Shown here: piece by piece, positions 1 through 64,000 of the stretch
How the letters are laid out: each line of letters begins with the position of its first letter
Numbering within the stretch: position 1 is the first letter of the stretch
NCBI GenBank assembly: GCA_964291415.2
Contig: OZ219918.1
Coordinates: forward strand, 416,001-480,000
DNA length: 64,000 nt
Source: Alphaproteobacteria bacterium
Lineage (GTDB): Bacteria > Pseudomonadota > Alphaproteobacteria > SP197
Direction: 5' to 3'
The notes under the pieces: generated by a model
What the model was told of the DNA's origin: nothing
Databases searched by the model: none
What the model saw: the letters and a program-made list of their open reading frames with translations, nothing else
Translations under genes and position numbers: made by a program

Positions 1-1
1 T

Positions 2-106
2 TCGCCGCCCCACGACGTGGGTGGCATGACCGCCTACCTCGCCGGTTGCGTCATGCTCGAGGGCATGCGTCTCGTTGCAGCATCCCCGACCCGCGACCGG
101 CCATGA
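2..106 (+). CDS. C-terminal fragment of an agmatinase/ureohydrolase (arginase family) protein, truncated by the window edge
   Basis: Frame +2 reads SPPHDVGGMTAYLAGCVMLEGMRLVAASPTRDRP* (TGA 104-106), resembling the EVSPPxDxxGxT C-terminal motif of ureohydrolases. Confidence 0.6.
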   Translation, partial: SPPHDVGGMTAYLAGCVMLEGMRLVAASPTRDRP

Positions 107-403
107 TCCCGGCCGCCATGCCGTTTGAGAAAGCGTCTTTCGCCTTTCTCATCCTTACCGGACCACGATGGAGGCGCAGGCGCCCGTTGACCGGTGGATG
201 ACGGGAGCCAACGCGGGCACTCCAGGGCTGGCTCCGGAATTCCCTTCGCGTCGCCAGCGGGAACTGGAAGTTCGGCCGGTATCCCAGCCCCATTGAGACG
301 GCTGCCGAGCCTCTCCGGAGAGGAACCCCGGCCGTAGTGCGCATTGAGCCAAGGCGCCCGCGCGGTGCGGCTGGCGCGGTGGCGCCGGACTCCTCCATGC
401 CCC

Positions 404-434
404 TTGACATGCCACAGGAGAACAAATAAAGAAC
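404..434 (+). promoter_or_regulatory. SOS promoter of imuA: TTGACA -35 element and alphaproteobacterial LexA box GAAC-N7-GAAC
   Basis: TTGACA at 404-409; GAACAAATAAAGAAC at 420-434, 4 nt upstream of the imuA ATG. Confidence 0.9.
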
Positions 435-438
435 AAAC

Positions 439-1305
439 ATGACCTCTTCCTGTTCTCCCGAAAGAGCGAGCGCCTGCCCCGGCGCATCTGCCGTCTCGAA
501 GGATGCCGGCCTTGCGGCGCTGCGCCGGTGCATCGCGGCGCTGGAGCGGCGCTCGCCGGGACCGGCGCATCCTGCTGATCTGCCGCGGCCCTGGCAGACC
601 GGGATTGCGGCGCTGGACGGGGCGCTGCCGACGGATCGGGGATCGGACCCGGCGGCATCCGGACTGATCCTGGGCGGGGTGCACGAGGCGGCCGGCGCTT
701 CCCCGGCCGACCGGCCGGCGGCCCTGGCCTTTCTTGCCGCCCTGCTGGCCCGACTCGGCCGGCACGGTCCGGTGGTGGTCTGCCAGGGTCCCGGCAGCGT
801 CGCCCGGCTGGGCCGGCTCTACGGACCGGGCTGGCGGGATCTCGGCACGGATCCGGCGGCCCTGGTGATTGTCGAGACCCGGCACGAACGGGATGTGCTG
901 TGGGCGATGGAGGAGAGTCTGCGCAGTGGCGCCGCTGCGGCGGTTCTGGGCGAGACGGAACAGCTTGCCTTCGTCGCCAGCCGCCGTCTGGCGCTGGCCG
1001 CGCGCGAAGGCGGGACACCCTTGCTGCTGTTGCGCGGCGACGGGCTTGCCCCGGCAAGCGCCGCCTTTTCGCGTTGGCGTGTTGCGGCCTGGCCGGGTTC
1101 CGTCTCGCCGTTCGATGAGGCCGCTCCCGGCCTGCCTCGCTGGCGTCTGGAACTGACGCGCTGCCGGGGCGGACGGCCCGTGACCTGCATTGTGGAGTGG
1201 AACCGTGAGACGGGTCATTTCGATATGGCTGCCGCGCTGGCCGATCGATCGGCTGCGTCGCGCACGGCGGGCCACCACCCTGCCCTCGAGCGGGCTGCCG
1301 GCTGA
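439..1305 (+). CDS. imuA: ImuA (RecA/SulA-like mutasome accessory protein)
   Basis: DVLWAMEESLRSGAAAAVLGE, SRRLALAAREGG and RWRLELTRCRGG motifs; first gene of the imuA-imuB-dnaE2 cassette. Confidence 0.9.
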   Translation: MTSSCSPERASACPGASAVSKDAGLAALRRCIAALERRSPGPAHPADLPRPWQTGIAALDGALPTDRGSDPAASGLILGGVHEAAGASPADRPAALAFLAALLARLGRHGPVVVCQGPGSVARLGRLYGPGWRDLGTDPAALVIVETRHERDVLWAMEESLRSGAAAAVLGETEQLAFVASRRLALAAREGGTPLLLLRGDGLAPASAAFSRWRVAAWPGSVSPFDEAAPGLPRWRLELTRCRGGRPVTCIVEWNRETGHFDMAAALADRSAASRTAGHHPALERAAG

Positions 1306-2767
1306 GCCGGTTCCGTTCGCGCTCACCGCGCCGGGACGGCACGGCGTGGTGCTGGCGGCGGTCAACCGGCAGGCCGAAGCGGGAGGACTCGTGTCCGGCA
1401 TGCGGCTTGCGGACGCTCGCGCGCTTGTGCCCCGCCTCGCCACTGCCGGATCCCGGCCTGAAGAAGACCAGCGTGGCCTCGAACGCCTCGCACTGTGGTG
1501 CCACCGCTTCACGCCCTCGAGCGCGGTCGACGGTGCGGACGGCCTGCTGCTCGACATCACGGGCTGCGCCCATCTCTTCGGCGGCGAAGCGGCGATGGCG
1601 GTGGAGGTGGAGGCGCGCCTTGCGGGGCTTGGCTTCGAGGCGCGGACCGGACTTGCCGACACCCCTGCTGCCGCCTGGGCGCTCGCCCGCTTCGGCGACG
1701 AGGGCCGGCGCATCGCCGAACCCTGCCGGACCCTGGCCGTGCTGGCGCCGTTGCCGGTCGAGGCGCTCAGGCTTGTACCCGAAGACAGCCGCCTGTTGCG
1801 CCGCCTCGGCCTTGCGACCGTCGGTGCGGTGGAATCCTTGCCGCGCGCGGCGCTTGCCCGCCGCTTCGGCCGGCACAGCGGCGCCGTGCTGCACCGTCTC
1901 GACTGCGCATTCGGGCGACGCACCGATCCTGTCGCGTCCCTGCTGCCGCCGCCCGCCTGTCTTGCGCGCCTTGCCTTTCCGGAACCGCTGATCGACCTCG
2001 CGGCGCTGGAGTCGGCGCTTGCCCGTTTGCTGGACAATCTCTCTGCCTCGCTGGAACGCAAAGGACTGGGCGTGCGGGATCTTGTGCTCCTGTTCTTCCG
2101 GGTGGATGGCGGCACGGCGCGACGCCGTGTTTCTACCGCACGCGCCACCCGCGACGGCGCACATCTTGGAGGTCTCTTCGCCGGAAAGATCGAGACCGTG
2201 GACCCCGGCTTCGGGATTGACGTCGTGGTGCTCCACGCGGTCCGCACCGAACCGCTTGCATCGGAGCAGTACCAGCTGGCGGCTGACGGACTGGAGGGCA
2301 GGGGAGGCAGTGATGACCTTGTCCGCCTGATCGACCGCCTGCAGGCCCGTCTCGGGAAGGAATCCGTCTTTCGCCTCGAATCGGTCGCAAGTCACCTGCC
2401 GGAACGTGCCGAGCGGCGGACGGACCCCGATGGCAAGGGCGCGATACGGCCCGCGCAGCCAGGGATGCCGCAACGACCCCTGCGCCTGTTCGACCGGCCC
2501 GAGCCGGTGGACGCCGTAGCGGAAGTACCGGACGGGCCGCCGGCGCTGTTCACCTGGCGTCGAGTCCGCCGCCGCATCGTCCGCGCCGAGGGGCCCGAGC
2601 GCATTGAACCGGAATGGTGGGCTGGCGGGCCGGAGGCAAGACCGCGCGACTACTACCGTGTCGAGGATCGGGACGGTCGCCGCTACTGGCTCTTCCGGGC
2701 CGGGCTCTACCGGGACGCCGGGGGCAAGGGACCGCCCCGCTGGTACATCCACGGGCTATACGGATGA
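1205..2767 (+). CDS. imuB: ImuB, Y-family polymerase-like scaffold
   Basis: GTG start VRRVISIWLPRWPIDR; DGLLLDITGCAHLFGGE; C-terminal GPERIEPEWW...RDYYRVED...WLFR. Confidence 0.92.
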   Translation: MRRVISIWLPRWPIDRLRRARRATTLPSSGLPAEPVPFALTAPGRHGVVLAAVNRQAEAGGLVSGMRLADARALVPRLATAGSRPEEDQRGLERLALWCHRFTPSSAVDGADGLLLDITGCAHLFGGEAAMAVEVEARLAGLGFEARTGLADTPAAAWALARFGDEGRRIAEPCRTLAVLAPLPVEALRLVPEDSRLLRRLGLATVGAVESLPRAALARRFGRHSGAVLHRLDCAFGRRTDPVASLLPPPACLARLAFPEPLIDLAALESALARLLDNLSASLERKGLGVRDLVLLFFRVDGGTARRRVSTARATRDGAHLGGLFAGKIETVDPGFGIDVVVLHAVRTEPLASEQYQLAADGLEGRGGSDDLVRLIDRLQARLGKESVFRLESVASHLPERAERRTDPDGKGAIRPAQPGMPQRPLRLFDRPEPVDAVAEVPDGPPALFTWRRVRRRIVRAEGPERIEPEWWAGGPEARPRDYYRVEDRDGRRYWLFRAGLYRDAGGKGPPRWYIHGLYG

Positions 2768-5700
2768 GCGGCGTCGCCTATGCGGAATTGCAGGCAAGCA
2801 GCAATTTCAGCTTCCTGCGCGGCGCCTCCCATGCGGAAGAACTGGTGGAGGAGGCCGCGCGTCTCGGACTCGTGGCCATCGGCATTGCCGACCGCAACAC
2901 GCTTGCCGGCGCGGTGCGCGCCCACGTGGCGGCAAAGCGGGCCGGCATCCGACTCCTGACCGGCGCGCGGCTCGACCTCGCCGACGGCGCCTCGCTGCTC
3001 TGCTACCCCCGCGACCGCGCGGCCTGGGGCCGCCTCTGCCGGCTGCTCACCCTCGGTCAGCGGCGTGAGACCAAGGGCAAGTGCCTGCTCTACCGGGAGG
3101 ACCTGCTTTCTCATGCCGAGGGACAGCTGCTGATTGCGCTGCCCCCGGAAGACGGCAGCGTCGAGGATTTCGGGATGGAACTTGCCAGGTTCCGCCACGC
3201 GCATGACGGGCCGCTCTATCTCGCCGCGCACATGCTCCATCGAGGCGACGACCGCGCCCGCCTTAATCGTCTGGCGGCGCTTGCGGAGCGCACCGGCACG
3301 CCACTGCTGGCCACCAACGACGTCCACTACCACCGGCCCGGGCGACGTCCCCTTCAGGACGTGCTGACGGCGATTCGCGAACATGTCACCGTGGCGCAGG
3401 CGGGCTGGCGCCTTGCCGCCAATGCCGAGCGTCACCTCAAGGAGGGAACCGAGATGGTGCGCCTCTTCCGCGGTCATGAAGAGGCGGTGGAGCGGAGCCT
3501 CGAGGCCGTCTCCCTTTGCAGCTTCAGCCTCGACGAGATCGCCTATGAATATCCCGATGAGCCGGTGCCACCCGGCTCGTCGCCGCAGCGTCATCTGGAG
3601 GCGCTCGTCCGGAAAGGCGCAGTCCGGTGTTATCCGGACGGCATTCCGGAGAAGGTCTGCGCCGCGCTCCATCACGAGCTCGAGCTGATCGACGAACTGG
3701 GCTACGCACCCTACTTCCTCACCGTTCACGACATCGTGCGCTTTGCCGACAGCAAGGACATCCTCTGCCAGGGGCGGGGCTCGGCGGCGAACTCGGCTGT
3801 CTGCTACTGCCTCGGCATCACGGCCGTCGATCCGGAGCAAATCGACCTCTTGTTCGAGCGGTTCGTCTCCCGCGAACGCCGCGAGCCACCCGATATCGAC
3901 ATCGATTTCGAGCATGAGCGGCGCGAGGAGGTGATCCAGTACATCTACGGGCGCTATGGCCGCGAACGCGCCGGGATCGCCGCGACCGTCATCTCCTACC
4001 GCGCCCGCAGCGCCGTGCGTGATGTGGGCAAGGCGATGGGACTCTCCGAAGACACCGCCGCGGCACTGGCTGCCGCTGTCCGTGACATGCACCGTGAGGG
4101 CGTGCCCGAACAGCGCCTCCGCGAGGCCGGGCTTGACCCGGCCGATCCGCTGCTGCGGCGGACCGTCGCCCTCGCGACGGAACTGCAGGGCTTCCCCCGC
4201 CATCTCTCGCAGCATGTCGGCGGTTTCGTGCTGACGCGCGGCCGCCTCGACGAGACCGTGCCCATCGGCAATGCGGGGATGAAGGACCGCACCTTCATCG
4301 AGTGGGACAAGGACGACCTCGAGGCGCTCGGCCTGATGAAGGTCGATGTGTTGGGCCTCGGCATGCTGACCTGCATTCGCAAGGCCTTCGAACTGCTGGC
4401 TGCGCACAAGGGACTGAACCTCGCGCTCCCCACCGTGCCGATGGAGGACGAGCAAGTCTATGACATGCTCTGCCGGGCCGACACGATAGGCGTCTTCCAG
4501 GTCGAGAGCCGGGCGCAGATGAACATGCTGCCGCGACTGAAGCCGCGCTGCTACTACGACCTGGTGATCGAGGTGGCGATCGTGCGGCCGGGCCCGATCC
4601 AGGGCGACATGGTGCATCCCTTTCTGCGGCGGCGGGACGGGCTGGAGAACGTGGTCTATCCCGAGCCCGCGCCCGAGCACGGGCCGCCGGACGAGTTGCG
4701 CAAGGTGCTGGAGAAGACACTCGGCGTGCCGCTCTTCCAGGAACAGGCGATGCGCATCGCCATGGAAGCCGCCCGCTTCACGCCGGATGAGGCCAATGCG
4801 CTGCGCCATGCCATGGCGACCTTCCGCAAGCGTGGCACACTCAGTTCCTTGCGGGACCGGATGGTGGACCGGATGACCGCTCGCGGCTACGACCCGGAAC
4901 TCGCGGCGCGATGCTTTCGCCAGATCGAGGGCTTCGGGGACTACGGCTTCCCGGAGTCCCATGCCGCGAGCTTTGCGCTGCTGGCCTGGGTCTCCTCCTG
5001 GCTCAAGTGCCACCATCCGGAGGTCTTTGCCTGTGCGCTGCTCAATTCCCAGCCGATGGGCTTCTACGCTCCTGCCCAGATCGTGCGCGACGCACGCGAA
5101 CACGGGGTCGAGGTGCTCCCGGTCGATGTCCATGCGAGCAGCTGGGACAACAGCCTGGAGCGCATGACGGACGGACGCCACGCGCTCAGGCTTGGCTTCC
5201 GCCAGATCACCGGCTTCGGCAAGGAGGATGCGAAGCGCATCGGGAAGGCACGCGACGACAAGCCCTGGGGGGATATCGCCATGTTGCAGCGCGAGACCGG
5301 GATCGGTGCCGCCGCCATCGAGACGCTGGCTGCCGCCGATGCCTTTCGCTCCATGGGCCTCGACCGGCGCCAGGCCCTTTGGCAGGCCCGTGCCTTGCCG
5401 AAAGGAGAGCCGCTGCCACTGTTCGAAGCGGCAAACGGGCCGACCGAGGGCACAGAAGCGCCGGCCACGTTGCCTGCCATGGCGCCCGGCGAGGAGGTCA
5501 TCGAGGACTACCGCACTCTCAGGCTTTCACTCCGGGCGCATCCGCTCGCCTTCCTGCGCGCGCGCCTGGCAAACCGGGGTGCACTGGCAGCCGAAGCCAT
5601 CGCCGATGCTCGCGACAAGGAGCGTGCCGCCGCCGCCGGTCTCGTCCTGGTCCGCCAGCGTCCGGGCAGCGCCAGCGGCGTCATCTTCATGACGCTGGAA

Positions 5701-5976
5701 GATGAAACCGGCGTCGTGAACATCGTGGTCTGGCCCAGGGTGCTGGAGAGTTTCCGCAGGGCGGTGCTGGGCGCACGCCTCGTCCTGGTTCGGGGGCGCA
5801 TCCAGCGCGCCGGCGACATCGTCCATGTCGTCGCCGACCGGCTGGAGGATCTGACCGGCTGGCTCGACCTGCTGACGCCGGACGACCGGCCCGCGCCGCC
5901 GCCCGGTCCCGTCGCCTTCCCCTCGCGCCATCCGCGGAACGTGCGCACGATCCCGAAATCACGCGACTTCCGATGA
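2764..5976 (+). CDS. dnaE2: Error-prone DNA polymerase III alpha subunit DnaE2 (ImuC)
   Basis: PHP start YAELQASSNFSFLRGAS; QGRGSAANS; PDIDIDFEH; GFPESHAASF; C-terminal SRDFR; ATGA overlap with the imuB stop. Confidence 0.97.
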   Translation: MSGVAYAELQASSNFSFLRGASHAEELVEEAARLGLVAIGIADRNTLAGAVRAHVAAKRAGIRLLTGARLDLADGASLLCYPRDRAAWGRLCRLLTLGQRRETKGKCLLYREDLLSHAEGQLLIALPPEDGSVEDFGMELARFRHAHDGPLYLAAHMLHRGDDRARLNRLAALAERTGTPLLATNDVHYHRPGRRPLQDVLTAIREHVTVAQAGWRLAANAERHLKEGTEMVRLFRGHEEAVERSLEAVSLCSFSLDEIAYEYPDEPVPPGSSPQRHLEALVRKGAVRCYPDGIPEKVCAALHHELELIDELGYAPYFLTVHDIVRFADSKDILCQGRGSAANSAVCYCLGITAVDPEQIDLLFERFVSRERREPPDIDIDFEHERREEVIQYIYGRYGRERAGIAATVISYRARSAVRDVGKAMGLSEDTAAALAAAVRDMHREGVPEQRLREAGLDPADPLLRRTVALATELQGFPRHLSQHVGGFVLTRGRLDETVPIGNAGMKDRTFIEWDKDDLEALGLMKVDVLGLGMLTCIRKAFELLAAHKGLNLALPTVPMEDEQVYDMLCRADTIGVFQVESRAQMNMLPRLKPRCYYDLVIEVAIVRPGPIQGDMVHPFLRRRDGLENVVYPEPAPEHGPPDELRKVLEKTLGVPLFQEQAMRIAMEAARFTPDEANALRHAMATFRKRGTLSSLRDRMVDRMTARGYDPELAARCFRQIEGFGDYGFPESHAASFALLAWVSSWLKCHHPEVFACALLNSQPMGFYAPAQIVRDAREHGVEVLPVDVHASSWDNSLERMTDGRHALRLGFRQITGFGKEDAKRIGKARDDKPWGDIAMLQRETGIGAAAIETLAAADAFRSMGLDRRQALWQARALPKGEPLPLFEAANGPTEGTEAPATLPAMAPGEEVIEDYRTLRLSLRAHPLAFLRARLANRGALAAEAIADARDKERAAAAGLVLVRQRPGSASGVIFMTLEDETGVVNIVVWPRVLESFRRAVLGARLVLVRGRIQRAGDIVHVVADRLEDLTGWLDLLTPDDRPAPPPGPVAFPSRHPRNVRTIPKSRDFR

Positions 5977-6053
5977 GGCGGTGGCCCGTCCGGCGCCGGG
6001 AAAGCGCGGCTCTGTCGGGCAGGGCAACCTCCCCGGGTGAAGGAAGGCCCGCC

Positions 6054-8036
6054 CTACGGTGTTCCGGCAGCGATGTCGGCGATGTCGCGGATGATGGCCG
6101 TGATGTCGTAGTCCCGTGGCGAGTAGGTTCTTGCCACACCGGCATGTCTTAGAAGCGGGATGTCGGCCTCGGGAATGATGCCGCCGACGACGATGGGAAC
6201 GGCCTCGCAGCCCTCCTCGTCCATGAGCCGCCGGATCTCCGTTACGAGGCGGATGTGGGCGCCCGAGAGAATGGAGAGTCCGACCACGTGCACGCTCTCC
6301 TCGACAGCGGATGAGGCGATCTGCTCGGGCGACAGCCTGATACCCTGGTAAACCACCTCGATACCGCAGTCGCGGGCGCGCAGGGCAATCTGCTCGGCGC
6401 CATTGGAGTGGCCGTCAAGCCCGGGCTTGCCGACCAGGAGCTTCAGCCTGCGACCCAGGACCTGCGACGCGCGTTCCACATGACGGCGGGCAGTGTCGAG
6501 GTCGCCGGTGGACACCGCCGGTGCCGCCGACAGTCCGGTGGGTGCCCGGTAGCCTCCGAAGACCTCGCGCAGGGCTCCGCCCCACTCTCCGGTGGTCACT
6601 CCCGCCCCGGCGCAGGCGATGGAGGGCTCCATGATGTTGCGGCCCTCGCGGGCAGCCGCCTTCAGGTCATCGAGGGCTGCGCTTGCCGCCCTGTCATCGC
6701 GGCTGGCACGCCATGCCGTCAGGCTGGCGATCTGTGACTCCTCGGCGTCATGCGAAACAGTCATGAACTCGTTGCCGGAGAGCGGCGAGGGTGCCGATTC
6801 GGTGAACACGTTGACGCCGACGACGGACGTTTCGCCTGATTCGATGGCGGCAAATCTCCTTGCGTTCGATTCGACGAGTCGCTGCTTCATGTAGCCTGAC
6901 TCAACGGCAGCGAGGGCGCCGCCGGCCCTGTTGATGACGTCGAGTTCCTCGAGGGCGGCCCGCTTCAAATCCTCGACCTTCGCTTCGATGGCGGCGTTGC
7001 CGTCGAAGATGTCGTCGAACTCCAGGAGATCGGTTTCCATGGCGACGATCTGCTGCAGGCGCAGGCTCCACTGCTGGTCCCATGGCCGCGGCAGACCGAG
7101 GGCCTCGTTCCATGCCGGCAACTGGACCGCGCGGGCCCGCGCCTTTCTTGACAGGGTCACCGCGAGCATCTCGAGGAGAATGCGGTAGACATTGTTTTCC
7201 GGCTGCTGTTCCGTCAGTCCCAGGGAGTTGACCTGGACGCCGTAGCGGAAGCGGCGGAACCTCGCATCCTCGATGCCGTAGCGCTTGAGCGTGATGTCGT
7301 CCCACAGCTCGGTGAAGGCCCGCATCTTGCACATTTCCGTGATGAACCGGATGCCGGCGTTGACGAAGAAGCTGACGCGCCCCACCACCCGGGCGAAGCC
7401 CTCGTCCGTCACCTCGCCCGATTCCCTGATCGCATCGAGGATGGCGATGGCGTTGGCCAGCGAGAAGGCAATCTCCTGAACCGGCGTCGCTCCGGCTTCC
7501 TGCAGGTGATAGGGGCAGACGTTGACAGGGTTCCAGGCGGGTGTTTCGCGAACCGAGAAGAGGATGGTGTCCGTCGTCAGCCTGAGAGAGGGTCCGGGCG
7601 GGAAAATATAGGTGCCGCGCGACAGGTACTCCTTGACGATGTCGTTCTGGATGGTCCCCTGGAGCGCCTTTCGGGCCACGCCGCGCCGGTCGGCAAGCGC
7701 GATGTAGAGGGCGAAGAGCCACGGCGCGGTGGCGTTGATCGTCATCGACGTGTTCATGCGTTCGAGAGGGATGCCGTCGAACAGAGTTTCCATGTCGCCG
7801 AGATGGGAGACCGGCACGCCGACCCGTCCGACCTCGCCGCGGGCGATGGCCTCGTCGGCGTCGTGGCCTGTCTGGGTCGGCAGATCAAAGGCCACAGACA
7901 GTCCCGTCTGTCCACGCTCCAGGTTCGTGCGGTAGAGCCGGTTGGAGTCCCGTGCCGTGCTGTGGCCGGAATAGGTCCGCATGAGCCACGGACGATCCCT
8001 GTTCCGGCCAGAACTGGGAGGGGACGAGCTTGTCAT
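6054..8036 (-). CDS. ecm: Ethylmalonyl-CoA mutase (MeaA/Ecm), B12-dependent
   Basis: PWLMRTYSGHS, GLSVAFDLPTQTG and B12-binding KPGLDGHSNGAEQI motifs; divergent from ccr; start chosen at MTSSSPP. Confidence 0.93.
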   Translation of the reverse strand: MTSSSPPSSGRNRDRPWLMRTYSGHSTARDSNRLYRTNLERGQTGLSVAFDLPTQTGHDADEAIARGEVGRVGVPVSHLGDMETLFDGIPLERMNTSMTINATAPWLFALYIALADRRGVARKALQGTIQNDIVKEYLSRGTYIFPPGPSLRLTTDTILFSVRETPAWNPVNVCPYHLQEAGATPVQEIAFSLANAIAILDAIRESGEVTDEGFARVVGRVSFFVNAGIRFITEMCKMRAFTELWDDITLKRYGIEDARFRRFRYGVQVNSLGLTEQQPENNVYRILLEMLAVTLSRKARARAVQLPAWNEALGLPRPWDQQWSLRLQQIVAMETDLLEFDDIFDGNAAIEAKVEDLKRAALEELDVINRAGGALAAVESGYMKQRLVESNARRFAAIESGETSVVGVNVFTESAPSPLSGNEFMTVSHDAEESQIASLTAWRASRDDRAASAALDDLKAAAREGRNIMEPSIACAGAGVTTGEWGGALREVFGGYRAPTGLSAAPAVSTGDLDTARRHVERASQVLGRRLKLLVGKPGLDGHSNGAEQIALRARDCGIEVVYQGIRLSPEQIASSAVEESVHVVGLSILSGAHIRLVTEIRRLMDEEGCEAVPIVVGGIIPEADIPLLRHAGVARTYSPRDYDITAIIRDIADIAAGTP

Positions 8037-8072
8037 GACATCCATCCACGCACGGTCACCGGTCAATCATGC

Positions 8073-8161
8073 TGCGATGCAATAAACGTTGCAAATGCCC
8101 GGCAGGCCAAAAACAATGGGATTGCAGCCGCTTCCCCGTTGACATGTTGCAATGCAACATG
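8073..8161. promoter_or_regulatory. ecm/ccr divergent control region with TGC-N3-GCA (PhaR/AniA-like) boxes
   Basis: TGCGATGCA at 8073-8081; inverted repeat CATGTTGCA-A-TGCAACATG at 8143-8161 overlapping TTGACA (8139-8144). Confidence 0.6.
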
Positions 8162-8195
8162 AAATTGACTGTGTTGAAACCGACTGGAGCAGATC

Positions 8196-9479
8196 ATGGT
8201 CATGGCAGCCGATGCGCCGTCCGGAGAGTACGAGGCGCCGATCAAGGATCTCTACGAACTTGGCGAGATCCCGCCGCTGGGACATGTTCCGGCCAACATG
8301 TATGCGTGGGCGATCCGCCGCGAACGCCATGGCGAACCCTCGACGGCGATGCAGGTGGAGGTGCTGCCGACGCACGAGATCGACAGCAACGAGGTCCTGG
8401 TTCTCGTGATGGCGGCAGGCGTCAACTACAACGGCGTGTGGGCCTCTCTCGGCGTTCCCATCAGTCCTTTCGACGTTCACAAGGGCGACGTCCACATTGC
8501 CGGGTCCGACGCCTCGGGAATTGTCTGGGCCGTCGGCTCCAGGGTGAAGCGCTGGAAGGTCGGTGACGAGGTCGTCATCCACTGCAACCAGGACGATGGC
8601 GATGACGAGGAATGCAACGGTGGCGATCCGATGTATTCCACCAGCCAGCGCATCTGGGGCTATGAGACCGGTGATGGCAGCTTCGCCCAGTTCACCCGTG
8701 TCCAGGCCCAGCAGCTCATGGCCCGTCCGCGCCACCTCACCTGGGAAGAGTCGGCCTGCTATACCCTGACCCTGGCGACGGCCTACCGCATGCTGTTCGG
8801 CCACCGGCCGCATATCCTCAGGCCCGGCCACAACGTGCTGGTGTGGGGCGCCTCGGGAGGCCTTGGATCCTATGCCGTCCAGCTGATCGCCACCGCCGGC
8901 GCCAATGCCATCGGCGTCATCAGCGACGATGAGAAGGCCGACTTCGTGATGTCGCTCGGTGCGCGCGGCGTCATCAACCGGAAGGACTACGACTGCTGGG
9001 GCCGGCTGCCGGAGGTCTCGGATACCGCGGCCTATGCCGCCTACATGAAGAAGTGCCGGGAGTTCGGCAAGGCCATCTGGTCCTTCACCGGCAAGGGCAA
9101 CGATGTCGACTTCGTCTTCGAACACCCGGGCGAGTCGACGTTCCCGGTCTCGTGTTTTGTCGTCAAGCGCGGTGGCATGGTGGTGTTCTGTGCCGGGACC
9201 ACCGGATACAACATCACCTTCGATGCCCGCTTCGTGTGGATGCGCCAGAAGCGCATCCAGGGCAGCCATTTTGCCAACCTCATGCAGGCGGCACAGGCGA
9301 ACCGGCTGATGCTGGAACGCCGGCTCGATCCCTGCATGTCGGAAGTCTTCTCGTGGGACGACATTCCCCGCGCCCACATGAAGATGCGGGCCAACGAGCA
9401 CAAGCCGGGTAACATGGCGGTTCTCGTGCAGTCCCCGCGACCGGGCTTGCGCACCCTCGAGGACGTCCTCGAAGGCTAG
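8196..9479 (+). CDS. ccr: Crotonyl-CoA carboxylase/reductase
   Basis: KDLYELGEIPPLGHVP, VMAAGVNYNGVWA, QRIWGYET and WMRQKRIQGSHFAN motifs. Confidence 0.97.
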   Translation: MVMAADAPSGEYEAPIKDLYELGEIPPLGHVPANMYAWAIRRERHGEPSTAMQVEVLPTHEIDSNEVLVLVMAAGVNYNGVWASLGVPISPFDVHKGDVHIAGSDASGIVWAVGSRVKRWKVGDEVVIHCNQDDGDDEECNGGDPMYSTSQRIWGYETGDGSFAQFTRVQAQQLMARPRHLTWEESACYTLTLATAYRMLFGHRPHILRPGHNVLVWGASGGLGSYAVQLIATAGANAIGVISDDEKADFVMSLGARGVINRKDYDCWGRLPEVSDTAAYAAYMKKCREFGKAIWSFTGKGNDVDFVFEHPGESTFPVSCFVVKRGGMVVFCAGTTGYNITFDARFVWMRQKRIQGSHFANLMQAAQANRLMLERRLDPCMSEVFSWDDIPRAHMKMRANEHKPGNMAVLVQSPRPGLRTLEDVLEG

Positions 9480-9486
9480 GGGCCGG

Positions 9487-11118
9487 ATGAACGCCGACGC
9501 TCTTCTCTCACGCTGCCGTGGCGCCCTTGACGCCGCCGACCGGGTTCTCGGCGCGGCCCGCGCAGGCGTCAGGGGCATGGTGGCTGATGACGGCGGCGCC
9601 ATCGATTCATGCCAGCATGCGGTCCACGGCCTTGCCTGGGTGGCGACCTGTGTCGAGAGCCTGCGCCAGATGCTCCACTGGGCCGAAACCCTGGAGCCGG
9701 AGGGACGGTTCGGCGAAACGGAACAGCTTGTCCTCGACTGCGCCTTCCAGGAGTCCCTCGCCCAGCTGACCGGCGGCATCGCCATGAGCCAGGGGGAAAT
9801 CGTGCGCCTGCGTGACCTTGCGGTCGGCGGCGACGATCTCCATGCCTTGTGGACCGAAGACGTGGCGGATCTGATCAACCGCGGATCGACGAAGGAGAGC
9901 CTCTCCCGGCTCGCTCTCCATCTGGGCGAAGGACGCGTCGCCGACACCGGACTCGAGGGCGATCTTGTCATGGTCCGCGACCAGTTCCGCCGCTACGCCG
10001 ACGAGCGCATCAGGCCCAGGGCGCACGCCTGGCACCTTGGCGACGAACTGATTCCCCTCGAGGTCCTCCGGGAACTCGCCGATCTCGGCGTCTTCGGGCT
10101 GTCCGTGCCTGCCGAGCACGGCGGCCTGGGTCTTTCCAAGGTGGCGATGTGCGTGGTCACCGAGGAGCTCTCGCGCGGTTACATCGGCGTCGGCTCGCTT
10201 GGCACGCGCACCGAGATTGCTGCCGAACTCATCATCACCGGCGGCACGCCCGAACAGCAGCAGCGATGGCTCCCGGGGATCGTGTCCGGGGACATCATCC
10301 CGACTGCGGTCTTCACGGAGCCCGGCACGGGCTCGGATCTCGGCAGTCTCGCGACCCGCGCGGTGCGCGACGGCGATCGCTACCACGTCACCGGCAACAA
10401 GACCTGGATCACCCATGCTGCCCGCGCCGATCTCATGACTCTCCTGGCGCGCACCGACGCGGATGAACCGGGCTACCGGGGCTTGAGCATGTTCCTGGCC
10501 GAAAAGCCGCGCGGCACCGAGGACGACCCGTTTCCCGCTCCCGGCATGTCGGGTGGCGAGATCGGCGTTCTGGGCTATCGCGGCATGAAGGAGTACGAGA
10601 TCGGTTTCGACCGTTTCGAGGTTCCGGCCGGGAACCTGCTTGGCGGCGAAGAGGGCAGGGGGTTCAAGCAACTCATGGCGACGTTCGAATCAGCGCGCAT
10701 CCAGACCGCAGCCCGGGCTACCGGGGTGGCGCAGGCCGCTCTTGAAGCGGGCCTGGCCTATGCCCTGGAGCGCCACCAGTTCGGCCGCGCCATCGCCGGT
10801 TTCCCGCGGGTTGCCAACAAGCTTGCATGGATGGCCGTCGAGACGATGATGTCCCGTCAGCTGTGCTGGTACGCGGCGCGCCGCAAGGACTCCGGCCGGC
10901 GCTGCGATCTCGAGGCGGGCATGGCCAAGCTTCTCGGCGCCCGGGTGGCCTGGTCGGCGGCCGACAACACCCTGCAGATCCATGGCGGCAACGGCTACGC
11001 CCTCGAGTACGAGGCAAGCCGGCTGCTGTGCGACGCCCGTATCCTCAACATCTTCGAAGGCGCGGCGGAAATCCAGGCGCAGGTGATCGCCAGGCGCCTG
11101 CTTGCCGCGGCGAACTGA
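9487..11118 (+). CDS. mcd: (2S)-methylsuccinyl-CoA dehydrogenase (acyl-CoA dehydrogenase with N-terminal extension)
   Basis: Acyl-CoA dehydrogenase motifs AVFTEPGTGSDL, GNKTWIT and QIHGGNGYALEY; 543 aa; directly after ccr. Confidence 0.88.
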   Translation: MNADALLSRCRGALDAADRVLGAARAGVRGMVADDGGAIDSCQHAVHGLAWVATCVESLRQMLHWAETLEPEGRFGETEQLVLDCAFQESLAQLTGGIAMSQGEIVRLRDLAVGGDDLHALWTEDVADLINRGSTKESLSRLALHLGEGRVADTGLEGDLVMVRDQFRRYADERIRPRAHAWHLGDELIPLEVLRELADLGVFGLSVPAEHGGLGLSKVAMCVVTEELSRGYIGVGSLGTRTEIAAELIITGGTPEQQQRWLPGIVSGDIIPTAVFTEPGTGSDLGSLATRAVRDGDRYHVTGNKTWITHAARADLMTLLARTDADEPGYRGLSMFLAEKPRGTEDDPFPAPGMSGGEIGVLGYRGMKEYEIGFDRFEVPAGNLLGGEEGRGFKQLMATFESARIQTAARATGVAQAALEAGLAYALERHQFGRAIAGFPRVANKLAWMAVETMMSRQLCWYAARRKDSGRRCDLEAGMAKLLGARVAWSAADNTLQIHGGNGYALEYEASRLLCDARILNIFEGAAEIQAQVIARRLLAAAN

Positions 11119-11146
11119 TCATGGCGGGACGGCGCGAGGTGACGCC

Positions 11147-11344
11147 ATGAACTGGATTGGCTATGCGATTCTGGGCTTTGTCGCCCTCACCCTCATCGCC
11201 CTCTTCGTCGGCATCGGCGGGTTTGCCCGCGGAGGCGAGTTCAACCGGCGTCACGGCAACCGCATGATGCGCTTTCGCGTGGGATTTCAGCTGGCTGCTC
11301 TGGTCCTTCTCGCCATCATGTTTCTCGTCATGCAGGGAGGGTAG
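11147..11344 (+). CDS. Twin-transmembrane-helix small protein (HIG1-like)
   Basis: 65 aa with two hydrophobic segments flanking GGEFNRRHGNRMMRFRVGFQ; usual position before the adenosyltransferase and etf genes. Confidence 0.85.
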   Translation: MNWIGYAILGFVALTLIALFVGIGGFARGGEFNRRHGNRMMRFRVGFQLAALVLLAIMFLVMQGG

Positions 11345-11348
11345 AACC

Positions 11349-11918
11349 ATCGTCAGACTGGACAGGATCTATACCCGCGGCGGAGACCGGGGCGAGACAT
11401 CCCTGGGTGACGGCAGTCGGGTGGCCAAGCACGCTCTCAGGATCGAGGCCTTCGGCACCGTGGATGAGGCGAACTCCGTGATCGGCCTTGCCAGGGTGCA
11501 CGCGGAAGGGGACTGCGACGCGATGCTGGCGCGCATCCAGAACGATCTCTTCGATCTCGGAGCCGATCTCGCCGTGCCCGAGGAGGGCCGCCGCGGTGCG
11601 GGGGCGCTGCGCATCGTTCCCGCCCAGGTGGCGCGTCTCGAGAGTGAAATCGACGCCATGAACGCCAGCCTCGAACCGCTGACCTCATTCATCCTGCCGG
11701 GAGGATCCGATGTTTCGGCATGGCTTCACCTGGCGCGCACGGTGGTCCGCCGGGCCGAACGCCTGATCACCGCGCTTTCCCTTGAGGAGACCGTCAATCC
11801 GGCGGTTCTCGAGTACACCAACCGGCTCTCCGATCACCTCTTCGTGATGGCGCGCCGACTCAACGACAACGGTCGCGCCGATCATCTGTGGGCTCCCGGC
11901 GCCACCCGGGACGGGTGA
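11349..11918 (+). CDS. ATP:cob(I)alamin adenosyltransferase, PduO type (apparent ATC start codon)
   Basis: In-frame (I)VRLDRIYTRGGDRGETSLGDGSRV lies upstream of the ORF-track start; GTVDEANS, IQNDLFDLGADL, FILPGG and NRLSD motifs. Confidence 0.9.
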   Translation: MVRLDRIYTRGGDRGETSLGDGSRVAKHALRIEAFGTVDEANSVIGLARVHAEGDCDAMLARIQNDLFDLGADLAVPEEGRRGAGALRIVPAQVARLESEIDAMNASLEPLTSFILPGGSDVSAWLHLARTVVRRAERLITALSLEETVNPAVLEYTNRLSDHLFVMARRLNDNGRADHLWAPGATRDG

Positions 11919-12037
11919 GCCGGAATGCGCCGACGTTGCGTTGACTCCGGCAATCGAGCGGTCTTAGTGTGCGCTGCGAAATCCTGCCGCGGATTCCGGT
12001 TCATCCCTGTCACAACAAGCGCCTGGAGAGGCACGCC

Positions 12038-12787
12038 ATGAAAGTGCTCGTCCCGGTCAAGCGGGTCATTGATTACAACGTGAAAGTGCGCGTCAAGGCC
12101 GACCGTTCGGGCGTCGACCTTGCCAACGTCAAGATGTCGATGAATCCCTTCGACGAGATTGCCGTCGAGGAGGCGATCCGCATGAAGGAGGCGGGAACCG
12201 CCACCGAGGTGATCGCCCTCTCGCTGGGACCGACCCAGAGTCAGGAAACCCTGCGCACGGCGCTGGCCATGGGTGCCGATCGGGCCATTCATGTCGTTCA
12301 CGACGGTGACCTTGAGCCGCTTGCCGTGGCCAAGATGATTGCCCGCATCGTCGCCGAGGAGTCGCCCGATGTGGTCATCCTCGGCAAGCAGGCGATTGAC
12401 GACGATGCCAACCAGACCGGCCAGATGCTTGCCGGGCTGCTGGGCTGGGCCCAGGGCACATTCGTCTCGAAGGTCGAGGCTGCGAACGGTTCTCTGAAGG
12501 TCGTGCGCGAGGTCGATGGCGGGCTCGAGTCGGTGACGCTGACGCTGCCGGCCATTATCACCGTGGACCTCAGGCTCAATGATCCGCGATACGCGTCACT
12601 TCCCAACATCATGAAGGCGCGCAAGAAGGAGATTGCCAAGCGTACGCCCGACGAACTCGGGATCGACGTGACACCCCGCCTTAAGGTGGTCAGTGTCGAG
12701 GAACCGCCGCGCCGCAAGGCCGGCATCAAGGTCGGTTCCGTCGGGGAACTGGTGGACAGGCTGCAGAACGACGCCGGAGCGATCTGA
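12038..12787 (+). CDS. etfB: Electron transfer flavoprotein beta subunit
   Basis: [20 protein letters not shown]; [12 protein letters not shown]; GKQAIDDD. Confidence 0.97.
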
Positions 12788-12788
12788 C

Positions 12789-13742
12789 ATGGCGATACTG
12801 GTCTATGCGGAACACGACAATCAGGAACTTGCGGCGGCCACCGGGAGTGCCGTGACGGCCGCCCGGGAAATGGGCGGCGACATCACCGTCCTGGTGGCGG
12901 GCAGCGGTTGCGGTGCGGTGGCCGAAGCCGCTTCCCGCATGTCCGGCATCGCCCGGGTTCTTCTTGCCGACGAGGCGCCGCTCGAGGCGCAGCTTGCCGA
13001 GAACGTTGCCCCGCTCATCGCCCAGCTGGCGCCGGACTACAGCCATGTCGTGGCGCCGGCCACCACCACCGGCAAGAACATCATGCCGCGGGCCGCGGCG
13101 CTTCTCGACAAGCAGCAGGTCTCGGACATCACCGAGGTGGCTGATGCCGATACCTTCGTGCGCCCGATCTACGCCGGCAACGCCATGGCGACCGTCCAGT
13201 CGACCGACGACATCGTGTTTGTGACAGTTCGAACGACGGCCTTCGACGCCGCCGAGGAGAGCGACACGGCGGTTCCCGTCGAGGCGGTGGCGGGCGCGGC
13301 CGATGCCGGTCTCTCCAGCTTCGAGGGCGCCGCGCTTTCCGGTAGCGAACGCCCGGAACTGACCACGGCCCGCGTGGTCATCTCGGGTGGCCGTGGCATG
13401 AAGTCCGGTGACAACTTCGCCATGCTCGAGGAGGTGGCGGACATTCTCGGAGCGGCCGTCGGCGCCAGCCGGGCCGCTGTCGATGCCGGCTACGTGCCCA
13501 ACGACTACCAGGTGGGACAGACCGGAAAGGTGGTGGCGCCGGAACTCTATCTTGCCGTCGGCATCTCGGGCGCCATCCAGCACCTGGCCGGCATGAAGGA
13601 CAGCAAGGTCATCGCCTGTATCAACAAGGACGAGGAGGCGCCGATCTTCCAGGTTGCCGACTTCGGTCTGGTTGCGGACCTCTTCGATGCCGTTCCCGAA
13701 CTGAAGGCCGAGCTGGAGCAGAGAGGCATCCAGCCGCGGTGA
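12789..13742 (+). CDS. etfA: Electron transfer flavoprotein alpha subunit
   Basis: RPIYAGNA; [29 protein letters not shown]. Confidence 0.97.
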
Positions 13743-13763
13743 CCGGGGGATAGGCCATTGGGC

Positions 13764-14639
13764 ATGGAGATCAGGAGCATAGGCGTGATCGGTGCCGGCC
13801 AGATGGGTTCGGGAATTGCCCACGTCTGTGCCCTGGCGGGATACGACATCCTGGTTATCGACATGTCGCGGGACCTCGCGGAAGCCGGCGTCGAGGTGGT
13901 GCGCTCCAACATGGAGCGTCAGCTGCGGCGCGGTGTCATCGACCAGGAACAGATGGATGCCGCGCTCGGCCGCATTGCCGTGGTCGACTCCTATGCCGGA
14001 CTGGCTGACTGCGACTGCGTCATCGAGGCCGCCACCGAGAACGAGAAGGTCAAGAAGGAGATTCTCGCCGAACTGACATCGTCCCTCAAGGCGGACGCCA
14101 TCATCTGCACCAACACATCGTCGATTCCCATCACGCGTCTTGCGGCGGCCACCGACAGGCCGGAGAAGTTCATGGGCATGCATTTCATGAACCCGGTGCC
14201 GATGATGAACCTGGTGGAACTGATCCGCGGGCTGGCCACCGATGTCGAGACCTTCGATACCATCCGCAATCTGACGCTGGAACTCGGCAAGGTGCCGGCC
14301 AACGCCGAGGATTTCCCGGCCTTCATCGTCAACCGCATCCTGCTGCCGATGATCAACGAGGCGGTCTACGCCCTTTACGAGGGCGTCGGCACCGTCGAGT
14401 CCATCGATACGGCGATGCGGCTCGGCGCCAACCATCCCATGGGCCCGCTCGAACTCGCCGACTTCATCGGCCTCGATATCTGCTATTCCGTCATGCAGGT
14501 GCTCTATGACGGCCTCGCGGACACCAAGTACCGCCCGTGTCCCCTGCTCGCCAAGTATGTCGAGGCAGGCTGGCTCGGCCGCAAGTCCGGCCGCGGCTTC
14601 TACGACTACTCAGGCGAAGACCCGGTCCCGACGCGCTGA
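13764..14639 (+). CDS. hbd: 3-hydroxybutyryl-CoA dehydrogenase
   Basis: [13 protein letters not shown] Rossmann motif; TNTSS; GMHFMNP; NHPMGPL; [10 protein letters not shown]. Confidence 0.93.
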
Positions 14640-14858
14640 TTGCTCCTGGTTGTGGTGCTTGCGGGGCTTCATCGCGCCGGCCTTGATCCCGACCGCGCGT
14701 TGCATGACGTGAATCTGAAGGAACGATCAGCGTCGTCACGAACGACCGTGACGGCTCGGCTGGCCCGTTCGGCCTATGCGTGACGGAACTGCTGCCTGGT
14801 ACGGGTCGAGAGGCGTGGGTGGCGGAGGTATGCCATGCGAGGGCGTATCGCCCGCCAC

Positions 14859-15110
14859 TCAACCATCGGAGTCGAACAGCCGGCGGAAGGCAGCCTCGGA
14901 TTGCGCCAATCCCGCATCAGTCAGGGCCACGGACTTCGCCTTGCTCACAGGATTGGAGATCAGCTCCTTCTCGTGAAGCCGTTCCATTGTGGACCAGTCG
15001 AACGATTTCCACGTCCGTGCGCCGCCCATGGGATGGCGCTCGAATATCCCGAGGTAGAGCAGCGCAAGCACCGCTTCATCGATCCTGTCGTTCACCCGGT
15101 CGTCGCTCAT
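14859..15110 (-). CDS. Small DUF6429-like protein
   Basis: 83 aa: IDEAVLALLYL...WKSFDWSTMERLHEKELISNPVSKAKSVALT, matching my recollection of DUF6429. Confidence 0.75.
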   Translation of the reverse strand: MSDDRVNDRIDEAVLALLYLGIFERHPMGGARTWKSFDWSTMERLHEKELISNPVSKAKSVALTDAGLAQSEAAFRRLFDSDG

Positions 15111-15469
15111 CGTGACTGTGTGGCCCTGTCCTCTCCGTCAGCATACCCTGACACTCGTCGTCATGGCGAACACCTTCATTGCGAGGTCATCGCCTATTCG
15201 GCGATGCGCATGGCGCGCCTGCCGACGATCAACAACACGGGGCTGGCCGCGCTCGCGGGAGAACTGCACTGCTTCCATGCGTGCTCAGGCGCGGCCCCGA
15301 TCCCGAGGCACTGGCCTTCTTCGGTGTCCAGGGTCGCTGGCGCCGTTCATCCGCAAGGCCCCGGCGGCCGTCAAAAGGGATGTGGCCGGGCGGGATCCGG
15401 CACGAGCCTCGCAGCCTGCCAATGTCCTTCCCGTTGCAGCGACCGCTCATCACTCGCTACCTTGTTCGC

Positions 15470-15716
15470 ATGCGATCGCTCGACATCACGGTTCTGCACA
15501 GCAAATTGAGCGAGTACGTCCGGCGAAACGGTTTTCGTGACCAACGGCGATCAGGTCGTCGCGCAGCTTGGTCCGCTGAGGGAGACCCGGAACCCGCGTC
15601 GACGCCTTTCTGGCCGAGGCGGAGCGCTCCGGCGTGCTGTCGCCGCCAAGCCCGCCCCTGTCGCCACGCTCGATGAAGTTCTGGCCGTTCTCGACGAGAG
15701 CCGATGCGACCGATGA
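15470..15716 (+). pseudogene. Frameshifted Phd/YefM-type antitoxin remnant
   Basis: Segments in different frames: MRSLDITVLHSKLSEYVR / GETVFVTNGDQVVAQLGP / DAFLAEAERSGVLSPP / PVATLDEVLAVLDESRCDR*. Confidence 0.7.
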
Positions 15717-15815
15717 TCTGCATCGACACGACCGTCGCGTTCGCGCATCGTCTTGCCGAGGGCCGCCAGCCCCCTGTTCGCTCTGGGAGAAGGCCCTGTC
15801 TTGCAGCCGCCGGAC
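15713..15815 (+). pseudogene. Truncated, frameshifted PIN-domain (VapC) toxin remnant
   Basis: ATGA overlap with the antitoxin stop; MICIDTTVAFAHRLAEGRQPP, then SLWEKALSCSR in another frame; end coordinate approximate. Confidence 0.6.
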
Positions 15816-15906
15816 GGACCGGCTGGCCGAAAGCCTGCGGATTGGCGGCACGCTGGCTGACCGAGCGTGTACGTCCGTGTCGGTGCCGATCCTCGGCGCT
15901 CCGGCG

Positions 15907-17160
15907 TCAGCAGTGACGCCGGCGGGCGAGATACCAGGCAAAGCAGGCGAGCTGGACCAGGACCCAGCCGCCGAAGGCCGCAAGGTAGCCTGAAGGCGCA
16001 TAGCCGCCTTCGGGCGCCGGGAAGAGATTGAGGACGAGGCCGACAAGGATCTGGAGAACGCCGCCGAGGGCGAATGTGTAGAGGGCGAGCGTGGTGTTGA
16101 CCCTGCCGGCCATGGCCGGCGGGAACCTCTGGGTCATGTCCGCATAATAGATGATGACCGCGCCCCCGGTCGCGGAGAACGCTGCCGTCAGCACCCATGC
16201 AGGCAGACTGCTGCCCAGTGCCAGCATCGCCTGCACGACAATGAACACCAACGTGACCGGAGCAGCGACGAGGGAGATCGGGATCCCGATCCGGCTCAGC
16301 CGTTCGGCGAGCCAGCCGAGGAAGGCATACCCGGCGATCATGGCCAGGCCGCCGACGAAGAGGGCGTCGGCCGCATCCCCGGCGTCAAGGCCCGCCATGT
16401 CGCGCAGCCACGGTCCGAACCACAGCGCCTGGGTCGACAGCCACGCCGCCTGGGTCGTCATCACCAGCGGCGCGACAGCCCGGAAAGCCGGCGAACGCTG
16501 GATGAGCCGGAGTCCCTTCAACTGGTCGATCAGTGTCACCGGAGTTCCCGCCACCCGCCGCTCCGGCACGACGATGTGGATGACTGCCGCCACCAGAAGG
16601 GTGACCGCGGCCAGGGCGAGGAACATGTGCCGCCAGCCGATGAGATCGATCATGGCGTGAACCGGAGCGGATGCGGCCATGGCTCCAGCCCCGCCCGCGG
16701 CCAGGACCAGGCCGTTGACCAGAGGCAGCTTTTGCCCTGGAAACCACAGTGCAAACATCTTCATGGCGGCCAGAAGGCCCCCGGCCATGCCGAGGCCGAT
16801 GATGGCGCGCGCCAGGGTGAGGACGGGGGTGCCGTCACCCTGGCTGAACAGGACCGCACCCGCTGCGGCAATGACAAGCAGCACCGCATGTGTGCGCCTG
16901 GGTCCGAACCTGTCGAGCGCCATGCCGAGAGGAATCTGGATGCCGGCAAAGGCGAGAAAGAAGGCACTGGTCATCAGGCCGATGGCGGCCGCATCCAGGG
17001 CCAGTTCCTCGCCGAGAACCGGTCCGAGAACGGCGTTCACGGTCCGGAAGAGATAGGAGAGGAAGTAACCCGCTGCAAAGGGAAGGAAGACGCGGCACGC
17101 CAGGAACAACAGGCCGCGGGCCGGCGCCTCGGGGACATTCATGACAAGGGGGATCGCCAT
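15907..17160 (-). CDS. MFS transporter
   Basis: About 12 hydrophobic segments; motif A GMALDRFGPRR; start uncertain (17160 or 17142). Confidence 0.9.
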   Translation of the reverse strand: MAIPLVMNVPEAPARGLLFLACRVFLPFAAGYFLSYLFRTVNAVLGPVLGEELALDAAAIGLMTSAFFLAFAGIQIPLGMALDRFGPRRTHAVLLVIAAAGAVLFSQGDGTPVLTLARAIIGLGMAGGLLAAMKMFALWFPGQKLPLVNGLVLAAGGAGAMAASAPVHAMIDLIGWRHMFLALAAVTLLVAAVIHIVVPERRVAGTPVTLIDQLKGLRLIQRSPAFRAVAPLVMTTQAAWLSTQALWFGPWLRDMAGLDAGDAADALFVGGLAMIAGYAFLGWLAERLSRIGIPISLVAAPVTLVFIVVQAMLALGSSLPAWVLTAAFSATGGAVIIYYADMTQRFPPAMAGRVNTTLALYTFALGGVLQILVGLVLNLFPAPEGGYAPSGYLAAFGGWVLVQLACFAWYLARRRHC

Positions 17161-17241
17161 CGCGGTATCGAGGAGATGCGGAGAATACCCGGTTGAAACG
17201 CAAACGCCACGTCTGCGACCGTGACCTGTCCCGGCAGTCTT

Positions 17242-17270
17242 TGGACACGGTTGCCGGCGCCCGCTACACT
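17242..17270 (+). promoter_or_regulatory. Candidate sigma70 promoter of argH
   Basis: TGGACA-N17-TACACT. Confidence 0.45.
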
Positions 17271-17349
17271 CCGCGCCGCGTTCCGGCCTCATGGCATGCG
17301 TCGGCAGGCCGGTTCCAGCATCGACAATCCGCTCCGGCGCCTGATTGGC

Positions 17350-18747
17350 ATGTCAGCAAAGAACAACCCCAACCCTGTCCGGGGCGGCCGCTTCCGCGAG
17401 GAGCCGTCCGCCATCATGGAGCGGATCAACGCCTCGGTGGACTTTGACCGCCATCTGGCGCCTTACGACATCGCCGGATCCAGAGCCCACGCCTCCATGC
17501 TGGCAGCCGCGGGCATCATTTCGGCCGCCGACAACGATGCCATCCAGGAGGGACTCGATCGCATCGCCCGCGAGATCGAGGACGGGTCCATGACATGGGA
17601 CCCGGCGCTGGAAGATGTCCACATGAACATCGAGTCACGTCTTGCCGACCTCATCGGCGAGCCGGCCCGGCGCCTGCACACGGCGCGTTCGCGCAACGAC
17701 CAGGTGGCGACGGACCTGCGCCTGTGGTTGCGCGAACACCTCGATCGTCTCGATGAGGCGCTCACCGGTCTCCAGGAGTCGCTAATTGGCCAGGCGGACC
17801 GACATGCGGCATCGGTCATGCCGGGCATGACACACCTGCAGCCCGCCCAGCCCGTCACCTTCGGCCATCACATGCTGGCTTATGTCGAGATGTTCGGCCG
17901 GGATAGAGGCAGGCTGAAGGACTGTCGGCGAAGAATGAACGAATCACCGTTGGGGGCTGCGGCGCTGGCCGGGACATCGTTTCCCATAGACCGGGAAGCG
18001 ACGGCCGCCTCGCTGGGCTTCGACCGGCCGGCGGCCAATTCCATGGACGCGGTGTCGGACCGGGATTTCTGCCTGGAGTTTCTCGCTGACGGCGCCATCA
18101 TCGGCGTGCACCTGTCGCGCCTCGCGGAAGAACTTGTCCTGTGGACCAGTCCGAACTTCGGATTTGTGCGCCTGCCCGACAGTCTGACCACGGGCTCGTC
18201 GATCATGCCCCAGAAACGCAATGCCGACGCCGCCGAACTGGTGCGCGGCAAGGCCGGACGCCTGACCGGCGCCCTGATGTCGCTTCTGACCGTGCTCAAG
18301 GGTCTGCCGATGACCTACGGCAAGGACATGCAGGAAGACAAGGAACCTCTCTTCGATGCCGCCGCGACGCTCATGCTGGTGATTCCGGCGACAGCGGCCA
18401 TGATACGCGGCATGACCGTCAACACGGAAGTCATGAGGGCGCGCATGGACGATGGTTTCATGACCGCAACCGATCTCGCGGACTGGCTGGTTCGCGAGAA
18501 GGGCCTTGCGTTCCGGGAAGCCCATCACACCACCGGCCGGCTCGTGGCGCTTGCCGAGGAGAAGGGGTGCGATCTGGCGTCGTTGCCGCTTGACGCGATG
18601 CGCCGGGTGGACGACCGTCTCGATGCCTCGGTACGCCGCGTTCTCACTGTCGATGCTTCGGTTGCCAGCCGTGCGAGTCCGGGCGGCACGGCGCCACAAC
18701 GGGTAGCTGAAGCGGTAGAAGAAGCCCGCAGGAGATATCTTGCATGA
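17350..18747 (+). CDS. argH: Argininosuccinate lyase
   Basis: [14 protein letters not shown]; [11 protein letters not shown]; [10 protein letters not shown]. Confidence 0.97.
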
Positions 18748-18854
18748 CCAGACGCAGCGCCCTGATGCTGGTGCTTGCAGCCCTCGCAGCCGCATGCGGA
18801 CGCAAGGGGGATCTGACACGCCCCGGCTCGGACGGGGAGTCGGGCGACAGTTGA
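18744..18854 (+). CDS. Small lipoprotein of the LptM/LppL/YifL family (36 aa, absent from the ORF track)
   Basis: [36 protein letters not shown]; lipobox Cys followed by GxKGxL; overlaps the argH stop and the lysA start. Confidence 0.85.
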
Positions 18855-20113
18855 ACGCCTTCACGTACCGCAACGGGCGGTTGCACGCGGAGGGCGTGGA
18901 TCTCGCGACCATTGTCCGAGAGGTTGGCACGCCCTTCTACTGTTACAGCGCGACGGCGCTGCGGGACCGCTTCCTTCGCCTCCGGGACGCGGTGGCCGGA
19001 ACCGGCACATCGGTCCTCTACGCGGTCAAGGCCAACAGCAATCTCGCGGTCGTCCATCTCCTCGGTGGCCTGGGTGCGGGGGCGGATGTCGTTTCGGCTG
19101 GCGAGATCCATCGCTGCCTGGCCGCGGGACTCGACGGCAGCACGATTGTCTTCTCTGGCGTTGGCAAGTCCCGCGACGAGATCGTCTTCGCCCTGGAGAG
19201 CGGCATCAGGCAGATCAACGTCGAGAGCGAAGGTGAATTCGAGCGCATCCTGGAGATCTGCGACAGTCTGCGCAAGGAAGCGCCCGTGGCATTCCGGTTC
19301 AATCCGGATGTCGATGCGGGTGGGCACGAGAAAATCTCCACCGGGCGGCAGACCGACAAGTTCGGCCTCCCCGCGGCCACCATCCGGCACTTGTGGTCAA
19401 GGGCCCTGGCTCACCCCCTGATCCAGCCTGTCGGACTCGCGGTTCACATTGGCTCCCAGATAAACGATATCGGACTCTACCGTACCGCCTTTGACAGGCT
19501 GCTGAACCTGGCGGGAACGCTGGATGATGTAGCCTCACTCGACCTTGGCGGCGGCCTGGGCATCGCCTACCACGACGGGGAAGAAGCGATCGACCTCGAC
19601 GGCTATGCACGTCTGCTGGCAGATATCCGCTGCCGGACGGACGCGGAACTCGCCATTGAACCTGGACGCTGGCTGGTCGCGTCTGCTGGCGTCCTTGTGA
19701 CCGGGGTAAACACGGTCAAGCAGGCCGGGTCGAAACGCATCGTCATCGTTGATGCGGCCATGAACGATCTCGTGCGGCCGACACTCTATGGTGCGCGCCA
19801 TCCGGTCTGGCCACACCGCGAAGCGGCGACACCGCTGCTCGAATCCGTGGTGGCAGGGCCGGTTTGCGAATCGGGCGACGTGCTGGCCCAGGACGTGTTG
19901 TTGCCCGGCCTCGAAGACGGTGACCTGCTGGCCATCGGTCACGCCGGTGCCTATGGCGCCGTCATGGCCTCGGGTTACAATGGACGCTTGCTGGTACCGG
20001 AGGTGATGGTGGACCAAGATCGCCATGCCGTGGTCCGCAGACGGCCAGGACATGATGAAATGATGGCGTTGGAGACAGTTCCAGGCCTGCAGAGCCATGA
20101 CACCGTCCTCTGA
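18851..20113 (+). CDS. lysA: Diaminopimelate decarboxylase
   Basis: TTG start (M)[15 protein letters not shown]; YAVKANSN PLP lysine; HIGSQ; EPGR; GPVCESGD. Confidence 0.95.
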   Translation: MNAFTYRNGRLHAEGVDLATIVREVGTPFYCYSATALRDRFLRLRDAVAGTGTSVLYAVKANSNLAVVHLLGGLGAGADVVSAGEIHRCLAAGLDGSTIVFSGVGKSRDEIVFALESGIRQINVESEGEFERILEICDSLRKEAPVAFRFNPDVDAGGHEKISTGRQTDKFGLPAATIRHLWSRALAHPLIQPVGLAVHIGSQINDIGLYRTAFDRLLNLAGTLDDVASLDLGGGLGIAYHDGEEAIDLDGYARLLADIRCRTDAELAIEPGRWLVASAGVLVTGVNTVKQAGSKRIVIVDAAMNDLVRPTLYGARHPVWPHREAATPLLESVVAGPVCESGDVLAQDVLLPGLEDGDLLAIGHAGAYGAVMASGYNGRLLVPEVMVDQDRHAVVRRRPGHDEMMALETVPGLQSHDTVL

Positions 20114-22499
20114 CCACGGCGCGGGCTCCGCCTTCATCGCGCGGCGGCTGGTTCTGGCCCGCCTGGCGCTGGTCTGGGAGGATCTCGTCATCCGGTCCTG
20201 GCGCGCTGCGTCCCTCGTCATTCTCTTCCTGGGACTCGTCCTGCTCGGAGTCGTGTCATCGCTCCCCGGGATTCTCCACATCGCCTTTCTCGTTTTCTTC
20301 GGCGTTGCCACGCCTCTGGTCCTGTGGCGGGATTTCCGGGGATTTGCCTGGCCTGCGGAAGGGCATGTGCGACGCCGTCTCGAAACCGGCAGTGATGTGC
20401 CGCACAGACCCTTGATGGCGCTCGACGATATCTACGCGGGCGATCTCCAGGACGGGGCGAGTCAGGCGCTGTTCGAGATGCACCGGACGCGGGAAGCCAG
20501 GCGTGTTCGCCTCCTGCGGGTCGGCTGGCCACTCAGCGCGGTGGCCTCTCGCGACCGCTTCGCCCTCAGGTACCTTGCGCTGCTGGTCCTGGCCTGGGGG
20601 GTGATTGCCGGCTGGTCGCAGGCCCGGGCCAACTTCACCGCTCTGTTGCAGCCAGGGTACTCTGTGAGCGGAAGTGCTGATGCCGCCGGCGAGGCGACAT
20701 TCTGGATCACGCCTCCGGCCTACACCGACGTCGCTCCCATCTGGTTCGAGCAGAACGCAGAGGACCACCCGGTGGCAGTGCCCGTCGGCAGTGAACTGGT
20801 GGTGCAGGTCCGCGGCGGCTCCGGTACTCCGGTGCTGACCGTCGATGACTGGGCATTCGACTTCACCAACGCCGGAGAAGAGAACTGGCAGATCACCCAT
20901 GTGCTGGACAATGGCACACGGTTCTCGATCATCCAGTCCGGCATTGTGCTGGATGGGCGAACGATCACCTTCATCGCCGACGAACCGCCCCAGGTCGCCC
21001 TCACGGCGGAGCCCGCCGAGACGCTGCGGACGGGGCTGCGTCTCGATGTTGCCGCCAGCGACGACTACGGCCTCGTCGCCATCACGGGCGAGATACGCCG
21101 TCCGGGCGGTGCCGACGACGACGTGCTGCGGATATCCGTGCCGCTGGCGCAGCCGGGAATCCGCACCGTGTCGGGCCCCGCCTTCTATAACCTCATGGCG
21201 CATCCATGGGCGGGGCACGATGTGGAACTGGTTCTGATCGCCACGGACGAAATCGGCCAGAGCAGTGCGAGCGTCCGTCATGCCTTCGAGTTGCCGGAGC
21301 GCTTTTTCCATCACCCGGTGGCACGCGAGATCGCGAAGCAGCGCAAGGCCTTCGCGGTCGACCGGGACCTGGCAGACGAGACGGCCTCGGTGTTGCACCG
21401 GCTTTCACGAGAACCGGAAGCCTACCTTTCGGAGATCGATGTTCACCTGGCGCTGGTCACAGGCGCCCTGCGCCTCGATTACAGCGCCGGTCGGGAATCG
21501 ACAGCCGACGACGTGATCGGGCTGATGTGGGAAACGGCGCTTGCCATCGAAGAGGGCCCGCTGGCTTTCGCTGAGCAGCGGGTGCGCGATCTGCAGCAGC
21601 AGATTCTCAAGGCCCTCAGCGACGGCGCGCCGGATGCAGAGATCGAACGTCTGCTCGCGGAACTGCGCAACGCCATGGACGACTACATGCGCGCCCTTTC
21701 GAACAGACTGCGTTCGGATCCAGGAGAGCTGTTCGACCCCACCGAGGCGTTGAAAGCGGTCGGCAGCCGAGAACTGACCGATCTCGTGGACAGGATAACC
21801 GAACTGGTGCGCACCGGTTCGCGCCAGCAGGCCCGGACCTTGTTGACGCGTCTCCAGGAGATCATGGAAAGCATCTCCGTGGGCAATCTCAGCGATCTTT
21901 CGGGAAGTTCGTCTGCCGAAGCCGTGGAATTGATCCAGACCATCCGTCAGATCATCAGCGAGCAGCAGCAACTGCTGGACGAGAGTTTCAGGATTCTGCG
22001 CGATGTCGGAGAAGAGGATATCGACACGACGTCGCAGGCCGGACGCCAGGCTGACGTGAGGGATGTGCTCGAGAGTTTCATGGAGCGCATGGAAGAGTTC
22101 GGCTACGACGTGCCCCGCCACTACAACCGGGCCCACCGCTCGATGCGCCGCGCTGTGCGCCAACTCAACGCCAACCGTCCGGGGCATGCGGTCGACCACC
22201 AGACAGAAGCGGTCGATTTCCTCAAGGAAGGCGCCGGCGACATGATGGCACAGATTCTCGATCTCCTCGGGGAAGGCGTGGCAGGAGACTCCCAGGGATT
22301 CTTTTCCGCTCCCAGGGACCCGATTGGCCGCAGTCTCGGCAACTCAATCGGTTCCGCCACCGACGATATCAACATTCCCGACAAGGGATCCCTCATCCGC
22401 GTTCGCCAGATACTTGAGGAGTTGAAACGTCGCGCCGCCGAACAGCACAGGCCCCAGGAGGAGCAGGAGTACCTCCGCCGCCTGCTCAGGCGGTTCTGA
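20097..22499 (+). CDS. DUF4175 / TIGR02302-family membrane coiled-coil protein
   Basis: LVWE..W N-terminal transmembrane segments; WITPPAYT; DDYG; C-terminal RDPIGR...EYLRRLL; usual position after lysA. Confidence 0.85.
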   Translation: MTPSSDHGAGSAFIARRLVLARLALVWEDLVIRSWRAASLVILFLGLVLLGVVSSLPGILHIAFLVFFGVATPLVLWRDFRGFAWPAEGHVRRRLETGSDVPHRPLMALDDIYAGDLQDGASQALFEMHRTREARRVRLLRVGWPLSAVASRDRFALRYLALLVLAWGVIAGWSQARANFTALLQPGYSVSGSADAAGEATFWITPPAYTDVAPIWFEQNAEDHPVAVPVGSELVVQVRGGSGTPVLTVDDWAFDFTNAGEENWQITHVLDNGTRFSIIQSGIVLDGRTITFIADEPPQVALTAEPAETLRTGLRLDVAASDDYGLVAITGEIRRPGGADDDVLRISVPLAQPGIRTVSGPAFYNLMAHPWAGHDVELVLIATDEIGQSSASVRHAFELPERFFHHPVAREIAKQRKAFAVDRDLADETASVLHRLSREPEAYLSEIDVHLALVTGALRLDYSAGRESTADDVIGLMWETALAIEEGPLAFAEQRVRDLQQQILKALSDGAPDAEIERLLAELRNAMDDYMRALSNRLRSDPGELFDPTEALKAVGSRELTDLVDRITELVRTGSRQQARTLLTRLQEIMESISVGNLSDLSGSSSAEAVELIQTIRQIISEQQQLLDESFRILRDVGEEDIDTTSQAGRQADVRDVLESFMERMEEFGYDVPRHYNRAHRSMRRAVRQLNANRPGHAVDHQTEAVDFLKEGAGDMMAQILDLLGEGVAGDSQGFFSAPRDPIGRSLGNSIGSATDDINIPDKGSLIRVRQILEELKRRAAEQHRPQEEQEYLRRLLRRF

Positions 22500-22595
22500 C
22501 ATTCCCTCCGCCCAGGGCATGCAGTCGGGTCCGGCACTGTGTTAGTGTCCTGAGGACCTTGCCTCCTCATCGGGCATGAAGCAGGGAAAGTTGAC

Positions 22596-23261
22596 GTGAT
22601 TCGGTTTGAAAACGTCGGTCTGCGCTATGGCAGCGGACCGGAAGTCCTGCACGACATCGATCTCACCCTGGAATCGGGATCCGGCCATTATCTCGTCGGA
22701 CCCACGGGCGCCGGCAAGACTTCGCTCTTGAGCCTGCTCTATCTTGGCCGGCGGCCCACCCGGGGGCTGCTGACCATGTTCGGACAGGATGTGGCAACGG
22801 CAACGCGGAGTGCCCTCACGGGCTTCCGCCGGCGCATCGGCGTCGTTTTCCAAGACTACAACCTACTCGATCATCTCTCCGCATTCGACAACGTCGCGCT
22901 GCCGCTGCGCCTGGTCGGTACGGATCCGGATATGGTGCGCGATCACGTCCACCAGCTGCTGGAATGGGTGGGCCTTGATACCATGGCCGAGGTGAAGCCG
23001 CCCTTCATGTCGGGTGGCGAAAAACAGCGGGTCGCCGTGGCGAGGGCAGTGATCGGCCAGCCGGATGTGCTGCTCGCCGATGAGCCGACAGGCAATCTCG
23101 ACGAGCCGGTGGCAGATCGCCTGATGATGCTCTTCATGGAACTCAATCGCCATGGCACGACCCTGGTGATCGCCACCCACAACACCAGACTTCCGCAGCG
23201 GTTTCCCCATCCGGTCCTCCACCTCAAGGAAGGCTTCCTGAAGGCGGGCCGTCCATGGTGA
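22596..23261 (+). CDS. ftsE: Cell division ATP-binding protein FtsE
   Basis: GPTGAGKT; IGVVFQDYNLL; SGGEKQRVAVARA; LLADEPTGNLD. Confidence 0.92.
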   Translation: MIRFENVGLRYGSGPEVLHDIDLTLESGSGHYLVGPTGAGKTSLLSLLYLGRRPTRGLLTMFGQDVATATRSALTGFRRRIGVVFQDYNLLDHLSAFDNVALPLRLVGTDPDMVRDHVHQLLEWVGLDTMAEVKPPFMSGGEKQRVAVARAVIGQPDVLLADEPTGNLDEPVADRLMMLFMELNRHGTTLVIATHNTRLPQRFPHPVLHLKEGFLKAGRPW

Positions 23262-24142
23262 GGTGGCGACAGCGGCCGCGGGAGGTCCCGCTCGCATCGG
23301 ATCCCTCGTCCAGCTTTGTTCCGACAATCATCGGCGCCATGGTGTTCCTGTCGACCCTTGTGCTCGGGGTGTCGCTGGCCATCGAAGGAGTCGCCGACGG
23401 GTGGCAGATCACCGGTCAGCAGCATCGCGCCACCATCGAGATGTCCCGGGACAGCGCCAGCGAAGAGACGGTCGCCACCTCCATCGAGGTGCTGGCGCAG
23501 TTGCCTGGAATCACCCGGGTCCGCCTGGTCGGCGATGACGAGATTCTCGAGACCATCGAGGCGTGGACGGGTGGCAGGCCCGACCTGGATCTGTTGCCGT
23601 TGCCGGTGCTGATCGAGATCGAAGCCCTGTCGGCCGATGCCCTGAGAAGCGACATCATCGAGCAGATTCTCGAAGAGACCGCCGGCGCCGTCACGGTCTA
23701 TGTCGAACCGCAGTGGCTCCTCGCCGTGCGCAGCACCGTCGGTACCGTTCAGCTGGTGACCGCCCTGATGCTGGTCATCATCGCGCTGATCTCCGTCGTC
23801 TCGATCGTCTACGTCACGCGGACGGCTCTGTCCATACATCAGGACACGATCGAGATCATGCACCAGATCGGAGCCCAGGACAGCTATATCGCAATCCAGT
23901 TCCAGAACCAGTCCCTCCTCCTGGCGTTGATGGGAGGCATACCCGGCAACGTTCTGGCCATCATCATCATGATGATCCTGATGCGCGAATTGCCCGGCAG
24001 TGTGGAAGCTCCCCTGTTGCCGGCGGTCTCCCTCGGGACCCGCGAGTGGATCTTTCTCGGCGCGCTTCCCGTCGTCGCGGCGCTGGTGGCGATGGTGGCC
24101 GCGCGGGTGACGGTGATCACCTCACTGGGTCGCATGCCGTGA
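23255..24142 (+). CDS. ftsX: Cell division permease FtsX
   Basis: One N-terminal and three C-terminal transmembrane segments; IEIMHQIGAQDSYIAIQFQ; follows ftsE. Confidence 0.88.
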   Translation: MVRWRQRPREVPLASDPSSSFVPTIIGAMVFLSTLVLGVSLAIEGVADGWQITGQQHRATIEMSRDSASEETVATSIEVLAQLPGITRVRLVGDDEILETIEAWTGGRPDLDLLPLPVLIEIEALSADALRSDIIEQILEETAGAVTVYVEPQWLLAVRSTVGTVQLVTALMLVIIALISVVSIVYVTRTALSIHQDTIEIMHQIGAQDSYIAIQFQNQSLLLALMGGIPGNVLAIIIMMILMRELPGSVEAPLLPAVSLGTREWIFLGALPVVAALVAMVAARVTVITSLGRMP

Positions 24143-24732
24143 GACGGAGGAGCGCATTGAAGGCGCGGCTTGTCATCGTCCTGGTGGCGATTCTGGTGGC
24201 GATATGGGTTGGCGGCCTGATGCGCTTTGTCACGCAGATCACCCCGGAAACACCGCCGGTGGCAAGCCGGAAGGCGGATGCCATCGTCGTGCTCACGGGA
24301 GGGAGGGAACGGCTGCCCGCCGGGATCGAACTGTTGCAAGAGGGAAAGGCGGATCGCCTTTTCGTCACCGGTGTTCACAGTGGCGTCGATGTTGCCGAGA
24401 TCCTCGATCTGAACAGTCAGGCGCCTACAACCCTGGCCTGCTGCATCGATCTTGGACACGATGCCCGTCATACCGTGGGCAATGTGCGCGAGACAGCGAA
24501 CTGGATGGCGGCGGGAGGGCGTACGTCCATGATCCTTGTGACCGCCAACTATCACATGCCGCGCAGTCTTGTCCTCTTCCACAGGATCATGCCGGCGATC
24601 GATGTCATTCCCTACCCGGTCGTATCAGGAGCGGTGCATCTGGATATCTGGTGGCGCCATCCTCGGACCCTGCTCCTTCTTGCCGGCGAGTACTCCAAGT
24701 ATCTCGTCAGCCTGATCTGGCCTCCCGCATGA
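24139..24732 (+). CDS. YdcF/ElyC/SanA (DUF218) family protein
   Basis: DAIVVLTGG..R; TVGNVRE; LVTANYHMPRS. Confidence 0.88.
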   Translation: MRRRSALKARLVIVLVAILVAIWVGGLMRFVTQITPETPPVASRKADAIVVLTGGRERLPAGIELLQEGKADRLFVTGVHSGVDVAEILDLNSQAPTTLACCIDLGHDARHTVGNVRETANWMAAGGRTSMILVTANYHMPRSLVLFHRIMPAIDVIPYPVVSGAVHLDIWWRHPRTLLLLAGEYSKYLVSLIWPPA

Positions 24733-25457
24733 CCGCCGTCAGATCATGCGCATTTCTCGTGGCGTCGCTTGGTGTCATGGTGTTTCTGGGTCTCGCGATG
24801 TTGCCGGCACTGCTGCTTGCGCGCCGCCTGGCCGCCCGGGTCCCTGTCTGGTTTGCCGGCGTGCAGCTCTTTCTCCTCGACGTGGTGGCCGGACTCAGGC
24901 TTGAGGTGAGGGGCAGGAACAACCTGCCCTGCGGTCCGGCACTGATTGCGGTCAAACATCAGTCGGCCCTGGAAGCCTATGCTCTCGCGCGGCTGTTTCC
25001 GGATGCCTGTTTCGTCATCAAGCAGGAAATCGTTCGTCTTCCGGTTGTCGGCTGGTTCGTTTCGGCCATGGACTGCCTGGCCATTGATCGCCGTGCCGGC
25101 CTTGCCTCGCTGCGCCGGATCATGGGTCACGCGGCAAGGGTCACCGACGAGGGCAGGTGCATCGTGATCTTTCCCGAAGGAACACGCACGGCTCCCGGCG
25201 AAAGGGTCGCCTACCAGCGTGGCGTTGCCGGACTTTATGCCGCGCTGGGTGTGCCGGTGGTTCCGGTGGCGCTCAACTGCGGGGTCTTCTGGCCGCGCCG
25301 GCAGATCAGGAAGAATCCGGGATGCGCCGTCATGGCGTTTCTCGAGGCGATTCCGCCTGCCCTGCCGCGGGAACGTTTCATGGAAGAGCTTGAATCAAGG
25401 ATAGAAAACGGAACCAGCGAGCTCATAGCCGAGGCCAGGGGACAGGGCCGGTGTTGA
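24729..25457 (+). CDS. plsC: 1-acyl-sn-glycerol-3-phosphate acyltransferase
   Basis: KHQSALE; IFPEGTR; PVVPVALN. Confidence 0.85.
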   Translation: MTAVRSCAFLVASLGVMVFLGLAMLPALLLARRLAARVPVWFAGVQLFLLDVVAGLRLEVRGRNNLPCGPALIAVKHQSALEAYALARLFPDACFVIKQEIVRLPVVGWFVSAMDCLAIDRRAGLASLRRIMGHAARVTDEGRCIVIFPEGTRTAPGERVAYQRGVAGLYAALGVPVVPVALNCGVFWPRRQIRKNPGCAVMAFLEAIPPALPRERFMEELESRIENGTSELIAEARGQGRC

Positions 25458-25509
25458 GAGTACATTTCAGGAACGTTATGATGTCACGAGAGCTTGACGA
25501 GATGTCTAG

Positions 25510-27801
25510 ATGAGCGACGCACAATCCCCCATTGCCCTGCAGATCTGGGACATGAAGTACCGTCTCAAGGGCCCCGACGGCACACCGTTGGACGACAATG
25601 TCGAGGCGACCTGGCGACGGGTGGCGAAGTCCTGCGCGTCGGTGGAGGACGCCGGGAACCGGCGCCGAATCGAGGAACAGTTCCTGGAAGCCATGTCGGG
25701 CTACCGCTTCCTGCCTGCCGGCAGGATTCTGGCCGGTGCGGGCACCGAGAGGAATGTCACGCTCTTCAACTGCTTTGTCATGGGGACCATTCCCGACGAC
25801 ATGGGCGGGATCTTCGATCACCTGAAGGAAGCGGCGCTCACCATGCAGGCCGGTGGCGGGATCGGCTACGACTTCTCGACACTGAGGCCGAAGGGTGCCG
25901 CCGTTCGTGGCGTGGGCGCCGACGCCTCCGGGCCGTTGACCTTCATGGATGTCTGGGATTCCATGTGCCGCACCATCATGAGCGCCGGCCATCGGCGCGG
26001 CGCCATGATGGCGACCATGCGCTGCGACCATCCGGACATCGAGGCTTTCATCGACGCCAAGCAGGAAGCCGGGCGGTTGCGCATGTTCAATCTCTCGGTG
26101 CTGGTCAGCGATGCCTTCATGACCGCGGTCCGGCAGGACGATGCATGGAAGCTGACCTTTGACGGGGTCGTCCATGGAACGGTGTCGGCCCGTGCCCTGT
26201 GGGACCGGATCATGCGCAGCACCTATGCCTGTGCGGAGCCCGGCGTCGTCTTCATCGATCGCATCAACCGGCGGAACAACCTGCACTACTGCGAGACCAT
26301 TTCCGCCACCAACCCGTGCGGCGAACAGCCGCTTCCGCCCTATGGCGCCTGTCTGCTGGGATCGCTCAACCTGACGCGCTTCATCGCCGACCCCTTCGGC
26401 GATGAGGCCCGGTTCGATCACGAGGCATTCGCCCGCACCGTTGCGGCGGCGGTGAGGCTGATGGACAACGTCGTCGACGTCTCGCGCTTTCCTCTCGAGG
26501 AACAGCGCCAGGAGGCGGTGGCCAAGCGACGCATCGGTCTGGGCGTCACCGGTCTTGCCGACGCCCTCATCATGATGAAGGCGCATTACGGCGGCGAACG
26601 GGCGGTCACGCTGGCCCGCACCTGGCTTGCAGGCCTGCGCCGCGAGGCCTATCTGGCATCGACACGCCTGGCGAAGGAAAAGGGACCTTTCCCGCTCTTC
26701 GATGCCGAGGCCTATCTGGCGGGAGACACCGTTGCCGGACTCGACCGGGATGTGCGCGAGGCGATCGCCGCCGGCGGCATCCGCAATGCACTGCTGACAT
26801 CGATCGCCCCGACCGGCACCATTTCGCTTTTCGCCGACAACATCTCCTCGGGTCTCGAGCCGGTCTTTGCCTTCTCCTACACGCGCAATGTGCTGATGCC
26901 CGACGGCACCAGGAGGAGCGAGGAGGTCACCGACTATGCGCTCCGCCTGTGGCGCCGGATGCGGGGCGAGTCCGCTCCCTTGCCCGACTACTTCGTGGAC
27001 GCCCAGGGCTTGAGGCCGGCCGACCACATCCGCATGCAGGCGGCGGTCCAGGAGTACATCGACAGCTCGATCTCCAAGACCATAAACGTGCCCGAGGACA
27101 TTGCCTTCGAGGACTTCAAGGATGTCTATCTCGAGGCCTACCGGCTGGGATGCAAGGGATGCACGACCTACCGGCCGAACGACGTCACGGGCGCTGTCCT
27201 CGAGGCGCCCGCAGCCGCGGACGCCGAGCCTTTGCTGCCCCTCGACGAGCCCGGATCCGAAACCCCGGGAGATGCGTTCGAGACGGCCGGCGTCATTCAC
27301 CTGACCCGGCCCCTCGACCGTCCCGAGGTTCTCCCGGGGAGGACCTACAAGCTGCGCTGGCCGGAGAGTGACCATGCGATCTACCTGACCGTGAACGATG
27401 TGGTCAGGAATGGCCGGAGGCGGCCGTTCGAGGTCTTCATCAACTCGAAGAACATGGATCACTATGCCTGGACGCTGGGTCTCACCCGGATGATCTCGGC
27501 GGTGTTCCGCCGTGGTGGTGATGTGAGCTTCGTGGTCGAGGAACTGAAGGCGGTGTTCGATCCGCGCGGCGGCTCATGGATGGACGGCCGCTACGTGCCC
27601 TCGCTGCTGGCCGCCATCGGCGATGTTCTCGAGACCCACATGACCAACATCGGTTTCATCAGCGATTCGGGAGAGAGCATCGGCTCCGTCGGCGAACCGC
27701 TTCGCCGCTCCGCCAGTTGTCCGCGATGCGGCCTTCCCGGTCTCATCCATCAGGAGGGGTGCCATCTCTGCACGTCCTGCGGATTCTCCAAGTGCGCCTG
27801 A
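25510..27801 (+). CDS. nrdJ: Adenosylcobalamin-dependent (class II) ribonucleotide reductase with C-terminal TSCPD/Zn-finger region
   Basis: TLFNCFV; ATNPCGEQPL; ACLLGS; IAPTGTIS; SISKTIN; CPRC...CTSCGFSKC. Confidence 0.95.
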   Translation: MSDAQSPIALQIWDMKYRLKGPDGTPLDDNVEATWRRVAKSCASVEDAGNRRRIEEQFLEAMSGYRFLPAGRILAGAGTERNVTLFNCFVMGTIPDDMGGIFDHLKEAALTMQAGGGIGYDFSTLRPKGAAVRGVGADASGPLTFMDVWDSMCRTIMSAGHRRGAMMATMRCDHPDIEAFIDAKQEAGRLRMFNLSVLVSDAFMTAVRQDDAWKLTFDGVVHGTVSARALWDRIMRSTYACAEPGVVFIDRINRRNNLHYCETISATNPCGEQPLPPYGACLLGSLNLTRFIADPFGDEARFDHEAFARTVAAAVRLMDNVVDVSRFPLEEQRQEAVAKRRIGLGVTGLADALIMMKAHYGGERAVTLARTWLAGLRREAYLASTRLAKEKGPFPLFDAEAYLAGDTVAGLDRDVREAIAAGGIRNALLTSIAPTGTISLFADNISSGLEPVFAFSYTRNVLMPDGTRRSEEVTDYALRLWRRMRGESAPLPDYFVDAQGLRPADHIRMQAAVQEYIDSSISKTINVPEDIAFEDFKDVYLEAYRLGCKGCTTYRPNDVTGAVLEAPAAADAEPLLPLDEPGSETPGDAFETAGVIHLTRPLDRPEVLPGRTYKLRWPESDHAIYLTVNDVVRNGRRRPFEVFINSKNMDHYAWTLGLTRMISAVFRRGGDVSFVVEELKAVFDPRGGSWMDGRYVPSLLAAIGDVLETHMTNIGFISDSGESIGSVGEPLRRSASCPRCGLPGLIHQEGCHLCTSCGFSKCA

Positions 27802-27810
27802 CGGCAGGAG

Positions 27811-28548
27811 TCAGGGCTTGCGGGCCGAAAAGATCGCGTGTCCGGCCACAAGCCAGTGGAGGTCGACATCCACCAGGCCGGCTTCCTCCAGCCATTTGAG
27901 CTGTTCGAAGAGACCGGATGGCATGTCGACCGGATCGGCTTCGGGATCGCTGTAGTAGTTCCAGCCGTCCTCGCGGAAGAAGTGCAGCATCTTCTCGTTG
28001 CCATCGAGACGGATAGCTCTTTCCCTGACGCCGTCATCCCAGTGACGCTCCCACAGGGTGAGACCTTCCCGGCGCCGCGCCTCGACGAGATCGCAGATGA
28101 CGATCACGCCGCCCGGTGCAAGGGCCGCCGCGAGATCCTTGAACAAGGAGGCCTTTCCCGGTCCATCGAGGTGGTGGACGGCAAGCGATGACACGAAGGC
28201 ATGGACCTGGCGGTCGAATTGCCGCCAGCCTGAATCGGCAATGTCCATGAAGGACGTTGTCCAGGAGGCCCCGGTCTTGCCGAGTCGCCTGCCTGTTGCC
28301 TCGAGCATGGCCGATGAGCCATCAAGCGCCAAAATATGACATTGGCTGAATCGTCGGGCCAGGGCCGATGCGAGAAGACCTTCACCGCAGCAGATGTCGA
28401 CAATCAGGGAGTTTTCCTGTGGCGTGGGAATGACGCTGCAAATTGTGTCAATCTGTGTTTCCCGCTCGGGCACAAAATAGGCGCCGTAGTCGATGAAGTG
28501 GCGTGAATCGTCCTCGTTCCAGCCTTCCTTGGTGTCACTGTCTGTCAT
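27811..28548 (-). CDS. Class I SAM-dependent methyltransferase
   Basis: VDICCGEG motif I; LDGSSAML; SSLAVHHL; LAPGGVIVICD. Confidence 0.88.
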   Translation of the reverse strand: MTDSDTKEGWNEDDSRHFIDYGAYFVPERETQIDTICSVIPTPQENSLIVDICCGEGLLASALARRFSQCHILALDGSSAMLEATGRRLGKTGASWTTSFMDIADSGWRQFDRQVHAFVSSLAVHHLDGPGKASLFKDLAAALAPGGVIVICDLVEARRREGLTLWERHWDDGVRERAIRLDGNEKMLHFFREDGWNYYSDPEADPVDMPSGLFEQLKWLEEAGLVDVDLHWLVAGHAIFSARKP

Positions 28549-28703
28549 CTGTCGAACTCCAACATCAATTGGACGCGGAACCTACCATACTTTCCCAAAT
28601 GAATTCCTTCTCCCCGCACAAAGGGATTGACGTTTGGGCACCCCGGCCTTAGTGATTATTGGAACATACCGGAATCTCGAGGCAAACGGGAAAGGGAGTC
28701 CAC

Positions 28704-29612
28704 GTGAGCAACGCCAAGATTGCAGAGGCCCTGGTGCTGATTAACCGGGAAATTGCATCCGAAGAGGAAAGGCGCCAGACATTGCTGGCCGAAGCCGAGA
28801 CGGTCGGAAAATCGATCGAGGACATGCAAAAGGCGGCACAAAGCCTGGAAGCGCTGATCGGCGATGCCGTTGCGGAACGCCAGCCGGCGAGGAGGGGCAG
28901 GCGTCCTGCCGGGAAAACCGGCAAGACTCCTTCTGGAAAGGGCCGGGGTCGCAAGGCCACCGGAAAGACCACCGGAGGACATGCCAGGGTTGCACCCGCA
29001 AAGGTGCTTGCCGCGATTTCCAATTCCGGACAATACGGCGTCAAGCGTTCAGCGCTGAGCCGATTGCTCGCCAATCGCAAGGGCGACGAGCCGGCTCGCA
29101 AGGCGCTTGACGACGTTCTTCAGTCACTTCTGTCGGAAATGAGCATTCGCCGCGAGGGCTACCGCTTCGTGGCCGTCGGGGGACCTGCGCCCGAGACCGT
29201 TCAGGCGGAATCCGAAACCCCTTCGGATGACGGTGTGGCATCGATTGTTGAGAATTCGGCAACCGAATCGGTGGTGGCGCAGTCCGGGGGCGACTCGATT
29301 CCCTTCGAGGAAGATCCGGCGGCAGGTGAAACCGATGAACCGGAATCGACCGCATCGGCGGCGCCATCGGGAAGCGGCAGACGTGGACGTCCCCGCAAGC
29401 CTGTTTCCGACGAGGTTGCGCGAGCGATGGCCGAGGTTGCCGGCGTCATTGCCGGGGCCGGAGAAACGGGCTGCAAAATGTCCGCCATTCGTGCAGGCGT
29501 TGAACAGGCGACCGGTGTGTCGCTTTCCGGAGCCGAAGCGAAACGGGCTGTCAAGGACCTCCTGCAGGAGGGCAGGATACGCCGCGACAAGTATCGATAC
29601 GTCGCCAACTGA
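28704..29612 (+). CDS. Hypothetical protein, possibly DNA-binding (coiled coil, basic linkers, two winged-helix-like repeats)
   Basis: GTG start after a GGGAG RBS; K/R-rich linkers including RRGRPRKP; two domains ending IRREGYRFVA and IRRDKYRYVA. Confidence 0.7.
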   Translation: MSNAKIAEALVLINREIASEEERRQTLLAEAETVGKSIEDMQKAAQSLEALIGDAVAERQPARRGRRPAGKTGKTPSGKGRGRKATGKTTGGHARVAPAKVLAAISNSGQYGVKRSALSRLLANRKGDEPARKALDDVLQSLLSEMSIRREGYRFVAVGGPAPETVQAESETPSDDGVASIVENSATESVVAQSGGDSIPFEEDPAAGETDEPESTASAAPSGSGRRGRPRKPVSDEVARAMAEVAGVIAGAGETGCKMSAIRAGVEQATGVSLSGAEAKRAVKDLLQEGRIRRDKYRYVAN

Positions 29613-29637
29613 AAACGGCGTTGTCGCCGCATTGCAT

Positions 29638-30654
29638 TCAGGCCGACGGTACCGGCACCCCGATTTTGCGGGCGGCATCGACGAGGCCTTGCCAGACTTC
29701 CGAATGAAGTTCGATGCCGGAGGTCCGTTTCCGGTACTCGCTTTCCCTTTCGGGATCTCCCGGAACCCGCACCCGATCGATACCGGGTGCGGGTGGTGAA
29801 GCACGCAGGTTTTCGACAACGGCCCGAGCGTTTTCGTCATAGTGTTCGGTTGAACAGAAGACATCGGTGGCAATGGCGACAACGAGCCAATTGAATTCGA
29901 ATGCCGGACCGAGCATGGCGGCGCCGACAATTTCGCCAATAACGGCCAGACCGTAACCCTTGTGGCCGCCGGCCGGGAGCAGGGCTCCGCCGTTGTCATA
30001 GTCGTCGATCTTCGTGGTGGGATAGCCGTCGCGGTCGCTCAGCCAGCCTTCTGGAACCTCCTCACCGGTTTGCCGGCGCAGGCGAATCTTGCCGTTTGCC
30101 ACGACGCAGGTGGCAAAGTCCGCTGACACGGGGCCGTCGCCGCCAGCCGGCATGGCGAGAGCCCAGGGGTTGGTCGACAACATGCCGCCGCGACCTCCAT
30201 GAGCTGCCACCATGCGCCAGCGCTCCCGCCCGCCACCTCCGCAGATCATGGCCAGCAAGCCGTGACGGGCCAGGCGTTCGGCATAGGCTCCCATGCGCCC
30301 GGTGTGGGCGACATTGACGATACCCGCCGCCATCACTGGCTGGTGACATCCCATGTCGATCAATTCATCGACCGCCCGTTCCATGGCGATAATGCCAAGT
30401 CCGCTGCCGCCGTCGACTCGCACCATCGAAGGCGCGGGCCGTGTCACGGTGATGTCGGCCACCGGTTTGGCGCTGCGGTTCTCGAAGAACGAGAGATAGT
30501 AGGGAACCCTGTTGACGCCATGCGAGACGACATCCTTGAGTTCGGCGTCAACGAGATGGGCGGCAACGGCGTATGCGTCGCCGTCACGCATGCCACCGGT
30601 CACGAGGATGTCCCTGCAAAAGTCCCTCAGGACATCCGCATCCAGCGTCGGCAT
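29638..30654 (-). CDS. Ldh_2 family oxidoreductase (malate/L-lactate/ureidoglycolate dehydrogenase-like)
   Basis: SHGVNRV; HTGRMG; TNPWALAMP; GGHKGYGL; VRVPGD. Confidence 0.9.
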   Translation of the reverse strand: MPTLDADVLRDFCRDILVTGGMRDGDAYAVAAHLVDAELKDVVSHGVNRVPYYLSFFENRSAKPVADITVTRPAPSMVRVDGGSGLGIIAMERAVDELIDMGCHQPVMAAGIVNVAHTGRMGAYAERLARHGLLAMICGGGGRERWRMVAAHGGRGGMLSTNPWALAMPAGGDGPVSADFATCVVANGKIRLRRQTGEEVPEGWLSDRDGYPTTKIDDYDNGGALLPAGGHKGYGLAVIGEIVGAAMLGPAFEFNWLVVAIATDVFCSTEHYDENARAVVENLRASPPAPGIDRVRVPGDPERESEYRKRTSGIELHSEVWQGLVDAARKIGVPVPSA

Positions 30655-30681
30655 GGCCCCGGTTCTCCGGGCGTAGCGGGA

Positions 30682-32622
30682 CTACCTGTTCTGCCGGTTC
30701 TCGATGAGATCGTCCACGACACCGGGCTCGGCAAGGGTCGATGTGTCCCCCAGGTTGCCGAAATCGTTTTCGGCGATCTTGCGGAGAATGCGCCGCATGA
30801 TCTTGCCTGAACGGGTCTTGGGCAGCCCCGGAGCCCACTGCAGCCAGTCGGGACTGGCGATGGGCCCGATCCCCTTGCGCACCCACAGAACGAGTTCCCG
30901 CGCGAGGTCGTCGTCGGGCTCCTCGCCGGCATTGAGCGTCACATAGGCATAGATGCCCTGTCCCTTGATGTCGTGCGGGGCGCCGACCACGGCGGCCTCG
31001 GCAACCCTGGGATGGGCGACCAGTGCGCTCTCGATCTCGGCGGTCCCCATGCGGTGACCGGAGACATTGAGGACATCATCCACCCGGCCGGTGATCCAGT
31101 AGTAGCCATCCTCGTCCCTCCTGGCGCCGTCACCGGTGAAGTACTTGCCGGGATAGGTGGCGAAATAGGTCTGGATGAAGCGCTCGTGATCGCCGTAGAC
31201 CGTTCGCATCTGGCCCGGCCAGGAATCAAGGATGCAGAGATTTCCAGTGGCCGCTCCCTCCTGGAGTCGACCGTCATTGTCGACAATGGCCGGTTTGACA
31301 CCGAAGAACGGCCTGGTTGCCGAGCCCGGCTTGAGATCCGTGGCGCCGGGCAGTGGCGTGATCAGGATACCCCCGGTTTCCGTCTGCCACCAGGTATCGA
31401 CGACCGGACAGCGGCTGTCGCCGACGACACGCCAGTACCAGTCCCAGGCCTCCGGATTGATGGGTTCGCCGACCGAGCCGAGCAGGCGCAGACTGGCACG
31501 CGATGTGGATGCGACCGGTTCGTCACCCTCCCTCATGAGGGCGCGGATGGCCGTTGGCGCCGTGTAGTAGATGTTGACCGAGTGCTTGTCGACAACCTGC
31601 CAGTGTCGGCTGGCGTCGGGCCAGTTCGGTACGCCTTCGAACATCAGCGTGGTGGCGCCGTTGGCCAGCGGCCCGTAGACGATGTAGCTGTGGCCGGTGA
31701 CCCAGCCGACATCGGCCGTGCACCAGTAGATGTCACCATCATGATAGTCGAAGACATAACTGTGGGTCATGGAGGCATAGACGAGATAGCCGCCGGAGGT
31801 GTGCAGCACTCCCTTGGGTTTGCCGGTCGAACCCGAGGTGTAGAGGATGAAGAGCGGATCCTCCGCGTTCATCGTCGCCGCCGGGCAGTCGGCGCCGGCA
31901 GACACCCGCACATCATGCCACCAGTGGTCGCGACCCTCCTTCAAGACCACATCGGCGCCGGTGCGGCGGACCACCAGGACCGCGCTGACATCCGGACAGT
32001 CCTCGAGCGCCTGATCGGCGTTGTTCTTGAGTGGAACCTTCCTGCCGCCACGCAGTCCCTCGTCGGCCGTGATGAGAAAGCGCGAGTCGCAGTCGTGGAT
32101 GCGGCTGGCAAGGGCGTCCGGCGAGAACCCTCCGAACACGACGGAATGAACGGCGCCGATCCGGGCGCAGGCGAGCATGGCCGAAGCCGCCTCGGGGATC
32201 ATCGGCATGTAGATGGTGACCCGATCGCCGCGGCTCACGCCCATCCCGAGGAGGGCGTTGGCCATCCGGCAGACGTCTTCGTGAAGTTCCCGGTAGGTCA
32301 GTGTGCGCGAGTCCTCCCCGGGGTCGTCCGGCTCCCAGATGATGGCTGCCTGATCGCCGCGCGCCGCGAGGTGCCGGTCGAGGCAGTTGGCCGCGACATT
32401 GAGTTCGCCGTCCTCGAACCACCTGATGTCCACACCATCGTCGTAGGTCGTGTTCTTGACCTTCGAATAGGGCGTGATCCAGTCGATCCGCAGGCCGTGC
32501 CGTGCCCAGAAGCCCTCCGGGTCGCGAATCGATTCCTCGTACATGGCAAGGTAGGCATCATTGTCGACATGGGCCCGCGAAGCCCATCCTGATGGAACGC
32601 CATGGACAACTTCGTCGGTCAT
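30682..32622 (-). CDS. acs: Acetyl-CoA synthetase
   Basis: [11 protein letters not shown]; [12 protein letters not shown]; DTWWQTETG; [12 protein letters not shown]. Confidence 0.97.
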
Positions 32623-32753
32623 GGGAACCTCGTCTCTGATCGCCAGGAAGTGTGGCCCGACACGCCTCCCGGAATCAAGAATCCACCACCTGGTGCCATT
32701 GTCCCCTGACGGCACGGCGGGATAGTCTTGGCAGACGCGTGGCGGGGGGGATC

Positions 32754-33500
32754 ATGCAGCTCAGTCTTTCCACATGGCAGGAAGTGGAACACTACCTGGA
32801 GTCGCATTCCGGCATCATCATGCCGGTGGGCTCCACCGAACAGCACGGCCCGGGCGGTCTGATCGGAACCGATGCCATCTGTCCGGAGATTGTCGCCCGT
32901 CGTCTCGGCGAGGAGACCGGTGTTCTTGTGGCGCCCACCCTTGGCATCGGGGTGGCGCAGCATCATCTCGGTTTTTCCGGGTCGATGTGTCTGCGTCCCT
33001 CGACGCTCATGAGCGTCGTCCGGGACTGTGTCGTCTCCCTCGCCCGTCACGGATTCGACCGGTTCTTCTTTCTCAACGGGCACGGCGGGAACATTGCCAC
33101 CATCCATGCGGCGATCGCCGAAATCCACTCCGAGGTCTCGATGCGCACCAGGCCCGTGGAACGCCCCCTGCGCTGCACGCTGTCGAACTGGTGGGATTCG
33201 GCGGGCGTACGGTCGATTTCGAAGGAACTCTACGGGGCCGACGAGGGCGAACATGCGACGTGCAGCGAGGTCTCGGTCACCTGGTTTGCCTTTCCCGACC
33301 ACATCAAGAAGGTCAACCTTGCCGGAAGGGCGCCTGCCTGGTCGGGGTTCCACGATTCGGACGACTACCGCAGGCGCTATCCCGACGGGCGGATCGGCAG
33401 CCTGCCGTCACTCTCCACGCCCGATGCGGGACGTCGCCTGGTGGACGCGTCGGTGAAGGATCTTGCCGGCAAGCTCAACCGTTTTCTCGATGAACCCTGA
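32754..33500 (+). CDS. Creatininase family amidohydrolase
   Basis: PVGSTEQHGP; GTD; NGHGGN; HATCSE. Confidence 0.88.
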   Translation: MQLSLSTWQEVEHYLESHSGIIMPVGSTEQHGPGGLIGTDAICPEIVARRLGEETGVLVAPTLGIGVAQHHLGFSGSMCLRPSTLMSVVRDCVVSLARHGFDRFFFLNGHGGNIATIHAAIAEIHSEVSMRTRPVERPLRCTLSNWWDSAGVRSISKELYGADEGEHATCSEVSVTWFAFPDHIKKVNLAGRAPAWSGFHDSDDYRRRYPDGRIGSLPSLSTPDAGRRLVDASVKDLAGKLNRFLDEP

Positions 33501-33533
33501 CTGGAAGTGGTGACGTATCCCATGGGCAATGTC

Positions 33534-35075
33534 ATGAATGGGGCCGAGAGCCTCGTGCGCACGCTCGTCAAAGGCGGGGTGGACACCTGTTTCACCAACC
33601 CCGGCACCTCGGAAATGCACTTTTGCGCCGCCCTCGACAAGGTCGATGGCATGCGGTGCATCCTGGGCCTCTTCGAGGGCGTGGTGACCGGCGCCGCCGA
33701 CGGCTACGGACGCATGAAGGACGACCCGGCGGCAACGCTTCTTCATACGGGTCCCGGACTGGGGAACGGTCTCGCCAACCTGCACAATGCCAGAAAGGCG
33801 CGCACACCCATCGTCAACATCGTCGGCGAGCACGCGACCTATCACATTGCCCATGACGCACCGCTGACCGCCGATATCGAGGGCATTGCCTGGCCGGTTT
33901 CGGACTGGGTGAGGACCAGCGCGGACGCGGTGTCGGTCGCCGCCGACGGGGCGGCGGCGATTGCCGCGGCGCGCACTTCGCCGGGGCAGATCGCCACCCT
34001 CGTTCTTCCGGCGGACACGGCGTGGAACGATGCGGAGGGTCCTTCCCCGGTTCCGCATGTCCCGGCGCCGCAACGCGTGGACGAAGCCCGGGTCAAGGCA
34101 TGCCGGGACGCGCTCACGTCCGGCGAGCCGGCGCTGATCCTGCTTGGCGGCCGGGCATTGCGCGCCGATGCAACCGAGTTGGCCGGGCGTATCGCCGAGT
34201 GCACGGGCGCTCTCCTCATGACCGAGTTCGCCGGCGCCCGCACGGAGCGCGGCGCCGGCCGGGTCAACCCGGAACGCATGCCCTATGTGGTTGATGTCGC
34301 GCTCGCCGCCACTGCCGGATTACGCCATGTCATTCTCGTCGGAGCGAAAATGCCGGTGGCTTTCTTTGCCTATCCCGGCAAGCCGAGCCTGCTCGTTCCC
34401 GAGACAGCCCGCCCGGTTGAGCTTGCGGGCGTAGCGGACGATGTCGTGGATGGTCTGGAGCGCCTTGCAGACGACCTCGGCGCCATGGGGTGCGAGCCCC
34501 GCCGCGAGCCGGCAAAGAGGCCAGACCCTGGCTCCGGGGATCTCGATATCCACAAGATCGCCGCGGCGATCGGCCACCTGATGCCTGAAGGGTGCATCGT
34601 CTCCGACGAGGCGATCACATCGGGACGCATGCTCCACCCCTACACCGCGGGATGTCCGCACCATGACTGGCTGTTCGGGACCGGAGGATCCATCGGCCGC
34701 GCCTTGCCCGAGGCGACGGGTGCGGCGGTTGCCTGTCCCGACCGCAAGGTGCTCTGTCTTACCGGTGACGGCAGTGCGCTCTACACGGTCCAGGCTCTGT
34801 GGACCCAGGCACGTGAACAGCTCGACGTCGTCACGGTGATCTATGCCAACCGGACCTACGCCATTCTCCACACCGAACTTCTGAATGTCGGCGCCACTCC
34901 GGGACCGAAGGCCCACGACATGTTCGATCTCGACCGGCCCGAGATCAACTGGGTCGAGATGTCGCATTCCATGGGTGTCGAGGCCCGGCGGGCGGACACC
35001 GCCGAGGAATTCAACGAGGCTCTCGCCGCCGGATTTGCGACATCCGGACCGTTCCTGATCGAAGCCAGGATCTGA
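33534..35075 (+). CDS. ThDP-dependent enzyme, acetolactate synthase large-subunit-like
   Basis: MNGAESLVRTL; FTNPGTSEMH; GDGSALYTVQALWT...N ThDP motif. Confidence 0.88.
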   Translation: MNGAESLVRTLVKGGVDTCFTNPGTSEMHFCAALDKVDGMRCILGLFEGVVTGAADGYGRMKDDPAATLLHTGPGLGNGLANLHNARKARTPIVNIVGEHATYHIAHDAPLTADIEGIAWPVSDWVRTSADAVSVAADGAAAIAAARTSPGQIATLVLPADTAWNDAEGPSPVPHVPAPQRVDEARVKACRDALTSGEPALILLGGRALRADATELAGRIAECTGALLMTEFAGARTERGAGRVNPERMPYVVDVALAATAGLRHVILVGAKMPVAFFAYPGKPSLLVPETARPVELAGVADDVVDGLERLADDLGAMGCEPRREPAKRPDPGSGDLDIHKIAAAIGHLMPEGCIVSDEAITSGRMLHPYTAGCPHHDWLFGTGGSIGRALPEATGAAVACPDRKVLCLTGDGSALYTVQALWTQAREQLDVVTVIYANRTYAILHTELLNVGATPGPKAHDMFDLDRPEINWVEMSHSMGVEARRADTAEEFNEALAAGFATSGPFLIEARI

Positions 35076-35374
35076 ACGGAGCCGTCACGGTCGTGGTGGC
35101 ATCGCAGGTCGTCTTCCAGTCGGAGAACGCCATGTGCTGCAACCTGAGTCGGCGAGAACCGGACGTTGCCGCCGTGCTTTGACAATCCGTCGTCGGCGAT
35201 GCTGATCGCAGCAATCGCGGCGCCCGGAGATGCACGGTCGACGTGCGATGGCGCCACCTGACAGCCGCAGACTGCATTTGCACGGCCGTGGTAGGATTGC
35301 GGCCAAACGGGCTCCAGATGGTCGCAATCGCACCGGCATCGTTCACTTCCTGATTCCTTGAGAGACGAGAGAAC

Positions 35375-36292
35375 GTGGAACCCTTGAAGATCGCCACGCG
35401 GGGAAGCCAGTTGGCACGGTTGCAGGCCAACATCGTCCGCGAGGCGCTGATGGCGCGTCATCCCGACCTCGCAACGCCGGAACTGGTCGTCGTGCGCACC
35501 ACCGGCGACAGGGTCCGGGACCGCCCTCTCGCCGAGGTGGGGGGCAAGGGCGTCTTCACCGCGGAAATCGATCGGGTGGTGGCCCGGGGCGAGGCCGATC
35601 TTGCCGTTCATTCCATGAAGGACGTGGAAACCACCGTTGCAGCGCAGGTGGTGCTGGGCGCCATCATGCCGCGCGCCGATCCCCGCGATGCCCTGGTCTC
35701 GACCGTTGCCGCCTCGATCGGCGATCTTCCCGAAGGTGCCCGGGTCGGCACGTCGTCGATACGCCGCCGTGCGCAACTTCTCGGCCGGCGGCCCGATCTC
35801 GAGATCGTGACCTGGCGAGGCAACGTTGATACGCGCCTTGCCCGGTTGAAGGAGGGAAAGGCCGCAGCGACGCTGCTGGCGGCAGCCGGCCTGGAGCGAC
35901 TGGGCCTTCTGCACGAGGCGACGGCACTCCTAGACCCGGACGAGATGCTCCCTGCCGCCGGTCAGGGCGCCATCGGTGTGACATGCCGCGCCGGGGAGTC
36001 CGAAATCCTGGCCCTGCTGGAGACCATCGATGATGCGTCCACCAGACATTGTGTCGGGGCGGAACGTGCCGTCATCGCGGTCCTCGACGGATCGTGCCGG
36101 ACACCCGTCGCCGCCCTCGCCACACTGGACGGCGGCAACGTGCGGGTCCGTGCCCAGGTGCTGTCGGATGACGGCAGCCGGTGGACGATGAGTGAAGACA
36201 GGGGCGCGGTGGCCGAGACCGTGGGCAGGGCGGTCGGCGAGAGGCTGTTGAGTCGTGCAGGCAGGGATCTCTACGGGAGCCGGATTCCGTGA
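35375..36292 (+). CDS. hemC: Hydroxymethylbilane synthase (porphobilinogen deaminase)
   Basis: IATRGSQLA; GGKGVFT; AVHSMKD; GTSSIRR; RGNVDTRL; LDGSCRTP. Confidence 0.96.
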   Translation: MEPLKIATRGSQLARLQANIVREALMARHPDLATPELVVVRTTGDRVRDRPLAEVGGKGVFTAEIDRVVARGEADLAVHSMKDVETTVAAQVVLGAIMPRADPRDALVSTVAASIGDLPEGARVGTSSIRRRAQLLGRRPDLEIVTWRGNVDTRLARLKEGKAAATLLAAAGLERLGLLHEATALLDPDEMLPAAGQGAIGVTCRAGESEILALLETIDDASTRHCVGAERAVIAVLDGSCRTPVAALATLDGGNVRVRAQVLSDDGSRWTMSEDRGAVAETVGRAVGERLLSRAGRDLYGSRIP

Positions 36293-37008
36293 CGGTTCTC
36301 GTCACGCGGCCGAAGAGGGACTCCCTTGCCTTTGCGGCCATTCTCCGGAGTCGCGGAATCGAGTCCCTCATTGCTCCGCTGCTGGAGATCGTCGACATCA
36401 CCATCACGCTCGGCGACCTCGACGATGTCCAGGGATGTGTGGTGACGAGCGCCAACGGCGCCGATGCCCTCGCACGGGCCACGGCGAACCGTTCTCTTCC
36501 GGTCCTTGCTGTCGGCACGGCCTCGGCAGCCCGGGCCAGGGAGCACGGCTTCGCTGGTGTCCATGCCGCCGGAGGCGATCTGGAGAGCCTGGCAGTCCTC
36601 ATCCGCCAGAACCTCGAGCCTGCGTCCGGGCGGCTTGTCCATGTGTCGGGCTCGAGAATCGCCGGCGACCTTGCGGGTCTCCTGGCGAGGGACGGATTCG
36701 TCGTCGAACGCGTAGTCGGCTATCATGCGGACGCTGCCAGCGGCCTTCCGCAGGCGGCCCTGGCTGCGCTTCGCGGAGGCGATCTTTTGGGTGTGGCGCA
36801 CTTTTCGCCGCGAACGGCTGCCATCTTCATGAAGCTCGTTCGCGAGGCGGGCGCCGATGCGTTCTTGCAGTCGCTCGTCGGATTCTGTCTGAGCGATGCT
36901 GTCGCCCGGAACCTCGAGGGATCGGGCTGGAAAGATCTGGTCGTGGCTCCTCGCAGTGATGCAGAGAGTCTTGCGGAGTGCATCGTCCTTGCCGGAGAAC
37001 ATTCATGA
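36289..37008 (+). CDS. hemD: Uroporphyrinogen-III synthase
   Basis: VLVTRP; TSANG; AVGTASA; HFSPRTA. Confidence 0.92.
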   Translation: MTVLVTRPKRDSLAFAAILRSRGIESLIAPLLEIVDITITLGDLDDVQGCVVTSANGADALARATANRSLPVLAVGTASAARAREHGFAGVHAAGGDLESLAVLIRQNLEPASGRLVHVSGSRIAGDLAGLLARDGFVVERVVGYHADAASGLPQAALAALRGGDLLGVAHFSPRTAAIFMKLVREAGADAFLQSLVGFCLSDAVARNLEGSGWKDLVVAPRSDAESLAECIVLAGEHS

Positions 37009-38069
37009 CGTCTGACGACAGCAGCGAGCCGGCGAACGACAGCACCAGCCACGCTCCCTGGGCCCGGAGACCGGTGCTGGCTGCAAAGCGGTACGCCGGA
37101 TGGTTGGCGTCGGGGATTCTCGTTCTGGTGGTGGCGGCCCTTGTGGCCGGGCTGGCCTGGCTATGGTCCGAGATGCGCGACACCACGGCGCGCCTTGCCG
37201 ATCTCGAGGAACGTGTGATTCACCTCGCTGTGGAAGACGGCGAGACGGATGTTGACCCGGCCGTGACGCATCTCACGCAACGTCTTGATGCGGCGGAAGC
37301 CGCTTTCGCCGCTGAAGGCGAGCTCCGCGCCGGACTGGAAGCGCGACTTGCCGAACTTGTCCAGCGTATCGAGCAGTTCGAAGAAGACCTGAAGGATGCA
37401 CCGCCCCCGATTGCTCCTGGCAGTGACATCAAACGCTCCGGTGTCGCGGACCGGGAACGAGCCCGCCTGATCGACATGCTTCGTCGGGAGGTGGCGACCC
37501 TTCGCGAGATGCTGGACACCCTCGCCGCCCGCTCCGGTGGTCACGGCGCAGCCTTCGTCGTCGCCGTTGGCCAGTTGCGGGAGGCCGTCGACAGCGGCCG
37601 GCCGTTTGTCGCGGAACACGAGGCCGTCGCCGTCCTCGAAGCGAATGATCCAGGGATCAAGGCAGACCTTGACATCCTGGCCCGTCATGCCGGCGCCGGC
37701 ATTCCCACCCATCGCGCACTCGAGGAGTCACTGGGGCACGTGGTCGCGTCCGCGAGCAGCGCGCTGAAGGTGGCGGCGGCAGGCGGATGGGTCGACGAGA
37801 CCCTGGCCCATATCGAAAGTCTCGTCACCGTTAGGCGGATCGACGGTGAGGAGCTTTCCGGTACCGGCAGTCCGGCGACGATTCGCAGGATCGAGGCGGC
37901 GGTGGCCACGGGAAACCTTGAAGAGGCGTTGCGGGAGATCGACTCCCTTCCGCTTGAGTCTGCCGGAACCATGGCCCAATGGGCCGGGCAGGCGAGGGCC
38001 CGCGTCGAGGCCGATGGCGCTCTCGATCGTCTCCATGCGCGGGCGATTTCCAGCGTCACGCAACCATGA
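37005..38069 (+). CDS. COG4223 / mitofilin-domain protein (alphaproteobacterial Mic60 homolog)
   Basis: Single transmembrane segment, coiled coil, LREAVDSGRPF..E and SLVTVRR motifs; between hemD and hemY. Confidence 0.8.
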   Translation: MTSDDSSEPANDSTSHAPWARRPVLAAKRYAGWLASGILVLVVAALVAGLAWLWSEMRDTTARLADLEERVIHLAVEDGETDVDPAVTHLTQRLDAAEAAFAAEGELRAGLEARLAELVQRIEQFEEDLKDAPPPIAPGSDIKRSGVADRERARLIDMLRREVATLREMLDTLAARSGGHGAAFVVAVGQLREAVDSGRPFVAEHEAVAVLEANDPGIKADLDILARHAGAGIPTHRALEESLGHVVASASSALKVAAAGGWVDETLAHIESLVTVRRIDGEELSGTGSPATIRRIEAAVATGNLEEALREIDSLPLESAGTMAQWAGQARARVEADGALDRLHARAISSVTQP

Positions 38070-39412
38070 TCGCTCTCGTCTTCTACGTCATTGTCATGGC
38101 CGCGGTGATCGGCGGCATCGTGTGGATTGCCGATCGCGGGGGCAGCGTCACCTTCGTCTGGGATGTCTGGGAAGTGACGACCGACACGCCGATCCTGATT
38201 CTCGGGATCCTTCTCCTCGTTGTCGTGTCGGTGGTTGCGGTGCTCCTTTTCCAGTGGATCTGGCGCGGACCGCGTCGCATCCGGCTCGCCCTGGGCGATC
38301 GCCGCAAGGAGAAGGGTTGGCAGGCGTTGACGTCAGGACTCGTGGCGGTGGCGGCCGGCGACGCCCCGGGCGCCCGGGCCCATGCGAGGAGAGCCGACAG
38401 GCTGCTCGACCGGCCACCGCTCACCCTGCTTCTGACGGCCCAGGCCGCCCAGCTCGATGGGGACGACAAGGAGGCGGACCGGCGCTTTCGCGCCATGCTG
38501 GAGCGCCCGGAAACGGAGTTTCTGGGCCTTCGCGGCCTGATGGCGGCGGCCCTGAGGAAGGGCGATCGCGAGGCCGCGGCGGAGTATGCACGCAAGGCCC
38601 ATGCTCTCAGACCCGATGCCGCGTGGGCCGCCGAGGCCGTCTTCGAGTTGCAGACAAGGGCAGGGGACTGGACCGCCGCCCGCCAGACTCTGAAATCCGC
38701 CCGTGATCGCAAGGTCATCGAGGCCGTACCGGGACGTCGGCGCCATGCTGTCCTGCTGGTCGAGGAAGCGGTGCGGGCCCACGAGGAAGGGCGCCGCGAC
38801 GAGGCGCTCAAGTTCGCCCGCACGGCTCACGGCGAGGCACCGGACCTGGTGCCGGCGGGCTGCATCCTCGCCCGGCTTCTCATCGACTCCGGAAAGGGAA
38901 CCCAGGCCGTTCGAGTCGTCGAAAAGGCCTGGAAGATGGCTCCGCATCCGGATCTGGCCGATCTCTACATCGAGGCCTGCAGTGACGAAGGGGCCAGCCG
39001 CTATCGTCGCATGGAACGTCTGCTCGACCTCAACGAGGATGACCGGGAGGCTCATGTGGCTGCAGCGCGGGTGGCGATGGAATCGAAGCTGACAGGTGAG
39101 ATGCGACGCCATCTCAACGCCATTGGCACGACGGGTCTGGCACCCCGGGAGATCCGTCTGTGGGTCGACCTCGAAACCAGCGAGAACAACGCCGAGAAAG
39201 CCGCCGAGTGGCAGACCCGCATGATCGAGGCGAGCCCGGACAGGACCTGGCAATGTAGCGGCTGTGGCCATATCACGCGGACATGGCGTGCTGTCTGTGA
39301 CGCATGCGGACGTTTCGACGCCATGGTCTGGCGCAGTCCGGGCACTGTGGAGGAGGCCCACTCTCCGGTCCTGGCATCACGCGCACCGGCTGAACCCGTG
39401 ACGCTGTCATGA
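38066..39412 (+). CDS. hemY: HemY-family TPR membrane protein
   Basis: Two N-terminal transmembrane segments; LTLLLTAQAAQL; ETEFLGLRGL; AWKMAPHPDLA; C-terminal CxxC-CxxC. Confidence 0.85.
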   Translation: MIALVFYVIVMAAVIGGIVWIADRGGSVTFVWDVWEVTTDTPILILGILLLVVVSVVAVLLFQWIWRGPRRIRLALGDRRKEKGWQALTSGLVAVAAGDAPGARAHARRADRLLDRPPLTLLLTAQAAQLDGDDKEADRRFRAMLERPETEFLGLRGLMAAALRKGDREAAAEYARKAHALRPDAAWAAEAVFELQTRAGDWTAARQTLKSARDRKVIEAVPGRRRHAVLLVEEAVRAHEEGRRDEALKFARTAHGEAPDLVPAGCILARLLIDSGKGTQAVRVVEKAWKMAPHPDLADLYIEACSDEGASRYRRMERLLDLNEDDREAHVAAARVAMESKLTGEMRRHLNAIGTTGLAPREIRLWVDLETSENNAEKAAEWQTRMIEASPDRTWQCSGCGHITRTWRAVCDACGRFDAMVWRSPGTVEEAHSPVLASRAPAEPVTLS

Positions 39413-39475
39413 GTGTTGAGCCATTGACCATGGTGCCGGCTTGCGACTAGGTTCCCCGCCCGACCGGGTGGCCCA

Positions 39476-39550
39476 GCCGAAGTAGCTCAGTGGCAGAGCA
39501 ACTGATTCGTAATCAGTAGGTCGGGAGTTCGAATCTCCCCTTCGGCACCA
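39476..39550 (+). tRNA. tRNA-Thr (anticodon CGT)
   Basis: Acceptor stem GCCGAAG/CTTCGGC plus ACCA; anticodon arm ACTGA-TTCGTAA-TCAGT; GTTCGAATC T-loop. Confidence 0.97.
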
Positions 39551-39574
39551 TTTTGCAGGACCCCTTTTGGAGCC

Positions 39575-40708
39575 ATGGCCGCATTCGATGTCATCATCAT
39601 TGGCGCCGGGGTGGTGGGCGCGTCCCTTGCCTGGCGCCTTGCGCCATCATGCAGGGTGGTGGTTGTCGAGGCGGAGGACCAGCCGGGCTATCACAGTACC
39701 GGACGATCAGCGGCCCACTACACCGACGTGATCGGTGGCGGGGTCGTCCAGGCTCTCAGCGCCGCGACCAGACCCTTTATCGAGAACCCGCCACCAGGAT
39801 TCACCGACGTGTCCCTGATCAGGAGGCGTCCCGTTCTCCTTCTCTTCGGGACCGAAACCCGGGACGCGGCATTCACGCGTCACGGGCTGCGCCACGTGAT
39901 CGGACACCTGCTCTTCGAACTCGATCATGAGGAATGTCTCCGGCGGTGTCCGGTCCTCAAGCCGGAGAAGATCGAATCGGGGCTCTGGGAACCAGCCGCC
40001 GGTGACATCGATGTCCACGCCATCCATGGAGCCTATCTGAGAGCGGCGCGAGCGTCCGGCGCCACCATGCTCCTCAACGCACCGGTTTCCGGAATGGAAC
40101 GCCGCAGTGGTGTCTGGCACGTGTCGGTGCCCGGAAGGACTTTCGAGGCGCCCATCGTGGCCAATTGCGCCGGCGCCTGGGGCGATGTGGTGGGCCGCAT
40201 GGCCGGGGCGGCACCGGTCGGCCTCGTGCCCATGCGCCGCACCGCCTTCACGTTCCGGGGGCCGGACGGCATGGACCACGGCGCCTGGCCGCTGGTGGCC
40301 GATGACGGCGAGAGTTTCTACTTCAAGCCGGAGGCCGGGCTGATTCTCGGATCCCTGGCCGACGAACAGCCAAGCGAACCCTGTGATGCCGCGCCCGAGG
40401 AACTGGACCTCGCCCTTGCCGCGCACCGGATCATGGATTGGACCACTCTCGACATCCGGCGCATGGAGAGCCGGTGGGCCGGATTGCGAAGCTTCGTCCC
40501 GGACAGGCTGCCGGTGACGGGATTCGATCCTGCATGCGAGGGGTTTTTCTGGAATGTCGGCCAGGGAGGCGCCGGCATCCAGACGTCGACAGGTCTTTCC
40601 GCCTATGCCGCCTGCGTCATGCTCGGCAACAGCCTGCCGCCGGACCTCGTCGAAGCAGGCCTGGATTCCGGGACCCTTTCGCCCTCGAGACTGGGCGGCG
40701 CCCGCTGA
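39575..40708 (+). CDS. FAD-dependent oxidoreductase, DAO/DadA family
   Basis: IIGAGVVG; GYHSTGRSAA; NCAGAWGD; WAGLRSF; GQGGAGIQTS. Confidence 0.88.
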   Translation: MAAFDVIIIGAGVVGASLAWRLAPSCRVVVVEAEDQPGYHSTGRSAAHYTDVIGGGVVQALSAATRPFIENPPPGFTDVSLIRRRPVLLLFGTETRDAAFTRHGLRHVIGHLLFELDHEECLRRCPVLKPEKIESGLWEPAAGDIDVHAIHGAYLRAARASGATMLLNAPVSGMERRSGVWHVSVPGRTFEAPIVANCAGAWGDVVGRMAGAAPVGLVPMRRTAFTFRGPDGMDHGAWPLVADDGESFYFKPEAGLILGSLADEQPSEPCDAAPEELDLALAAHRIMDWTTLDIRRMESRWAGLRSFVPDRLPVTGFDPACEGFFWNVGQGGAGIQTSTGLSAYAACVMLGNSLPPDLVEAGLDSGTLSPSRLGGAR

Positions 40709-40734
40709 TCTCCCGGTGACAGCGGGCGCCGCCC
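40693..40734. terminator. GC-rich hairpin between convergent genes (possible bidirectional terminator)
   Basis: 15-bp perfect stem GGGCGGCGCCCGCTG / CAGCGGGCGCCGCCC with a 12-nt loop; no clear U-tract. Confidence 0.5.
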
Positions 40735-40746
40735 GTTGATGCGTGA

Positions 40747-42135
40747 TCAGGCTGCGTCGAGCAGGCTCTCCTGGCGGACGTACTCCAGGGTGTCGTCGAG
40801 TGCCGCCTTCAGGCGATCGAAGATCTGGTGAATCTGTTCTTCCTCGATGATGAGGGGAGGACAGACCGCGACGGAGTTCCCTCCGGCCGCCCGCACGATG
40901 AGGCGGTGCGCAAGGCATCGTTCGCCACAGTAGTTGGCGATGGCCGGCGGGAAGTTGTCCCTGGTCTCCTTGTCCCTGACGAGCTCCACGGCGCCGATGA
41001 GACCGACCCCCCTGGCTTCGCCGACGATCGGGTGATCGCCGAGGGCCATGAGCCGCTCCTGCATCACCGGCGCCACCTTGGCCACGTGGTCGGCAATGTT
41101 GATTTCGTCGTAGATCTTGAGGGTCTCCACGGCAACCGCCGCCGGAACGGGGTGGCCCGAATAGGTGAAGCCTGTCGCAAACACGCCGTTGTCGTCGGAG
41201 AAGTCGCGAATCGGTCCATAGACCTTCTCGTTCACGATTACCGCGCTGATCGGCAGGTAGGCCGAGGAGAGCTGCTTGGCCACGACCATGATGTCGGGCT
41301 TGATGCCGTAGGTGTTGGAACCGAACAGCTGGCCGGTGCGGTGGAAACCGCAGATCACCTCGTCGGCGATCATCAGCACGTCGTACTTCGCCAGGACGGC
41401 CTGGATCTTCTCGAAATAGCCGGTGGGCGGCACGATGACGCCGCCGGCGCCCATGACAGGCTCGGCGATGAAGGCGGCCACGGTCTCGGGTCCCTCGGCA
41501 AGAATCATCTGCTCGAGTTCCTCGGCCCTGCGGGTCGCGAAATCCTCTTCCGATTCACCCTCCAGGCCTTCGTGGTACCAGTGCGGTGAGCCGGTGTGCA
41601 TGATGTTGGCGATCGGCAGATCAAAGCCCTGGTGCATCAGCGGAATGCCGGTGAGGCTGCCCGAGGACACGCAGATACCGTGATAGCCGCCCAGGCGGGC
41701 GATGATCTTCTTCTTTTCGGGCTTGCCGCGGGCGTTGTTGTAGTACCAGACGAACTTCACCGCATGGTCATTCGCCTCGGAGCCGGAATTGGCGAACCAG
41801 ACACGCGCCATGGGGGCAGGCGACATGTCGATCAGGCGTTCGGCCAACTCGATGGACGGCATCGAGGAGCGGTGAAAGAAGGCGTGGTAGTAGGGGAGCT
41901 TGCGCATCTGCGCCGCCGCCGCCTCCACCAGCCGTTCGTTGTTGAAGCCGAGCGAGGTGCACCACAGGCCGGCGAGCCCCTCGATGTAGGTGTTGCCTTC
42001 GAGATCCTCGACATGGACTCCGTTGCCCTTCTCGATGATGAGAGGGCCTTCCTTCTCGTGAACCACCAGGTTGGAGTAGGGGTGGATGAGGGTTGCGGCG
42101 TCGCGCGCGTGGGGAGAGTTGGGGATGACGGTCAT
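40747..42135 (-). CDS. Class III (omega) aminotransferase
   Basis: GLWC; NSGSEAND; FIAEPVMGAGG; ADEVICGFHRTG; AKQLSS PLP lysine; GFTYSGHP. Confidence 0.92.
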   Translation of the reverse strand: MTVIPNSPHARDAATLIHPYSNLVVHEKEGPLIIEKGNGVHVEDLEGNTYIEGLAGLWCTSLGFNNERLVEAAAAQMRKLPYYHAFFHRSSMPSIELAERLIDMSPAPMARVWFANSGSEANDHAVKFVWYYNNARGKPEKKKIIARLGGYHGICVSSGSLTGIPLMHQGFDLPIANIMHTGSPHWYHEGLEGESEEDFATRRAEELEQMILAEGPETVAAFIAEPVMGAGGVIVPPTGYFEKIQAVLAKYDVLMIADEVICGFHRTGQLFGSNTYGIKPDIMVVAKQLSSAYLPISAVIVNEKVYGPIRDFSDDNGVFATGFTYSGHPVPAAVAVETLKIYDEINIADHVAKVAPVMQERLMALGDHPIVGEARGVGLIGAVELVRDKETRDNFPPAIANYCGERCLAHRLIVRAAGGNSVAVCPPLIIEEEQIHQIFDRLKAALDDTLEYVRQESLLDAA

Positions 42136-42297
42136 GGCGGGTTCCTCACTGGCAGGTCGGGTCTTGTGCCGTCCTCTTTAGTCCACTTCCCCACAGAAGG
42201 CCACACTCCCGGGACGGTCAATCGCGACTCGCCGGCATGGTCCATGGCCGCTATGGTGACCGGCATTCGCCACGCCACGCAAAGCGGTTCTCCATTC

Positions 42298-45200
42298 ATG
42301 CCGGAAGGCGAGGTCAGCCTCGATGACAAGTACGTCCTTGAAGAAGGACGTGTCTACCTGACGGGCATCCAGGCCCTGGTCCGCCTGCCCCTGGAACAGC
42401 GCCGGCGCGATGCCAGGGCGGGGCTCGACACGGCCGGGTTCATTTCCGGATACCGCGGTTCCCCCCTGGGCGGCTATGACCAGCAGCTCTGGCGCGCCGC
42501 GGCACACCTCGAGACGCACCGCATCCACTTCCAGCCGGGCATCAACGAGGATCTCGCGGCGACAGCCATCTGGGGCAGCCAGCAGGCCCAGTTGTTCGAT
42601 GACGCACGCCATGACGGGGTGTTCGCCTACTGGTATGGCAAGGGACCGGGAGTCGACCGTTCCGGGGACGTCTTCAGACATGGCAATCTGGCCGGATCAG
42701 CGAAACATGGCGGTGTGCTGCTGATTGCCGGCGACGATCACGGCTGCCGGTCCTCGACACTGCCGCACCAGAGCGAACAGGCCTTTGTGGCCGCCGGCAT
42801 TCCGGTTCTCAACCCGGCGGGCGTGGCGGAGATTCTCGATTTCGGCATCATCGGCATGGAAATGTCCCGCTATTCAGGATGCTGGATCGGTTTCAAGACG
42901 ACGGCGGACAACCTCGATGCATCCTCGTCGATCGAACTCGTGCCGGACCGGCCCGTCGTCACACGTCCCTGCGTCGACACGGTGGCGGGGGGACTCAACA
43001 TCCGCTGGCCCGATGATCCGATGCGCCAGGAGGAGCGCCTGCAGGACCACAAGCTCGGCGCCGCCAGGGCCTTTGCCCGGGCGAACCGTCTCGACCGCAT
43101 TGTCGCAGGCAGCCACAAGGCGCGCCTCGGAATCGTGGCGGCCGGGAAGTCCTGGCTCGATCTGGCCCAGGCCCTGGACGATCTCGGACTTGACGCCGCC
43201 GCCATGGTGGCTGTCGGTCTGCGTATCTACAAGGTGGGCATGACGTGGCCTTTGGAGACGGAGGGTCTCGGGGAGTTTGCTGCGGGTCTCGAGGACATTC
43301 TGGTCATCGAGGAAAAGCGCGCTCTCATCGAAACCCAGATCAAGGAGGCTCTCTATCATCTGCCGGCGACGCAGCGGCCACGCGTGAGCGGCAAGCGCGA
43401 TGCTGAAGGAGCACCTCTCGTGGCGTCGGATGGCGAACTGGATCCGTCCATGATCGCCCGCATCATCGCGCCCCGCCTCGACGCGCTCACAGGTTCCACG
43501 ACCTTCAGCGGGCGGTTCCGCGCCCGCCGCCAGCCAGCCCCTGCCGGTGAGCCGCCACCCCTCGAGCGCACGCCCTATTTCTGTGCCGGCTGCCCGCACA
43601 ACACGTCGACCAGGGTGCCTCCGGAAAGCCGGGCCCTGGCCGGCATCGGCTGCCACTACCTGGCGCTCGGCATGAAGAGGAATACCGCGACCTTCACCCA
43701 CATGGGCGCGGAAGGCGCCTCATGGATCGGCCAGGCTCCGTTCGTTGCCACGGACCATGTCTTCGTCAATCTGGGTGACGGCACCTACAGCCACTCAGGC
43801 TTGCTGGCGATCCGCGCCGCCGCGGCGGCAAACGTCAACATCACCTACAAGATCCTGTGCAACGACGCTGTTGCGATGACCGGCGGGCAGAGCGCCGACA
43901 TTGATGTCAGCCCGCCCCGGATCGCCCGCCAGGTGGCTGCGGAGGGAGCACGGGAGATCCGTGTCGTCACCGACGATCCGGCGAAGTATCCGTCGACGAC
44001 GCGCTGGCCAGAGGGCCTGACGGTGCATCATCGCGACGACTTGGAACAGGTCCAGCGCGCCCTGGCGAAGGTTCCCGGCCTGACGGTTCTCATCTACGAC
44101 CAGACCTGTGCCGCGGAGAAGCGCCGGCGTCGCAAGCGCGGCACCATGCCGATCCCTGCACAGCGTGTCGTCATCAACGAGGACGTGTGCGAGGGGTGCG
44201 GCGACTGCGGTCTCAAGTCGAACTGTGTGGCGATCGTTCCGGTGGAGACCCCGTCCGGTCGCAAGCGGCAAATCGATCAGTCGTCGTGCAACATGGACAT
44301 GTCCTGCATCAAGGGATTCTGCCCGGCCCTCGTGACCGTCACCGGTGTCCGGCCGCGCCGCGGCAACAAGGATTCGCTTCATTCCCTGGCGTCAGGACAC
44401 CTGCCGCAACCGGCCGTGGCGCCTCTCGACAGGCCGTGGGACATCGTGGTGGCGGGCATTGGCGGTACCGGGGTGGTCACGGTCGGCGCGCTCCTCGGCA
44501 TGGCGGCCCATGTCGCGGGCAACGGTGTCACGGTTCTCGACATGATCGGCATGGCCCAGAAAGGCGGCGCCGTGGTCAGTCACGTCCGTATCGCCAGGTC
44601 TCCCGGCGAGCTTCACGCGCCGCGGATCACCGACGGCGGGGCCCGCCTGCTGCTCGCCTGCGACATGGTCACAGCGGCGGCGCCGGATACGCTTCGCAAG
44701 CTGGCGCCCGGCACGACCACGGCCGTCGTCAACACCGAGAAGACGATGACGGGCGCCTTTGCCCTCGACCCCGATCTCGAGTATCCGCTTGCGGCCCTCG
44801 AGAAGGCCCTCGGGGAGGCGGTCGGCAGCGCGGCAATCCACGTCGTCGATGCCACGCGCCTCGCCAGAACTCTGCTCGGTGACGGCATCGCCGCCAATCT
44901 CTTCATGCTCGGCTATGCCCTGCAGAAGGGTCTTCTTCCGCTCCCGGGCCACGCCATCGACAGGGCCATCGAACTCAACGGCGTTGCCGTCGAGACCAAC
45001 AGGCAGGCGGTGCTCCTGGGACGGCATGCGGCCCATGACATGGCGGCGGTCCGCAATCTGGTGCCGGCGGGAGAAGAACCGGACACCGGCGATCAGCGGC
45101 CACTCGTGGAGCGCAATGCCGCCTTCCTCGCATCCTGGCAGGACCGTTCCTGGGCCGAGAGGTACCTGGATCTCGTCCATCGCGTCTCGGATGCCGAGCG

Positions 45201-45771
45201 CAGGCTGACACCGGGCAGGGATGGACTTGCCGCTGCCGTTGCCCGCCAGGCCTTCAGGCTGATGTCCTACAAGGACGAATACGAGGTAGCGCGGCTCTAT
45301 GTCGACGGCACATTCGCGAAGAGGCTGAAAGACACCTTCGAGGGCAAACCGTCATTGCAGCTCCACCTGGCGCCGCCCTTGATCTCGCGCCGCGATCCGT
45401 CGACCGGCCACCGGTTGAAGCGGACCTTCGGCAGCTGGATCCTCGTAGTGTTCCGCGGCCTCGCGGCCATGCGGCGGCTGCGTGGCACCGTTCTCGACCC
45501 CTTCGGCTGGCAACGGGAACGGCGCGAGGAACGCAAGCTGATCTCCGATTACTTCGATCTCATGAACGAGGTTGCCATCGCACTGACACCCGCAAACCAC
45601 GCTGCCGCCGTGGACCTTGCCAACGTCCCCTCTCAAATTCGCGGCTTTGGTCACGTCAAGGATGAAGCCATCGCCCGAGCCCGCGCACAGGAAGCCGAAG
45701 CTCTGACCGCATTCCGAAGCGCCACGTCAGAAGACGCCATCCGCAACCCTCTGGCAACGCCGGTTGCCTGA
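42298..45771 (+). CDS. Fused indolepyruvate:ferredoxin oxidoreductase family protein
   Basis: SLDDKY; TGIQALVR; ISGYRGSPLGG; FCAGCPHN; CEGCGDC ferredoxin motif; MSYKDEYEVAR. Confidence 0.93.
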   Translation: MPEGEVSLDDKYVLEEGRVYLTGIQALVRLPLEQRRRDARAGLDTAGFISGYRGSPLGGYDQQLWRAAAHLETHRIHFQPGINEDLAATAIWGSQQAQLFDDARHDGVFAYWYGKGPGVDRSGDVFRHGNLAGSAKHGGVLLIAGDDHGCRSSTLPHQSEQAFVAAGIPVLNPAGVAEILDFGIIGMEMSRYSGCWIGFKTTADNLDASSSIELVPDRPVVTRPCVDTVAGGLNIRWPDDPMRQEERLQDHKLGAARAFARANRLDRIVAGSHKARLGIVAAGKSWLDLAQALDDLGLDAAAMVAVGLRIYKVGMTWPLETEGLGEFAAGLEDILVIEEKRALIETQIKEALYHLPATQRPRVSGKRDAEGAPLVASDGELDPSMIARIIAPRLDALTGSTTFSGRFRARRQPAPAGEPPPLERTPYFCAGCPHNTSTRVPPESRALAGIGCHYLALGMKRNTATFTHMGAEGASWIGQAPFVATDHVFVNLGDGTYSHSGLLAIRAAAAANVNITYKILCNDAVAMTGGQSADIDVSPPRIARQVAAEGAREIRVVTDDPAKYPSTTRWPEGLTVHHRDDLEQVQRALAKVPGLTVLIYDQTCAAEKRRRRKRGTMPIPAQRVVINEDVCEGCGDCGLKSNCVAIVPVETPSGRKRQIDQSSCNMDMSCIKGFCPALVTVTGVRPRRGNKDSLHSLASGHLPQPAVAPLDRPWDIVVAGIGGTGVVTVGALLGMAAHVAGNGVTVLDMIGMAQKGGAVVSHVRIARSPGELHAPRITDGGARLLLACDMVTAAAPDTLRKLAPGTTTAVVNTEKTMTGAFALDPDLEYPLAALEKALGEAVGSAAIHVVDATRLARTLLGDGIAANLFMLGYALQKGLLPLPGHAIDRAIELNGVAVETNRQAVLLGRHAAHDMAAVRNLVPAGEEPDTGDQRPLVERNAAFLASWQDRSWAERYLDLVHRVSDAERRLTPGRDGLAAAVARQAFRLMSYKDEYEVARLYVDGTFAKRLKDTFEGKPSLQLHLAPPLISRRDPSTGHRLKRTFGSWILVVFRGLAAMRRLRGTVLDPFGWQRERREERKLISDYFDLMNEVAIALTPANHAAAVDLANVPSQIRGFGHVKDEAIARARAQEAEALTAFRSATSEDAIRNPLATPVA

Positions 45772-46118
45772 GCCTTCATTGTACGGTCGGAACACGCTGA
45801 ACCATCGTTCCATTGGTCTTTCCGGTTCTCGGAGTAGCACCAGCGTGTGTCGGGCCGAACGACAAAGATCGGTTGCAAGGCCGCCCGATCGTTCATTGCT
45901 GAGGTCGGCGTCGGGTGCCTTTGTGTTGGCAGGCGAGTGTCAATCCGTCGTGACGAGGCTCAACACTGGTAGATGCTTGTCGCAAGGCAACGACTTGACA
46001 GGGTCGGGTCCCGATTGAACTTCGGTCACGGGCTGCGCGGGCACCGATGGAAGACGGCGCCCGCCATGTCCGTCAGCAGCTGATGTTTCCTGTCCGGGCT
46101 GGCCATTCAATCAGCGTC

Positions 46119-46985
46119 TCAGAGGATCTCCATCGGTGCCTGGGGTACCTCCTTCCAGAAATCGGGGTCGTGACCGGGGAATATTCGGGCGCCCCTGGCT
46201 CGCATTCGGCGCAGAAGCAGCAGCGAGTCCAGCATCTGCGAACGATCGTGGACCAGCTTCGGCAAATGAAGTTCCTCCAGGGTCTGACGGAAGTAGCAAG
46301 CGTCTGCCGCGAGCACGATGTCACCCGCTTCCAGACGAACCATGAGCGACTGGTGACCGGGAGTGTGACCGAAGGTAGGGATCGTCACCACAGTGCCATC
46401 GCCGAAGACATCATGCTCCCCGTGGACCTGGTGAACCAGGTGACCGTGGTCGTAGTCCTGCAGGTTGTAGGCATTGGCTTCCATAAGTTCGGGCGTATGG
46501 CCTGCCTCCCATTCCCTTTGCTGGATAATGACCTTGGCGTTGGGGATGAGTTCGTTGCCGCCGGAATGATCGAAGTGCAGGTGGCTGTTCACAACGTACG
46601 CAATCTGTTTGGGATCGATCTCGAGCTGATTGAGGCGCGAAGCGATGTCCTCACCGGGCCGGAAGTGAATGTCGAAGAACTTCGCCAGAGCACCGATACG
46701 GCCATGTGGGTCGTGTCCACTTTCGGGATGCAGGCCAGTGTCGAACAGAACATATCCTTTGGGGTGCTGGATCAGGTAGGTCGGGATGGGAAAGCGGATC
46801 CGACCCGACTCGCGTGCAAGCATCATGGAGACGTCAGCGCTGAGCCAGCCGCAGGTCATCGCATAGAGCTTGACAGCGGACGAATGACTCGACGAGCGCG
46901 CAACTGCGGTCGAGCGGGCCCCCTTCAGCGTCTCCCACCAGGCCTGGTTGCGCTCCAGGGCGAGCGCGCTCTCACGTGGGTCCAT
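46119..46985 (-). CDS. N-acyl-homoserine-lactonase family metallo-beta-lactamase-fold hydrolase
   Basis: SHLHFDHSG (HxHxDH); FDTG; DVFGDG; GHTPGHQS; ADACY; PGHDP. Confidence 0.85.
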   Translation of the reverse strand: MDPRESALALERNQAWWETLKGARSTAVARSSSHSSAVKLYAMTCGWLSADVSMMLARESGRIRFPIPTYLIQHPKGYVLFDTGLHPESGHDPHGRIGALAKFFDIHFRPGEDIASRLNQLEIDPKQIAYVVNSHLHFDHSGGNELIPNAKVIIQQREWEAGHTPELMEANAYNLQDYDHGHLVHQVHGEHDVFGDGTVVTIPTFGHTPGHQSLMVRLEAGDIVLAADACYFRQTLEELHLPKLVHDRSQMLDSLLLLRRMRARGARIFPGHDPDFWKEVPQAPMEIL

Positions 46986-49002
46986 GGCGCGTTCCGCTTG
47001 TTGTCATAGTGTCTATCCCGTCCGCGGCGCGGGGAATTCCGCCGGTCGCTGCCGAGTCCTCGGTGAGCGCAACAACCTTCTTGGTCGTCGAGGTCGAGAG
47101 TTCCATCCTGTAAGCGAGAAGCCAAATGAGAAGAACGCCCAGCCCCCACCATAAAAGCTGCCAGGCCCAGATGGAGGGCATCCGGAAATCCCAGCCCCCG
47201 TAGCCTGTGTCCGGCGCGCCAAACAGATAGTTGCCAATAACGATGCATGGCCCGACCGCGAAGAACAACCAAATCATCGTTGCGACCCAGGCGAAGGTGA
47301 CGAAGCGCCGCCTTCGCGCGGAGAGGCCGGCGTACTCCGCCAGGAAGCGGTGAATGCGGTAGCGACCCTCTGCACCGTCATCATCGCGTGTCAGGACCGA
47401 ACCAAGAATGCAGACAAGAAGATTGGCGACGAGACCCCAGGCAGCGGCATGGATGGTCCAGGGCCATTGACCCCAGGGCAGTGTGCCGCGAGTGAGCGCC
47501 TGTCCCAGCGGATCGGTCAGAACTACGACAATGGAGCCCACCACAATGCCGGCCGCAACGCCTTGCCGGGTGAACCAGCGGACCCACGCGACGCCCAGCA
47601 GCGCGGGCCAGAGCTGCACAGCGAGCGCCAGAGCCAGCCCGCCGAGCACGACCATGCCGTCGCGCTCGAGAGTTGCCATGAGAAGCGCGGCGACCGTGGC
47701 CAGCAGAGTCGCCACCCGGGCGAAGCGTTTCTGGAGCCGATCGTCGGCATGGGGATTGAAAAAGCGCATGTAGAGATCACGGGTGACGAGTGCGCCGGCA
47801 CTCGCCATGTAGGCGCCGCCTGCGGCCTTGATTGCGGCGATCATGCATACGGTCACGATGCCGAGAAGCCAGGGAGCAGACGCGCCGACAAGGTCGATCA
47901 GGTTCGCGACCAGCCTACCCTCCTCGCCGTTGTCGAGCGGTGGAAGAACGCGTTTCAGTTCCAGGCCTGCGGCGTTGACCTCCGGACTCGCACCTAGCAA
48001 AAGCCCGCCGAGACCCTGCAGTGTGACGAAAACGAAGAGAAGCACTCCCGCCGCACATGCCGACGCCCAGACCTGCTGCGGTGCGAAGGCGCCAGGATCC
48101 CGGCTGGCGAAGGCCCACATGGAGAACGCCGGTGATGCCTGGATGCCCATCAGGGCGACCATGAAGCTCATCACCATGAGACTGGTCCAGGGACCTCCCT
48201 GGGGCACCTCCTTGTTGAGCCCGTCGCTCCATTGCACCACGCCAGGTGTGGCGAACAACCCGTTGAAGTCGCCACCGCCATAGCCCAGTGTCGTTCCCCA
48301 TGGGCCTGTGGGTGTGCTTGCGATCACAGCCAAAGCCCTGTTGAGCGGGTCGAATCCGCCCACGAGATCAAGCGTCACAAGCCCCAGGATGCTGACGCCG
48401 ACAGCGATCAGCAGAGTTTGCAGTGTCGTGACGTACGCCACGGCTCGAAGTCCGCCGAGCGTCACGTAGATGACCAGGACGACGGCAAGGGTCCACATTG
48501 CCAAGTCGCGCGAGAGCAGGCCACCGGTTACGAGACTTATGAGGCCCCCTGCGAAGCCGAACAGCATACCGAGAAACGGGACGGCAAACAGAAGGGCGAC
48601 GATGACTGTGAACACACGGATGATATCGGAGCCGTAGTAGGCCGCGAACATCTCGCCTGGTGTGACGAAACCAAATCGCTTGCCGAGTATCCACTGCCGC
48701 TTGAGGAAGATCACCCCCGTCAGCGGCACGACGACAGCAGCGAATGCGATGTAGCCTGCCTGAAGGCCATCGCGCAGAATTAACGCGGGTCCGCCGATGA
48801 AGAGCCACCCGGCGAACGAGGTCGCCGTGGCCGCCATGACGAAAACCCAGGTGTTGAGACTGCGCCCGGCGACGAAGTAGGCGCTGGCAGTCTTGGCCTC
48901 GCGCGCACCCCTGACTCCCCAGAAAACGCAGTAGCTCCAATAAAGCACGGCGAAGAGGCCAAGCCAAAGCAGTCTCGACCCGTAGAGGCCGCCGTCGGTC
49001 AC
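46972..49002 (-). CDS. Sodium:solute symporter (SSS) family protein
   Basis: YFVAGR; AATATSFAGW; TLGGLRAVAY; many transmembrane segments; overlaps the lacI stop. Confidence 0.88.
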   Translation of the reverse strand: MTDGGLYGSRLLWLGLFAVLYWSYCVFWGVRGAREAKTASAYFVAGRSLNTWVFVMAATATSFAGWLFIGGPALILRDGLQAGYIAFAAVVVPLTGVIFLKRQWILGKRFGFVTPGEMFAAYYGSDIIRVFTVIVALLFAVPFLGMLFGFAGGLISLVTGGLLSRDLAMWTLAVVLVIYVTLGGLRAVAYVTTLQTLLIAVGVSILGLVTLDLVGGFDPLNRALAVIASTPTGPWGTTLGYGGGDFNGLFATPGVVQWSDGLNKEVPQGGPWTSLMVMSFMVALMGIQASPAFSMWAFASRDPGAFAPQQVWASACAAGVLLFVFVTLQGLGGLLLGASPEVNAAGLELKRVLPPLDNGEEGRLVANLIDLVGASAPWLLGIVTVCMIAAIKAAGGAYMASAGALVTRDLYMRFFNPHADDRLQKRFARVATLLATVAALLMATLERDGMVVLGGLALALAVQLWPALLGVAWVRWFTRQGVAAGIVVGSIVVVLTDPLGQALTRGTLPWGQWPWTIHAAAWGLVANLLVCILGSVLTRDDDGAEGRYRIHRFLAEYAGLSARRRRFVTFAWVATMIWLFFAVGPCIVIGNYLFGAPDTGYGGWDFRMPSIWAWQLLWWGLGVLLIWLLAYRMELSTSTTKKVVALTEDSAATGGIPRAADGIDTMTTSGTRHGPT

Positions 49003-50051
49003 CGGACCATCGCCCCCGCACGCCGGTCGCGATGCGTGTTGCGCGGGATCATTTCGCCTGCAATAGAGCGGTGAACAGGTGCCATGTCGGGATTGTCGTC
49101 GATTTCGCGGATCAACCTTACGGTCTCGGCCGCCATCCGCCGCATCGGATGACGATAGGTGGTCAGCGCATGGGAAGGCCAGCCAGCCATGGCAACGTCA
49201 TCGAATCCGACGACGGAGATGTCACGGGGTACGTCGCGCTTCAGTCCGTGACGCAGTGCATCAACTGTGCCAAAGGCGACGATGTCGTTGGCGCAGAATA
49301 TTGCGTCCAGATCGGGGACGGCGCGGATCAGGCGACAGGCCGCTGCATATCCGTCCTCGTAGGAGAACACCTCGGGAAGGTTGTCCCTGACGATCGTGAG
49401 GCCCGCCTCCGCGCAGCGCTCGACGAAGCCGCTGCCGCGGTCGATCGAGGTTGTCGCGTCGGGCGTACCGGCAATGTAGGCCATGTTGCGGTGGCCGGTT
49501 TCGATGAGGAACTCGGCGATCTCGCGACCGCCCCGCCTGTTGTCGCAGGTCACCGCAAAGGTCTCGGTTTCGGGAATATAGCGGTTGAAGAAGATCAGGT
49601 TGGTTCCGGTATCGATTGTCGCCATGGTGCGCTGGAACGAGACTGTTGCGGTCATGAGGATGATGTACTCGGGCTGATACAGCATGCCCTGTGGCAGCAC
49701 CTCGTCGGTCGTCTTTCCCTCGGGGACGTGAAACAGCATGACTCGGAGGCCGTGTTTTTGAAGTTCGCCGGTCAGGATCGCCATGACCTCTGGAAAGAAC
49801 GGGTTGAAGACGTCCGAGATGAAGATGCTGACGATGCGGGTCTTCTGGGTGATCAGGCTTCGAGCGAAGGGGTTGGGCTGGTATCCCATCGCCTTGGCGC
49901 GTGCGAGGATACGGTCGCGAGTATCCGGGGCGATCTGAGAGTCGGGCGAGAACGCACGCGAGACTGTCGAAATCGACACACCGAGTTCCTCGGCGACGTG
50001 CCGCGCCGCTACCGTCCTGCCGGCTGACTTTGGTTTTCCGGTATTGTCCAT
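48999..50051 (-). CDS. LacI-family transcriptional regulator
   Basis: VAEELGVSISTVSRA helix-turn-helix; YQPNPFARSL hinge; AIFCANDIVA; DISVVGFDD. Confidence 0.95.
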   Translation of the reverse strand: MDNTGKPKSAGRTVAARHVAEELGVSISTVSRAFSPDSQIAPDTRDRILARAKAMGYQPNPFARSLITQKTRIVSIFISDVFNPFFPEVMAILTGELQKHGLRVMLFHVPEGKTTDEVLPQGMLYQPEYIILMTATVSFQRTMATIDTGTNLIFFNRYIPETETFAVTCDNRRGGREIAEFLIETGHRNMAYIAGTPDATTSIDRGSGFVERCAEAGLTIVRDNLPEVFSYEDGYAAACRLIRAVPDLDAIFCANDIVAFGTVDALRHGLKRDVPRDISVVGFDDVAMAGWPSHALTTYRHPMRRMAAETVRLIREIDDNPDMAPVHRSIAGEMIPRNTHRDRRAGAMVR

Positions 50052-50172
50052 CGCCCCAGACCCGATCAGCGCTCCTCAGTCACTCTACGCACCGTGCCAA
50101 CACTTCCTCCACCCCGCTCCGTGGAAAACAGCTTACTGATACGGATCACGATTGATTGAGCGTATGCCTGGC

Positions 50173-50218
50173 TGCAAACCTTTGCAAGACGCAAGATACC
50201 ATGTTGCAAAGGTTTGCA
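50173..50218. promoter_or_regulatory. Pair of LacI-type operators in the divergent promoter region
   Basis: TGCAAACCTTTGCA (50173-50186) and TGCAAAGGTTTGCA (50205-50218); a -10-like TACCAT (50197-50202) lies between them. Confidence 0.75.
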
Positions 50219-50369
50219 TTGCCATTGTATCCAATCTAGGCTCGTCTCGGGCGAGCAGGGTTCAAGGCTTGTCGTCTGCCGATTCTGAGGGGTTAAGGCC
50301 TGACGCAGGACGGGGAGGCGCGACTGGCTGGCCCAGGTTCATGTTCATACACATTGGGAGGTTAAGGTA

Positions 50370-51542
50370 GTGACACAACTAACGAGAACCGCGGCCGCAC
50401 TGGCCGTCAGTCTGAGTGTCGGGACGGGTGCCGCATTGGCGGAAGGTCTCGACGAATTGCCGGAAGAGATAGTCGCCCGGACCTACAGCTCGGAAATGAT
50501 CGATCCGGCCCAGCCGGTCGAGGCAAGTATCTACCGTGACTGGAAATCACCAAGCGAACCGCCCTGGACGATCGGTTACGCCAGTTCCTATGCCGGTAAC
50601 ACCTGGCGGGCGGCCGTCATGGATCGGCTGATCCAGAGCATTCTGCCCAAGTGGCAGGAACTGGGATTGGTGGACGACGTCTTTGTCACCCAGTCCAACC
50701 TGAACGATTCGGTGCAGATCCAGCAGATGCGCCAGCTTGTTGATCAGGGTGTGGACGCGATCATCGTCTGCTGCTCGAACCCGACAGCACTCAATGCAAC
50801 GGTCAAGTATGCATATGAGCGAGGTGTGCCGACCTTCTCGTTCACCGGTTACCTGACATCACCCTATGCCGTGAACTCGTCAGTGAACTATCAGCTGGCC
50901 GGTTTCGAGATCGGCAAGTGGATGGCCGAAGAGGTTGGCGGTGAAGGAAGCATCCTTGTGGTCGAGGGCATTCCTGGCACTTCCGGTTCTGACTCGCAGC
51001 ACCGCGGCGTCCTGCTCGGTCTCGAGTCATACCCCGACATCGACATTGTCGGCGAGATCGCGGGCATGTGGACAGACCAGGTCGCCCAGGGTGAGGTTCA
51101 GAAGTGGTTGTCCACCAACCCTGGCCAGCTTGACGGCATCGTCGTGCAGTCGGCTGCGGAGATGGGCGTGTTGCGGGCCCTGCAACAATCGGGCCGGGAG
51201 ATGGTTCCTGTGGCGATTGGCGGCGAGCTCGGCGCCCTTTGCTACTGGCGCAAGAACCCTGGCTACATCAGCACGACCTTCCAGGTCTGGCCTCCCGGTG
51301 ATGATTTCGAGCTGATCTGGAACATCATGATGCGGACGCTTCAGGGTCAGGGCCCGAGGGTGCAGTCAATTCTCGTGGATCCATTCGAGTTCACTTATTC
51401 GGATCTCGAGGGTGTCCTCGACGAGAACTGCGACGAGAACTCCCAGCTGTGGCTCGAGGTCGGGCCTGCGGCCTGGGGTGCCGAAGACTATCTCGACCAG
51501 TTCTTCCTGCGTCCCGCAGATCCGACCCAGTACCAGCCCTGA
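50370..51542 (+). CDS. Sugar-type (periplasmic binding protein class I) ABC substrate-binding protein
   Basis: Signal peptide ending AALA; YAGNTWR; QIQQMRQLVDQGVDAIIV; VVEGIPGTSGS. Confidence 0.85.
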   Translation: MTQLTRTAAALAVSLSVGTGAALAEGLDELPEEIVARTYSSEMIDPAQPVEASIYRDWKSPSEPPWTIGYASSYAGNTWRAAVMDRLIQSILPKWQELGLVDDVFVTQSNLNDSVQIQQMRQLVDQGVDAIIVCCSNPTALNATVKYAYERGVPTFSFTGYLTSPYAVNSSVNYQLAGFEIGKWMAEEVGGEGSILVVEGIPGTSGSDSQHRGVLLGLESYPDIDIVGEIAGMWTDQVAQGEVQKWLSTNPGQLDGIVVQSAAEMGVLRALQQSGREMVPVAIGGELGALCYWRKNPGYISTTFQVWPPGDDFELIWNIMMRTLQGQGPRVQSILVDPFEFTYSDLEGVLDENCDENSQLWLEVGPAAWGAEDYLDQFFLRPADPTQYQP

Positions 51543-51584
51543 TCGGGCCGGTTTCGACTGAGGCCGTTTGACTCCGGATCGCTG

Positions 51585-53402
51585 ATGCCTTCCGAAGAAA
51601 CCGTGAGTTCCCAACAGGAGCTCCCCGGCGCCGCCGACCAGATGTCGGCGGCGCCGGCTTTCGTCGATGCGGATATTGTTGTGACCAATGTGCACAAGAC
51701 GTTCGGCGTCACGCGCGCGCTCGACGGAGTTTCCTTCAGTGCACGATGCGGCGAGATTCACGCTATCGTGGGTGGCAACGGTTGCGGCAAATCAACTCTG
51801 GCCAAGGTCATTTCGGGCGTCCTTCCCATCGACAGCGGTCAGGTGTCGGTTCTGGGACATGCACCCGGCAGCCCGCGCGAAGCGCGTCTGGCAGGCATCG
51901 CGACGGTCTTCCAGGAAGTTCTGGTGGCTGACCATCTGACGGTGCTCGACAATCTGTATGTCGGCGCTGACGGTCTCTGGTCCAAATCCCTGTCGTTCCG
52001 CGAAAAGTATGCAAGGGGCGAAGCCTTGATGCGTGACCTCAGCGGGGTTGATATCGACCCTGACGAGATCGTCGGTGGCTTGTCGCTGTCGATCAAGCAG
52101 TGGATCACCATCGGCCGCGCATTGATACAGGAACCCCGCGTCCTCATCCTCGATGAGTCCTCTGCAGCCCTCGATTTCGATTCGACCGAGAAGCTCTTCG
52201 AGAAGATGCGCGAACTGCGCGACAAGGGCGCCGCCGTGCTCATCGTGACCCATCGCATTGCCGAGCTGATTCGCGTATCCGACCGCGCCACGGTGCTGCG
52301 TGACGGGCGCGACGTTGGTGTACTGGCCAAGGAGGAAGTGACCGAACAGAACCTCTTGGGCCTGATGACCGGGAGGAGCCAGTCCACCGAGAGCGACGCC
52401 ACCAACTCGGTGGCGCCGGCCCGCGACGACACCGTGATGAGTGTACGTGGGCTCAAGGTTTGGGAAGGCAGCAAGGGTATCGACTTCGATCTCCACCGTG
52501 GCGAGGTGGTGGGTGTCGCCGGACTCGACGGGCAGGGCCAGGATGAGTTCGTGCGCGTGCTCGCCGGCGTCCAGCCCGCACTCGAAGGCGTACCCCTGGT
52601 GCGCAGTGGGCCCGGCAATCTGGCCGAGCTTCACGGACTTGAGGACGCTGATCGATTCCGTGTCGCCTACGTCTCGGGCGATCGCAAGCAGGAGGGAATC
52701 TTCCCCAACCTCTCGGTTTTCGAGAACCTTGCAATCGCGCTCTATCCCAGGGAACTGAAGACGCGCTTCGGCAATGTTATCGACTGGCCTTCACTGGCCA
52801 GCGTGTTCGAAAACTGGCGCCAGAAGCTCTCCATCAAGATCGGTTTGGCGTCCGACAAGGTCACATCGCTGTCGGGCGGCAATCAGCAGAAGGTGCTGAT
52901 CGGTCGCGCGATGGCCCTCAACCCGAGAATCCTTGTGCTCAACGACCCGGCGCGCGGCATCGACGTTGAGGCCAAGCGCGAACTTTATGATCATCTGCGC
53001 GACTTTGCCGCCCGAGGCGAATCCGTGGTCTTCATGTCGAGCGAACTTGAGGAGTTCATTGGACTTTGCACGCGCGTGATCGTGTTCCGTCATGGCGAGA
53101 TCTTCGACGCGTTCGCTGGCGACGACATCGAGCCGGCGCGCCTCCTCGAGGCCATGTTCGGCCAGACCTCCGGTCGTGGGGCCCGCCTTGCCGCGGGCGC
53201 GGATTCGGGACCAGCCGTTGTGGACAGTGATCCTGTGCCAGAGTCCGAGCGGGAAGCGCCGCGCAGGCAACATCGACCTCGGCCAGATGCAATCCGGATC
53301 ATTGACTTCGATGCCGAACGCAGGGAGCACCGCAGTCAGGGTGCAGTGGACACTCGGCAACCTGCGGAAAAGCGCATGAAGATAGTCTATTCGGACGGCT
53401 GA
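51585..53402 (+). CDS. CUT2-type tandem ABC ATPase with a C-terminal extension
   Basis: GGNGCGKST; VFQE; LDES; second half LSGGNQQK; about 80 extra aa after the last conserved helix. Confidence 0.92.
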   Translation: MPSEETVSSQQELPGAADQMSAAPAFVDADIVVTNVHKTFGVTRALDGVSFSARCGEIHAIVGGNGCGKSTLAKVISGVLPIDSGQVSVLGHAPGSPREARLAGIATVFQEVLVADHLTVLDNLYVGADGLWSKSLSFREKYARGEALMRDLSGVDIDPDEIVGGLSLSIKQWITIGRALIQEPRVLILDESSAALDFDSTEKLFEKMRELRDKGAAVLIVTHRIAELIRVSDRATVLRDGRDVGVLAKEEVTEQNLLGLMTGRSQSTESDATNSVAPARDDTVMSVRGLKVWEGSKGIDFDLHRGEVVGVAGLDGQGQDEFVRVLAGVQPALEGVPLVRSGPGNLAELHGLEDADRFRVAYVSGDRKQEGIFPNLSVFENLAIALYPRELKTRFGNVIDWPSLASVFENWRQKLSIKIGLASDKVTSLSGGNQQKVLIGRAMALNPRILVLNDPARGIDVEAKRELYDHLRDFAARGESVVFMSSELEEFIGLCTRVIVFRHGEIFDAFAGDDIEPARLLEAMFGQTSGRGARLAAGADSGPAVVDSDPVPESEREAPRRQHRPRPDAIRIIDFDAERREHRSQGAVDTRQPAEKRMKIVYSDG

Positions 53403-53413
53403 GGGCGGGAGCG

Positions 53414-53770
53414 ATGGAAATGAAGCGCATGAAGATCGTGGAGTTTGATGACGAGGGAAGGCCGGTCGAACGGCAGGGACCGACTGCATCTCCGCGCGTG
53501 ACGTCGGAATGCAGCGGGCCGGTCAGGATCGTGGCCTTTGGTGATGAACCCGAGGACAACCTCGGCGTGGAGACTGCACCGGACGCGCCGAAGATAAAGA
53601 TCAGGGAGTTTGATGGCGCTGGCGCGCCGAGACCGGCGGGTGAGCCAATGCGCTTTCGTATCCCGTCGGAAAAGAGCATCAGGGTTGTCGAGTTCGATGA
53701 CGACGGCAAGCCCAGGCGGCGCGAGAATGGTTCGGGTGCGCGTGGCATCAAGATTGTCGAGTTTGACTGA
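53414..53770 (+). CDS. Small hypothetical repeat protein ([IMV][KR][IV]x[EA]F[DG] five times)
   Basis: GGGAG RBS; repeats MKIVEFD, VRIVAFG, IKIREFD, IRVVEFD, IKIVEFD; lies inside the operon. Confidence 0.75.
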   Translation: MEMKRMKIVEFDDEGRPVERQGPTASPRVTSECSGPVRIVAFGDEPEDNLGVETAPDAPKIKIREFDGAGAPRPAGEPMRFRIPSEKSIRVVEFDDDGKPRRRENGSGARGIKIVEFD

Positions 53771-53821
53771 GCATCTGCCTTCCGGCCGGCGGGAAGGAAT
53801 GCGGAAAAGGGAAGGGCGAGC

Positions 53822-56044
53822 ATGAGCGAAACCGACGTCAGACGTCCGTCCTCGTCGGCCCATTCGTTTCTCATGGTGCCGATCATTCTGCTGTTCGTGC
53901 TGATCGTGGTCGCCGTACTCAGAAGTCCCAGTCTGGTAACGGGGCCGGGTCTGGGCAGCGCTGTCATTGTCGCTGCGCCGCTGATCCTGGCGACCTACGC
54001 GCTGACTGTTATCGTGATGGCGGGCCGTGGCGGCGTCGATCTTTCGATAGGACCGCTCATCGGTTTCATCAACGTCACCATGATTCAGCTTCATGCGGTC
54101 GGGGTCGTGACGTCGGTGGTCGATGTTTTCCTGTACGCGATTGCCGTGGGCATCGCCTATCAGCTGATCATGGGACTGATCATCTGTTACGTGCGGATTC
54201 AGCCCATTATCGTGGCGCTGGCAGGCTTTCTGACACTTGCGGGGCTCAATCTCGTCATACTGCCGCGGCCAGGCGGAGTCGCACCGCAGTGGATGAGTTC
54301 CTGGGCTCTGGGCGAGTCGATCTGGACACCTGTGCTGGCGATTCTCGCCGTCGCGACTGCCGCTTGGTTCCTGTTCACGCGCACCGCCTTTTTCAACCAT
54401 CTGCGCATCATGGGCGCGGACGAGAGAACTGCCTACACAGCGGGCGTCAACATCGTCGTCGTGCGGCTGGGCGCACATGTCGTCGCGGGAGTCTATGCCG
54501 GACTTGCGGCAATCTGTTTCACGTCGTTGATCAGTTCCGGAGACCCGACTCAGGGCAGCACCTATACGCTGATGGCCGTGACAGCGCTCGTTCTGGGCGG
54601 CACGAGCCTGGCCGGCGGACGCGGCAGTATCATCGGATCGCTGTTGGGGGCGCTGAACATCTATCTCATCACCTATGTGCTCGCGACGTTCAACTTCGGC
54701 ATGGTGCAGAGCTTTGTCACCCAGCTCGCCTATGGCGTGATTCTGGTTGTTGCCTTGCTGCTCACGATTCTTCTTCCACAGATCCAGCGCGCCATGCGTT
54801 ACGTGTCGCCCTATGTCGTGTTCGCTTTCCTCGGTCTCACCGCCGCCGGAGCGATGCTCTATGCCCAGGACGTCGTGCTCGAGACCGTTGGAACGTCGCT
54901 CGCCGGGACCTCGCTGAGCGGCCAGTCGCTCAGCGGGCAGTCTCTCAGTGGAACCTCGTTGAGTGGCACGTCCCTGACGACTCAGGCCGAAGCGCCTGCC
55001 GATCCTACCGGTACACCCATCGTCGTCGCGGCGGTGGTGATCGCTGCAGCGGTTTACCTTATCTGGCTGCTTTACAGGCATCTGAATTTCGCGACCGTCG
55101 CTCTGATTGGCGTCGTTTCACTAATCGTATTGGGCTATGCGGTCCATGATGGAGGCATACCCGAGCAGCGCTCCGTGGAGATGGTCGGCAACTGGGCGAT
55201 GGAAAAGGCACAGACCCCGTTCGTACTAGGTGCCGAGAAGCCACCTGAACCGGCAGTGCAGGTGCTGTCATTCGAGGAGTCACCGCTTTTCGGTGCGGCA
55301 CTGGCGGGTGCCGGGACGCTGGTTCTCGGCACCATTCTGATCTTCACGACGGTGCCACAGATACAGCAGCGGAGGGTCGGTGAAAACTCGCTGCTTTTCA
55401 TGTCTGTCGTCGGCTTGATCATAGCCGCGGGATTGATCTACTGGCTGCAGGATGGCGCTGGAGCAAGCAAGCTGTTCGCGGGTGCGCTCGGTGCGCTGGT
55501 TGTAGGCGCCATGCTTTTCGTGGTGACGCTCCCCCGGTTCCAGGACCGCATCCGGAACATCACCATGGTGATGGTGACGCTGATTGCGCTCGTGGCGCTG
55601 ATCAGCACGTTCCTTGCAAATGTTCCGCCCCTGTCGACGAGTCCTGTGCCGCTGTTGACCGCAGCGGCTCCTGAACCTCTGGAAGCGGCCGCACTGTCAA
55701 ACGGCTTTTTCCTTGCAGTCGTACTGCTTCTTGTCGCGGGCGTGACCCTCTATCTTCTGGTGATTCCGGGCGTGCGTCGCCACGTCATGTCGAACGTGCC
55801 GCTTGGCGCAGGGATCCGTTCCTACTCCTACACCACGTTGTTTGTTTCGGTCAGCGCCACGGCCTTCGCTTGTGCGGTGCTGATGGTTGCAGGTGCGCCG
55901 TTGTGGAAAGTCGTGGTCGCCGCACTTGCCGTGCTGATAGCAACCAAGTTCGGTTACCACTTCTTGCGTGATTACCGGCGCAGGCGCCCAACCGTGCCTC
56001 GTCTCAAGACACCGCGAGCCCTTCGGGTGTCGAGGAGGGTCTGA
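53822..56044 (+). CDS. Sugar-type ABC permease with a C-terminal multi-transmembrane extension of about 400 aa
   Basis: GGVDLSIG, IQPIIVAL, GADERTAYTAGV and LGGTSLAGGRG core motifs in the first ~320 aa; 740 aa in total. Confidence 0.88.
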   Translation: MSETDVRRPSSSAHSFLMVPIILLFVLIVVAVLRSPSLVTGPGLGSAVIVAAPLILATYALTVIVMAGRGGVDLSIGPLIGFINVTMIQLHAVGVVTSVVDVFLYAIAVGIAYQLIMGLIICYVRIQPIIVALAGFLTLAGLNLVILPRPGGVAPQWMSSWALGESIWTPVLAILAVATAAWFLFTRTAFFNHLRIMGADERTAYTAGVNIVVVRLGAHVVAGVYAGLAAICFTSLISSGDPTQGSTYTLMAVTALVLGGTSLAGGRGSIIGSLLGALNIYLITYVLATFNFGMVQSFVTQLAYGVILVVALLLTILLPQIQRAMRYVSPYVVFAFLGLTAAGAMLYAQDVVLETVGTSLAGTSLSGQSLSGQSLSGTSLSGTSLTTQAEAPADPTGTPIVVAAVVIAAAVYLIWLLYRHLNFATVALIGVVSLIVLGYAVHDGGIPEQRSVEMVGNWAMEKAQTPFVLGAEKPPEPAVQVLSFEESPLFGAALAGAGTLVLGTILIFTTVPQIQQRRVGENSLLFMSVVGLIIAAGLIYWLQDGAGASKLFAGALGALVVGAMLFVVTLPRFQDRIRNITMVMVTLIALVALISTFLANVPPLSTSPVPLLTAAAPEPLEAAALSNGFFLAVVLLLVAGVTLYLLVIPGVRRHVMSNVPLGAGIRSYSYTTLFVSVSATAFACAVLMVAGAPLWKVVVAALAVLIATKFGYHFLRDYRRRRPTVPRLKTPRALRVSRRV
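54890..54979 (+). repeat. Coding 15-bp (5-aa) tandem repeat, six copies of G[TQ]SL[AST]
   Basis: GTSLA GTSLS GQSLS GQSLS GTSLS GTSLT; synonymous codons differ between units. Confidence 0.95.
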
Positions 56045-57468
56045 TGAAGCCCACACAGCACCGCTTCTACAAGTGGCTCGGGTTCCTCTTCGCGCTCCTG
56101 GTTGCCGGCGGCAGCGTGATTCTCGGAATCGTCGAGGAGATTGAAGCCCAGTACATTCTGTTCTCGGCGATCGCCACCTTCGCCATCGTGCTGTGGGCTT
56201 GGCATCACTTCTCGGTCCGCTGGGTCTACGATCTCGACGGCATGGCGCTCGATAGCATGAGCCGGGAGAATCGGGGATCGTCGGAAGAGCCGTCCGAAGT
56301 GCCGCATCACGAGCAAAGCACGGGCCGCTACGTGCGATTCCTCGCGCTCGAATACAAGCACATCATCATCGGTTTCCTGATTTTGCTTGGGTTGTTCCTG
56401 ATTGTCGCCTTCTCGGTGGAGGATTTCTGGACCTGGAACAACATCATCGCTTCTGTCGTCGTGGCGGTGTTCATCGGCATCGCCTTCATGCTCAATCGAA
56501 CGGTCTCCGAGAACTCGTCAGCCTTCATCGGCGTCACGGTCCTGCTTGGTCTTTTCATTGTCGGCTCGCTTGTCGTCGACGGCTTCTTCTCGGCGATCAA
56601 CATCAAGTCAATGCTGGTCTTTGCATCCTTTCTCGGGCTTGCATGCGTCGGTCAGACACTTGTTGTCCTGCTGGGTGGGCTGGATCTCTCGATTCCCTTC
56701 GTCATCGGTTCAGCCAACGTAGCGTTGCTCTATCTCCTGGGGCTCGGCGTGCCGTCCTGGTTCGCGGTGATCGCGATCCTGATCCTCGGGGCCATCATCG
56801 GGGTCATCAACGGCCTCCTCAGTTTTCGACTGCAGGGCCAGGCACTGATCGTCACGCTCGGTGTGGGCTTTGCGGTCGCAGGTGGCACGCAGATTCTGAC
56901 AAGCATCGGTACACGCTATTCGGGCAACGTCTTCGGCGTGGTGCCCGAGTGGCTCACCAATATCGCAGCGATGAATGGACGCACCTTCGGGCTCGACTTT
57001 CCGCCGGTGATCGTGATCTGGATCGCTGCGGCAATCTTGCTCACCATCGCGATGCGCAACACGGTCTTTGGGCGCAGGCTCTATGCGCTGGGTGGCAGCC
57101 GCAGAGCGGCCAGGCGTCTATCGATCTCGGAGCGCAATTACTGGATTGCGGTCTACGGAGCATCGGGCTGCATCGCGGCGATGACTGGAGCCCTGCTGCT
57201 GGGCTGGTCGGGTGGCGGCTTCATCGGTGTCGGGGATCCTTACCTCTTCATGACACTTGCTGCTGTGGTGATTGGTGGCACCTCGCTCCTGGGCGGCTGG
57301 GGCGGTTATGGCTTCACCGTAATCGGTGTGCTCGTACTGCAGGTGCTGTCGTCCTTTCTGGTCGGCATCGGCCTGTCCTTCGAGGGCCAGCAGTTCGTTT
57401 TCGGCCTGCTGATCCTGCCCATGGTCGCCATGTATGCCCGCTCGCCGCACATTCGAACACAGATCTGA
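56044..57468 (+). CDS. Sugar-type ABC permease with an N-terminal multi-transmembrane extension of about 150 aa
   Basis: GQTLVVLLGGLDLS; IVTLG; FGRRLYALG; IGGTSLLGG; 474 aa. Confidence 0.88.
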   Translation: MKPTQHRFYKWLGFLFALLVAGGSVILGIVEEIEAQYILFSAIATFAIVLWAWHHFSVRWVYDLDGMALDSMSRENRGSSEEPSEVPHHEQSTGRYVRFLALEYKHIIIGFLILLGLFLIVAFSVEDFWTWNNIIASVVVAVFIGIAFMLNRTVSENSSAFIGVTVLLGLFIVGSLVVDGFFSAINIKSMLVFASFLGLACVGQTLVVLLGGLDLSIPFVIGSANVALLYLLGLGVPSWFAVIAILILGAIIGVINGLLSFRLQGQALIVTLGVGFAVAGGTQILTSIGTRYSGNVFGVVPEWLTNIAAMNGRTFGLDFPPVIVIWIAAAILLTIAMRNTVFGRRLYALGGSRRAARRLSISERNYWIAVYGASGCIAAMTGALLLGWSGGGFIGVGDPYLFMTLAAVVIGGTSLLGGWGGYGFTVIGVLVLQVLSSFLVGIGLSFEGQQFVFGLLILPMVAMYARSPHIRTQI

Positions 57469-57513
57469 ACGAGGCAGGTATGACATCAGGACGCCCTATC
57501 GAGGAACGACACC

Positions 57514-58236
57514 ATGAGTGAGATGCTGCAACCAAATGACATCGTCGGCATGTCATTCTGGCTCATGACCCTCGCCATGGCGGGTGCGGCAGCATTCTTC
57601 CTGCTGGAGCGTCGTCGCGTGGAGCGCCGCTGGCAGGCGGCGCTGACCACGCTCGGCGTCGCCATGCTGGTCTCGGCACTGAGCTATGTGAATCTCGCGG
57701 GCGTCTGGGCAGGCAAGGGCGAAGTGTCGACGATTTACCGTTTCGCCGAGTGGCAGCTGACGGTGCCGCTCCTTACAGTGACCTTCTACCTGGTGCTGTG
57801 TGCGGTGACGAAGGTTCCAGCAGCATTGTTCTGGCGCCTTCTGGTGGCCTCGGGTGTACTCACGGCTGCGGGTTACCTCGGTTCGGCGGGCTTCGTCAGC
57901 CCAACACTGGGCTTCCTCGTTGCGCTCGCCGGCGGTCTCTACATCCTGGGCGAAATCTACCTTGGCGAGGCGGGAAGGCTCAATGCCAACAGCGGCAATC
58001 AGAAGGCCCAGACCGCGTTCAGCGCGATGCGCCTTATCGCAACCATCGGCTGGGCGATCTATCCGCTGGGCTACTTCATGGAGTACCTGGGCGGCGGCGT
58101 CGACAATGAAGCGATCAATCTGATCTACAACCTCGCTGATTTTCTCAACAAGCTCGCATTTGGCCTCATCGTCTGGCAGGCCGCGGCGAACGACAGGGAA
58201 GCGGACGGAAATCGCTCGCCGCTGTCAGGCGCATGA
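57514..58236 (+). CDS. Proteorhodopsin-family microbial rhodopsin, flotillin-associated type, ETT motif
   Basis: Seven transmembrane segments; SFWL...FFLLER; YRFAEWQLTVPLL; GWAIYPLGY; YNLADFLNK with Schiff-base Lys213. Confidence 0.92.
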   Translation: MSEMLQPNDIVGMSFWLMTLAMAGAAAFFLLERRRVERRWQAALTTLGVAMLVSALSYVNLAGVWAGKGEVSTIYRFAEWQLTVPLLTVTFYLVLCAVTKVPAALFWRLLVASGVLTAAGYLGSAGFVSPTLGFLVALAGGLYILGEIYLGEAGRLNANSGNQKAQTAFSAMRLIATIGWAIYPLGYFMEYLGGGVDNEAINLIYNLADFLNKLAFGLIVWQAAANDREADGNRSPLSGA

Positions 58237-58297
58237 GCGGACAAAGAAACAAGAGATCCGTGAACCGCGATGTGGGGCGCAGAAGGGGAGTTGAAGC

Positions 58298-60361
58298 ATG
58301 ACCGGAGCTGACATCATCACCACGATCCTGCTTGCAGGCATCCTGATCGCGGTCATCGTCTACCTGCTGTACTGGCTGTACCGGCGCTCGTCCAAGGAAG
58401 TCGCCTTCGTGCGCACAGGCCTGGGTGGCGAAAGGGTCGTCATAACCGGTGGTGCGCTTGTGCTGCCCATCGTCCACAACGTGACGCTGGTGGGAATGAA
58501 CACGTTGCGTCTGGAGGTCAGGCGGGACGGCGATCAGGCACTCATCACCAAGAACCGGATGCGCATTGACGTGGTGGCCGAGTTCACCGTGCGCGTGCGG
58601 TCTGACCCGGAGGCCGTGTCGTTGGCAGCCCAGACGCTGGGACGGCGATCCATGAGTGCCGATGATGTCAAGGAGGTTGTCCAGGGTCGTTTCGTTGATG
58701 CCCTTGCAAGCGTTGCCGCCCGGATGACCATGGACGACATCCAGGAGAACCGTGACGTCTACATGAAGGATGTCCGGGCAATCATCGAGGAGAGCGTGGC
58801 GCGCAACGGACTGGAAATCGAGGCCGTGTCGCTCACCGGCCTCGACCAGACCAGCATCGAACGGTTCAATCCGTCAAACGCCTTTGACGCCGAAGGTCTG
58901 ACCCGACTGACCGAACAGATCGAAACACGCAAGAAGGCCAGAAATGACATAGAACAGGACACGATGGTTGCGATTCGGTCGAAGAACCTCGAGGCCGAAG
59001 TCGAGGCGCTCGAAATTGACCGCAAGAGCGAATACGCGCGGCTCGAACAGGAACGCGAGGTCGCAAAGCAGCGGGCTTTGGAGAAAGCACAGATCACGAT
59101 GGAACGGGCTGCCCGGGACCGGGAGGCTCAAGAGGCGGAGATTCGCGCCGAAGAGGAAGTCGAGATTGCCCGCATTCAGCGTGAAAAGGCCCTGGAGGCC
59201 GAGCGGTCCTTGCGTGAGACGACGCTGACGGAGGAGATCGAGGCCCGGCGCAAGCACCGCAACGACGTGGAGCGCGACACCCAGATTGCGATCCGCGCGA
59301 AGGACCGTCAGGCGGAAGTGGAGATCCTGGAGATCGAGAAGGAGATCGAATTCGCAAGGCTCGGTCAGCAAGAAGCCATTGCCGGACAGCGCGCAACGCA
59401 GATGGCCGAGATTGCCAGGCGTCAGTCGAGTGGCGAGCAGGAAGCGGAGACCGCTCGCATTGCCGCGCTGGAGGCCATTGAGCGCGCTCGCATTCTTCAG
59501 GAAAGAGCGGTGGAGTCCGAGCGCATCGCGCGCAATCAGGAAGTCGATCGCCTGGAGGTGCTGCGCCGCAAGGTTCTGCAACTCGAGGAGCAGGAGCGCG
59601 CCATTGCCATCACACGCAAGGAGAAGGACAAGGCCGAGGCGCAGGCCGAAACCGAGGAGGCCCGCGCCCGGGCCGTCGAAGCCGAGGAGAAAGTCGCCTC
59701 GGCGCGGGAGCGGGAGGCTGCTGAGCGACGCAAGCTCGTCGAACTCATCGAGGCTGCTCGTGCGGTCGAGAGCGAAGCGCTCCAGCTCACCACCATTGCC
59801 GCGGCGCAGACCAACGCAGCTGAACAGAAGGCTGCGGCCGACCGTTTCGCCACACTGTCGGAGAAGCTGCGTTACGAAGTCGATGCCGAGGGCAGGCGTG
59901 CCCTCAACGAGGCGGAGAACATCCGCACCGATGACAACCGTGAACATGCTCTGCGCATGAAGCTTCTGGAGCACATCGAGGGCATCGTGCGTGAGAGCGT
60001 CAAGCCGCTGGAGAACATCGACTCCATCAAGATCCTTCAGGTCGACGGCGTACCGGGCGTCAACAGTCCGTCGGACGTTGGCCGCGGCGGAGCCGGTTCC
60101 GGTGATCCCGCCTCTGGTGGGGGCAGCATGACCGACCGCATCGTGAATTCGGCCATGAAGTATCGCACTCAGGCGGCATTCGTAGACGGCTTGATGAAGG
60201 ACCTGGGACTGCCGATGGAGCACCTCGGCAGCGCGGGTGGCCTGTCCTTCCGCAACTTTGCTGAAGCACCTCCCGAGGATGTCGCGGACGGTAAGCCGGG
60301 TGGAGACCATACCGACGACGATAACGTCGAGGACAGCGGGCCATCAGACGACGACAAATAG
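58298..60361 (+). CDS. Flotillin (SPFH/band 7, YqiK-like) protein
   Basis: N-terminal transmembrane segment; AFVRTGLGG; AAQTLG; NGLEIEAVSLTGLDQT; FNPSNAFDAEGLT; long EA-rich coiled coil; KPLENIDSIKI. Confidence 0.93.
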   Translation: MTGADIITTILLAGILIAVIVYLLYWLYRRSSKEVAFVRTGLGGERVVITGGALVLPIVHNVTLVGMNTLRLEVRRDGDQALITKNRMRIDVVAEFTVRVRSDPEAVSLAAQTLGRRSMSADDVKEVVQGRFVDALASVAARMTMDDIQENRDVYMKDVRAIIEESVARNGLEIEAVSLTGLDQTSIERFNPSNAFDAEGLTRLTEQIETRKKARNDIEQDTMVAIRSKNLEAEVEALEIDRKSEYARLEQEREVAKQRALEKAQITMERAARDREAQEAEIRAEEEVEIARIQREKALEAERSLRETTLTEEIEARRKHRNDVERDTQIAIRAKDRQAEVEILEIEKEIEFARLGQQEAIAGQRATQMAEIARRQSSGEQEAETARIAALEAIERARILQERAVESERIARNQEVDRLEVLRRKVLQLEEQERAIAITRKEKDKAEAQAETEEARARAVEAEEKVASAREREAAERRKLVELIEAARAVESEALQLTTIAAAQTNAAEQKAAADRFATLSEKLRYEVDAEGRRALNEAENIRTDDNREHALRMKLLEHIEGIVRESVKPLENIDSIKILQVDGVPGVNSPSDVGRGGAGSGDPASGGGSMTDRIVNSAMKYRTQAAFVDGLMKDLGLPMEHLGSAGGLSFRNFAEAPPEDVADGKPGGDHTDDDNVEDSGPSDDDK

Positions 60362-60406
60362 ACGACCAGCGCAGGCGGAACGTCACTGACTTAAGGGGAC
60401 TGGGAC

Positions 60407-60796
60407 ATGAGTATCGATGTCAACAGCTGGGCAGCCAAGTACAAGCAGCTCACCAATGCTGACGAAACCATTCAATGCATGGGAAGGTATTACACCTGTA
60501 CGTTCATGTTCGACATGGGCACACGGAAGGTCATCGTCGAAATGCACGATGGCAAGGTGAAGGGCATCAACACGAACCCGGCGCCGATGGATCCCTACGA
60601 TTTTGCCTTGCGCGCCAGTCCTGAGACCTGGCGCGAGTTTGCCCAGCCGATGCCCAAGCCAATGTATCACGGCATCTTTTCGGCGAGCTTCCAGCGTGAC
60701 CTCAAACTCGAGGGCAATTTGCTGGTGTTGATGCAGAACCTGAGGAATTTCACCGTGCAGTTCGAGTTGCTGCGCCAGTCCGGCGTCCCGGTCTAG
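60407..60796 (+). CDS. SCP2 (sterol carrier protein-2)-like lipid-binding protein
   Basis: 129 aa; DFALRASPETWREF and LKLEGNLLVLMQ match the SCP2-like pattern. Confidence 0.6.
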   Translation: MSIDVNSWAAKYKQLTNADETIQCMGRYYTCTFMFDMGTRKVIVEMHDGKVKGINTNPAPMDPYDFALRASPETWREFAQPMPKPMYHGIFSASFQRDLKLEGNLLVLMQNLRNFTVQFELLRQSGVPV

Positions 60797-60848
60797 GCCG
60801 GTCGCCACTACGCCACGAAACACGAACGCCAAGTCGAGGGCAACAACC

Positions 60849-61700
60849 ATGGTCAAGCATTCTCCGGTCACCGGCCGCTACGTCACGATCGAAGTTGACG
60901 GCAACGAGTACAAAGTCTTCTACCTGCACAATGGCACCGGACAGCCGCTGATTTGTCAGCACACGGCGGGTGCTCACAATCATCAATGGCGTGGCCTTCT
61001 GGAGGACGAGGAGATCACCCGGGACTACAACGTGATTGCCTACGACCTGCCGCGTCACGGCAAGTCGGATCCGCCGCACAACAAGGAGTGGTGGAAAGAT
61101 GAGTACCGCCTGACGGCTGACCACTACGTCAACTTCATCGTCACGTTATGCGACGCACTTGAACTCAAGGAACCGATCTTCATGGGGTCGTCCTTCGGCG
61201 GCAACGTGGCGCTGCAGCTTGCGCTGAGGCGGCCGGACCGTTTCAAGGCGGTGATTCCCGTTGAGGCAGCCGACTATGCGCCTGGCTTCTTTCTCGATTG
61301 GTGGCGCCATCCGCACGCCAACGCCGCCCAGGTCTGCGCCTCGGGAGTGTGGGACTTGATGGCCCCGCAATCCCCGGACATGGACCGATGGCTCACTTGG
61401 CACTACTACACGCAGGGTTCGGAGGCCTTCAAAGGCGATCTCTACTTCTATTCGGTCGACCACGACCTGCGTGACGAGCTTGTCAACATCGACGGGAGGC
61501 GGTGCCCTGTCATCATGATGACGGGGACATACGATTACCTGACGCCCCCCGAGGCAACCGAGAATACCGCGCGCCAGATCAAGGGCGGCGTCTACATTGA
61601 AATGGAGGACATCGGGCATTTTCCCATGAGCGAGAATCATGAACTGTTCCGTGTCTATCTCAAGGAGGCGCTGCGCATCATCAGGGAGCGCAAAGGCTGA
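60849..61700 (+). CDS. Alpha/beta-fold hydrolase
   Basis: HTAG; AYDLPRHGKS; nucleophile elbow GSSFGG; GTYDYL; GHFPMSEN. Confidence 0.9.
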   Translation: MVKHSPVTGRYVTIEVDGNEYKVFYLHNGTGQPLICQHTAGAHNHQWRGLLEDEEITRDYNVIAYDLPRHGKSDPPHNKEWWKDEYRLTADHYVNFIVTLCDALELKEPIFMGSSFGGNVALQLALRRPDRFKAVIPVEAADYAPGFFLDWWRHPHANAAQVCASGVWDLMAPQSPDMDRWLTWHYYTQGSEAFKGDLYFYSVDHDLRDELVNIDGRRCPVIMMTGTYDYLTPPEATENTARQIKGGVYIEMEDIGHFPMSENHELFRVYLKEALRIIRERKG

Positions 61701-62094
61701 CACATCGCCTGTACGGGCAAGGGCGCGATCGTGGATCCCGCCGTCGGTTTCCAGTCACGCGTTGACTGCGGGACTTGACGTCACGGTATCGGGCTCATTC
61801 TTGAGTTCTGGTGCGGGCGCGCTCCACGTTTCGGGCGATGAGGCAGAGTGTCGGGATGACGAAACAGACTGGAGTTGCCGCGGGGACTCAACATGATCGG
61901 CTACTTCGAGGACGGTTTTCCCGGCGCCCATGCCCAGCGGTGCCTGCTCGCCAGGTCCGGTTGACGAGAAAAACCCCGCCATTTCCTGCAGCGACGCCGT
62001 GCATTGCTGACGGTCCGGCATGGCGCCGTGGTGTCCGGCCATCGGGCGTTGCGAGCCTGGCGTCTGGCTCGATCCGACAAGACGAGGCAGTTTC

Positions 62095-62985
62095 ATGAAC
62101 GCACACGAGGGACATGTGCCGCTCTGCCAGGGAGCCGATCCGTCGCCACGCCCTTCGTGGGTCGGGATGCCGGAGGGGGCCTGCGACGCGCACATGCACA
62201 TCTTCGGGGCCCGCGCACGCTATCCGATGGTGCCGGACCGCAACTATACTCCGCCGGAAGCAACGGTCGAAGCCTACGAGGCGCTGGCCCGTGTGCTTCA
62301 CATTCGGCGAACGGTGATCGTCCAGCCCAGCGTCTACGGTGTCGACAATGCGTGCACGCTCGATGCTCTGCTGGCCCTGTCGCTTGAAGCCCGTGCCATC
62401 GTGGCAGTCGACAACAGCGTGAGCGACGCCGAGCTTCAGCGCCTGCATGCCCGAGGCGCCCGGGGCATTCGCTTCAATCTGCTGATGAGAGGCGGTATCG
62501 GGATCACGGACGCCGAATGCCTTGCCGAGCGCATCAAGGGCATGGGCTGGCATATCGAGGTGATGATGGACGTTTCCTCCGACCCGGAGCTTACCGAGCG
62601 CCTCGGCCGTCTCGGTGTGCCAGTCGTGTTCGATCACATCGGTCATATCCGACCGGGCACTCGCACTGATGATCCGGGTTTCCAGGCCATGGTCCGACTG
62701 GTGGGAGATGGGGGCGCCTGGGTCAAGCTCTCGGGTGCCTACCGCGTCACGGTCGAGGATCGGACCCCCTATGCGGATGTCGGCGCGCATGTCCGTGTCC
62801 TGCTCGAAGTCAATCCGCAACGGTGCCTCTGGGCCACCGACTGGCCGCACCCAGGCATCAACGTCCCGATGCCCAACGACGGCGCCCTGCTTGACATGCT
62901 CGGCTACTGGGCACGCGACGCAGCGCTGCGCCGTCGCATACTGGTCGACAACCCCGCTGATCTCTACGGCTTCGGAGCGCTCTAG
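62095..62985 (+). CDS. Amidohydrolase_2 family protein, LigI (2-pyrone-4,6-dicarboxylate lactonase)/sugar-lactonase-like
   Basis: CDAHMHIFG; VQPSVYGVDN; RGIRFN; FDHIG; WVKLSGAYR; WATDWPHP. Confidence 0.85.
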   Translation: MNAHEGHVPLCQGADPSPRPSWVGMPEGACDAHMHIFGARARYPMVPDRNYTPPEATVEAYEALARVLHIRRTVIVQPSVYGVDNACTLDALLALSLEARAIVAVDNSVSDAELQRLHARGARGIRFNLLMRGGIGITDAECLAERIKGMGWHIEVMMDVSSDPELTERLGRLGVPVVFDHIGHIRPGTRTDDPGFQAMVRLVGDGGAWVKLSGAYRVTVEDRTPYADVGAHVRVLLEVNPQRCLWATDWPHPGINVPMPNDGALLDMLGYWARDAALRRRILVDNPADLYGFGAL

Positions 62986-63390
62986 TCCGAGCACAGCCAT
63001 TCATTTGTCAAGGTCAGCCGGATCCGCAGGTGACGTGACGGTGAATTCACCGTGAGATTTCATGCCGTCGGTTCTTCCAACAATGCACCGGTCACGCATC
63101 CACAACGCGGCTGGCCCCATCAGACCGCCATATGATGCTCGCGGGGTATGCTCCCAGGGCATCGACGCACCCTCAAGGGCGTGTTCAATGGTGCCCGTAG
63201 CGTCGATCGCCTGCCTGGACCGCAGTCTCTCATCGACATTCCAACATCTGCGGGCGTTCGTGGATCAGCGTTAGCTGAAGGCTTTCCTTGGAGGTTGGAG
63301 CGAAGCAGCAGGCTTTGGCCGCAGGCACGATGTCACGAGCCTCCAGACGAATCAGGCGCGAGTGGCGCAAGCGGGGACAAGGAGCAATCC

Positions 63391-63771
63391 ATGATGGACC
63401 TGAAACGAAGCGGTGTGATCGTGTTCACCGAGCAGTACGAGGCGTGTGTCGACTTCTATCGTCGGGTCCTGGAACTGCCGGAAATGTTCTCGCTCGATGA
63501 CGAGCATTCCACGCTCACCTGCCTGGACATGGGCGGGAGCTACCTGATGATCGAAACCGGCGGCACGGCGATGCCGAAAGGGCGATCCATCGAGCAATGC
63601 CCGGTCAAGCTGAGGTTCAACGTCGCCGACGTCGATGCTGCCGCCCGTCTTCTGGAGTCGCGCGGCGTCATCGTCGTCATCAGACGAGAGGCCTGGGGAA
63701 CTGTCGGCGATTTCGTCGATCCGGACGGGAACCGCTGTTCGCTGCGCGACGAAGACTCGTTCCTTCCGTAA
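63391..63771 (+). CDS. VOC (glyoxalase/bleomycin resistance) family protein
   Basis: AAGGAG RBS; CVDFYRRVLEL; LRFNVADVDAA; WG...FVDPDGN. Confidence 0.85.
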   Translation: MMDLKRSGVIVFTEQYEACVDFYRRVLELPEMFSLDDEHSTLTCLDMGGSYLMIETGGTAMPKGRSIEQCPVKLRFNVADVDAAARLLESRGVIVVIRREAWGTVGDFVDPDGNRCSLRDEDSFLP

Positions 63772-63838
63772 GTTCCCGGAGGGTGTTTCACCAGCGACAC
63801 TCGTCCATGAGGGCGCAGGTTCCGCCACGCCCTTTCAG

Positions 63839-64000
63839 TCAATTCCGGGCCTGGAGATCCTCGGGGGAATCGCCCAAGAGGTAACGCGGACCGGGACCCA
63901 GGCTGCCGGCGACATCACCGTGGTTGTAGAGAGCGCAACTGTCGAGCGACAGGCATCCGCAGCCGATGCATGACGCAAGCTGGTCCCGCAAGCGTTCGAG
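63839..64000 (-). CDS. soxR: C-terminal part of the redox-sensitive activator SoxR, truncated by the window edge and absent from the ORF track
   Basis: Reverse strand reads LERLRDQLASCIGCGCLSLDSCALYNHGDVAGSLGPGPRYLL...*, containing the SoxR [2Fe-2S] motif CIGCGCLSLxxC. Confidence 0.92.
   Translation of the reverse strand, partial: LERLRDQLASCIGCGCLSLDSCALYNHGDVAGSLGPGPRYLLGDSPEDLQARN

Follow-up and report, generated by a model that had tools for sequence, protein, structure and literature searches.

The locus lies in a 64-kb window (the whole stretch of DNA analysed) and comprises 13 genes in two divergent arms with a 318-nt spacer between them. Gene families were assigned with Pfam and NCBIfam on the ORFs of the window, and the membrane segments of the permeases and the symporter were counted by hydropathy. 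The left arm, on the reverse strand, encodes a LacI-family regulator of 350 aa (48999-50051; Pfam LacI HTH and Peripla_BP_3), a long SSS symporter of 676 aa with about 16 hydrophobic segments (46972-49002; Pfam SSF, 5.4e-31) and, as the terminal gene, an MBL-fold hydrolase of 288 aa that resembles AHL lactonases (46119-46985; Pfam Lactamase_B, 4.2e-22). The right arm, on the forward strand, opens with a CUT2-type periplasmic binding protein of 390 aa (50370-51542; Pfam Peripla_BP_4, 4.4e-36) and a double-cassette ABC ATPase of 605 aa whose C-terminal tail is disordered (51585-53402; Pfam, NCBIfam), followed by a repeat protein of 118 aa carrying five copies of an IKIVEFD-type motif (53414-53770) and two ABC permeases of 740 aa (53822-56044) and 474 aa (56044-57468). 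Behind the permeases lie the genes for an opsin of the FArhodopsin (FAR) lineage (240 aa, 57514-58236; Pfam Bac_rhodopsin, 6.6e-32), a flotillin (687 aa, 58298-60361; Pfam Flot, 1.9e-31, and Band_7, 8.3e-14), an SCP2-fold protein (129 aa, 60407-60796) and an alpha/beta hydrolase (283 aa, 60849-61700; Pfam Abhydrolase_1). The last gene encodes an Amidohydro_2 protein resembling 4-sulfomuconolactone hydrolase and LigI (62020-62985, forward strand; Pfam, NCBIfam).

The 13 genes, two LacI-type operators and short gaps described by an earlier, sequence-only reading were all found at the positions that it gave. The right-arm gaps from the binding protein to the hydrolase (42, 11, 51, -1, 45, 61, 45 and 52 nt) agree with its figure of about 60 nt or less, whereas the gap before the LigI-like gene, put at about 400 nt, measures 319 nt. 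That gene had also been counted as part of the cluster; as an Amidohydro_2 gene follows the cluster in only two (L001 and L002) of the eight related chromosomal loci, it is a peripheral neighbour and not a core component. Since the gaps do not exceed 61 nt and the gene order is kept, the right arm would form a single transcription unit; internal promoters may lie inside its 45-61-nt gaps. Promoter-like and terminator-like signals are about as frequent as expected (4 against 3.1 and 12 against 11.4, respectively), with none within the spacers, and a search of 45000-64000 gave no match to an Rfam family.

The importer and the accompanying proteins

The right arm would encode an ABC importer of the CUT2 type, with about 14 extra membrane segments in its two permeases. 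The best PDB matches of the binding protein are the CUT2 binding proteins 4rs3, 5hko and 4rsm (about 1e-22); its likeness is to the sugar or polyol type, and it is 64-95% identical across the related loci, both chromosomal and from the plasmid collection. In the 740 aa permease (about 20 hydrophobic segments) the BPD_transp_2 domain is confined to residues 49-315, with about 400 additional residues at the C-terminus, and in the 474 aa permease (about 14 segments) it occupies residues 187-458, with about 185 additional residues at the N-terminus. The tail of the ATPase carries the motifs IRIIDFD (residue 570) and MKIVYSD (residue 598), and tail motifs are present in all ten orthologous ATPases examined. 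The 118 aa protein, which matches no Pfam or NCBIfam family, ends in ...KIVEFD and has a counterpart in 8/8 loci, a conserved ORF that aligns in register. That the IKIVEFD repeat motif marks both the ATPase tail and the small protein is a new observation; together, the tail and its putative companion would bear six to seven copies.

The flotillin has a single N-terminal TM segment, an SPFH domain, a long coiled region and a Flot domain, and its N-terminal 210 aa are 65-97% identical among the 120 relatives listed. The protein that follows it falls under the Pfam SCP2 cut-off (17.2 versus 21.3 bits), but its AF2 model (pLDDT 95.2) retrieves SCP2 proteins as the top Foldseek hits (1wfr and 2cx7, TM 0.69-0.72), which confirms the SCP2 fold at the level of the predicted structure. 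The alpha/beta hydrolase, with the nucleophile elbow GSSFGG, is 91-99% identical in the eight chromosomal loci (L001-L008) and 74-90% identical among the 120 cluster representatives listed, from several phyla; such exceptional conservation across phyla is a new observation. Its best PDB match has an E-value of 2.9e-10, and no close characterised relative was found. The SCP2-hydrolase pair occurs alone on a Rhodococcus plasmid, beside an aldehyde dehydrogenase and under LysR, and in Shinella its two genes are located after that of the ATPase and before those of the permeases. We infer that the two genes form a fixed unit, the products of which, with the MBL lactonase, would process the imported compound or a related hydrophobic ester or lactone. 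The top NCBIfam family of the MBL protein is AttM, with a score of 186.5 bits where the cut-off is 390, its best PDB match is the N-acylhomoserine lactonase 9khq (2.8e-38), and an orthologue of 61-64% identity comes after the hydrolase in L004, L005, L006 and L008. The SSS symporter, present in 6/8 related loci and represented by a homologue of 31-34% identity downstream of the flotillin in the plasmid-collection loci, would move the substrate or the product.

Conservation of the cluster and of its regulation

The sequence-only reading coupled the opsin to the ABC, flotillin, SCP2 and hydrolase genes, and the opsin is indeed accompanied by them in 8/8 chromosomal loci and in four from a plasmid collection. 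The order ATPase-permease-permease-opsin-flotillin-SCP2-hydrolase is found on one strand in all eight loci with the closest opsins, and none of 72 further loci, all encoding ordinary proteorhodopsins, has these ABC, flotillin, SCP2 or hydrolase neighbours. The four Hyphomicrobiales loci, on replicons listed as plasmids, come from Pararhizobium gei, Martelella sp. AD-3, Hoeflea sp. IMCC20628 and Shinella sp. PSBB067 and have the order permease-permease-opsin-flotillin-(small TM protein)-SSS. The occurrence of the cluster in alphaproteobacterial genomes of 2-3.4 Mb and 61-70% GC is new, as is that of related clusters on plasmid-listed replicons of cultured Hyphomicrobiales, which could make the function of the cluster testable.

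The two operators in the spacer, TGCAAACCTTTGCA (50173-50186) and its reverse complement TGCAAAGGTTTGCA (50205-50218), are the sole matches without mismatch to TGCAAANNTTTGCA within the 64 kb, and together they make up a perfect inverted pair of 15 nt. With up to two mismatches, TGCAAANNTTTGCA has four matches against 0.78 expected, a number reached by one of 100 shuffles. Orthologues of lacI (47-96% identity) are present in L001, L002, L003, L005 and L008, and the same type of palindrome lies in the lacI-binding protein spacer of each of these five loci; none was found in L004, the one complete locus without LacI. This co-occurrence of LacI and its operators is new for this cluster. The repressor would bind both palindromes in the divergent spacer and keep the two arms repressed until a small molecule induces them. 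The operators accompany LacI wherever it is present, but the proposed LacI control would not be universal: no regulator adjoins the cluster in L004, and LacI is one among several cluster regulators, with a divergent IclR in three plasmid loci.

These three plasmid relatives carry, around the ABC-opsin-flotillin core and under the IclR, a lactonase named AttM by PGAP and an Fe-alcohol dehydrogenase, and the Martelella locus, within the stretch seen, also has a succinate-semialdehyde dehydrogenase (SSADH). BlcR is likewise of the IclR family. The idea of a lactone substrate gains support because the plasmid relatives resemble blcABC/BlcR in the part of that system described in PMC3907764. It is weakened by the window itself, in which no homologue of the plasmid Fe-alcohol dehydrogenase or SSADH genes was found and the MBL protein scores under the AttM cut-off. 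The substrate class is weakly founded, because of this sub-threshold score, the lack of a close characterised relative of the hydrolase and the sugar- or polyol-like binding protein.

The opsin and the function of the locus

The opsin has S54, S57, R76, E79, W80, T83, V84, T90, G120, G141, W180, Y183, D209 and K213. An ordinary light-driven proton-pumping proteorhodopsin that neighbours a sugar ABC operon by chance would fit its Bac_rhodopsin match and its 48-52% identity to SAR11 proteorhodopsins. This reading is highly improbable, as T90 replaces the proton-donor glutamate and leaves no carboxylate there, S57 replaces the conserved histidine and S54 an alanine, and the conserved neighbourhood is missing from the 72 proteorhodopsin loci. 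In a tree of 75 rows, the clade of the window opsin (support 98) and the H84-type FARs (100) are joined at 99, separate from the DTE proteorhodopsins. The opsin is placed, as a new finding, in a clade that is sister to the retinal-blocked FARs, and it is probably non-pumping, in line with the earlier claim that it is no ordinary pump.

K213 is kept in 59 of 83 distinct clade sequences and replaced in 24 (R in 19, V in four and P in one, a partial row); in the tree it has been lost several times, and the opsins of L003 and L007 lack it although their loci are otherwise intact. An aromatic residue or histidine at position 84 occurs in none of the 83, a group defined partly by this residue and monophyletic in the sampled tree. 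Retention of K213 with an unblocked V84/G120 pocket makes retinal binding, and with it a light-dependent role, possible. The opsin could then function as a retinal photoreceptor whose photocycle is slow and transports nothing, and by way of which the ABC importer or the assembly of flotillin is modulated by light. K213, D209, R76, W80, W180, Y183, V84 and G120 are all in place for this, and the H84V/E120G mutant of PsFAR, as reported in the available text of bioRxiv 10.1101/2025.04.29.651185, again bound retinal covalently (498 nm), underwent a near-bistable photocycle and did not pump. Set against it are the repeated loss of K213 from unchanged loci, the glycine at position 141 in 82 of the 83 sequences (Trp in proteorhodopsins and H84-type FARs) and a Pfam search of the window's 40 larger ORFs, which found no carotenoid (crt), blh or transducer family, as the sequence-only reading had noted. 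We regard a photoreceptor as possible but doubtful.

The opsin gene lies immediately downstream of the second permease gene in 12/12 non-SAR11 loci examined. With a probability of roughly 0.55, we read the locus as a repressor-controlled import and hydrolysis locus of the FAR family, in which the opsin and the flotillin would act as accessory or organising membrane subunits of the transport system. The opsin would not harvest light, considering the absent proton donor and the loss of the retinal lysine from close relatives with the same locus, and light is probably dispensable for its role. Alternatively, the opsin and flotillin could organise the membrane as a unit of their own, perhaps in aid of a separate proteorhodopsin, and merely share a genomic island with an unrelated sugar or lactone uptake operon. 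A heterocomplex with a proton-pumping paralogue was hypothesised by Haro-Moreno et al. (2023; PMC10308929), and in the SAR11 data given there co-transcription is demonstrated only for opsin and flotillin, the ABC genes being on the other strand. Such independence is nevertheless unlikely given the invariant position behind the permease, the ABC genes marked in all three marine lineages (PMC10308929, Table S2) and the Hyphomicrobiales opsins, which have R213 or L213 together with G79 and so neither lysine nor counterion.

Comparison with known systems

The locus is homologous to the FAR gene cluster of SAR11, HIMB59 and Pseudothioglobus, whose sequences can be aligned with it by eye, and is a compact, probably repressor-controlled alphaproteobacterial member of that family. 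According to Table S2 of PMC10308929, the SAR11 cluster has, in the same order as the window, a FArhodopsin (234 aa) with a long flotillin (658 aa) at once after it, an SCP2-like protein (129 aa) and an alpha/beta hydrolase (284 aa), and it shares the long SSS symporter (688 aa) and the AHL-lactonase-family MBL protein (278 aa). Its CUT2 ABC run consists of a binding protein (400 aa), an ATPase (581 aa), a small hypothetical protein ending in KIKVVYFD and two permeases (774 aa with 20 TM and 466 aa with 14 TM). The coupling of the opsin cluster to an extended ABC system is therefore already known from this table, unlike the main text in the part available, where the ABC genes and LacI go unmentioned. 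The SAR11 cluster has its opsin-flotillin unit on the strand opposite to the ABC operon and lineage-specific genes in between, so that membership of one cluster, rather than of one operon, couples them there. The window differs in having the ABC operon directly 5' of the opsin and in the same orientation, in its LacI and operators, in lacking the DMFase-like, 139 aa, 121 aa, Fe-alcohol dehydrogenase, biotin-carboxylase and PxpA genes, and in a genome of 62-65% GC that is not streamlined, with related loci on contigs of 2-3.4 Mb.

CUT2 importers for ribose, xylose, galactofuranose and AI-2 (Lsr) likewise combine a Peripla_BP_4 protein, a single ATPase with both cassettes fused and a pair of BPD_transp_2 permeases; the window proteins, however, all score far under the NCBIfam equivalog cut-offs, the permeases have about ten and about four extra hydrophobic segments, and a motif-bearing ATPase tail and a repeat protein are added. 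The blcABC (attKLM)/BlcR system of gamma-butyrolactone catabolism in Agrobacterium is matched by the plasmid relatives in AttM, Fe-alcohol dehydrogenase, IclR and, in Martelella, SSADH, whereas the window has the AttM-like MBL protein only, with LacI replacing IclR; as far as PMC3907764 describes it, blcABC includes no transporter, opsin or flotillin.

Rh-noK, as presented in PMC10308929, also retains the opsin fold where part of the family has no Schiff-base lysine, but these proteins are related to xanthorhodopsins and arranged in tandem with a pump, whereas the loss in the window clade is scattered and linked to flotillin and ABC genes. With the FAR opsins of PMC10308929 the window opsin shares S54 and the missing proton-donor carboxylate, and with PsFAR, in the available preprint text, also R76, D/E79, D209 and K213 in the same numbering and the prediction of a non-pump. 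Aromatic residues at position 84 are stated there for all FARs (Kovalev et al., 2025; bioRxiv 10.1101/2025.04.29.651185). In the FARs position 84 is H or F, position 120 is E or Q and position 141 is W, whereas V84/G120/G141 characterise the window clade, which admits V, A, L, I or T at 84 and G or A at 120. With V84/G120 the window opsin naturally has the residues by which the PsFAR mutant recovered its binding of retinal.

Composition of the locus and its relatives

The genes that the sequence-only reading had placed at 46119–62985 are all present, as judged from ORFs and from Pfam and NCBIfam matches. The left arm, on the minus strand, consists of a LacI regulator (48999–50051), a sodium:solute symporter (SSS) of 676 residues (46972–49002) and an MBL-fold lactonase-like enzyme (46119–46985), the three genes overlapping by 4 and 14 nt. 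The right arm, on the plus strand, opens with a Peripla_BP_4 binding protein (Pfam/NCBIfam) and continues with a double ABC ATPase of 605 residues, a repeat protein of 118 residues that belongs to no family (53414–53770), two BPD_transp_2 permeases of 740 and 474 residues, an opsin of 240 residues, a flotillin of 687 residues (58298–60361), an SCP2-like protein of 129 residues (60407–60796) and an α/β-hydrolase of 283 residues (60849–61700). The intergenic gaps along this arm are 42, 11, 51, −1, 45, 61, 45 and 52 nt, the largest of them, 61 nt, being that between the opsin and flotillin genes, which share one strand; this agrees with the gaps of about 60 nt or less noted earlier. The right arm would thus be read as a single transcript. 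An Amidohydro_2 enzyme (LigI/4-sulfomuconolactone-hydrolase-like) follows after a gap that had been put at about 400 nt and that measures 319 nt.

The remainder of the window is alphaproteobacterial housekeeping (dnaE, methylmalonyl-CoA mutase, ETF, ribonucleotide reductase and hemC/hemY), with a GC content of 60–72%. As had been noticed from the sequence, retinal synthesis genes and a transducer are missing: no carotenoid gene, blh, transducer or second opsin was found by Pfam among the 40 larger ORFs scanned. Scans for promoters and terminators and against Rfam gave nothing informative. The longest ORF of an indolepyruvate-ferredoxin-oxidoreductase-like gene (41596–45771, plus strand) overlaps an aminotransferase gene (40747–42135, minus strand) by about 540 nt, and its true start probably lies further downstream.

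The LacI protein combines a helix–turn–helix with a periplasmic-binding-protein-like effector domain, as LacI repressors do. Its divergent spacer of 318 nt contains TGCAAACCTTTGCA and, 32 nt further on, the reverse complement of this sequence, so that the two operators proposed previously are borne out as 14-bp palindromes in the spacer of the regulator itself. They make a perfect 15-nt inverted pair and are the sole perfect matches to TGCAAANNTTTGCA within the window. Operators and LacI occur together among the related loci: LacI-type palindromes lie in the spacer between lacI and the binding-protein gene in all five loci that bear LacI, and none was found over the 20.7 kb of the related locus L004, where an SSS gene is directly divergent from the binding-protein gene with no LacI gene (769–3047). 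LacI may be expected to repress the locus.

We carried out a one-genome-per-species scan using an alignment of opsin relatives, in which 597 of 601 matched stretches were confirmed and the best 80 were kept. Among these 80, the eight loci with the closest opsins (L001–L008; 59–93% identity, GC 61–70%) come, by record title, from Alphaproteobacteria MAGs (contigs of 2.0–3.4 Mb), Rhodospirillaceae bins (one labelled Spongia) and a ‘Bradyrhizobiaceae’ MAG. L001, L002 and L003 are on contigs CBDCRU010000002.1, CBDAUG010000001.1 and OZ241369.1, respectively. The order ATPase–permease–permease–opsin–flotillin–SCP2–hydrolase is fixed and on one strand in all eight, and the synteny check proposed with the sequence-only reading thus turned out in its favour. 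The binding protein is present in seven of them, L006 beginning within the ATPase gene. LacI and SSS are divergent upstream in L001, L002, L003, L005 and L008, SSS stands without LacI in L004, and L006 and L007 stop at or just short of the ABC genes. An MBL gene follows the hydrolase in L004, L005, L006 and L008. The genes beyond the hydrolase or MBL gene vary from locus to locus and the Amidohydro_2 gene is found only in L001 and L002 of the eight; the LigI-like lactonase that had been counted as part of the locus is therefore present in the window but is not core. In the 72 other loci of the best 80 (of 597), the opsin is matched but none of the cluster neighbours is present, and these opsins have the DTE pattern of ordinary proteorhodopsins. 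In L001, the closest relative, the region downstream of the cluster contains genes for steroid 5-α-reductase-like, 3-β-HSD/epimerase-family and cytochrome P450 proteins (17415–20704); the window stops short of this point.

Plasmids of cultured bacteria carry more distant versions. The hydrolase matches 111 records of the plasmid collection. Six plasmid records in total carry an opsin of the 32–38% identity type, and flotillin adjoins the opsin on the same strand in four plasmid-collection loci as it does in the eight chromosomal loci. We compared the annotated regions of Pararhizobium gei ZFJT.2T p2 (conjugative), Martelella sp. AD-3 and Hoeflea sp. IMCC20628. Here, a divergent IclR gene is followed by SCP2-like protein, hydrolase, AttM lactonase, binding protein, ATPase, two permeases of about 455–476 residues (only one of which is listed in the Hoeflea gene table), ‘bacteriorhodopsin’, flotillin, a 141-residue membrane protein, a ‘hypothetical’ protein of 637–649 residues and an Fe-alcohol dehydrogenase, with a succinate-semialdehyde dehydrogenase after the latter in Martelella. 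The ‘hypothetical’ protein is a homologue of the SSS of the window (32–34% identity). In Shinella sp. PSBB067 the core is unchanged, but the SCP2–hydrolase pair lies between the ATPase and the permeases. Taken with these plasmid copies, the transposase and integrase-core genes that directly follow the MBL gene in L005 (15589–16738) hint that the cluster is mobile. Two further observations concern the plasmid records. Some 6 kb upstream of the opsin cluster, the P. gei plasmid (L081, 1–6264) bears a second CUT2 ABC set, together with a LacI 44% identical to that of the window and another AHL-lactonase-family gene. The plasmid CP070278.1 of ‘Dysgonomonadaceae bacterium zrk40’ (246 192 bp) scores the same as NZ_CP066788.1 of Martelella lutilitoris (246 197 bp) and shares its source description, so that the two records probably represent one replicon, the former with an incorrect organism name.

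Residues and phylogeny of the opsin

The window opsin (P0001) aligns without gaps to sequences resembling PsFAR, the flotillin-associated rhodopsin (FAR) of Kovalev et al. (2025; bioRxiv 10.1101/2025.04.29.651185), and the published residue numbering therefore applies. Its residues are S54, S57, R76, E79, T83, T90, D209 and K213, together with V84 and G120. The pump residues are absent: of 62 distinct sequences of the proton-pumping DTE pattern, all have E90 and 61 have H57, where P0001 has T90 and S57. This is consistent with the earlier prediction of a non-pumping rhodopsin. S54 is given as a FAR signature in the PsFAR paper. The opsin has no proton donor, and its motif is ETT (E79, T83 and T90); the key-residue motifs published for FARs are DTT, DTL or DNI, and E at position 79 also occurs in some marine Pelagibacterales FARs (Haro-Moreno et al., 2023; PMC10308929, Table S4).

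A tree of 75 rows was calculated. The rows were drawn from 201 sequences and comprise alternate hits between P0005 and P0083, one hit in four between P0084 and P0124, L001–L008 and 17 proteorhodopsin loci; P0037, P0080 and P0081 were omitted as fused or truncated. The opsins grouping with P0001 (47 rows, node value 98) are sister to a group with His at position 84 (11 rows, node value 100); the two unite at a node value of 99, separate from the 17 DTE rows. P0001 thus lies within the proteorhodopsin family yet apart from the DTE pumps, as FARs do. To judge by their residues, the rows with H84, which are database proteins, would be the published FARs.

PsFAR itself binds no retinal because of H84 and E120, and an aromatic residue (His or Phe) at position 84 is stated in the same paper for all FARs. 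Retinal binding (498 nm) was found for the H84V/E120G double mutant alone, which has a near-bistable photocycle and does not pump (Kovalev et al., 2025). P0001, with V84 and G120, departs from the published FARs at this point. None of the 83 distinct sequences of its clade, a grouping that used residues 84 and 90 and that agrees with the tree, has His or an aromatic residue at position 84, which is V, A, L, I or T, and position 120 is A or G in all of them. Position 141 is G in 82 of the 83, and W in proteorhodopsins and in the FARs with H84. We considered G141 as a carotenoid fenestration equivalent to G156 of xanthorhodopsin and rejected it, since xanthorhodopsin G156 aligns with F152 of GPR (alignment in Table S4 of PMC10308929); GPR F152 corresponds to F134 of P0001, a Phe in 78 of the 83 sequences, and position 141 to GPR W159.

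The Schiff-base lysine has been lost repeatedly. K213 is kept in 59 of the 83 sequences of the clade and replaced in 24 (by R in 19, V in four and P in one truncated row), and the replacement arose several times on the tree, including in L003 and L007, which are otherwise complete. The persistence of the locus without this lysine speaks against a need for retinal in its function; the opsin of the window itself could still bind retinal. The plasmid-locus opsins (32–38% identical to P0001) have G79 and either R213 or L213, and therefore neither counterion nor lysine. Lysine-less opsins in otherwise intact clusters, with Arg in its place (Leu in Shinella), are encoded at L003 10001–10675, L007 7489–8196, L081 19739–20440, L083 21845–22546, L084 21909–22610 and L085 12893–13600, the Hyphomicrobiales opsins among them also having Gly at the counterion position 79.

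Importer, repeat motif and the SCP2–hydrolase pair

The Peripla_BP_4 binding protein, the fused double ATPase and the two BPD_transp_2 permeases are those of a CUT2 importer, with no equivalog cut-off reached. Hydrophobic segments number about 20 in the first permease and about 14 in the second, compared with the usual ten. In all eight related loci, a conserved small ORF separates the ATPase gene from that of the first permease; its product is made of four or five copies of [IVM][KR][IV]x[ED]F[DG] separated by low-complexity linkers, and the alignment shows that its C-terminus is itself a motif, usually ...KIVEFD. Among the 49 predicted proteins of the window (18 644 residues), the strict motif occurs only in the repeat protein (four times) and in the tail of the ATPase (IRIIDFD), with looser matches in this tail (MKIVYSD) and in flotillin (IKILQVD). 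The ATPase tail (encoded at 53292–53402) thus holds one or two copies of the IKIVEFD type, and at least one copy was found in all ten orthologous tails examined, including three plasmid ones with no separate repeat ORF.

The flotillin has an SPFH/Band_7 domain, a Flot domain and an N-terminal membrane anchor, which is its single hydrophobic segment and is followed by RRSSK. Its strand I577-K-I-L-Q-V-D-G584 varies little or not at all among 44 flotillins. In a search with a PSSM built from 37 instances of the motif, no site outside the ABC proteins scores higher than SIKILQVD of flotillin (rank 8 of 18 301 windows), which reaches only 5.2 bits compared with 17–30 bits for true sites; we therefore treat this likeness as a lead only. 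Prediction of a complex between two copies of flotillin 505–645 and the repeat protein gave a score of 0.00 (mark 0.32; the controls were not folded), which counts neither for nor against an interaction.

The hydrolase is better conserved than the opsin, being 91–99% identical across L001–L008 compared with only 59–93% for the opsin. Of 1640 database proteins matched at E ≤ 1e-30, 120 were listed; these are 74–90% identical to it and range in source name from Candidatus Pelagibacter (85%) to Pseudomonas putida (82–83%), Stutzerimonas and Roseovarius, to the Actinomycetota and Bacillota (Actinomadura, Thermomonospora, Streptosporangium, Domibacillus, Effusibacillus and Paenibacillus). Over these 120 and the window sequence (121 in all), 52% of the positions are at least 95% invariant. 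Its characterized relatives are distant (esterases, meta-cleavage hydrolases and D14/RsbQ; E values of 1e-10 to 1e-6). The hydrolase and SCP2-like genes make up a two-gene unit, which is also found where opsin and flotillin are missing: a Rhodococcus qingshengii plasmid has, of the cluster, just the genes for the SCP2-like protein (56%) and the hydrolase (76%), accompanied by one for an aldehyde dehydrogenase and controlled by LysR. The Pfam match of the window protein to SCP2 is below the cut-off, and three of 53 relatives match SCP2. With these 53 relatives, gathered by phmmer, as input, the model of the protein reached a pLDDT of 95.2 (38.5 for an earlier model from nine sequences) and a TM score of 0.69–0.72 to SCP2 structures, its best PDB matches being SCP2 proteins, UbiJ-SCP2 and the SCP2-like domain of alkylsulfatases. 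The model thus predicts the SCP2 α/β fold, and of the lipid carrier suggested earlier it is the fold that gains this support. ESM Atlas look-ups of both proteins returned generic names only.

The substrate could be of the γ-lactone or ester type. Against a lactone are the nearest solved relatives of the binding protein, which are CUT2 sugar or polyol binders, the score of the MBL enzyme, which is under the AttM cut-off (186.5 compared with 390 bits), and the distance of the hydrolase from its characterized relatives.

A reading of the cluster and its likeness to known systems

The locus is a real, conserved feature of a kind already known, the FAR cluster, as anticipated by the pointer in the sequence-only reading to FArhodopsins reported beside flotillin genes. 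Its opsin and flotillin would physically associate with the importer. Taken further, FAR clusters might be mobile ‘caged transport metabolons’, in which an ABC importer with enlarged permeases sits inside or at a flotillin assembly with an opsin-fold hub; we consider this reading as a whole unlikely, with a probability of roughly 0.15. It would have the hub no longer needing retinal in most lineages; the V84/G120 clade would stand for a retinal-competent, ancestor-like condition, and blind FARs would have evolved from this on several occasions. The IKIVEFD-type motifs of the ATPase tail and repeat protein would be multivalent tethers, possibly mimicking the invariant IKILQVDG strand of flotillin, and the SCP2–hydrolase pair would take a hydrophobic γ-lactone or ester at the membrane.

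Both primary FAR papers deal with uncultured streamlined plankton and identified no functional handle (Haro-Moreno et al., 2023, PMC10308929; Kovalev et al., 2025, bioRxiv 10.1101/2025.04.29.651185). The open-access PMC and bioRxiv literature yielded no description of a compact LacI-controlled FAR form in ordinary-sized genomes, of the V84/G120 sister clade, of IclR/blc-linked plasmid forms in cultured Hyphomicrobiales, of the IKIVEFD motif or of the ultra-conserved SCP2–hydrolase pair; the freshwater FArhodopsins of PMC10308929 could, however, include the V84/G120 clade. The core cluster is now found in ordinary-sized Alphaproteobacteria with recognizable small-molecule regulators (LacI here, IclR on plasmids), with adjoining lactone-catabolism genes, and on replicons listed as plasmids in the cultured, non-pathogenic Pararhizobium gei ZFJT.2T, Martelella sp. 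AD-3, Hoeflea sp. IMCC20628 and Shinella sp. PSBB067. This opens the way to gene knock-outs, screens for inducers and co-purification, and the main value of the locus is that the question of FArhodopsin function becomes experimentally approachable. Moreover, the retinal channel is naturally unblocked in the sister clade and the lysine has been lost in scattered members, which makes the clade a natural series in which the turn of a rhodopsin to light-independence can be followed.

The order of opsin, flotillin, SCP2-like protein and hydrolase is the same as in the FAR cluster of the SAR11 SAG AG-390-L03, for which a 688-residue SSS symporter and an AHL-lactonase-family protein are also listed (PMC10308929, Table S2). 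The SCP2-like protein, hydrolase, SSS, long-permease ABC set and MBL enzyme are thus shared, the SAR11 sequences having been compared by eye. The ABC genes in SAR11 run binding protein, ATPase, a small hypothetical protein ending in KIKVVYFD, a 774-residue permease (20 TM) and a 466-residue permease (14 TM), and the four ABC proteins are entered for each of the three marine lineages (Table S2), so that the FAR cluster as tabulated there already includes the elaborated ABC importer. The main text of that paper mentions neither ABC nor LacI.

The second system to be compared is blcABC/BlcR. The window contains no AttM-equivalog lactonase (186.5 compared with 390 bits) and no Fe-alcohol dehydrogenase homologue, so the blcABC set is incomplete there. 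It is the plasmid relatives that resemble this system, with an annotated AttM, an Fe-alcohol dehydrogenase and an IclR repressor, and with a succinate-semialdehyde dehydrogenase in Martelella; BlcR is an IclR-type protein. The blcABC/BlcR pathway is described as leading from γ-butyrolactone through GHB and succinic semialdehyde to succinate (PMC3907764).

Follow-up and report, generated by a model that had tools for sequence, protein, structure and literature searches.

A flotillin-associated rhodopsin gene cluster with an open-pocket rhodopsin and a repeated peptide tag in an alphaproteobacterium without proteorhodopsin

The window analyzed here is a 64,000-nt stretch of the genome of an Alphaproteobacteria bacterium (GCA_964291415.2, OZ219918.1:416001-480000), and the locus under study spans positions 46119..62985. 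The host genome measures 4.44 Mb at 65% GC and is, according to its record, 100% complete and 8.99% contaminated. All 13 genes described in an earlier note on this DNA were found at the coordinates and in the families given there (Pfam, NCBIfam), and its description of a divergent locus around two LacI operators was borne out for genes, gaps and operators alike. The LacI-family repressor is encoded on the minus strand (48999..50051; PF00356, PF13377). Operator 1, TGCAAACCTTTGCA (50173..50186), was recognized by sequence and conservation, and operator 2, TGCAAAGGTTTGCA (50205..50218), is its reverse complement, 32 nt further on. A search of the 4.44-Mb genome gave just two exact copies of the palindrome TGCAAAnnTTTGCA, at window positions 50173 and 50205, and only four sites genome-wide lie within one mismatch of it. 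For comparison we used 25 related genomes, which were retrieved via their rhodopsin and are kin rather than independent samples (the completeness figures, 94-100%, are for six of the same genus). Synteny comparison upheld the conserved gene order on which the note's proposal depended, the cluster being complete in 20 of the 25 loci; lacI is divergent in 15 of these 20, and the operators are retained in all 15 related loci bearing LacI. Because the operators are unique in the genome and conserved alongside LacI, the proposed substrate control is likely, and both arms would, judging from these sites, very probably respond to the repressor. Within the genus the cluster is patchy, with a rhodopsin match of any kind in 8 of 22 other genomes.

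The left arm continues on the minus strand with a sodium:solute symporter (46972..49002; PF00474), the counterpart of the symporter in Table S2 of PMC10308929, and a metallo-beta-lactamase-fold lactonase of a distant AttM/BlcC type (46119..46985; PF00753). The lactonase carries a conserved N-terminal NQAWW extension and scores 186.5 bits against NF045700, below the curated AttM cut-off of 390; in 15 of the 25 relatives it directly follows the hydrolase. The right arm, on the plus strand, runs from a CUT2-type substrate-binding protein (50370..51542; PF13407) to an alpha/beta hydrolase with intergenic gaps of 42, 11, 51, -1, 45, 61, 45 and 52 nt. A search for a close solved relative of the binding protein found none (best E 7e-23); its family is of the sugar type, and its solved relatives bind sugars or polyols. 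Near the end of the arm lies a protein with a probable SCP2 sterol-carrier fold (60407..60796). Its Pfam score of 17.2 bits is under the cut-off of 21.3, and the assignment is based on a moderately confident model (pLDDT 63) whose best match is sterol carrier protein 2 (2cx7; Z 8.8, rmsd 2.8, 99 residues aligned), with SCP2 proteins making up most of the top matches. It is invariably paired with the alpha/beta hydrolase (60849..61700; PF00561, HTAG and GSSFGG motifs), also in Rhodococcus and Rhizobium loci that have no rhodopsin. No other gene of the cluster is as strongly conserved as the hydrolase (91-99% among full-length matches of related loci), for which no close solved relative was found. 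A LigI-like amidohydrolase (62020..62985, plus strand; PF04909) lies 319 nt further on if the first ATG is taken as its start, or 394 nt with the likelier start at 62095, which has GAGG upstream. Its best PDB match is LigI (4d8l, E 1.5e-43) and its best NCBIfam model is 4-sulfomuconolactone hydrolase (217 versus 500 bits). Since it adjoins the cluster in only 4 of the 25 related loci, all near relatives, it is probably not a core gene; of the three hydrolases that the note had grouped together, the lactonase and the alpha/beta hydrolase thus belong to the cluster and the LigI-like one is peripheral.

The rhodopsin (57514..58236, plus strand) lies immediately upstream of a flotillin gene (58298..60361, plus strand; PF01145, PF15975; the only copy found in the host genome), with a 61-nt gap. 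Aligned one-to-one with PsFAR (9r21, 9r23), it shows E79-T83-T90, S54, S57, V84, G120, A137, G141, D209 and K213, and it also keeps R76 and W80, which with K213 and D209 form the Schiff-base surroundings of proteorhodopsins. Its predicted model (pLDDT 89) fits 9r21 best (TM 0.91). In a tree built without SAR11 sequences, one branch (support 99/92) separates 34 flotillin-associated rhodopsins (FARs) from 14 proteorhodopsins, and 18 rows form an open-pocket clade (100/97) to which the window's protein belongs. The DTE motif and helix-B histidine of proteorhodopsin pumps are replaced by ETT and S57, and the carboxylate donor is absent (T90) while Ser54 is present, as in FARs. Having no donor at position 90 and no His57, the protein is not a proton pump, and the note's reading of it as non-pumping was correct. 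Among metagenome loci, all 26 with G146 have a flotillin gene downstream, as against none of 46 proteorhodopsin loci with at least 300 nt of downstream sequence. As the ABC set, extended permeases, SCP2 protein, hydrolase, symporter and lactonase are all present, the locus is almost certainly the FAR cluster published for marine bacteria (Haro-Moreno 2023, PMC10308929). The system is therefore not new, and novelty of the coupling of rhodopsin and flotillin to these genes is not supported, their set being already contained in Table S2 of that study.

Three features went unmentioned in the earlier note: the open pocket, a repeated tag and the lack of proteorhodopsin. An aromatic residue at position 84, together with E120 or W137, blocks the pocket of marine FARs and is said to be common to all FARs (10.1101/2025.04.29.651185), but it is missing here and in all 77 clade members. 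Position 141 is Gly in 76 of the 77; all 42 Pseudothioglobus-type FARs and the proteorhodopsins read retain W141. Compared with PsFAR (PDB 9r21), the window's protein is alike in numbering, fold, S54, K213 and the missing proton donor, but its wild type has V84 and G120 natively and G141 in place of W141. FARs are further described as pentamers that take up no retinal on expression. Position 213 is K in 55 clade members, R in 17, V in 4 and P in 1 (a fragment), with six changes on a quick tree, at least three of them forced; all four Val213 proteins have Lys87. Table S4 lists one Arg213 member in its 49 freshwater rows, so the published family already included the open-pocket clade. As Lys213 has repeatedly given way to Arg, or to Val together with Lys87, a non-covalent carboxylate ligand fits the clade better than a Schiff base. 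A precedent is retinal-free proteoopsin, which binds decanoate through the lysine equivalent to position 213 (PMC11322631).

The host genome contains a single PF01036 match in 4.44 Mb and thus no second rhodopsin. Of the 25 relatives, 23 have a FAR alone and two have a second, lysine-less FAR cluster, and no proteorhodopsin was found in any of these genomes; a streamlined genome with a pumping proteorhodopsin elsewhere is not what we find here. The gene blh is absent from all 26 genomes, although the same search gave matches in 15 of 301 genomes of the class. In the host genome no crtI exceeded the cut-off and lycopene cyclase yielded only short N-terminal matches and none of full length, which extends the note's observation that retinal synthesis genes are lacking from the window to the entire genome. 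One RPE65-family oxygenase gene is present, split across two frames. We consider the function of the cluster to be probably independent of light.

The importer genes differ from those of ordinary CUT2 systems. Permease 1 (53822..56044, plus strand; PF02653 at residues 49-315) has 740 aa, including a long C-terminal membrane extension seen by hydropathy, and its counterpart in a FAR-less ortholog has 324 aa. Permease 2 (56044..57468, plus strand; PF02653 at residues 187-458) is extended N-terminally by about four hydrophobic segments; this extension is homologous in all seven aligned FAR clusters and missing from the FAR-less ortholog. The ATPase (51585..53402, plus strand; PF00005 twice) ends in a tail of some 80 disordered residues, whereas FAR-less orthologs stop at 517-519 aa without it. 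Both the permease extensions and the ATPase tail co-occur with FAR and flotillin; FAR-less orthologs lack them.

Two copies of a seven-residue tag, I[KR]I[VI]EFD, lie in the ATPase tail (about 53292-53312 and 53376-53396; motif scores 19.8 and 15.0 bits). Alignment reveals five more, with unconserved spacers, in the 118-aa protein encoded next (53414..53770, plus strand), which has no Pfam or NCBIfam match and was found in all 21 loci spanning that gap. The tag further occurs in ATPase tails of other FAR clusters, at biotin carboxylase tails in five HIMB59-type loci, by eye on a SAR11 carboxyltransferase tail, and in 55-56 unannotated residues that extend AttM at its N terminus in all three strains read; BlcC of C58 has no such extension. 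It gave no match in FAR-less orthologs. A flotillin segment, IKILQVD (about 60026-60046), resembles it and is a putative cap strand. A short conserved terminal peptide is thus found on unrelated proteins encoded beside a putative shell gene, and the motif may tether several cluster proteins to a membrane cage; that it docks on flotillin itself seems rather doubtful. In Leu213-type clusters (Shinella; second cluster of G004) FAR and flotillin are present yet no tag matched, so the tag is not required. A limited literature search turned up no cargo tag described for any bacterial SPFH protein.

Clues to the substrate come from cultured carriers of the cluster, which are Martelella, Hoeflea and Pararhizobium strains. 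In Martelella AD-3 one gene run comprises an IclR gene and then SCP2, hydrolase, attM, binding protein, ATPase, two permeases, FAR, flotillin, a small membrane protein, symporter, Fe-ADH and SSADH. Identities to A. fabrum C58 are 42% (IclR to BlcR), 58% (SSADH to BlcA), 53% (Fe-ADH to BlcB) and 63% (AttM to BlcC). AttM (415) and SSADH of Martelella exceed their NCBIfam cut-offs, as does AttM of P. gei (416), and the Martelella Fe-ADH passes no 4-hydroxybutyrate dehydrogenase cut-off. Because these clusters embed blcRABC homologs, the lactone that the note proposed as substrate has gained real support, and by analogy with them a butyrolactone-type compound has about even odds of being what is imported. 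By Pfam, no SSADH, Fe-ADH or IclR regulator lies within the window's cluster; an SSADH 58% identical to that of Martelella is encoded elsewhere in the host genome, and in R. tropici the FAR-less ortholog operon has SSADH as its last gene. The SAR11 and HIMB59 clusters have additional LamB/PxpA-like and biotin carboxylase genes, which we take to be lactam-opening enzymes. The exudate importer teuBAC1C2 was rejected as a counterpart: the 53% ortholog is SFGR64A_00066-69 and teu is the next ABC set, the R. tropici set at the teu-matching place being 25-33% identical to the window's genes.

We posit, with confidence evenly balanced, that the FAR cluster encodes a light-independent, substrate-inducible and flotillin-scaffolded unit for importing and hydrolyzing butyrolactone-type compounds. 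LacI would repress both arms from its two operators until it binds ligand. The binding protein and the extended importer would then bring in a small gamma-butyrolactone-type lactone, or an ester or amide yielding one, and the SCP2 protein with its hydrolase, along with the AttM-like lactonase, would open it to 4-hydroxybutyrate-like acids, which may proceed via succinic semialdehyde to succinate as published for Agrobacterium blcABC. A membrane-attached flotillin cage would surround a patch with FAR oligomer and importer, probably in contact through the permease extensions; such a physical complex, by analogy with known cages, we rate slightly below an even chance. The tag would tether the ATPase and soluble enzymes to the assembly, with the five-copy linker as cross-bridge to a hypothetical partner. 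FAR would be a structural or ligand-sensing subunit rather than a photoactive Schiff base, holding a carboxylate such as a fatty acid non-covalently in its enlarged pocket. Taken further, and only tentatively, FAR clusters might form a catabolic compartment in which a flotillin cage encloses a membrane patch with a light-blind rhodopsin oligomer, importer and tag-loaded enzymes, the tag mimicking the flotillin cap strand, so that a diffusible lactone is trapped until ring-opened. The rhodopsin would then be a subunit repurposed for carboxylate binding. Several points speak against our main reading: the window's lactonase is under the AttM cut-off, Fe-ADH and SSADH are missing from the cluster, the binding protein is of the sugar type, Leu213-type clusters lack the tag, the window's FAR retains residues suited to retinal binding, and marine FARs are tied to the photic zone (PMC10308929).

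The retinal question carries the most weight among the alternatives. The window's FAR may well bind retinal, given K213, D209, the carboxylate at 79, R76, W80 and the two residues that restored PsFAR: the double mutant H84V/E120G (9r23), matched here by V84 and G120, binds retinal with near-bistable photochemistry and no pumping (10.1101/2025.04.29.651185). Of 77 clade members, 55 retain K213, scavenging has been proposed for opsins in hosts without a retinal pathway, and the genome has its RPE65-family gene, though split. That open-pocket FARs are true retinal proteins, which scavenge retinal or an apocarotenoid from the surroundings and switch the importer slowly in response to light, without pumping, is nevertheless unlikely considering the repeated loss of Lys213, mostly to Arg, which is incapable of a Schiff base, the replacement of W141 of Pseudothioglobus-type FARs and proteorhodopsins by Gly in 76 of 77, the absence of blh from 26 genomes and the homologous Arg213 or Leu213 clusters in soil and plant isolates. 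The published hypothesis, a FAR-proteorhodopsin heterocomplex in flotillin rafts that tunes the pump for dim light, draws on marine FAR-bearing single-cell genomes, which always had proteorhodopsin (PMC10308929). For SAR11, HIMB59 and Pseudothioglobus it may remain valid. The lack of proteorhodopsin and blh in our 26 genomes argues against such a pump helper in them: neither the host genome, 100% complete per its record, nor the 25 relatives encode the pump, and second rhodopsins, where present, are all FARs. The hypothesis is contradicted for these genomes unless the pump is missing from every assembly, and as an explanation of this cluster it is exceedingly improbable.

Two further readings concern the cargo and the coupling. 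AttM-family enzymes act on butyrolactone and N-acyl homoserine lactones (AHLs) alike (PMC5924552), and an SCP2 fold with a pocket potentially taking a C10-C12 carboxylate would suit acyl chains, so that quorum eavesdropping or quenching of long-chain AHLs or similar acyl lactones, their chain held by FAR and SCP2, could be envisaged. We regard this as quite unlikely: AHLs can pass through membranes with no need of a high-affinity importer, and Pfam showed neither an acyl-CoA ligase nor an AHL acylase in the window's cluster. The inducers of blcABC are butyrolactone, 4-hydroxybutyrate and succinic semialdehyde, not AHLs (PMC5924552). Alternatively, FAR and flotillin may be a general membrane-organizing pair that travels with a catabolic operon and is functionally unlinked to the importer. 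Bean rhizobia do have importer, SCP2 and hydrolase without the pair, Rhodococcus has SCP2 and hydrolase alone, SAR11 encodes FAR-flotillin and ABC genes on opposite strands, and its distribution over the genus is uneven (8 of 22 other genomes with a rhodopsin match). However, the importer extensions accompany FAR and flotillin and are missing without them, and the permease-permease-FAR-flotillin order is kept among paralogs with a FAR identity of only 32-37%, which makes an unlinked pair improbable.

The coupled catabolic unit that we favor can be compared with several known systems. Encapsulin and microcompartment targeting peptides are short terminal peptides that load enzymes, and their likeness to the FAR-cluster tag lies in how it would work. 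SPFH domes can enclose oligomeric transporters (stomatin, PMC12407830), and the SPFH basket has a narrow-end beta-barrel with one strand per subunit (human flotillin, 10.1101/2024.05.09.593390; stomatin, PMC12407830); for the window's flotillin the cage is an analogy. Homologs of all four genes of Agrobacterium blcRABC (attJKLM) lie in the Martelella AD-3 cluster, and of BlcR, B and C in those of Hoeflea and P. gei, whereas blcABC itself is without importer, FAR, flotillin and tag, and in the window LacI and a more distant lactonase belong to a cluster that lacks BlcA/B. The FAR-less SCP2-hydrolase-CUT2-SSADH operon of bean rhizobia (pRtrCIAT899a, S. fredii p64a) shares the SCP2 and hydrolase homologs and has ABC cores 51-61% identical to the window's, but with standard-length permeases and ATPase and no tag, FAR or flotillin; the window's binding protein is 53% identical to such orthologs and 63-69% to those of cultured FAR clusters.

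With the marine Pelagibacterales, HIMB59 and Pseudothioglobus clusters (PMC10308929), compared by annotation and eye and not by computed identities, the window shares FAR beside flotillin, binding protein, ATPase, two extended permeases, SCP2, hydrolase, symporter and an AHL-lactonase-family gene, and the HIMB59 run of permease-permease-FAR-flotillin-SCP2-hydrolase-symporter is the same. Dimethylformamidase-like genes, marked 'All' in Table S2, are missing from the window's cluster, as are PxpA and biotin carboxylase genes; 11 dimethylformamidase-like matches lie elsewhere in the host genome, and 11 of 21 related genomes have none. LacI with operators sets the window apart from these clusters, the term LacI being absent from the text of Table S2 that was searched. 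The host differs in lacking proteorhodopsin, in its 4.44-Mb genome of 65% GC and in the open FAR pocket. Proteorhodopsin-free hosts, the open pocket, the tag, cultured blc-bearing carriers and permease extensions that track FAR and flotillin are what goes beyond the published accounts of FARs consulted here.

Flotillin-associated rhodopsins (FARs), proteins with no settled function, occur commonly in SAR11 and in other aquatic bacteria of high abundance. Our evidence shifts the search for that function away from phototrophy, towards regulated catabolism and towards hosts that can be cultured. The locus of the window is the published FAR cluster, since Table S2 of PMC10308929 contains its gene set except LacI and the amidohydrolase, and HIMB59 shows the same order there from the permeases to the hydrolase. 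The available portion of that paper gives no substrate and proposes that the FAR helps a proteorhodopsin (PMC10308929). Deletion of the FAR cluster in a population is described in a part of PMC12379486. Dimethylformamidase was rejected as a core gene of the cluster for this clade on cluster and related-genome counts.

The 13 genes were found at the coordinates claimed in an earlier note on this DNA, and Pfam and NCBIfam profile matches bore out the gene families it had assigned. Intergenic gaps on the right arm, from the binding protein to the hydrolase, range from -1 to 61 nt. The palindrome TGCAAAnnTTTGCA is present in two copies in the whole 4.44 Mb genome, both between lacI and the binding-protein gene, and in four sites genome-wide if up to one mismatch is allowed (about 0.0003 per 320 nt). 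Conservation of the gene order, likewise anticipated, was confirmed by synteny: the run binding protein, ATPase, linker, two permeases, FAR, flotillin, SCP2 and hydrolase is complete in 20 of 25 related loci and cut by contig ends or broken in the other five. Divergent lacI accompanies 15 of the 20 complete loci, all 15 of which keep an operator-like site (≤1 mismatch); among the five complete loci without lacI, one has a site within one mismatch. We infer that the cluster is subject to induction. The LigI-like lactonase, which had been counted as a cluster member, does adjoin the cluster, but it does so in only 4 of the 25 related loci, all near relatives.

Promoter and terminator scans of the locus stayed at chance level (3 vs 3.4; 12 vs 11.2). 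A small share (0.09) turned up in one RNA run labelled sponge metagenome; its contigs gave low cover in 28 of 30 bins, with a few pieces of 219-313 nt that differ by 0-3 letters, and, as contigs from a library that may contain DNA, they are no evidence of a transcript. A loop of the permease 1 extension (window about 54900-55000) contains SL[AS]G[TQ] as a short tandem repeat. One relative has a frameshifted FAR gene (L024:10001-10699) and another a broken flotillin-hydrolase stretch (L013). Positions 1-45771 of the window hold ordinary housekeeping genes, including those for DNA polymerase III alpha, argH, a lysA-like protein, ETF, class II ribonucleotide reductase, hemC/hemD/hemY, an aminotransferase and indolepyruvate oxidoreductase, as well as a B12 mutase, a crotonyl-CoA-reductase-like gene and an acyl-CoA dehydrogenase. 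Eleven places of side interest were seen in the host genome, e.g., C1:694877 and C4:948825 and 951050.

The proposal that a FAR assists a light-driven pump cannot apply to the window's genome and its relatives. A single rhodopsin match is present in the window's genome and in 23 of 25 related genomes, which are kin found through rhodopsin; the second match of the remaining two is a lysine-less FAR within its own permease-FAR-flotillin cluster. The gene blh was found in none of the 26 genomes (the window's and its 25 relatives), with 15 of 301 genomes of the same class positive as a control, and searches for crtI and lycopene cyclase in the window's genome returned only short N-terminal matches. 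An RPE65/carotenoid-oxygenase-family gene of this genome (C2:979039-980369) is split over two frames. Any rhodopsin match occurs in 8 of 22 other genomes of the genus, and the FAR cluster is therefore accessory. For cultured strains, rhodopsin content was looked at in two plasmid records.

According to the part of 10.1101/2025.04.29.651185 available, H84 and E120 take up the pocket of PsFAR (structure 9r21), which is why it does not bind retinal, and the H84V/E120G mutation (9r23) brings back retinal binding but not pumping; an aromatic residue at position 84 is said there to occur in all FARs, and FAR producers to be all uncultivated. The window's FAR lines up one to one with PsFAR, and its alignment score is higher with the double mutant because V84 and G120 are natural in it. 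Among the best 120 of 3252 homologs, 77 are open-pocket members, with V (55), A (16), L (3), I (1), T (1) or a gap (1) at position 84, A (60) or G (17) at position 120, and G (76) or A (1) at position 141, which is W in 42 of 42 Pseudothioglobus-type FARs. The clade is supported at 100/97 in a tree of 48 rows. Position 213 of the same 77 members is K in 55, R in 17, V in four and P in one fragment. A quick tree of 76 members, which excludes fragments P0076 and P0077, shows six changes at this position, at least three of them forced by strong branches. Together with Lys87, present in all four Val213 proteins, these changes indicate that the pocket keeps a positive charge and that Schiff-base capacity at 213 is not kept. 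A retinal-free proteoopsin holds decanoate via a salt bridge to the same lysine, as stated in part of PMC11322631. The ligand of the pocket would accordingly be a non-covalent carboxylate, while Lys213 members may bind retinal; the natural open-pocket variant lets one expression experiment test the retinal question.

Table S4 has, in its 49 freshwater rows, one Arg213 member of the open-pocket clade, so that the clade has already been sampled; the available text of that paper does not discuss it (PMC10308929). In a tree test on whether the open pocket is ancestral, the blocked FARs as a single clade obtained a p-AU of 0.23. The idea of a broad FAR-specific surface on helices D-F mostly failed: W107, R108 and R173 are found in proteorhodopsins too, and only L142, G146, Y149, L174 and L211 set FARs apart from them. 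Clade member P0012 has a DTE motif together with G141 and K213.

Six plasmid records match the rhodopsin, and gene content was taken from four. An IclR gene and a run of SCP2, hydrolase, attM, the ABC set, FAR (Arg213), flotillin, a small membrane protein, symporter and Fe-ADH are common to Hoeflea IMCC20628, P. gei and Martelella AD-3, and Martelella also has an SSADH gene. The four extra genes of the Martelella cluster show 42-63% identity to blcR, A, B and C of A. fabrum C58, an operon that leads from gamma-butyrolactone to 4-hydroxybutyrate and succinic semialdehyde (in part of PMC5924552). In SAR11 and HIMB59, the clusters additionally contain genes of LamB/PxpA-like type and for biotin carboxylase (Table S2, PMC10308929). 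The window's lactonase is 35% identical to Martelella AttM and scores below the AttM cut-off; given this greater distance and the LacI regulator, the ligand of the window's system may be a substituted lactone. The added genes of the SAR11 and HIMB59 clusters are presumably lactam-opening. What is gained are cultured strains with the whole cluster on plasmids and a candidate substrate class. Vitamin B6 catabolism, suggested by weak NCBIfam matches, was dropped as far below cut-offs. Judged by titles and abstract starts, the papers that a search on rhodopsin in these strains returned do not concern these genes. P. gei has another CUT2 importer directly upstream of its FAR cluster (L034:5702-16397); the LacI there shares 44% identity with that of the window, and a second gene of the lactonase family accompanies it. 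The plasmid records CP070278.1 and NZ_CP066788.1 have different organism names, almost the same length and identical match scores, and may be two filings of a single plasmid.

The importer is larger where FAR is present. Bean rhizobia possess a FAR-less operon (SCP2, hydrolase, binding protein, ATPase, two permeases, SSADH) with transport genes 51-61% identical to their counterparts in the window. Its permeases measure 324 and 339 aa, and it has no equivalent of the permease 2 N-terminal extension that is homologous across 7 of 7 aligned FAR clusters. This operon adjoins teuBAC1C2, the rhizobial exudate importer genes, and is not teu, which was rejected as the identity of the importer (teu is treated in parts of PMC3557214 and PMC4125696; the part of PMC8581550 available mentions it only in references). 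Rhodococcus plasmids carry SCP2 and hydrolase with aldehyde dehydrogenase alone. A PDB sequence search with the SCP2 protein gave no match, and an ESM Atlas search with the hydrolase only generic names.

A seven-residue tag, I[KR]I[VI]EFD, recurs in different FAR clusters. The 118-aa linker ORF between ATPase and permease 1 comprises five copies with spacers unconserved in alignment, linkers with three to five pattern matches occur in all 21 loci spanning the gap, and of the 18 frames in the genome that bear the motif, the linker alone has it in multiple copies; an ESM Atlas search with it gave no usable match. The tag ends the window's ATPase (two copies), the ATPase of Hoeflea, P. gei, Martelella and HIMB59-type loci, the biotin carboxylase in all five HIMB59-type loci and, seen by eye, a SAR11 carboxyltransferase in Table S2 of PMC10308929. 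The AttM frame of Martelella, Hoeflea and P. gei reaches 55-56 codons upstream of the annotated start, begins MKI[IV]EFD and opens 29-56 nt past the hydrolase stop; the AttM annotated in these plasmid records (L130:17882, L033:14396 and L034:19884) probably starts 55-56 codons too late. The stand-alone C58 BlcC, 63% identical, has no tagged N-terminal extension, and FAR-less orthologs of the ATPase, 517-519 aa long, do not carry the tag. No tag match was obtained in the Leu213-type clusters of Shinella and of G004, a related genome with a second FAR cluster, which counts against a general role. In place of the tag tail, the ATPase of this second cluster (L028:9287-11452) has an additional domain at its C-terminus, similar on visual inspection to a YbhB/PEBP protein. 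The window's lactonase (46119-46985) has an N-terminal extension with NQAWWxxL, common to its clade (L007, L008, L010, L014, L024) and possibly an amphipathic anchor or second targeting peptide.

No other segment of flotillin matches the motif profile as well as IKILQVD, whose score is reached by 78 of 2.97 million 7-mers of the six-frame background; the likeness of tag and cap strand was first noticed by eye and the score is post hoc. The human flotillin basket is closed by a barrel with one strand per subunit (in part of 10.1101/2024.05.09.593390), and IKILQVD would be this strand. Candidate binding partners of the tag are flotillin, FAR, a permease and the tag itself. Modelled as a complex in two runs, the linker and four cap pieces of flotillin (residues 515-640) scored 0.00; with controls not folded, this counts neither way. 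A literature search on cargo or targeting peptides of bacterial SPFH proteins brought up no such tag. If the tag directs enzymes to a flotillin cage, it would act as the loading signal of a bacterial SPFH assembly and could be used as a tool to position enzymes next to a transporter. A precedent for such a putative cage round transporters is provided by stomatin domes, which enclose aquaporin-1 and a urea transporter (in part of PMC12407830).

Follow-up and report, generated by a model that had tools for sequence, protein, structure and literature searches.

The window, i.e., the whole stretch of 64,000 nucleotides that was analysed, carries a gene cluster in which the components of an ABC transporter are encoded next to a rhodopsin and a flotillin. 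The genes and larger features discussed below are the following:

46119..46985, minus strand: MBL-fold lactonase-like hydrolase, syntenic, without the motif in this lineage
46972..49002, minus strand: sodium:solute symporter (SSF), syntenic with the cluster
48999..50051, minus strand: LacI regulator, syntenic with the cluster
50370..51542, plus strand: periplasmic sugar-type substrate-binding protein (SBP) of the transporter
51585..53402, plus strand: CUT2-type ABC ATPase with two fused nucleotide-binding domains, 605 aa; family profiles end near aa 530
53172..53399, plus strand: tail of the ATPase (about aa 530-605), predicted disordered; contains IRIIDFD at 53292-53312 and the C-terminal MKIVYSDG at 53376-53399
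53414..53770, plus strand: microprotein gene, 118 aa, five KIVEFD-type motifs, predicted disordered
53822..56044, plus strand: permease 1, 740 aa; BPD_transp_2 core (aa 49-315) followed by a ~400-aa multi-TM C-terminal extension
56044..57468, plus strand: permease 2, 474 aa; ~185-aa N-terminal extension with extra TM helices and a conserved loop, WHHFSVRWVY
57514..58236, plus strand: rhodopsin, FAR type by context (Bac_rhodopsin, 6.6e-32)
58298..60361, plus strand: flotillin (Pfam Flot, 1.9e-31; Band_7, 8.3e-14)
60026..60049, plus strand: flotillin strand IKILQVDG (aa 577-584), KIVEFD-like, just past the cap-helix region
60407..60796, plus strand: 129-aa ORF, a very highly conserved cluster member
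60849..61700, plus strand: alpha/beta hydrolase, a very highly conserved cluster member

The flotillin-associated rhodopsin context

The gene of a flotillin-associated rhodopsin (FAR) immediately precedes a flotillin gene of the same orientation (Haro-Moreno et al., 2023, PMC10308929; Kovalev et al., 2025, bioRxiv 10.1101/2025.04.29.651185), in clusters that also hold an "inner membrane translocator", a sodium symporter, alpha/beta hydrolases and a sterol-carrier-like protein (PMC10308929; bioRxiv 10.1101/2025.04.29.651185). In the window the rhodopsin and flotillin genes lie side by side on the plus strand, 61 nt apart, and are accompanied by BPD_transp_2 permeases, which correspond to the published translocator, as well as by the SSF symporter and the alpha/beta hydrolase that are common to both descriptions. 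The sterol-carrier-like member is not confirmed, since the 129-aa ORF has no Pfam match. Judged by gene content and order, the context is that of the published FAR cluster. The hosts differ, since the published ones are streamlined plankton, whereas those found here are high-GC Rhodospirillales, Hyphomicrobiales and sponge-associated Alphaproteobacteria. The helix-G lysine of the rhodopsin is present here (DFLNK), and arginine stands in its place in Hyphomicrobiales-type relatives.

The order SBP, ATPase, microprotein, permease 1, permease 2, rhodopsin and flotillin is complete in all six congeners and in ten of ten Rhodospirillaceae/Kiloniellaceae loci; moreover, the microprotein and the orthologous rhodopsin are present in the same seven of the 23 genomes of the genus. 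The ATPase matches ABC_tran in two stretches of one chain, as is typical of the CUT2 type, and the NCBIfam models YtfR, XylG, AraG and RbsA align over its aa 31-530, each below the equivalog cut-off. While the rhodopsin-flotillin cluster as such is already known, no description of the repeat microprotein or of the motif that it shares with other proteins was found. Neither an ABC ATPase tail nor a small protein was found in the published FAR descriptions: the terms "ABC", "hypothetical" and "small protein" occur 0 times in the main text of PMC10308929, whose Table S2 may list the ORF as hypothetical. A full-text literature match to "KIVEFD" was unrelated, and the literature search found no family or paper describing the motif.

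The 118-aa frame and its five motifs

The microprotein frame follows the ATPase gene directly, and its motifs are placed as follows:

53429..53449, plus strand: motif 1, MKIVEFD, followed by DEGRPVE
53522..53542, plus strand: motif 2, VRIVAFG, a degenerate copy
53594..53614, plus strand: motif 3, IKIREFD
53678..53698, plus strand: motif 4, IRVVEFD
53747..53767, plus strand: motif 5, IKIVEFD, at the exact C-terminus

All five fit the pattern [IVM][KR][IV]x[EA]F[DG] and are spaced by about 25 residues, with one copy at either terminus; the linkers are rich in P, G, R and E (E14 R14 G12 P12 of 118 aa). The first-pass annotation had described an ORF of 118 aa with five motif copies, two further copies in the ATPase tail, a 14-nt direct repeat and a difference in frame between the two ORFs, and each of these holds: the motifs fall within 53429-53767, the tail copies are IRIIDFD and MKIVYSDG, the repeat AAGCGCATGAAGAT occurs at 53370 (ATPase end) and again at 53423 (microprotein start), and the two frames are different. 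The peptide KRMKIV is likewise common to the ATPase C-terminus and the microprotein N-terminus. The strict form [IVM][KR][IV][IVRK][ED]FD gave five matches in 8,880,480 six-frame residues of the whole 4.4-Mb genome, and as all five lie inside one 480-bp locus, their confinement is beyond chance. The repetition is one of peptide and not of DNA, i.e., Tandem Repeats Finder reported no tandem array in the ORF and the copies have weak nucleotide similarity (63-86%).

A GGGAG sequence at 53407-53411 precedes ATG 53414 by 2 nt and ATG 53420 by 8 nt, so that the true start would be one of these two codons. ATG 53420 is the alternative with the better spacing; relatives point to about five residues ahead of motif 1.

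One may ask whether this frame is a gene at all, and not an ORF that arose by chance or from a frameshift error in the assembled ATPase tail, as the short distance between the ribosome-binding site and ATG 53414 might suggest. The 24 runs listed include no RNA run with the sequence, which speaks neither for nor against expression. A separate ORF after the ATPase stop is present in all 17 syntenic clusters, which span at least two families (7/7 genomes of the genus and 10/10 distant Rhodospirillaceae/Kiloniellaceae loci). Contigs of four runs, one of which may be the window's own source, show no indel over 53200-53900. The dN/dS values of 0.03-0.21 for motif codons and 0.31-0.70 for linker codons indicate purifying selection in this frame, and 64 relatives exist. 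The offset between the ATPase and microprotein frames is 0, 1 or 2 among relatives, which excludes both an indel and a conserved recoding site. A programmed frameshift or readthrough joining the two products was also considered and rejected, because no slippery heptamer precedes the stop and the offset differs among relatives. As far as computation reaches, the comparative data already refute an artefact, the probability of which we regard as negligible, and argue that the 118-aa ORF is a genuine protein-coding gene.

The 64 relatives were retrieved at E<=1e-3 by a profile search of 1.84 billion representatives; they are mostly 87-143 aa long and predominantly stand-alone. Of the 54 stand-alone representatives that have motifs at either end, 45 carry five copies and nine carry four, and a motif lies at the C-terminus or within a few residues of it in all 54 representatives counted. 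The constancy of the number five may partly reflect inheritance rather than constraint. In an alignment of 29 sequences the top residue reaches a mean frequency of 0.80 in motif columns, against 0.36 in those of the linkers. AlphaFold2 (AF2) yields a mean pLDDT of 57 and a pTM of 0.17 for the microprotein, with two tiny hairpins only. The protein is thus predicted to be intrinsically disordered, with seven-residue strand-type motifs of the form [IVM][KR][IV]x[ED]F[DG] as its sole conserved elements, and such conserved islands in variable disordered sequence are what defines short linear motifs.

The microprotein matches 0 families in Pfam and 0 in NCBIfam. A profile search of the PDB returned no relatives, and the ESM Atlas gave no usable match. 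At E<=10 Pfam offers nothing usable for the family beyond a sub-threshold match to PF14157 (YmzC-like): 12 of the 29 members match it weakly, over ~14 residues centred on one motif, and as the best of them reaches 17.8 bits against a cut-off of 27, with one third of the profile covered, membership is not indicated. The window microprotein itself has no PF14157 match. Reading EFDDDG as a calcium-binding DxDxDG element was rejected as well, since the protein stops at the D of its last motif and the positions behind F are not constant. Four further propositions of the first-pass annotation have withstood closer analysis: a multivalent short linear motif in a stand-alone protein is consistent with the motif-linker contrast, the dN/dS split and the predicted disorder; its conservation in homologous operons extends to 17/17 syntenic clusters and the profile-search relatives; a protein separate from the ATPase, rather than an assembly indel, agrees with the split in every cluster and the intact contigs; and the protein still falls into no recognised family.

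The motif on the ATPase and other cluster proteins

The motif was found in the last 45 residues of 68 of 74 ATPase tails. Outside the window the ATPase has it in two forms, either as a single copy close to the C-terminus or as repeats naturally fused to the protein; fusions of this kind, which the earlier annotation had proposed to look for, were found in P0058, P0066, P0067 and L056 (same record as L127). A locus search seeded with P0058 returned four loci that match part of the ATPase only, at 22-30% identity. When the whole ATPase of the window was modelled with AF2, the tail (540-605) had pLDDT <50 and was left undocked, which gives no hint that the nucleotide-binding domains are a receptor.

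The fused forms lead to the question whether the microprotein is just the distal ATPase tail, separated by gene fission and without a separate function. Such an origin would fit the 14-nt repeat and the common KRMKIV peptide, and in three of the seven genomes of the genus the two ORFs are kept apart by a single in-frame stop plus a few codons. However, the split is kept in 17/17 clusters of at least two families, with a start region of its own, and in each cluster the ATPase retains a terminal form that differs from it (KIVYSDG or VKVVYFDD); the predominance of stand-alone forms among the relatives also speaks against a functionless remnant, which we consider unlikely.

A third carrier is the MBL hydrolase, which in other lineages starts with MKI[IV]EFD (in L065 with a stop directly upstream); the motif-1 module of the microprotein resembles this N-terminus, MKI[IV]EFD[DE]KGQRVE. 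Among 80 loci seeded with the MBL fusion P0069, rhodopsin and flotillin are both present in 66, and 62 of these bear the motif on the MBL protein and/or the ATPase, in a sample that is biased because the motif was part of two of the six search patterns; related genomes are also not independent. No strict motif was found elsewhere in the 17 loci, outside the known carriers. From its distribution, the motif appears to be a portable tag common to cytoplasmic proteins of the FAR cluster, i.e., the microprotein, the ATPase tail and, in other lineages, the MBL hydrolase.

FAR clusters as such can do without the motif. It is absent from two of the four FAR clusters in an unbiased sample of the class, and two low-GC FAR clusters are among those without it. 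Four congeners have a paralogous FAR cluster that is free of the motif, with a folded PEBP domain at the same position of its ATPase tail. Clusters with the motif occur in the cultured Hoeflea alexandrii, Zhengella mangrovi, Ensifer adhaerens Lc04, Rhizobium aquaticum and Roseiarcus fermentans, which makes the ideas discussed below testable at the bench.

Candidate partners and proposed docking

The placement of the motif at extreme N- and C-termini is as expected for docking onto one common partner. With moderate confidence we favour the explanation that it is a shared docking motif and that the microprotein acts as a free multivalent adaptor for a common partner in the FAR assembly. The motifs would each attach, probably by adding a beta-strand, to a site that recurs in a membrane assembly of flotillin, rhodopsin and the extended permeases, whereby the tagged enzymes would be tethered. 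The free pentavalent microprotein could bridge or clamp several copies of the receptor, or compete with the tagged proteins for them; both the docking and its clustering effect are inferred. The idea of the first-pass annotation, that the motif clusters the transporter by beta-augmentation, possibly onto flotillin or the permease extensions, thereby stays a proposal. As candidate receptors we would name flotillin first, then the rhodopsin pentamer and then the permease extensions. Flotillin and rhodopsin are homo-oligomeric in published relatives, the FAR rhodopsin being pentameric.

In the solved human flotillin complex a parallel beta-barrel closes the cage, and it is built of one strand per subunit after the cap helix, 44 strands in total (Fu and MacKinnon, 2024, bioRxiv 10.1101/2024.05.09.593390). 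A strand of the form I[KR]I[LMVI]xV[DENK]G stands at the cap position in 81 of the 82 cluster flotillins and is close to IKIVEFD, a likeness that is limited to 7-8 residues and includes the flotillins of motif-less clusters. The PDB match for this bacterial flotillin covers the SPFH domain only. A complex prediction for flotillin 470-660 in four copies with the microprotein gave no answer (score 0.00), which speaks neither for nor against the interaction. A bolder and unlikely reading takes the likeness literally: KIVEFD would imitate the cap strand IKILQVDG, the ATPase tail and the hydrolase N-terminus would be woven into the barrel or its growing edge, and the five-strand microprotein, as a cap, filler or nucleator, would determine how large the flotillin cage around a patch of rhodopsin and transporter becomes or how it closes. 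A second reading of this bold kind has the five motifs matched to the five protomers of the FAR rhodopsin pentamer.

Residues that track the presence of the motif were sought in ten proteins of the cluster by comparing up to 93 motif-bearing with 4-8 motif-less sequences, and the 0-6 such columns per protein offer no candidate docking site. Left out of this comparison were L105, L108, L037, L113 (identical in record to L049) and the short loci L001-L007 and L014. The permease-2 loop WHHFS[VI]RW[VI]Y is kept in 17/17 microprotein-bearing clusters and missing in the paralogous motif-less clusters L016 and L017; it was rejected as the receptor, since motif-bearing Hyphomicrobiales-type clusters have W.WRFVLGQF instead.

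Two other roles for the motif have to be weighed against the adaptor. The pentavalent microprotein might be a decoy: by occupying the receptor of the single motifs that the ATPase tail (and, in other lineages, the hydrolase) carries, it would release these proteins or switch the assembly off. The same motif is indeed present on the free and the tagged proteins, high valency would provide the avidity that suits a competitor, and the microprotein gene directly follows that of the ATPase in the operon, so the two should be co-expressed. Yet co-transcription with the supposed targets offers no obvious regulation, and the hydrolase of this lineage has no motif to displace; such a regulator seems rather unlikely. 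Alternatively, the motifs could bind each other, so that ATPase tails and microproteins form a mesh or condensate under the transporter with no separate receptor. The h + h h - h pattern would be self-complementary in an antiparallel pair, as I-K-I-V-E-F then puts K opposite E and hydrophobic opposite hydrophobic residues, and where a cluster has one hydrolase motif and one ATPase motif, they would pair 1:1. However, AF2 does not fold the five motifs together, as the low pTM and the two tiny hairpins indicate, and we find this self-association quite improbable.

FAR rhodopsins were described recently and still lack an assigned function, and according to the structural paper on FAR, intact rhodopsin-flotillin complexes still need to be studied (bioRxiv 10.1101/2025.04.29.651185). 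A motif common to three different soluble components of the cluster is a direct experimental handle on the assembly hub. If the docking proposed here is true, then the ABC transporter, the lactonase-like hydrolase and the flotillin-rhodopsin pair are linked physically, beyond their genomic co-location.

How does this arrangement compare with known systems? Importer ATPases with C-terminal regulatory or accessory domains include MalK, MetN and ModC, and here too an appendage follows the nucleotide-binding domains. In contrast to these, the appendage is disordered, contains short motifs only and is in this lineage mostly a separate polypeptide. To our knowledge, multivalent scaffolds that consist of motifs only are well known in eukaryotes and rarely documented in bacteria. 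A further parallel lies in hub-docking motifs such as the sliding-clamp-binding motif, which is common to many bacterial clients: in both cases a very short peptide stands at the disordered termini of unrelated proteins (here an ATPase, a hydrolase and a stand-alone protein), while the motif described here differs in its beta-strand-type pattern and in forming an array of five within a protein that is otherwise free of domains.

A separate gene for a multi-motif microprotein

The microprotein and the ATPase that precedes it lie in the window as follows:

51585-53402, + strand, ABC ATPase of 605 aa, directly upstream of the microprotein; it carries IRIIDFD and has MKIVYSDG as its C-terminal end
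53414-53770, + strand, microprotein ORF of 118 residues

The microprotein contains, in order, the motifs MKIVEFD, VRIVAFG, IKIREFD, IRVVEFD and, at the C-terminus, IKIVEFD, with P, G, R and E abundant in the linkers between them. Six-frame translation of the 4.44-Mb genome (8.88 million residues) gives five matches to the strict pattern [IVM][KR][IV][IVRK][ED]FD, and all five fall at the microprotein/ATPase locus, which confirms, far beyond chance, the repeated motif that the first-pass annotation had described in both proteins. The frames of the two ORFs differ, the 14-nt repeat AAGCGCATGAAGAT occurs at 53370 and again at 53423, and GGGAG at 53407-53411 lies 2 nt ahead of the ATG at 53414 and 8 nt ahead of the ATG at 53420.

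An assembly indel could make such an ORF out of the ATPase tail, and a chance ORF or a conserved recoding site was also considered. In a survey of 60 related genomes the microprotein was found in 6 of the 22 congeners (genomes of the window's genus) and in 0 of the 38 genomes outside the genus. Synteny is full in all six, the order in the window orientation being symporter and LacI on the opposite strand, then substrate-binding protein, ATPase, microprotein, permease 1, permease 2, rhodopsin and flotillin. The ATPase stop is kept in 7/7 genomes of the genus, with the microprotein in the same frame in three and in a different frame in four. Ten further loci, from Rhodospirillaceae, Rhodospirillales, Kiloniellaceae and unclassified alphaproteobacterial MAGs, have identical gene order; their microproteins, only ~31-35% identical to that of the window, are separate ORFs in 10/10, with frame offsets 0, 1 and 2. 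The expected conservation of the motif in homologous operons is thus borne out by six congeners and ten further loci. The proposed inspection of the ATPase/microprotein junction gave no inserted or missing letters over 53200-53900 in contigs from four public runs, of which one is identical and may be the window's source, and one covers the stretch in full at ~92% identity. In pairwise comparisons of four congeners, dN/dS is 0.03-0.21 for motif codons vs 0.31-0.70 for linker codons (overall 0.28-0.46). Since the separate ORF is conserved, its offsets vary, the contigs are free of indels and dN/dS is of this kind, all three alternatives are excluded computationally, and the ORF is, as far as computation goes, a real separate gene. 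The 24 public runs listed for the stretch include no RNA run.

A word-indexed search gave 13 stand-alone relatives (78-126 aa), in whose alignment the motifs are kept and the linkers are not, and 64 matches at E<=1e-3 (40 at E<=1e-10), mostly of 87-143 aa, came from a profile search of 1.84 billion representative proteins. Among 63 proteins of 85-150 aa, a set that takes in the close relatives P0002-P0013, 54 have a motif close to each terminus, at most a few residues away, and these carry five motifs (45 proteins) or four (9); the median start-to-start spacing of motifs is 25 residues. The microprotein has no family in Pfam or NCBIfam and no match in PDB or the ESM Atlas, and membership of PF14157 (YmzC-like) was rejected (12/29 members match over ~14 residues only, at 17.8 bits or less vs a cut-off of 27). 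AlphaFold2 with the family alignment returned a mean pLDDT of 57 and a pTM of 0.17, the only secondary structure being two small hairpins, each made of a motif plus the residues past its DDEG or DDDG turn. The most fitting description of the microprotein is that of an intrinsically disordered protein bearing five short linear motifs.

Distribution of the motif among cluster proteins

Fusions of the ATPase to the repeats, which the first-pass annotation proposed to look for, do exist: in the related proteins P0058, P0066 and P0067 a C-terminal piece of an ATPase precedes four or five motifs, and locus L056 (same record as L127) holds a genomic fusion, in which the ATPase ends with IKIVEFD and rhodopsin and flotillin genes lie downstream. 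Another related protein, P0069, has four motifs ahead of an MBL-fold hydrolase with 32% full-length identity to the window MBL (46119-46985, - strand), which in NCBIfam is nearest to AttM/AiiA lactonases, below cut-off. The P0069-seeded search gave 80 loci, mostly of Hyphomicrobiales and Rhodobacterales, cultured strains among them. Rhodopsin and flotillin are both present in 66 of the 80, and 62 of these 66 carry the strict motif on the MBL, the ATPase or both, as counted in a set of non-independent related genomes for which two of the six search patterns included the motif itself; of the 14 loci outside the 66, many being short contigs, 12 also carry the motif. In these clusters the MBL begins with MKI[IV]EFD (at locus L065 directly after a stop codon), followed by a ~75-residue linker and the catalytic domain, and the ATPase carries a single motif that lies ~10-15 residues before the C-terminus (68/74 tails in relaxed form, 59/74 in strict form). 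The KIVEFD motif is a tag common to several proteins of the cluster.

In the last ATPase motif Tyr takes the place of Glu, which gives a distinct variant (KIVYSDG, IGIVYFDG, VKVVYFDD) kept in most microprotein-bearing clusters, and a middle ATPase-tail copy in distant loci is IKIVETD.

Clusters lacking the motif set a limit to its role. A second, paralogous cluster of the flotillin-associated rhodopsin (FAR) type, present in four congeners (loci L015-L018, e.g., L016:4739-6904 and L016:6931-8286; genomes G010, G002, G006 and G013), comprises substrate-binding protein, ATPase, two permeases, rhodopsin (32-34% identity), flotillin (~43%) and symporter, and has no KIVEFD motif; its ATPase tail is a PEBP domain (PF01161, 1.8e-31), and a 134-aa ORF and an alpha/beta hydrolase stand between ATPase and permease 1, in the place of the microprotein. 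In 400 other genomes evenly drawn from the class, the microprotein profile matched 3 and a rhodopsin was found in 25; flotillin was also present at 4 of the 20 rhodopsin loci examined, and of these four FAR clusters L127 (fused) and L128 (free) have the motif, whereas the two with low GC do not. Because the paralogous cluster and half of the sampled FAR clusters lack it, the motif is accessory to only some FAR clusters and is not a requirement of the system.

A possible docking role and candidate receptors

The data fit a docking motif, since the motif is short, strand-like, placed in disordered termini on long linkers and also present as a free five-fold array, and since it is common to unrelated cytoplasmic proteins of one membrane-associated gene cluster. 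The motifs would bind a putative repeated site in the flotillin-rhodopsin-transporter assembly, and the microprotein could bridge or clamp several copies of this site or compete with the tagged proteins. In the AlphaFold2 model of the ATPase the tail (540-605) is below pLDDT 50 and undocked.

One lead for the receptor is a near-invariant flotillin strand, I[KR]I[LMVI]xV[DENK]G, directly past the cap-helix region (81/82 loci with a match; IKILQVDG, aa 577-584, in the window). The tight pattern IKI[IVLM][EQH][FV][DE] matches only the microprotein C-terminus and this strand, 6.3 kb apart, among genome ORFs of at least 150 aa (3.75 million residues), a result whose weight is inflated by the design of the pattern after both sites were seen. 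Because each subunit of the human flotillin complex contributes one strand, past the cap helix, to a 44-stranded parallel barrel (bioRxiv 10.1101/2024.05.09.593390), it is conceivable by analogy that the KIVEFD motif mimics the flotillin strand. Against such mimicry, motif-less clusters carry the same strand, and the very long helical region of the window flotillin may place the cap far from the membrane-bound ATPase. A second lead for the receptor is the Pseudothioglobus flotillin-associated rhodopsin, a pentamer by cryo-EM (bioRxiv 10.1101/2025.04.29.651185), which the dominant motif number of five parallels, although this may be coincidence or inheritance.

The permease 2 N-terminal extension (aa 1-185; 56044-56600) contains additional TM helices as well as a loop, WGWHHFS[VI]RW[VI]Y, that is kept in 17/17 microprotein-bearing clusters and is probably cytoplasmic by the positive-inside rule; its strand-like SVRWVY recalls the terminal KIVYSDG of the ATPase. 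As a receptor, the loop WHHFSVRWVY was rejected, for it tracks the microprotein within the window's lineage but not across lineages. No conserved residues that track motif presence were found in ten cluster proteins.

Relation to the published FAR cluster

The arrangement of a flotillin gene immediately after a rhodopsin gene is that of the published FAR cluster, which in PMC10308929 also includes an inner-membrane translocator, a sodium symporter, a sterol-carrier-like protein and alpha/beta hydrolases; all but the sterol-carrier-like protein are confirmed in the window. The microprotein and an orthologous rhodopsin (at least 72% identity) are found in exactly the same genomes of the genus, 7 of 23, and the window rhodopsin is a putative member of the FArhodopsin clade by its gene context.

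Several side features of the cluster were also seen. The window rhodopsin (57514-58236) retains the helix-G Lys (DFLNK) and, by eye, has E at the helix-C proton-acceptor position (RFAEWQLT); in rhodopsins of Hyphomicrobiales-type clusters Arg replaces the retinal lysine (DFLNR; e.g., L052:13903-14595 and L077, alignment A5). After flotillin, a 129-aa ORF (60407-60796) and an alpha/beta hydrolase (60849-61700) recur at 92 and 95 of 101 loci, the hydrolase being by far the most conserved gene of the cluster (85-99% identity among the 24 best matches listed, where flotillin, rhodopsin and ATPase have only ~60%). Permease 1 has a pentapeptide run, TSLAG TSLSG QSLSG QSLSG TSLSG TSL (aa 358-386; 54893-54979), where its extra multi-TM extension of ~400 aa begins. 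Several related loci and partial matches to the stretch are in records labelled sponge metagenome or sponge bins, from which no habitat is claimed.

The FAR cluster itself is already known. The microprotein family, the common motif, the tagged ATPase tail and the tagged hydrolase are undescribed in the searched text of two FAR papers (PMC10308929; bioRxiv 10.1101/2025.04.29.651185), the terms 'ABC', 'hypothetical' and 'small protein' being absent from the main text of PMC10308929, and a full-text literature search for the motif gave nothing relevant. The main value is practical, as the motif may serve as a bait for finding the physical hub of the FAR-flotillin assembly in culturable organisms. 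Set beside known systems, the finding would be one of docking or scaffolding by short linear motifs within a recently described system, FAR.
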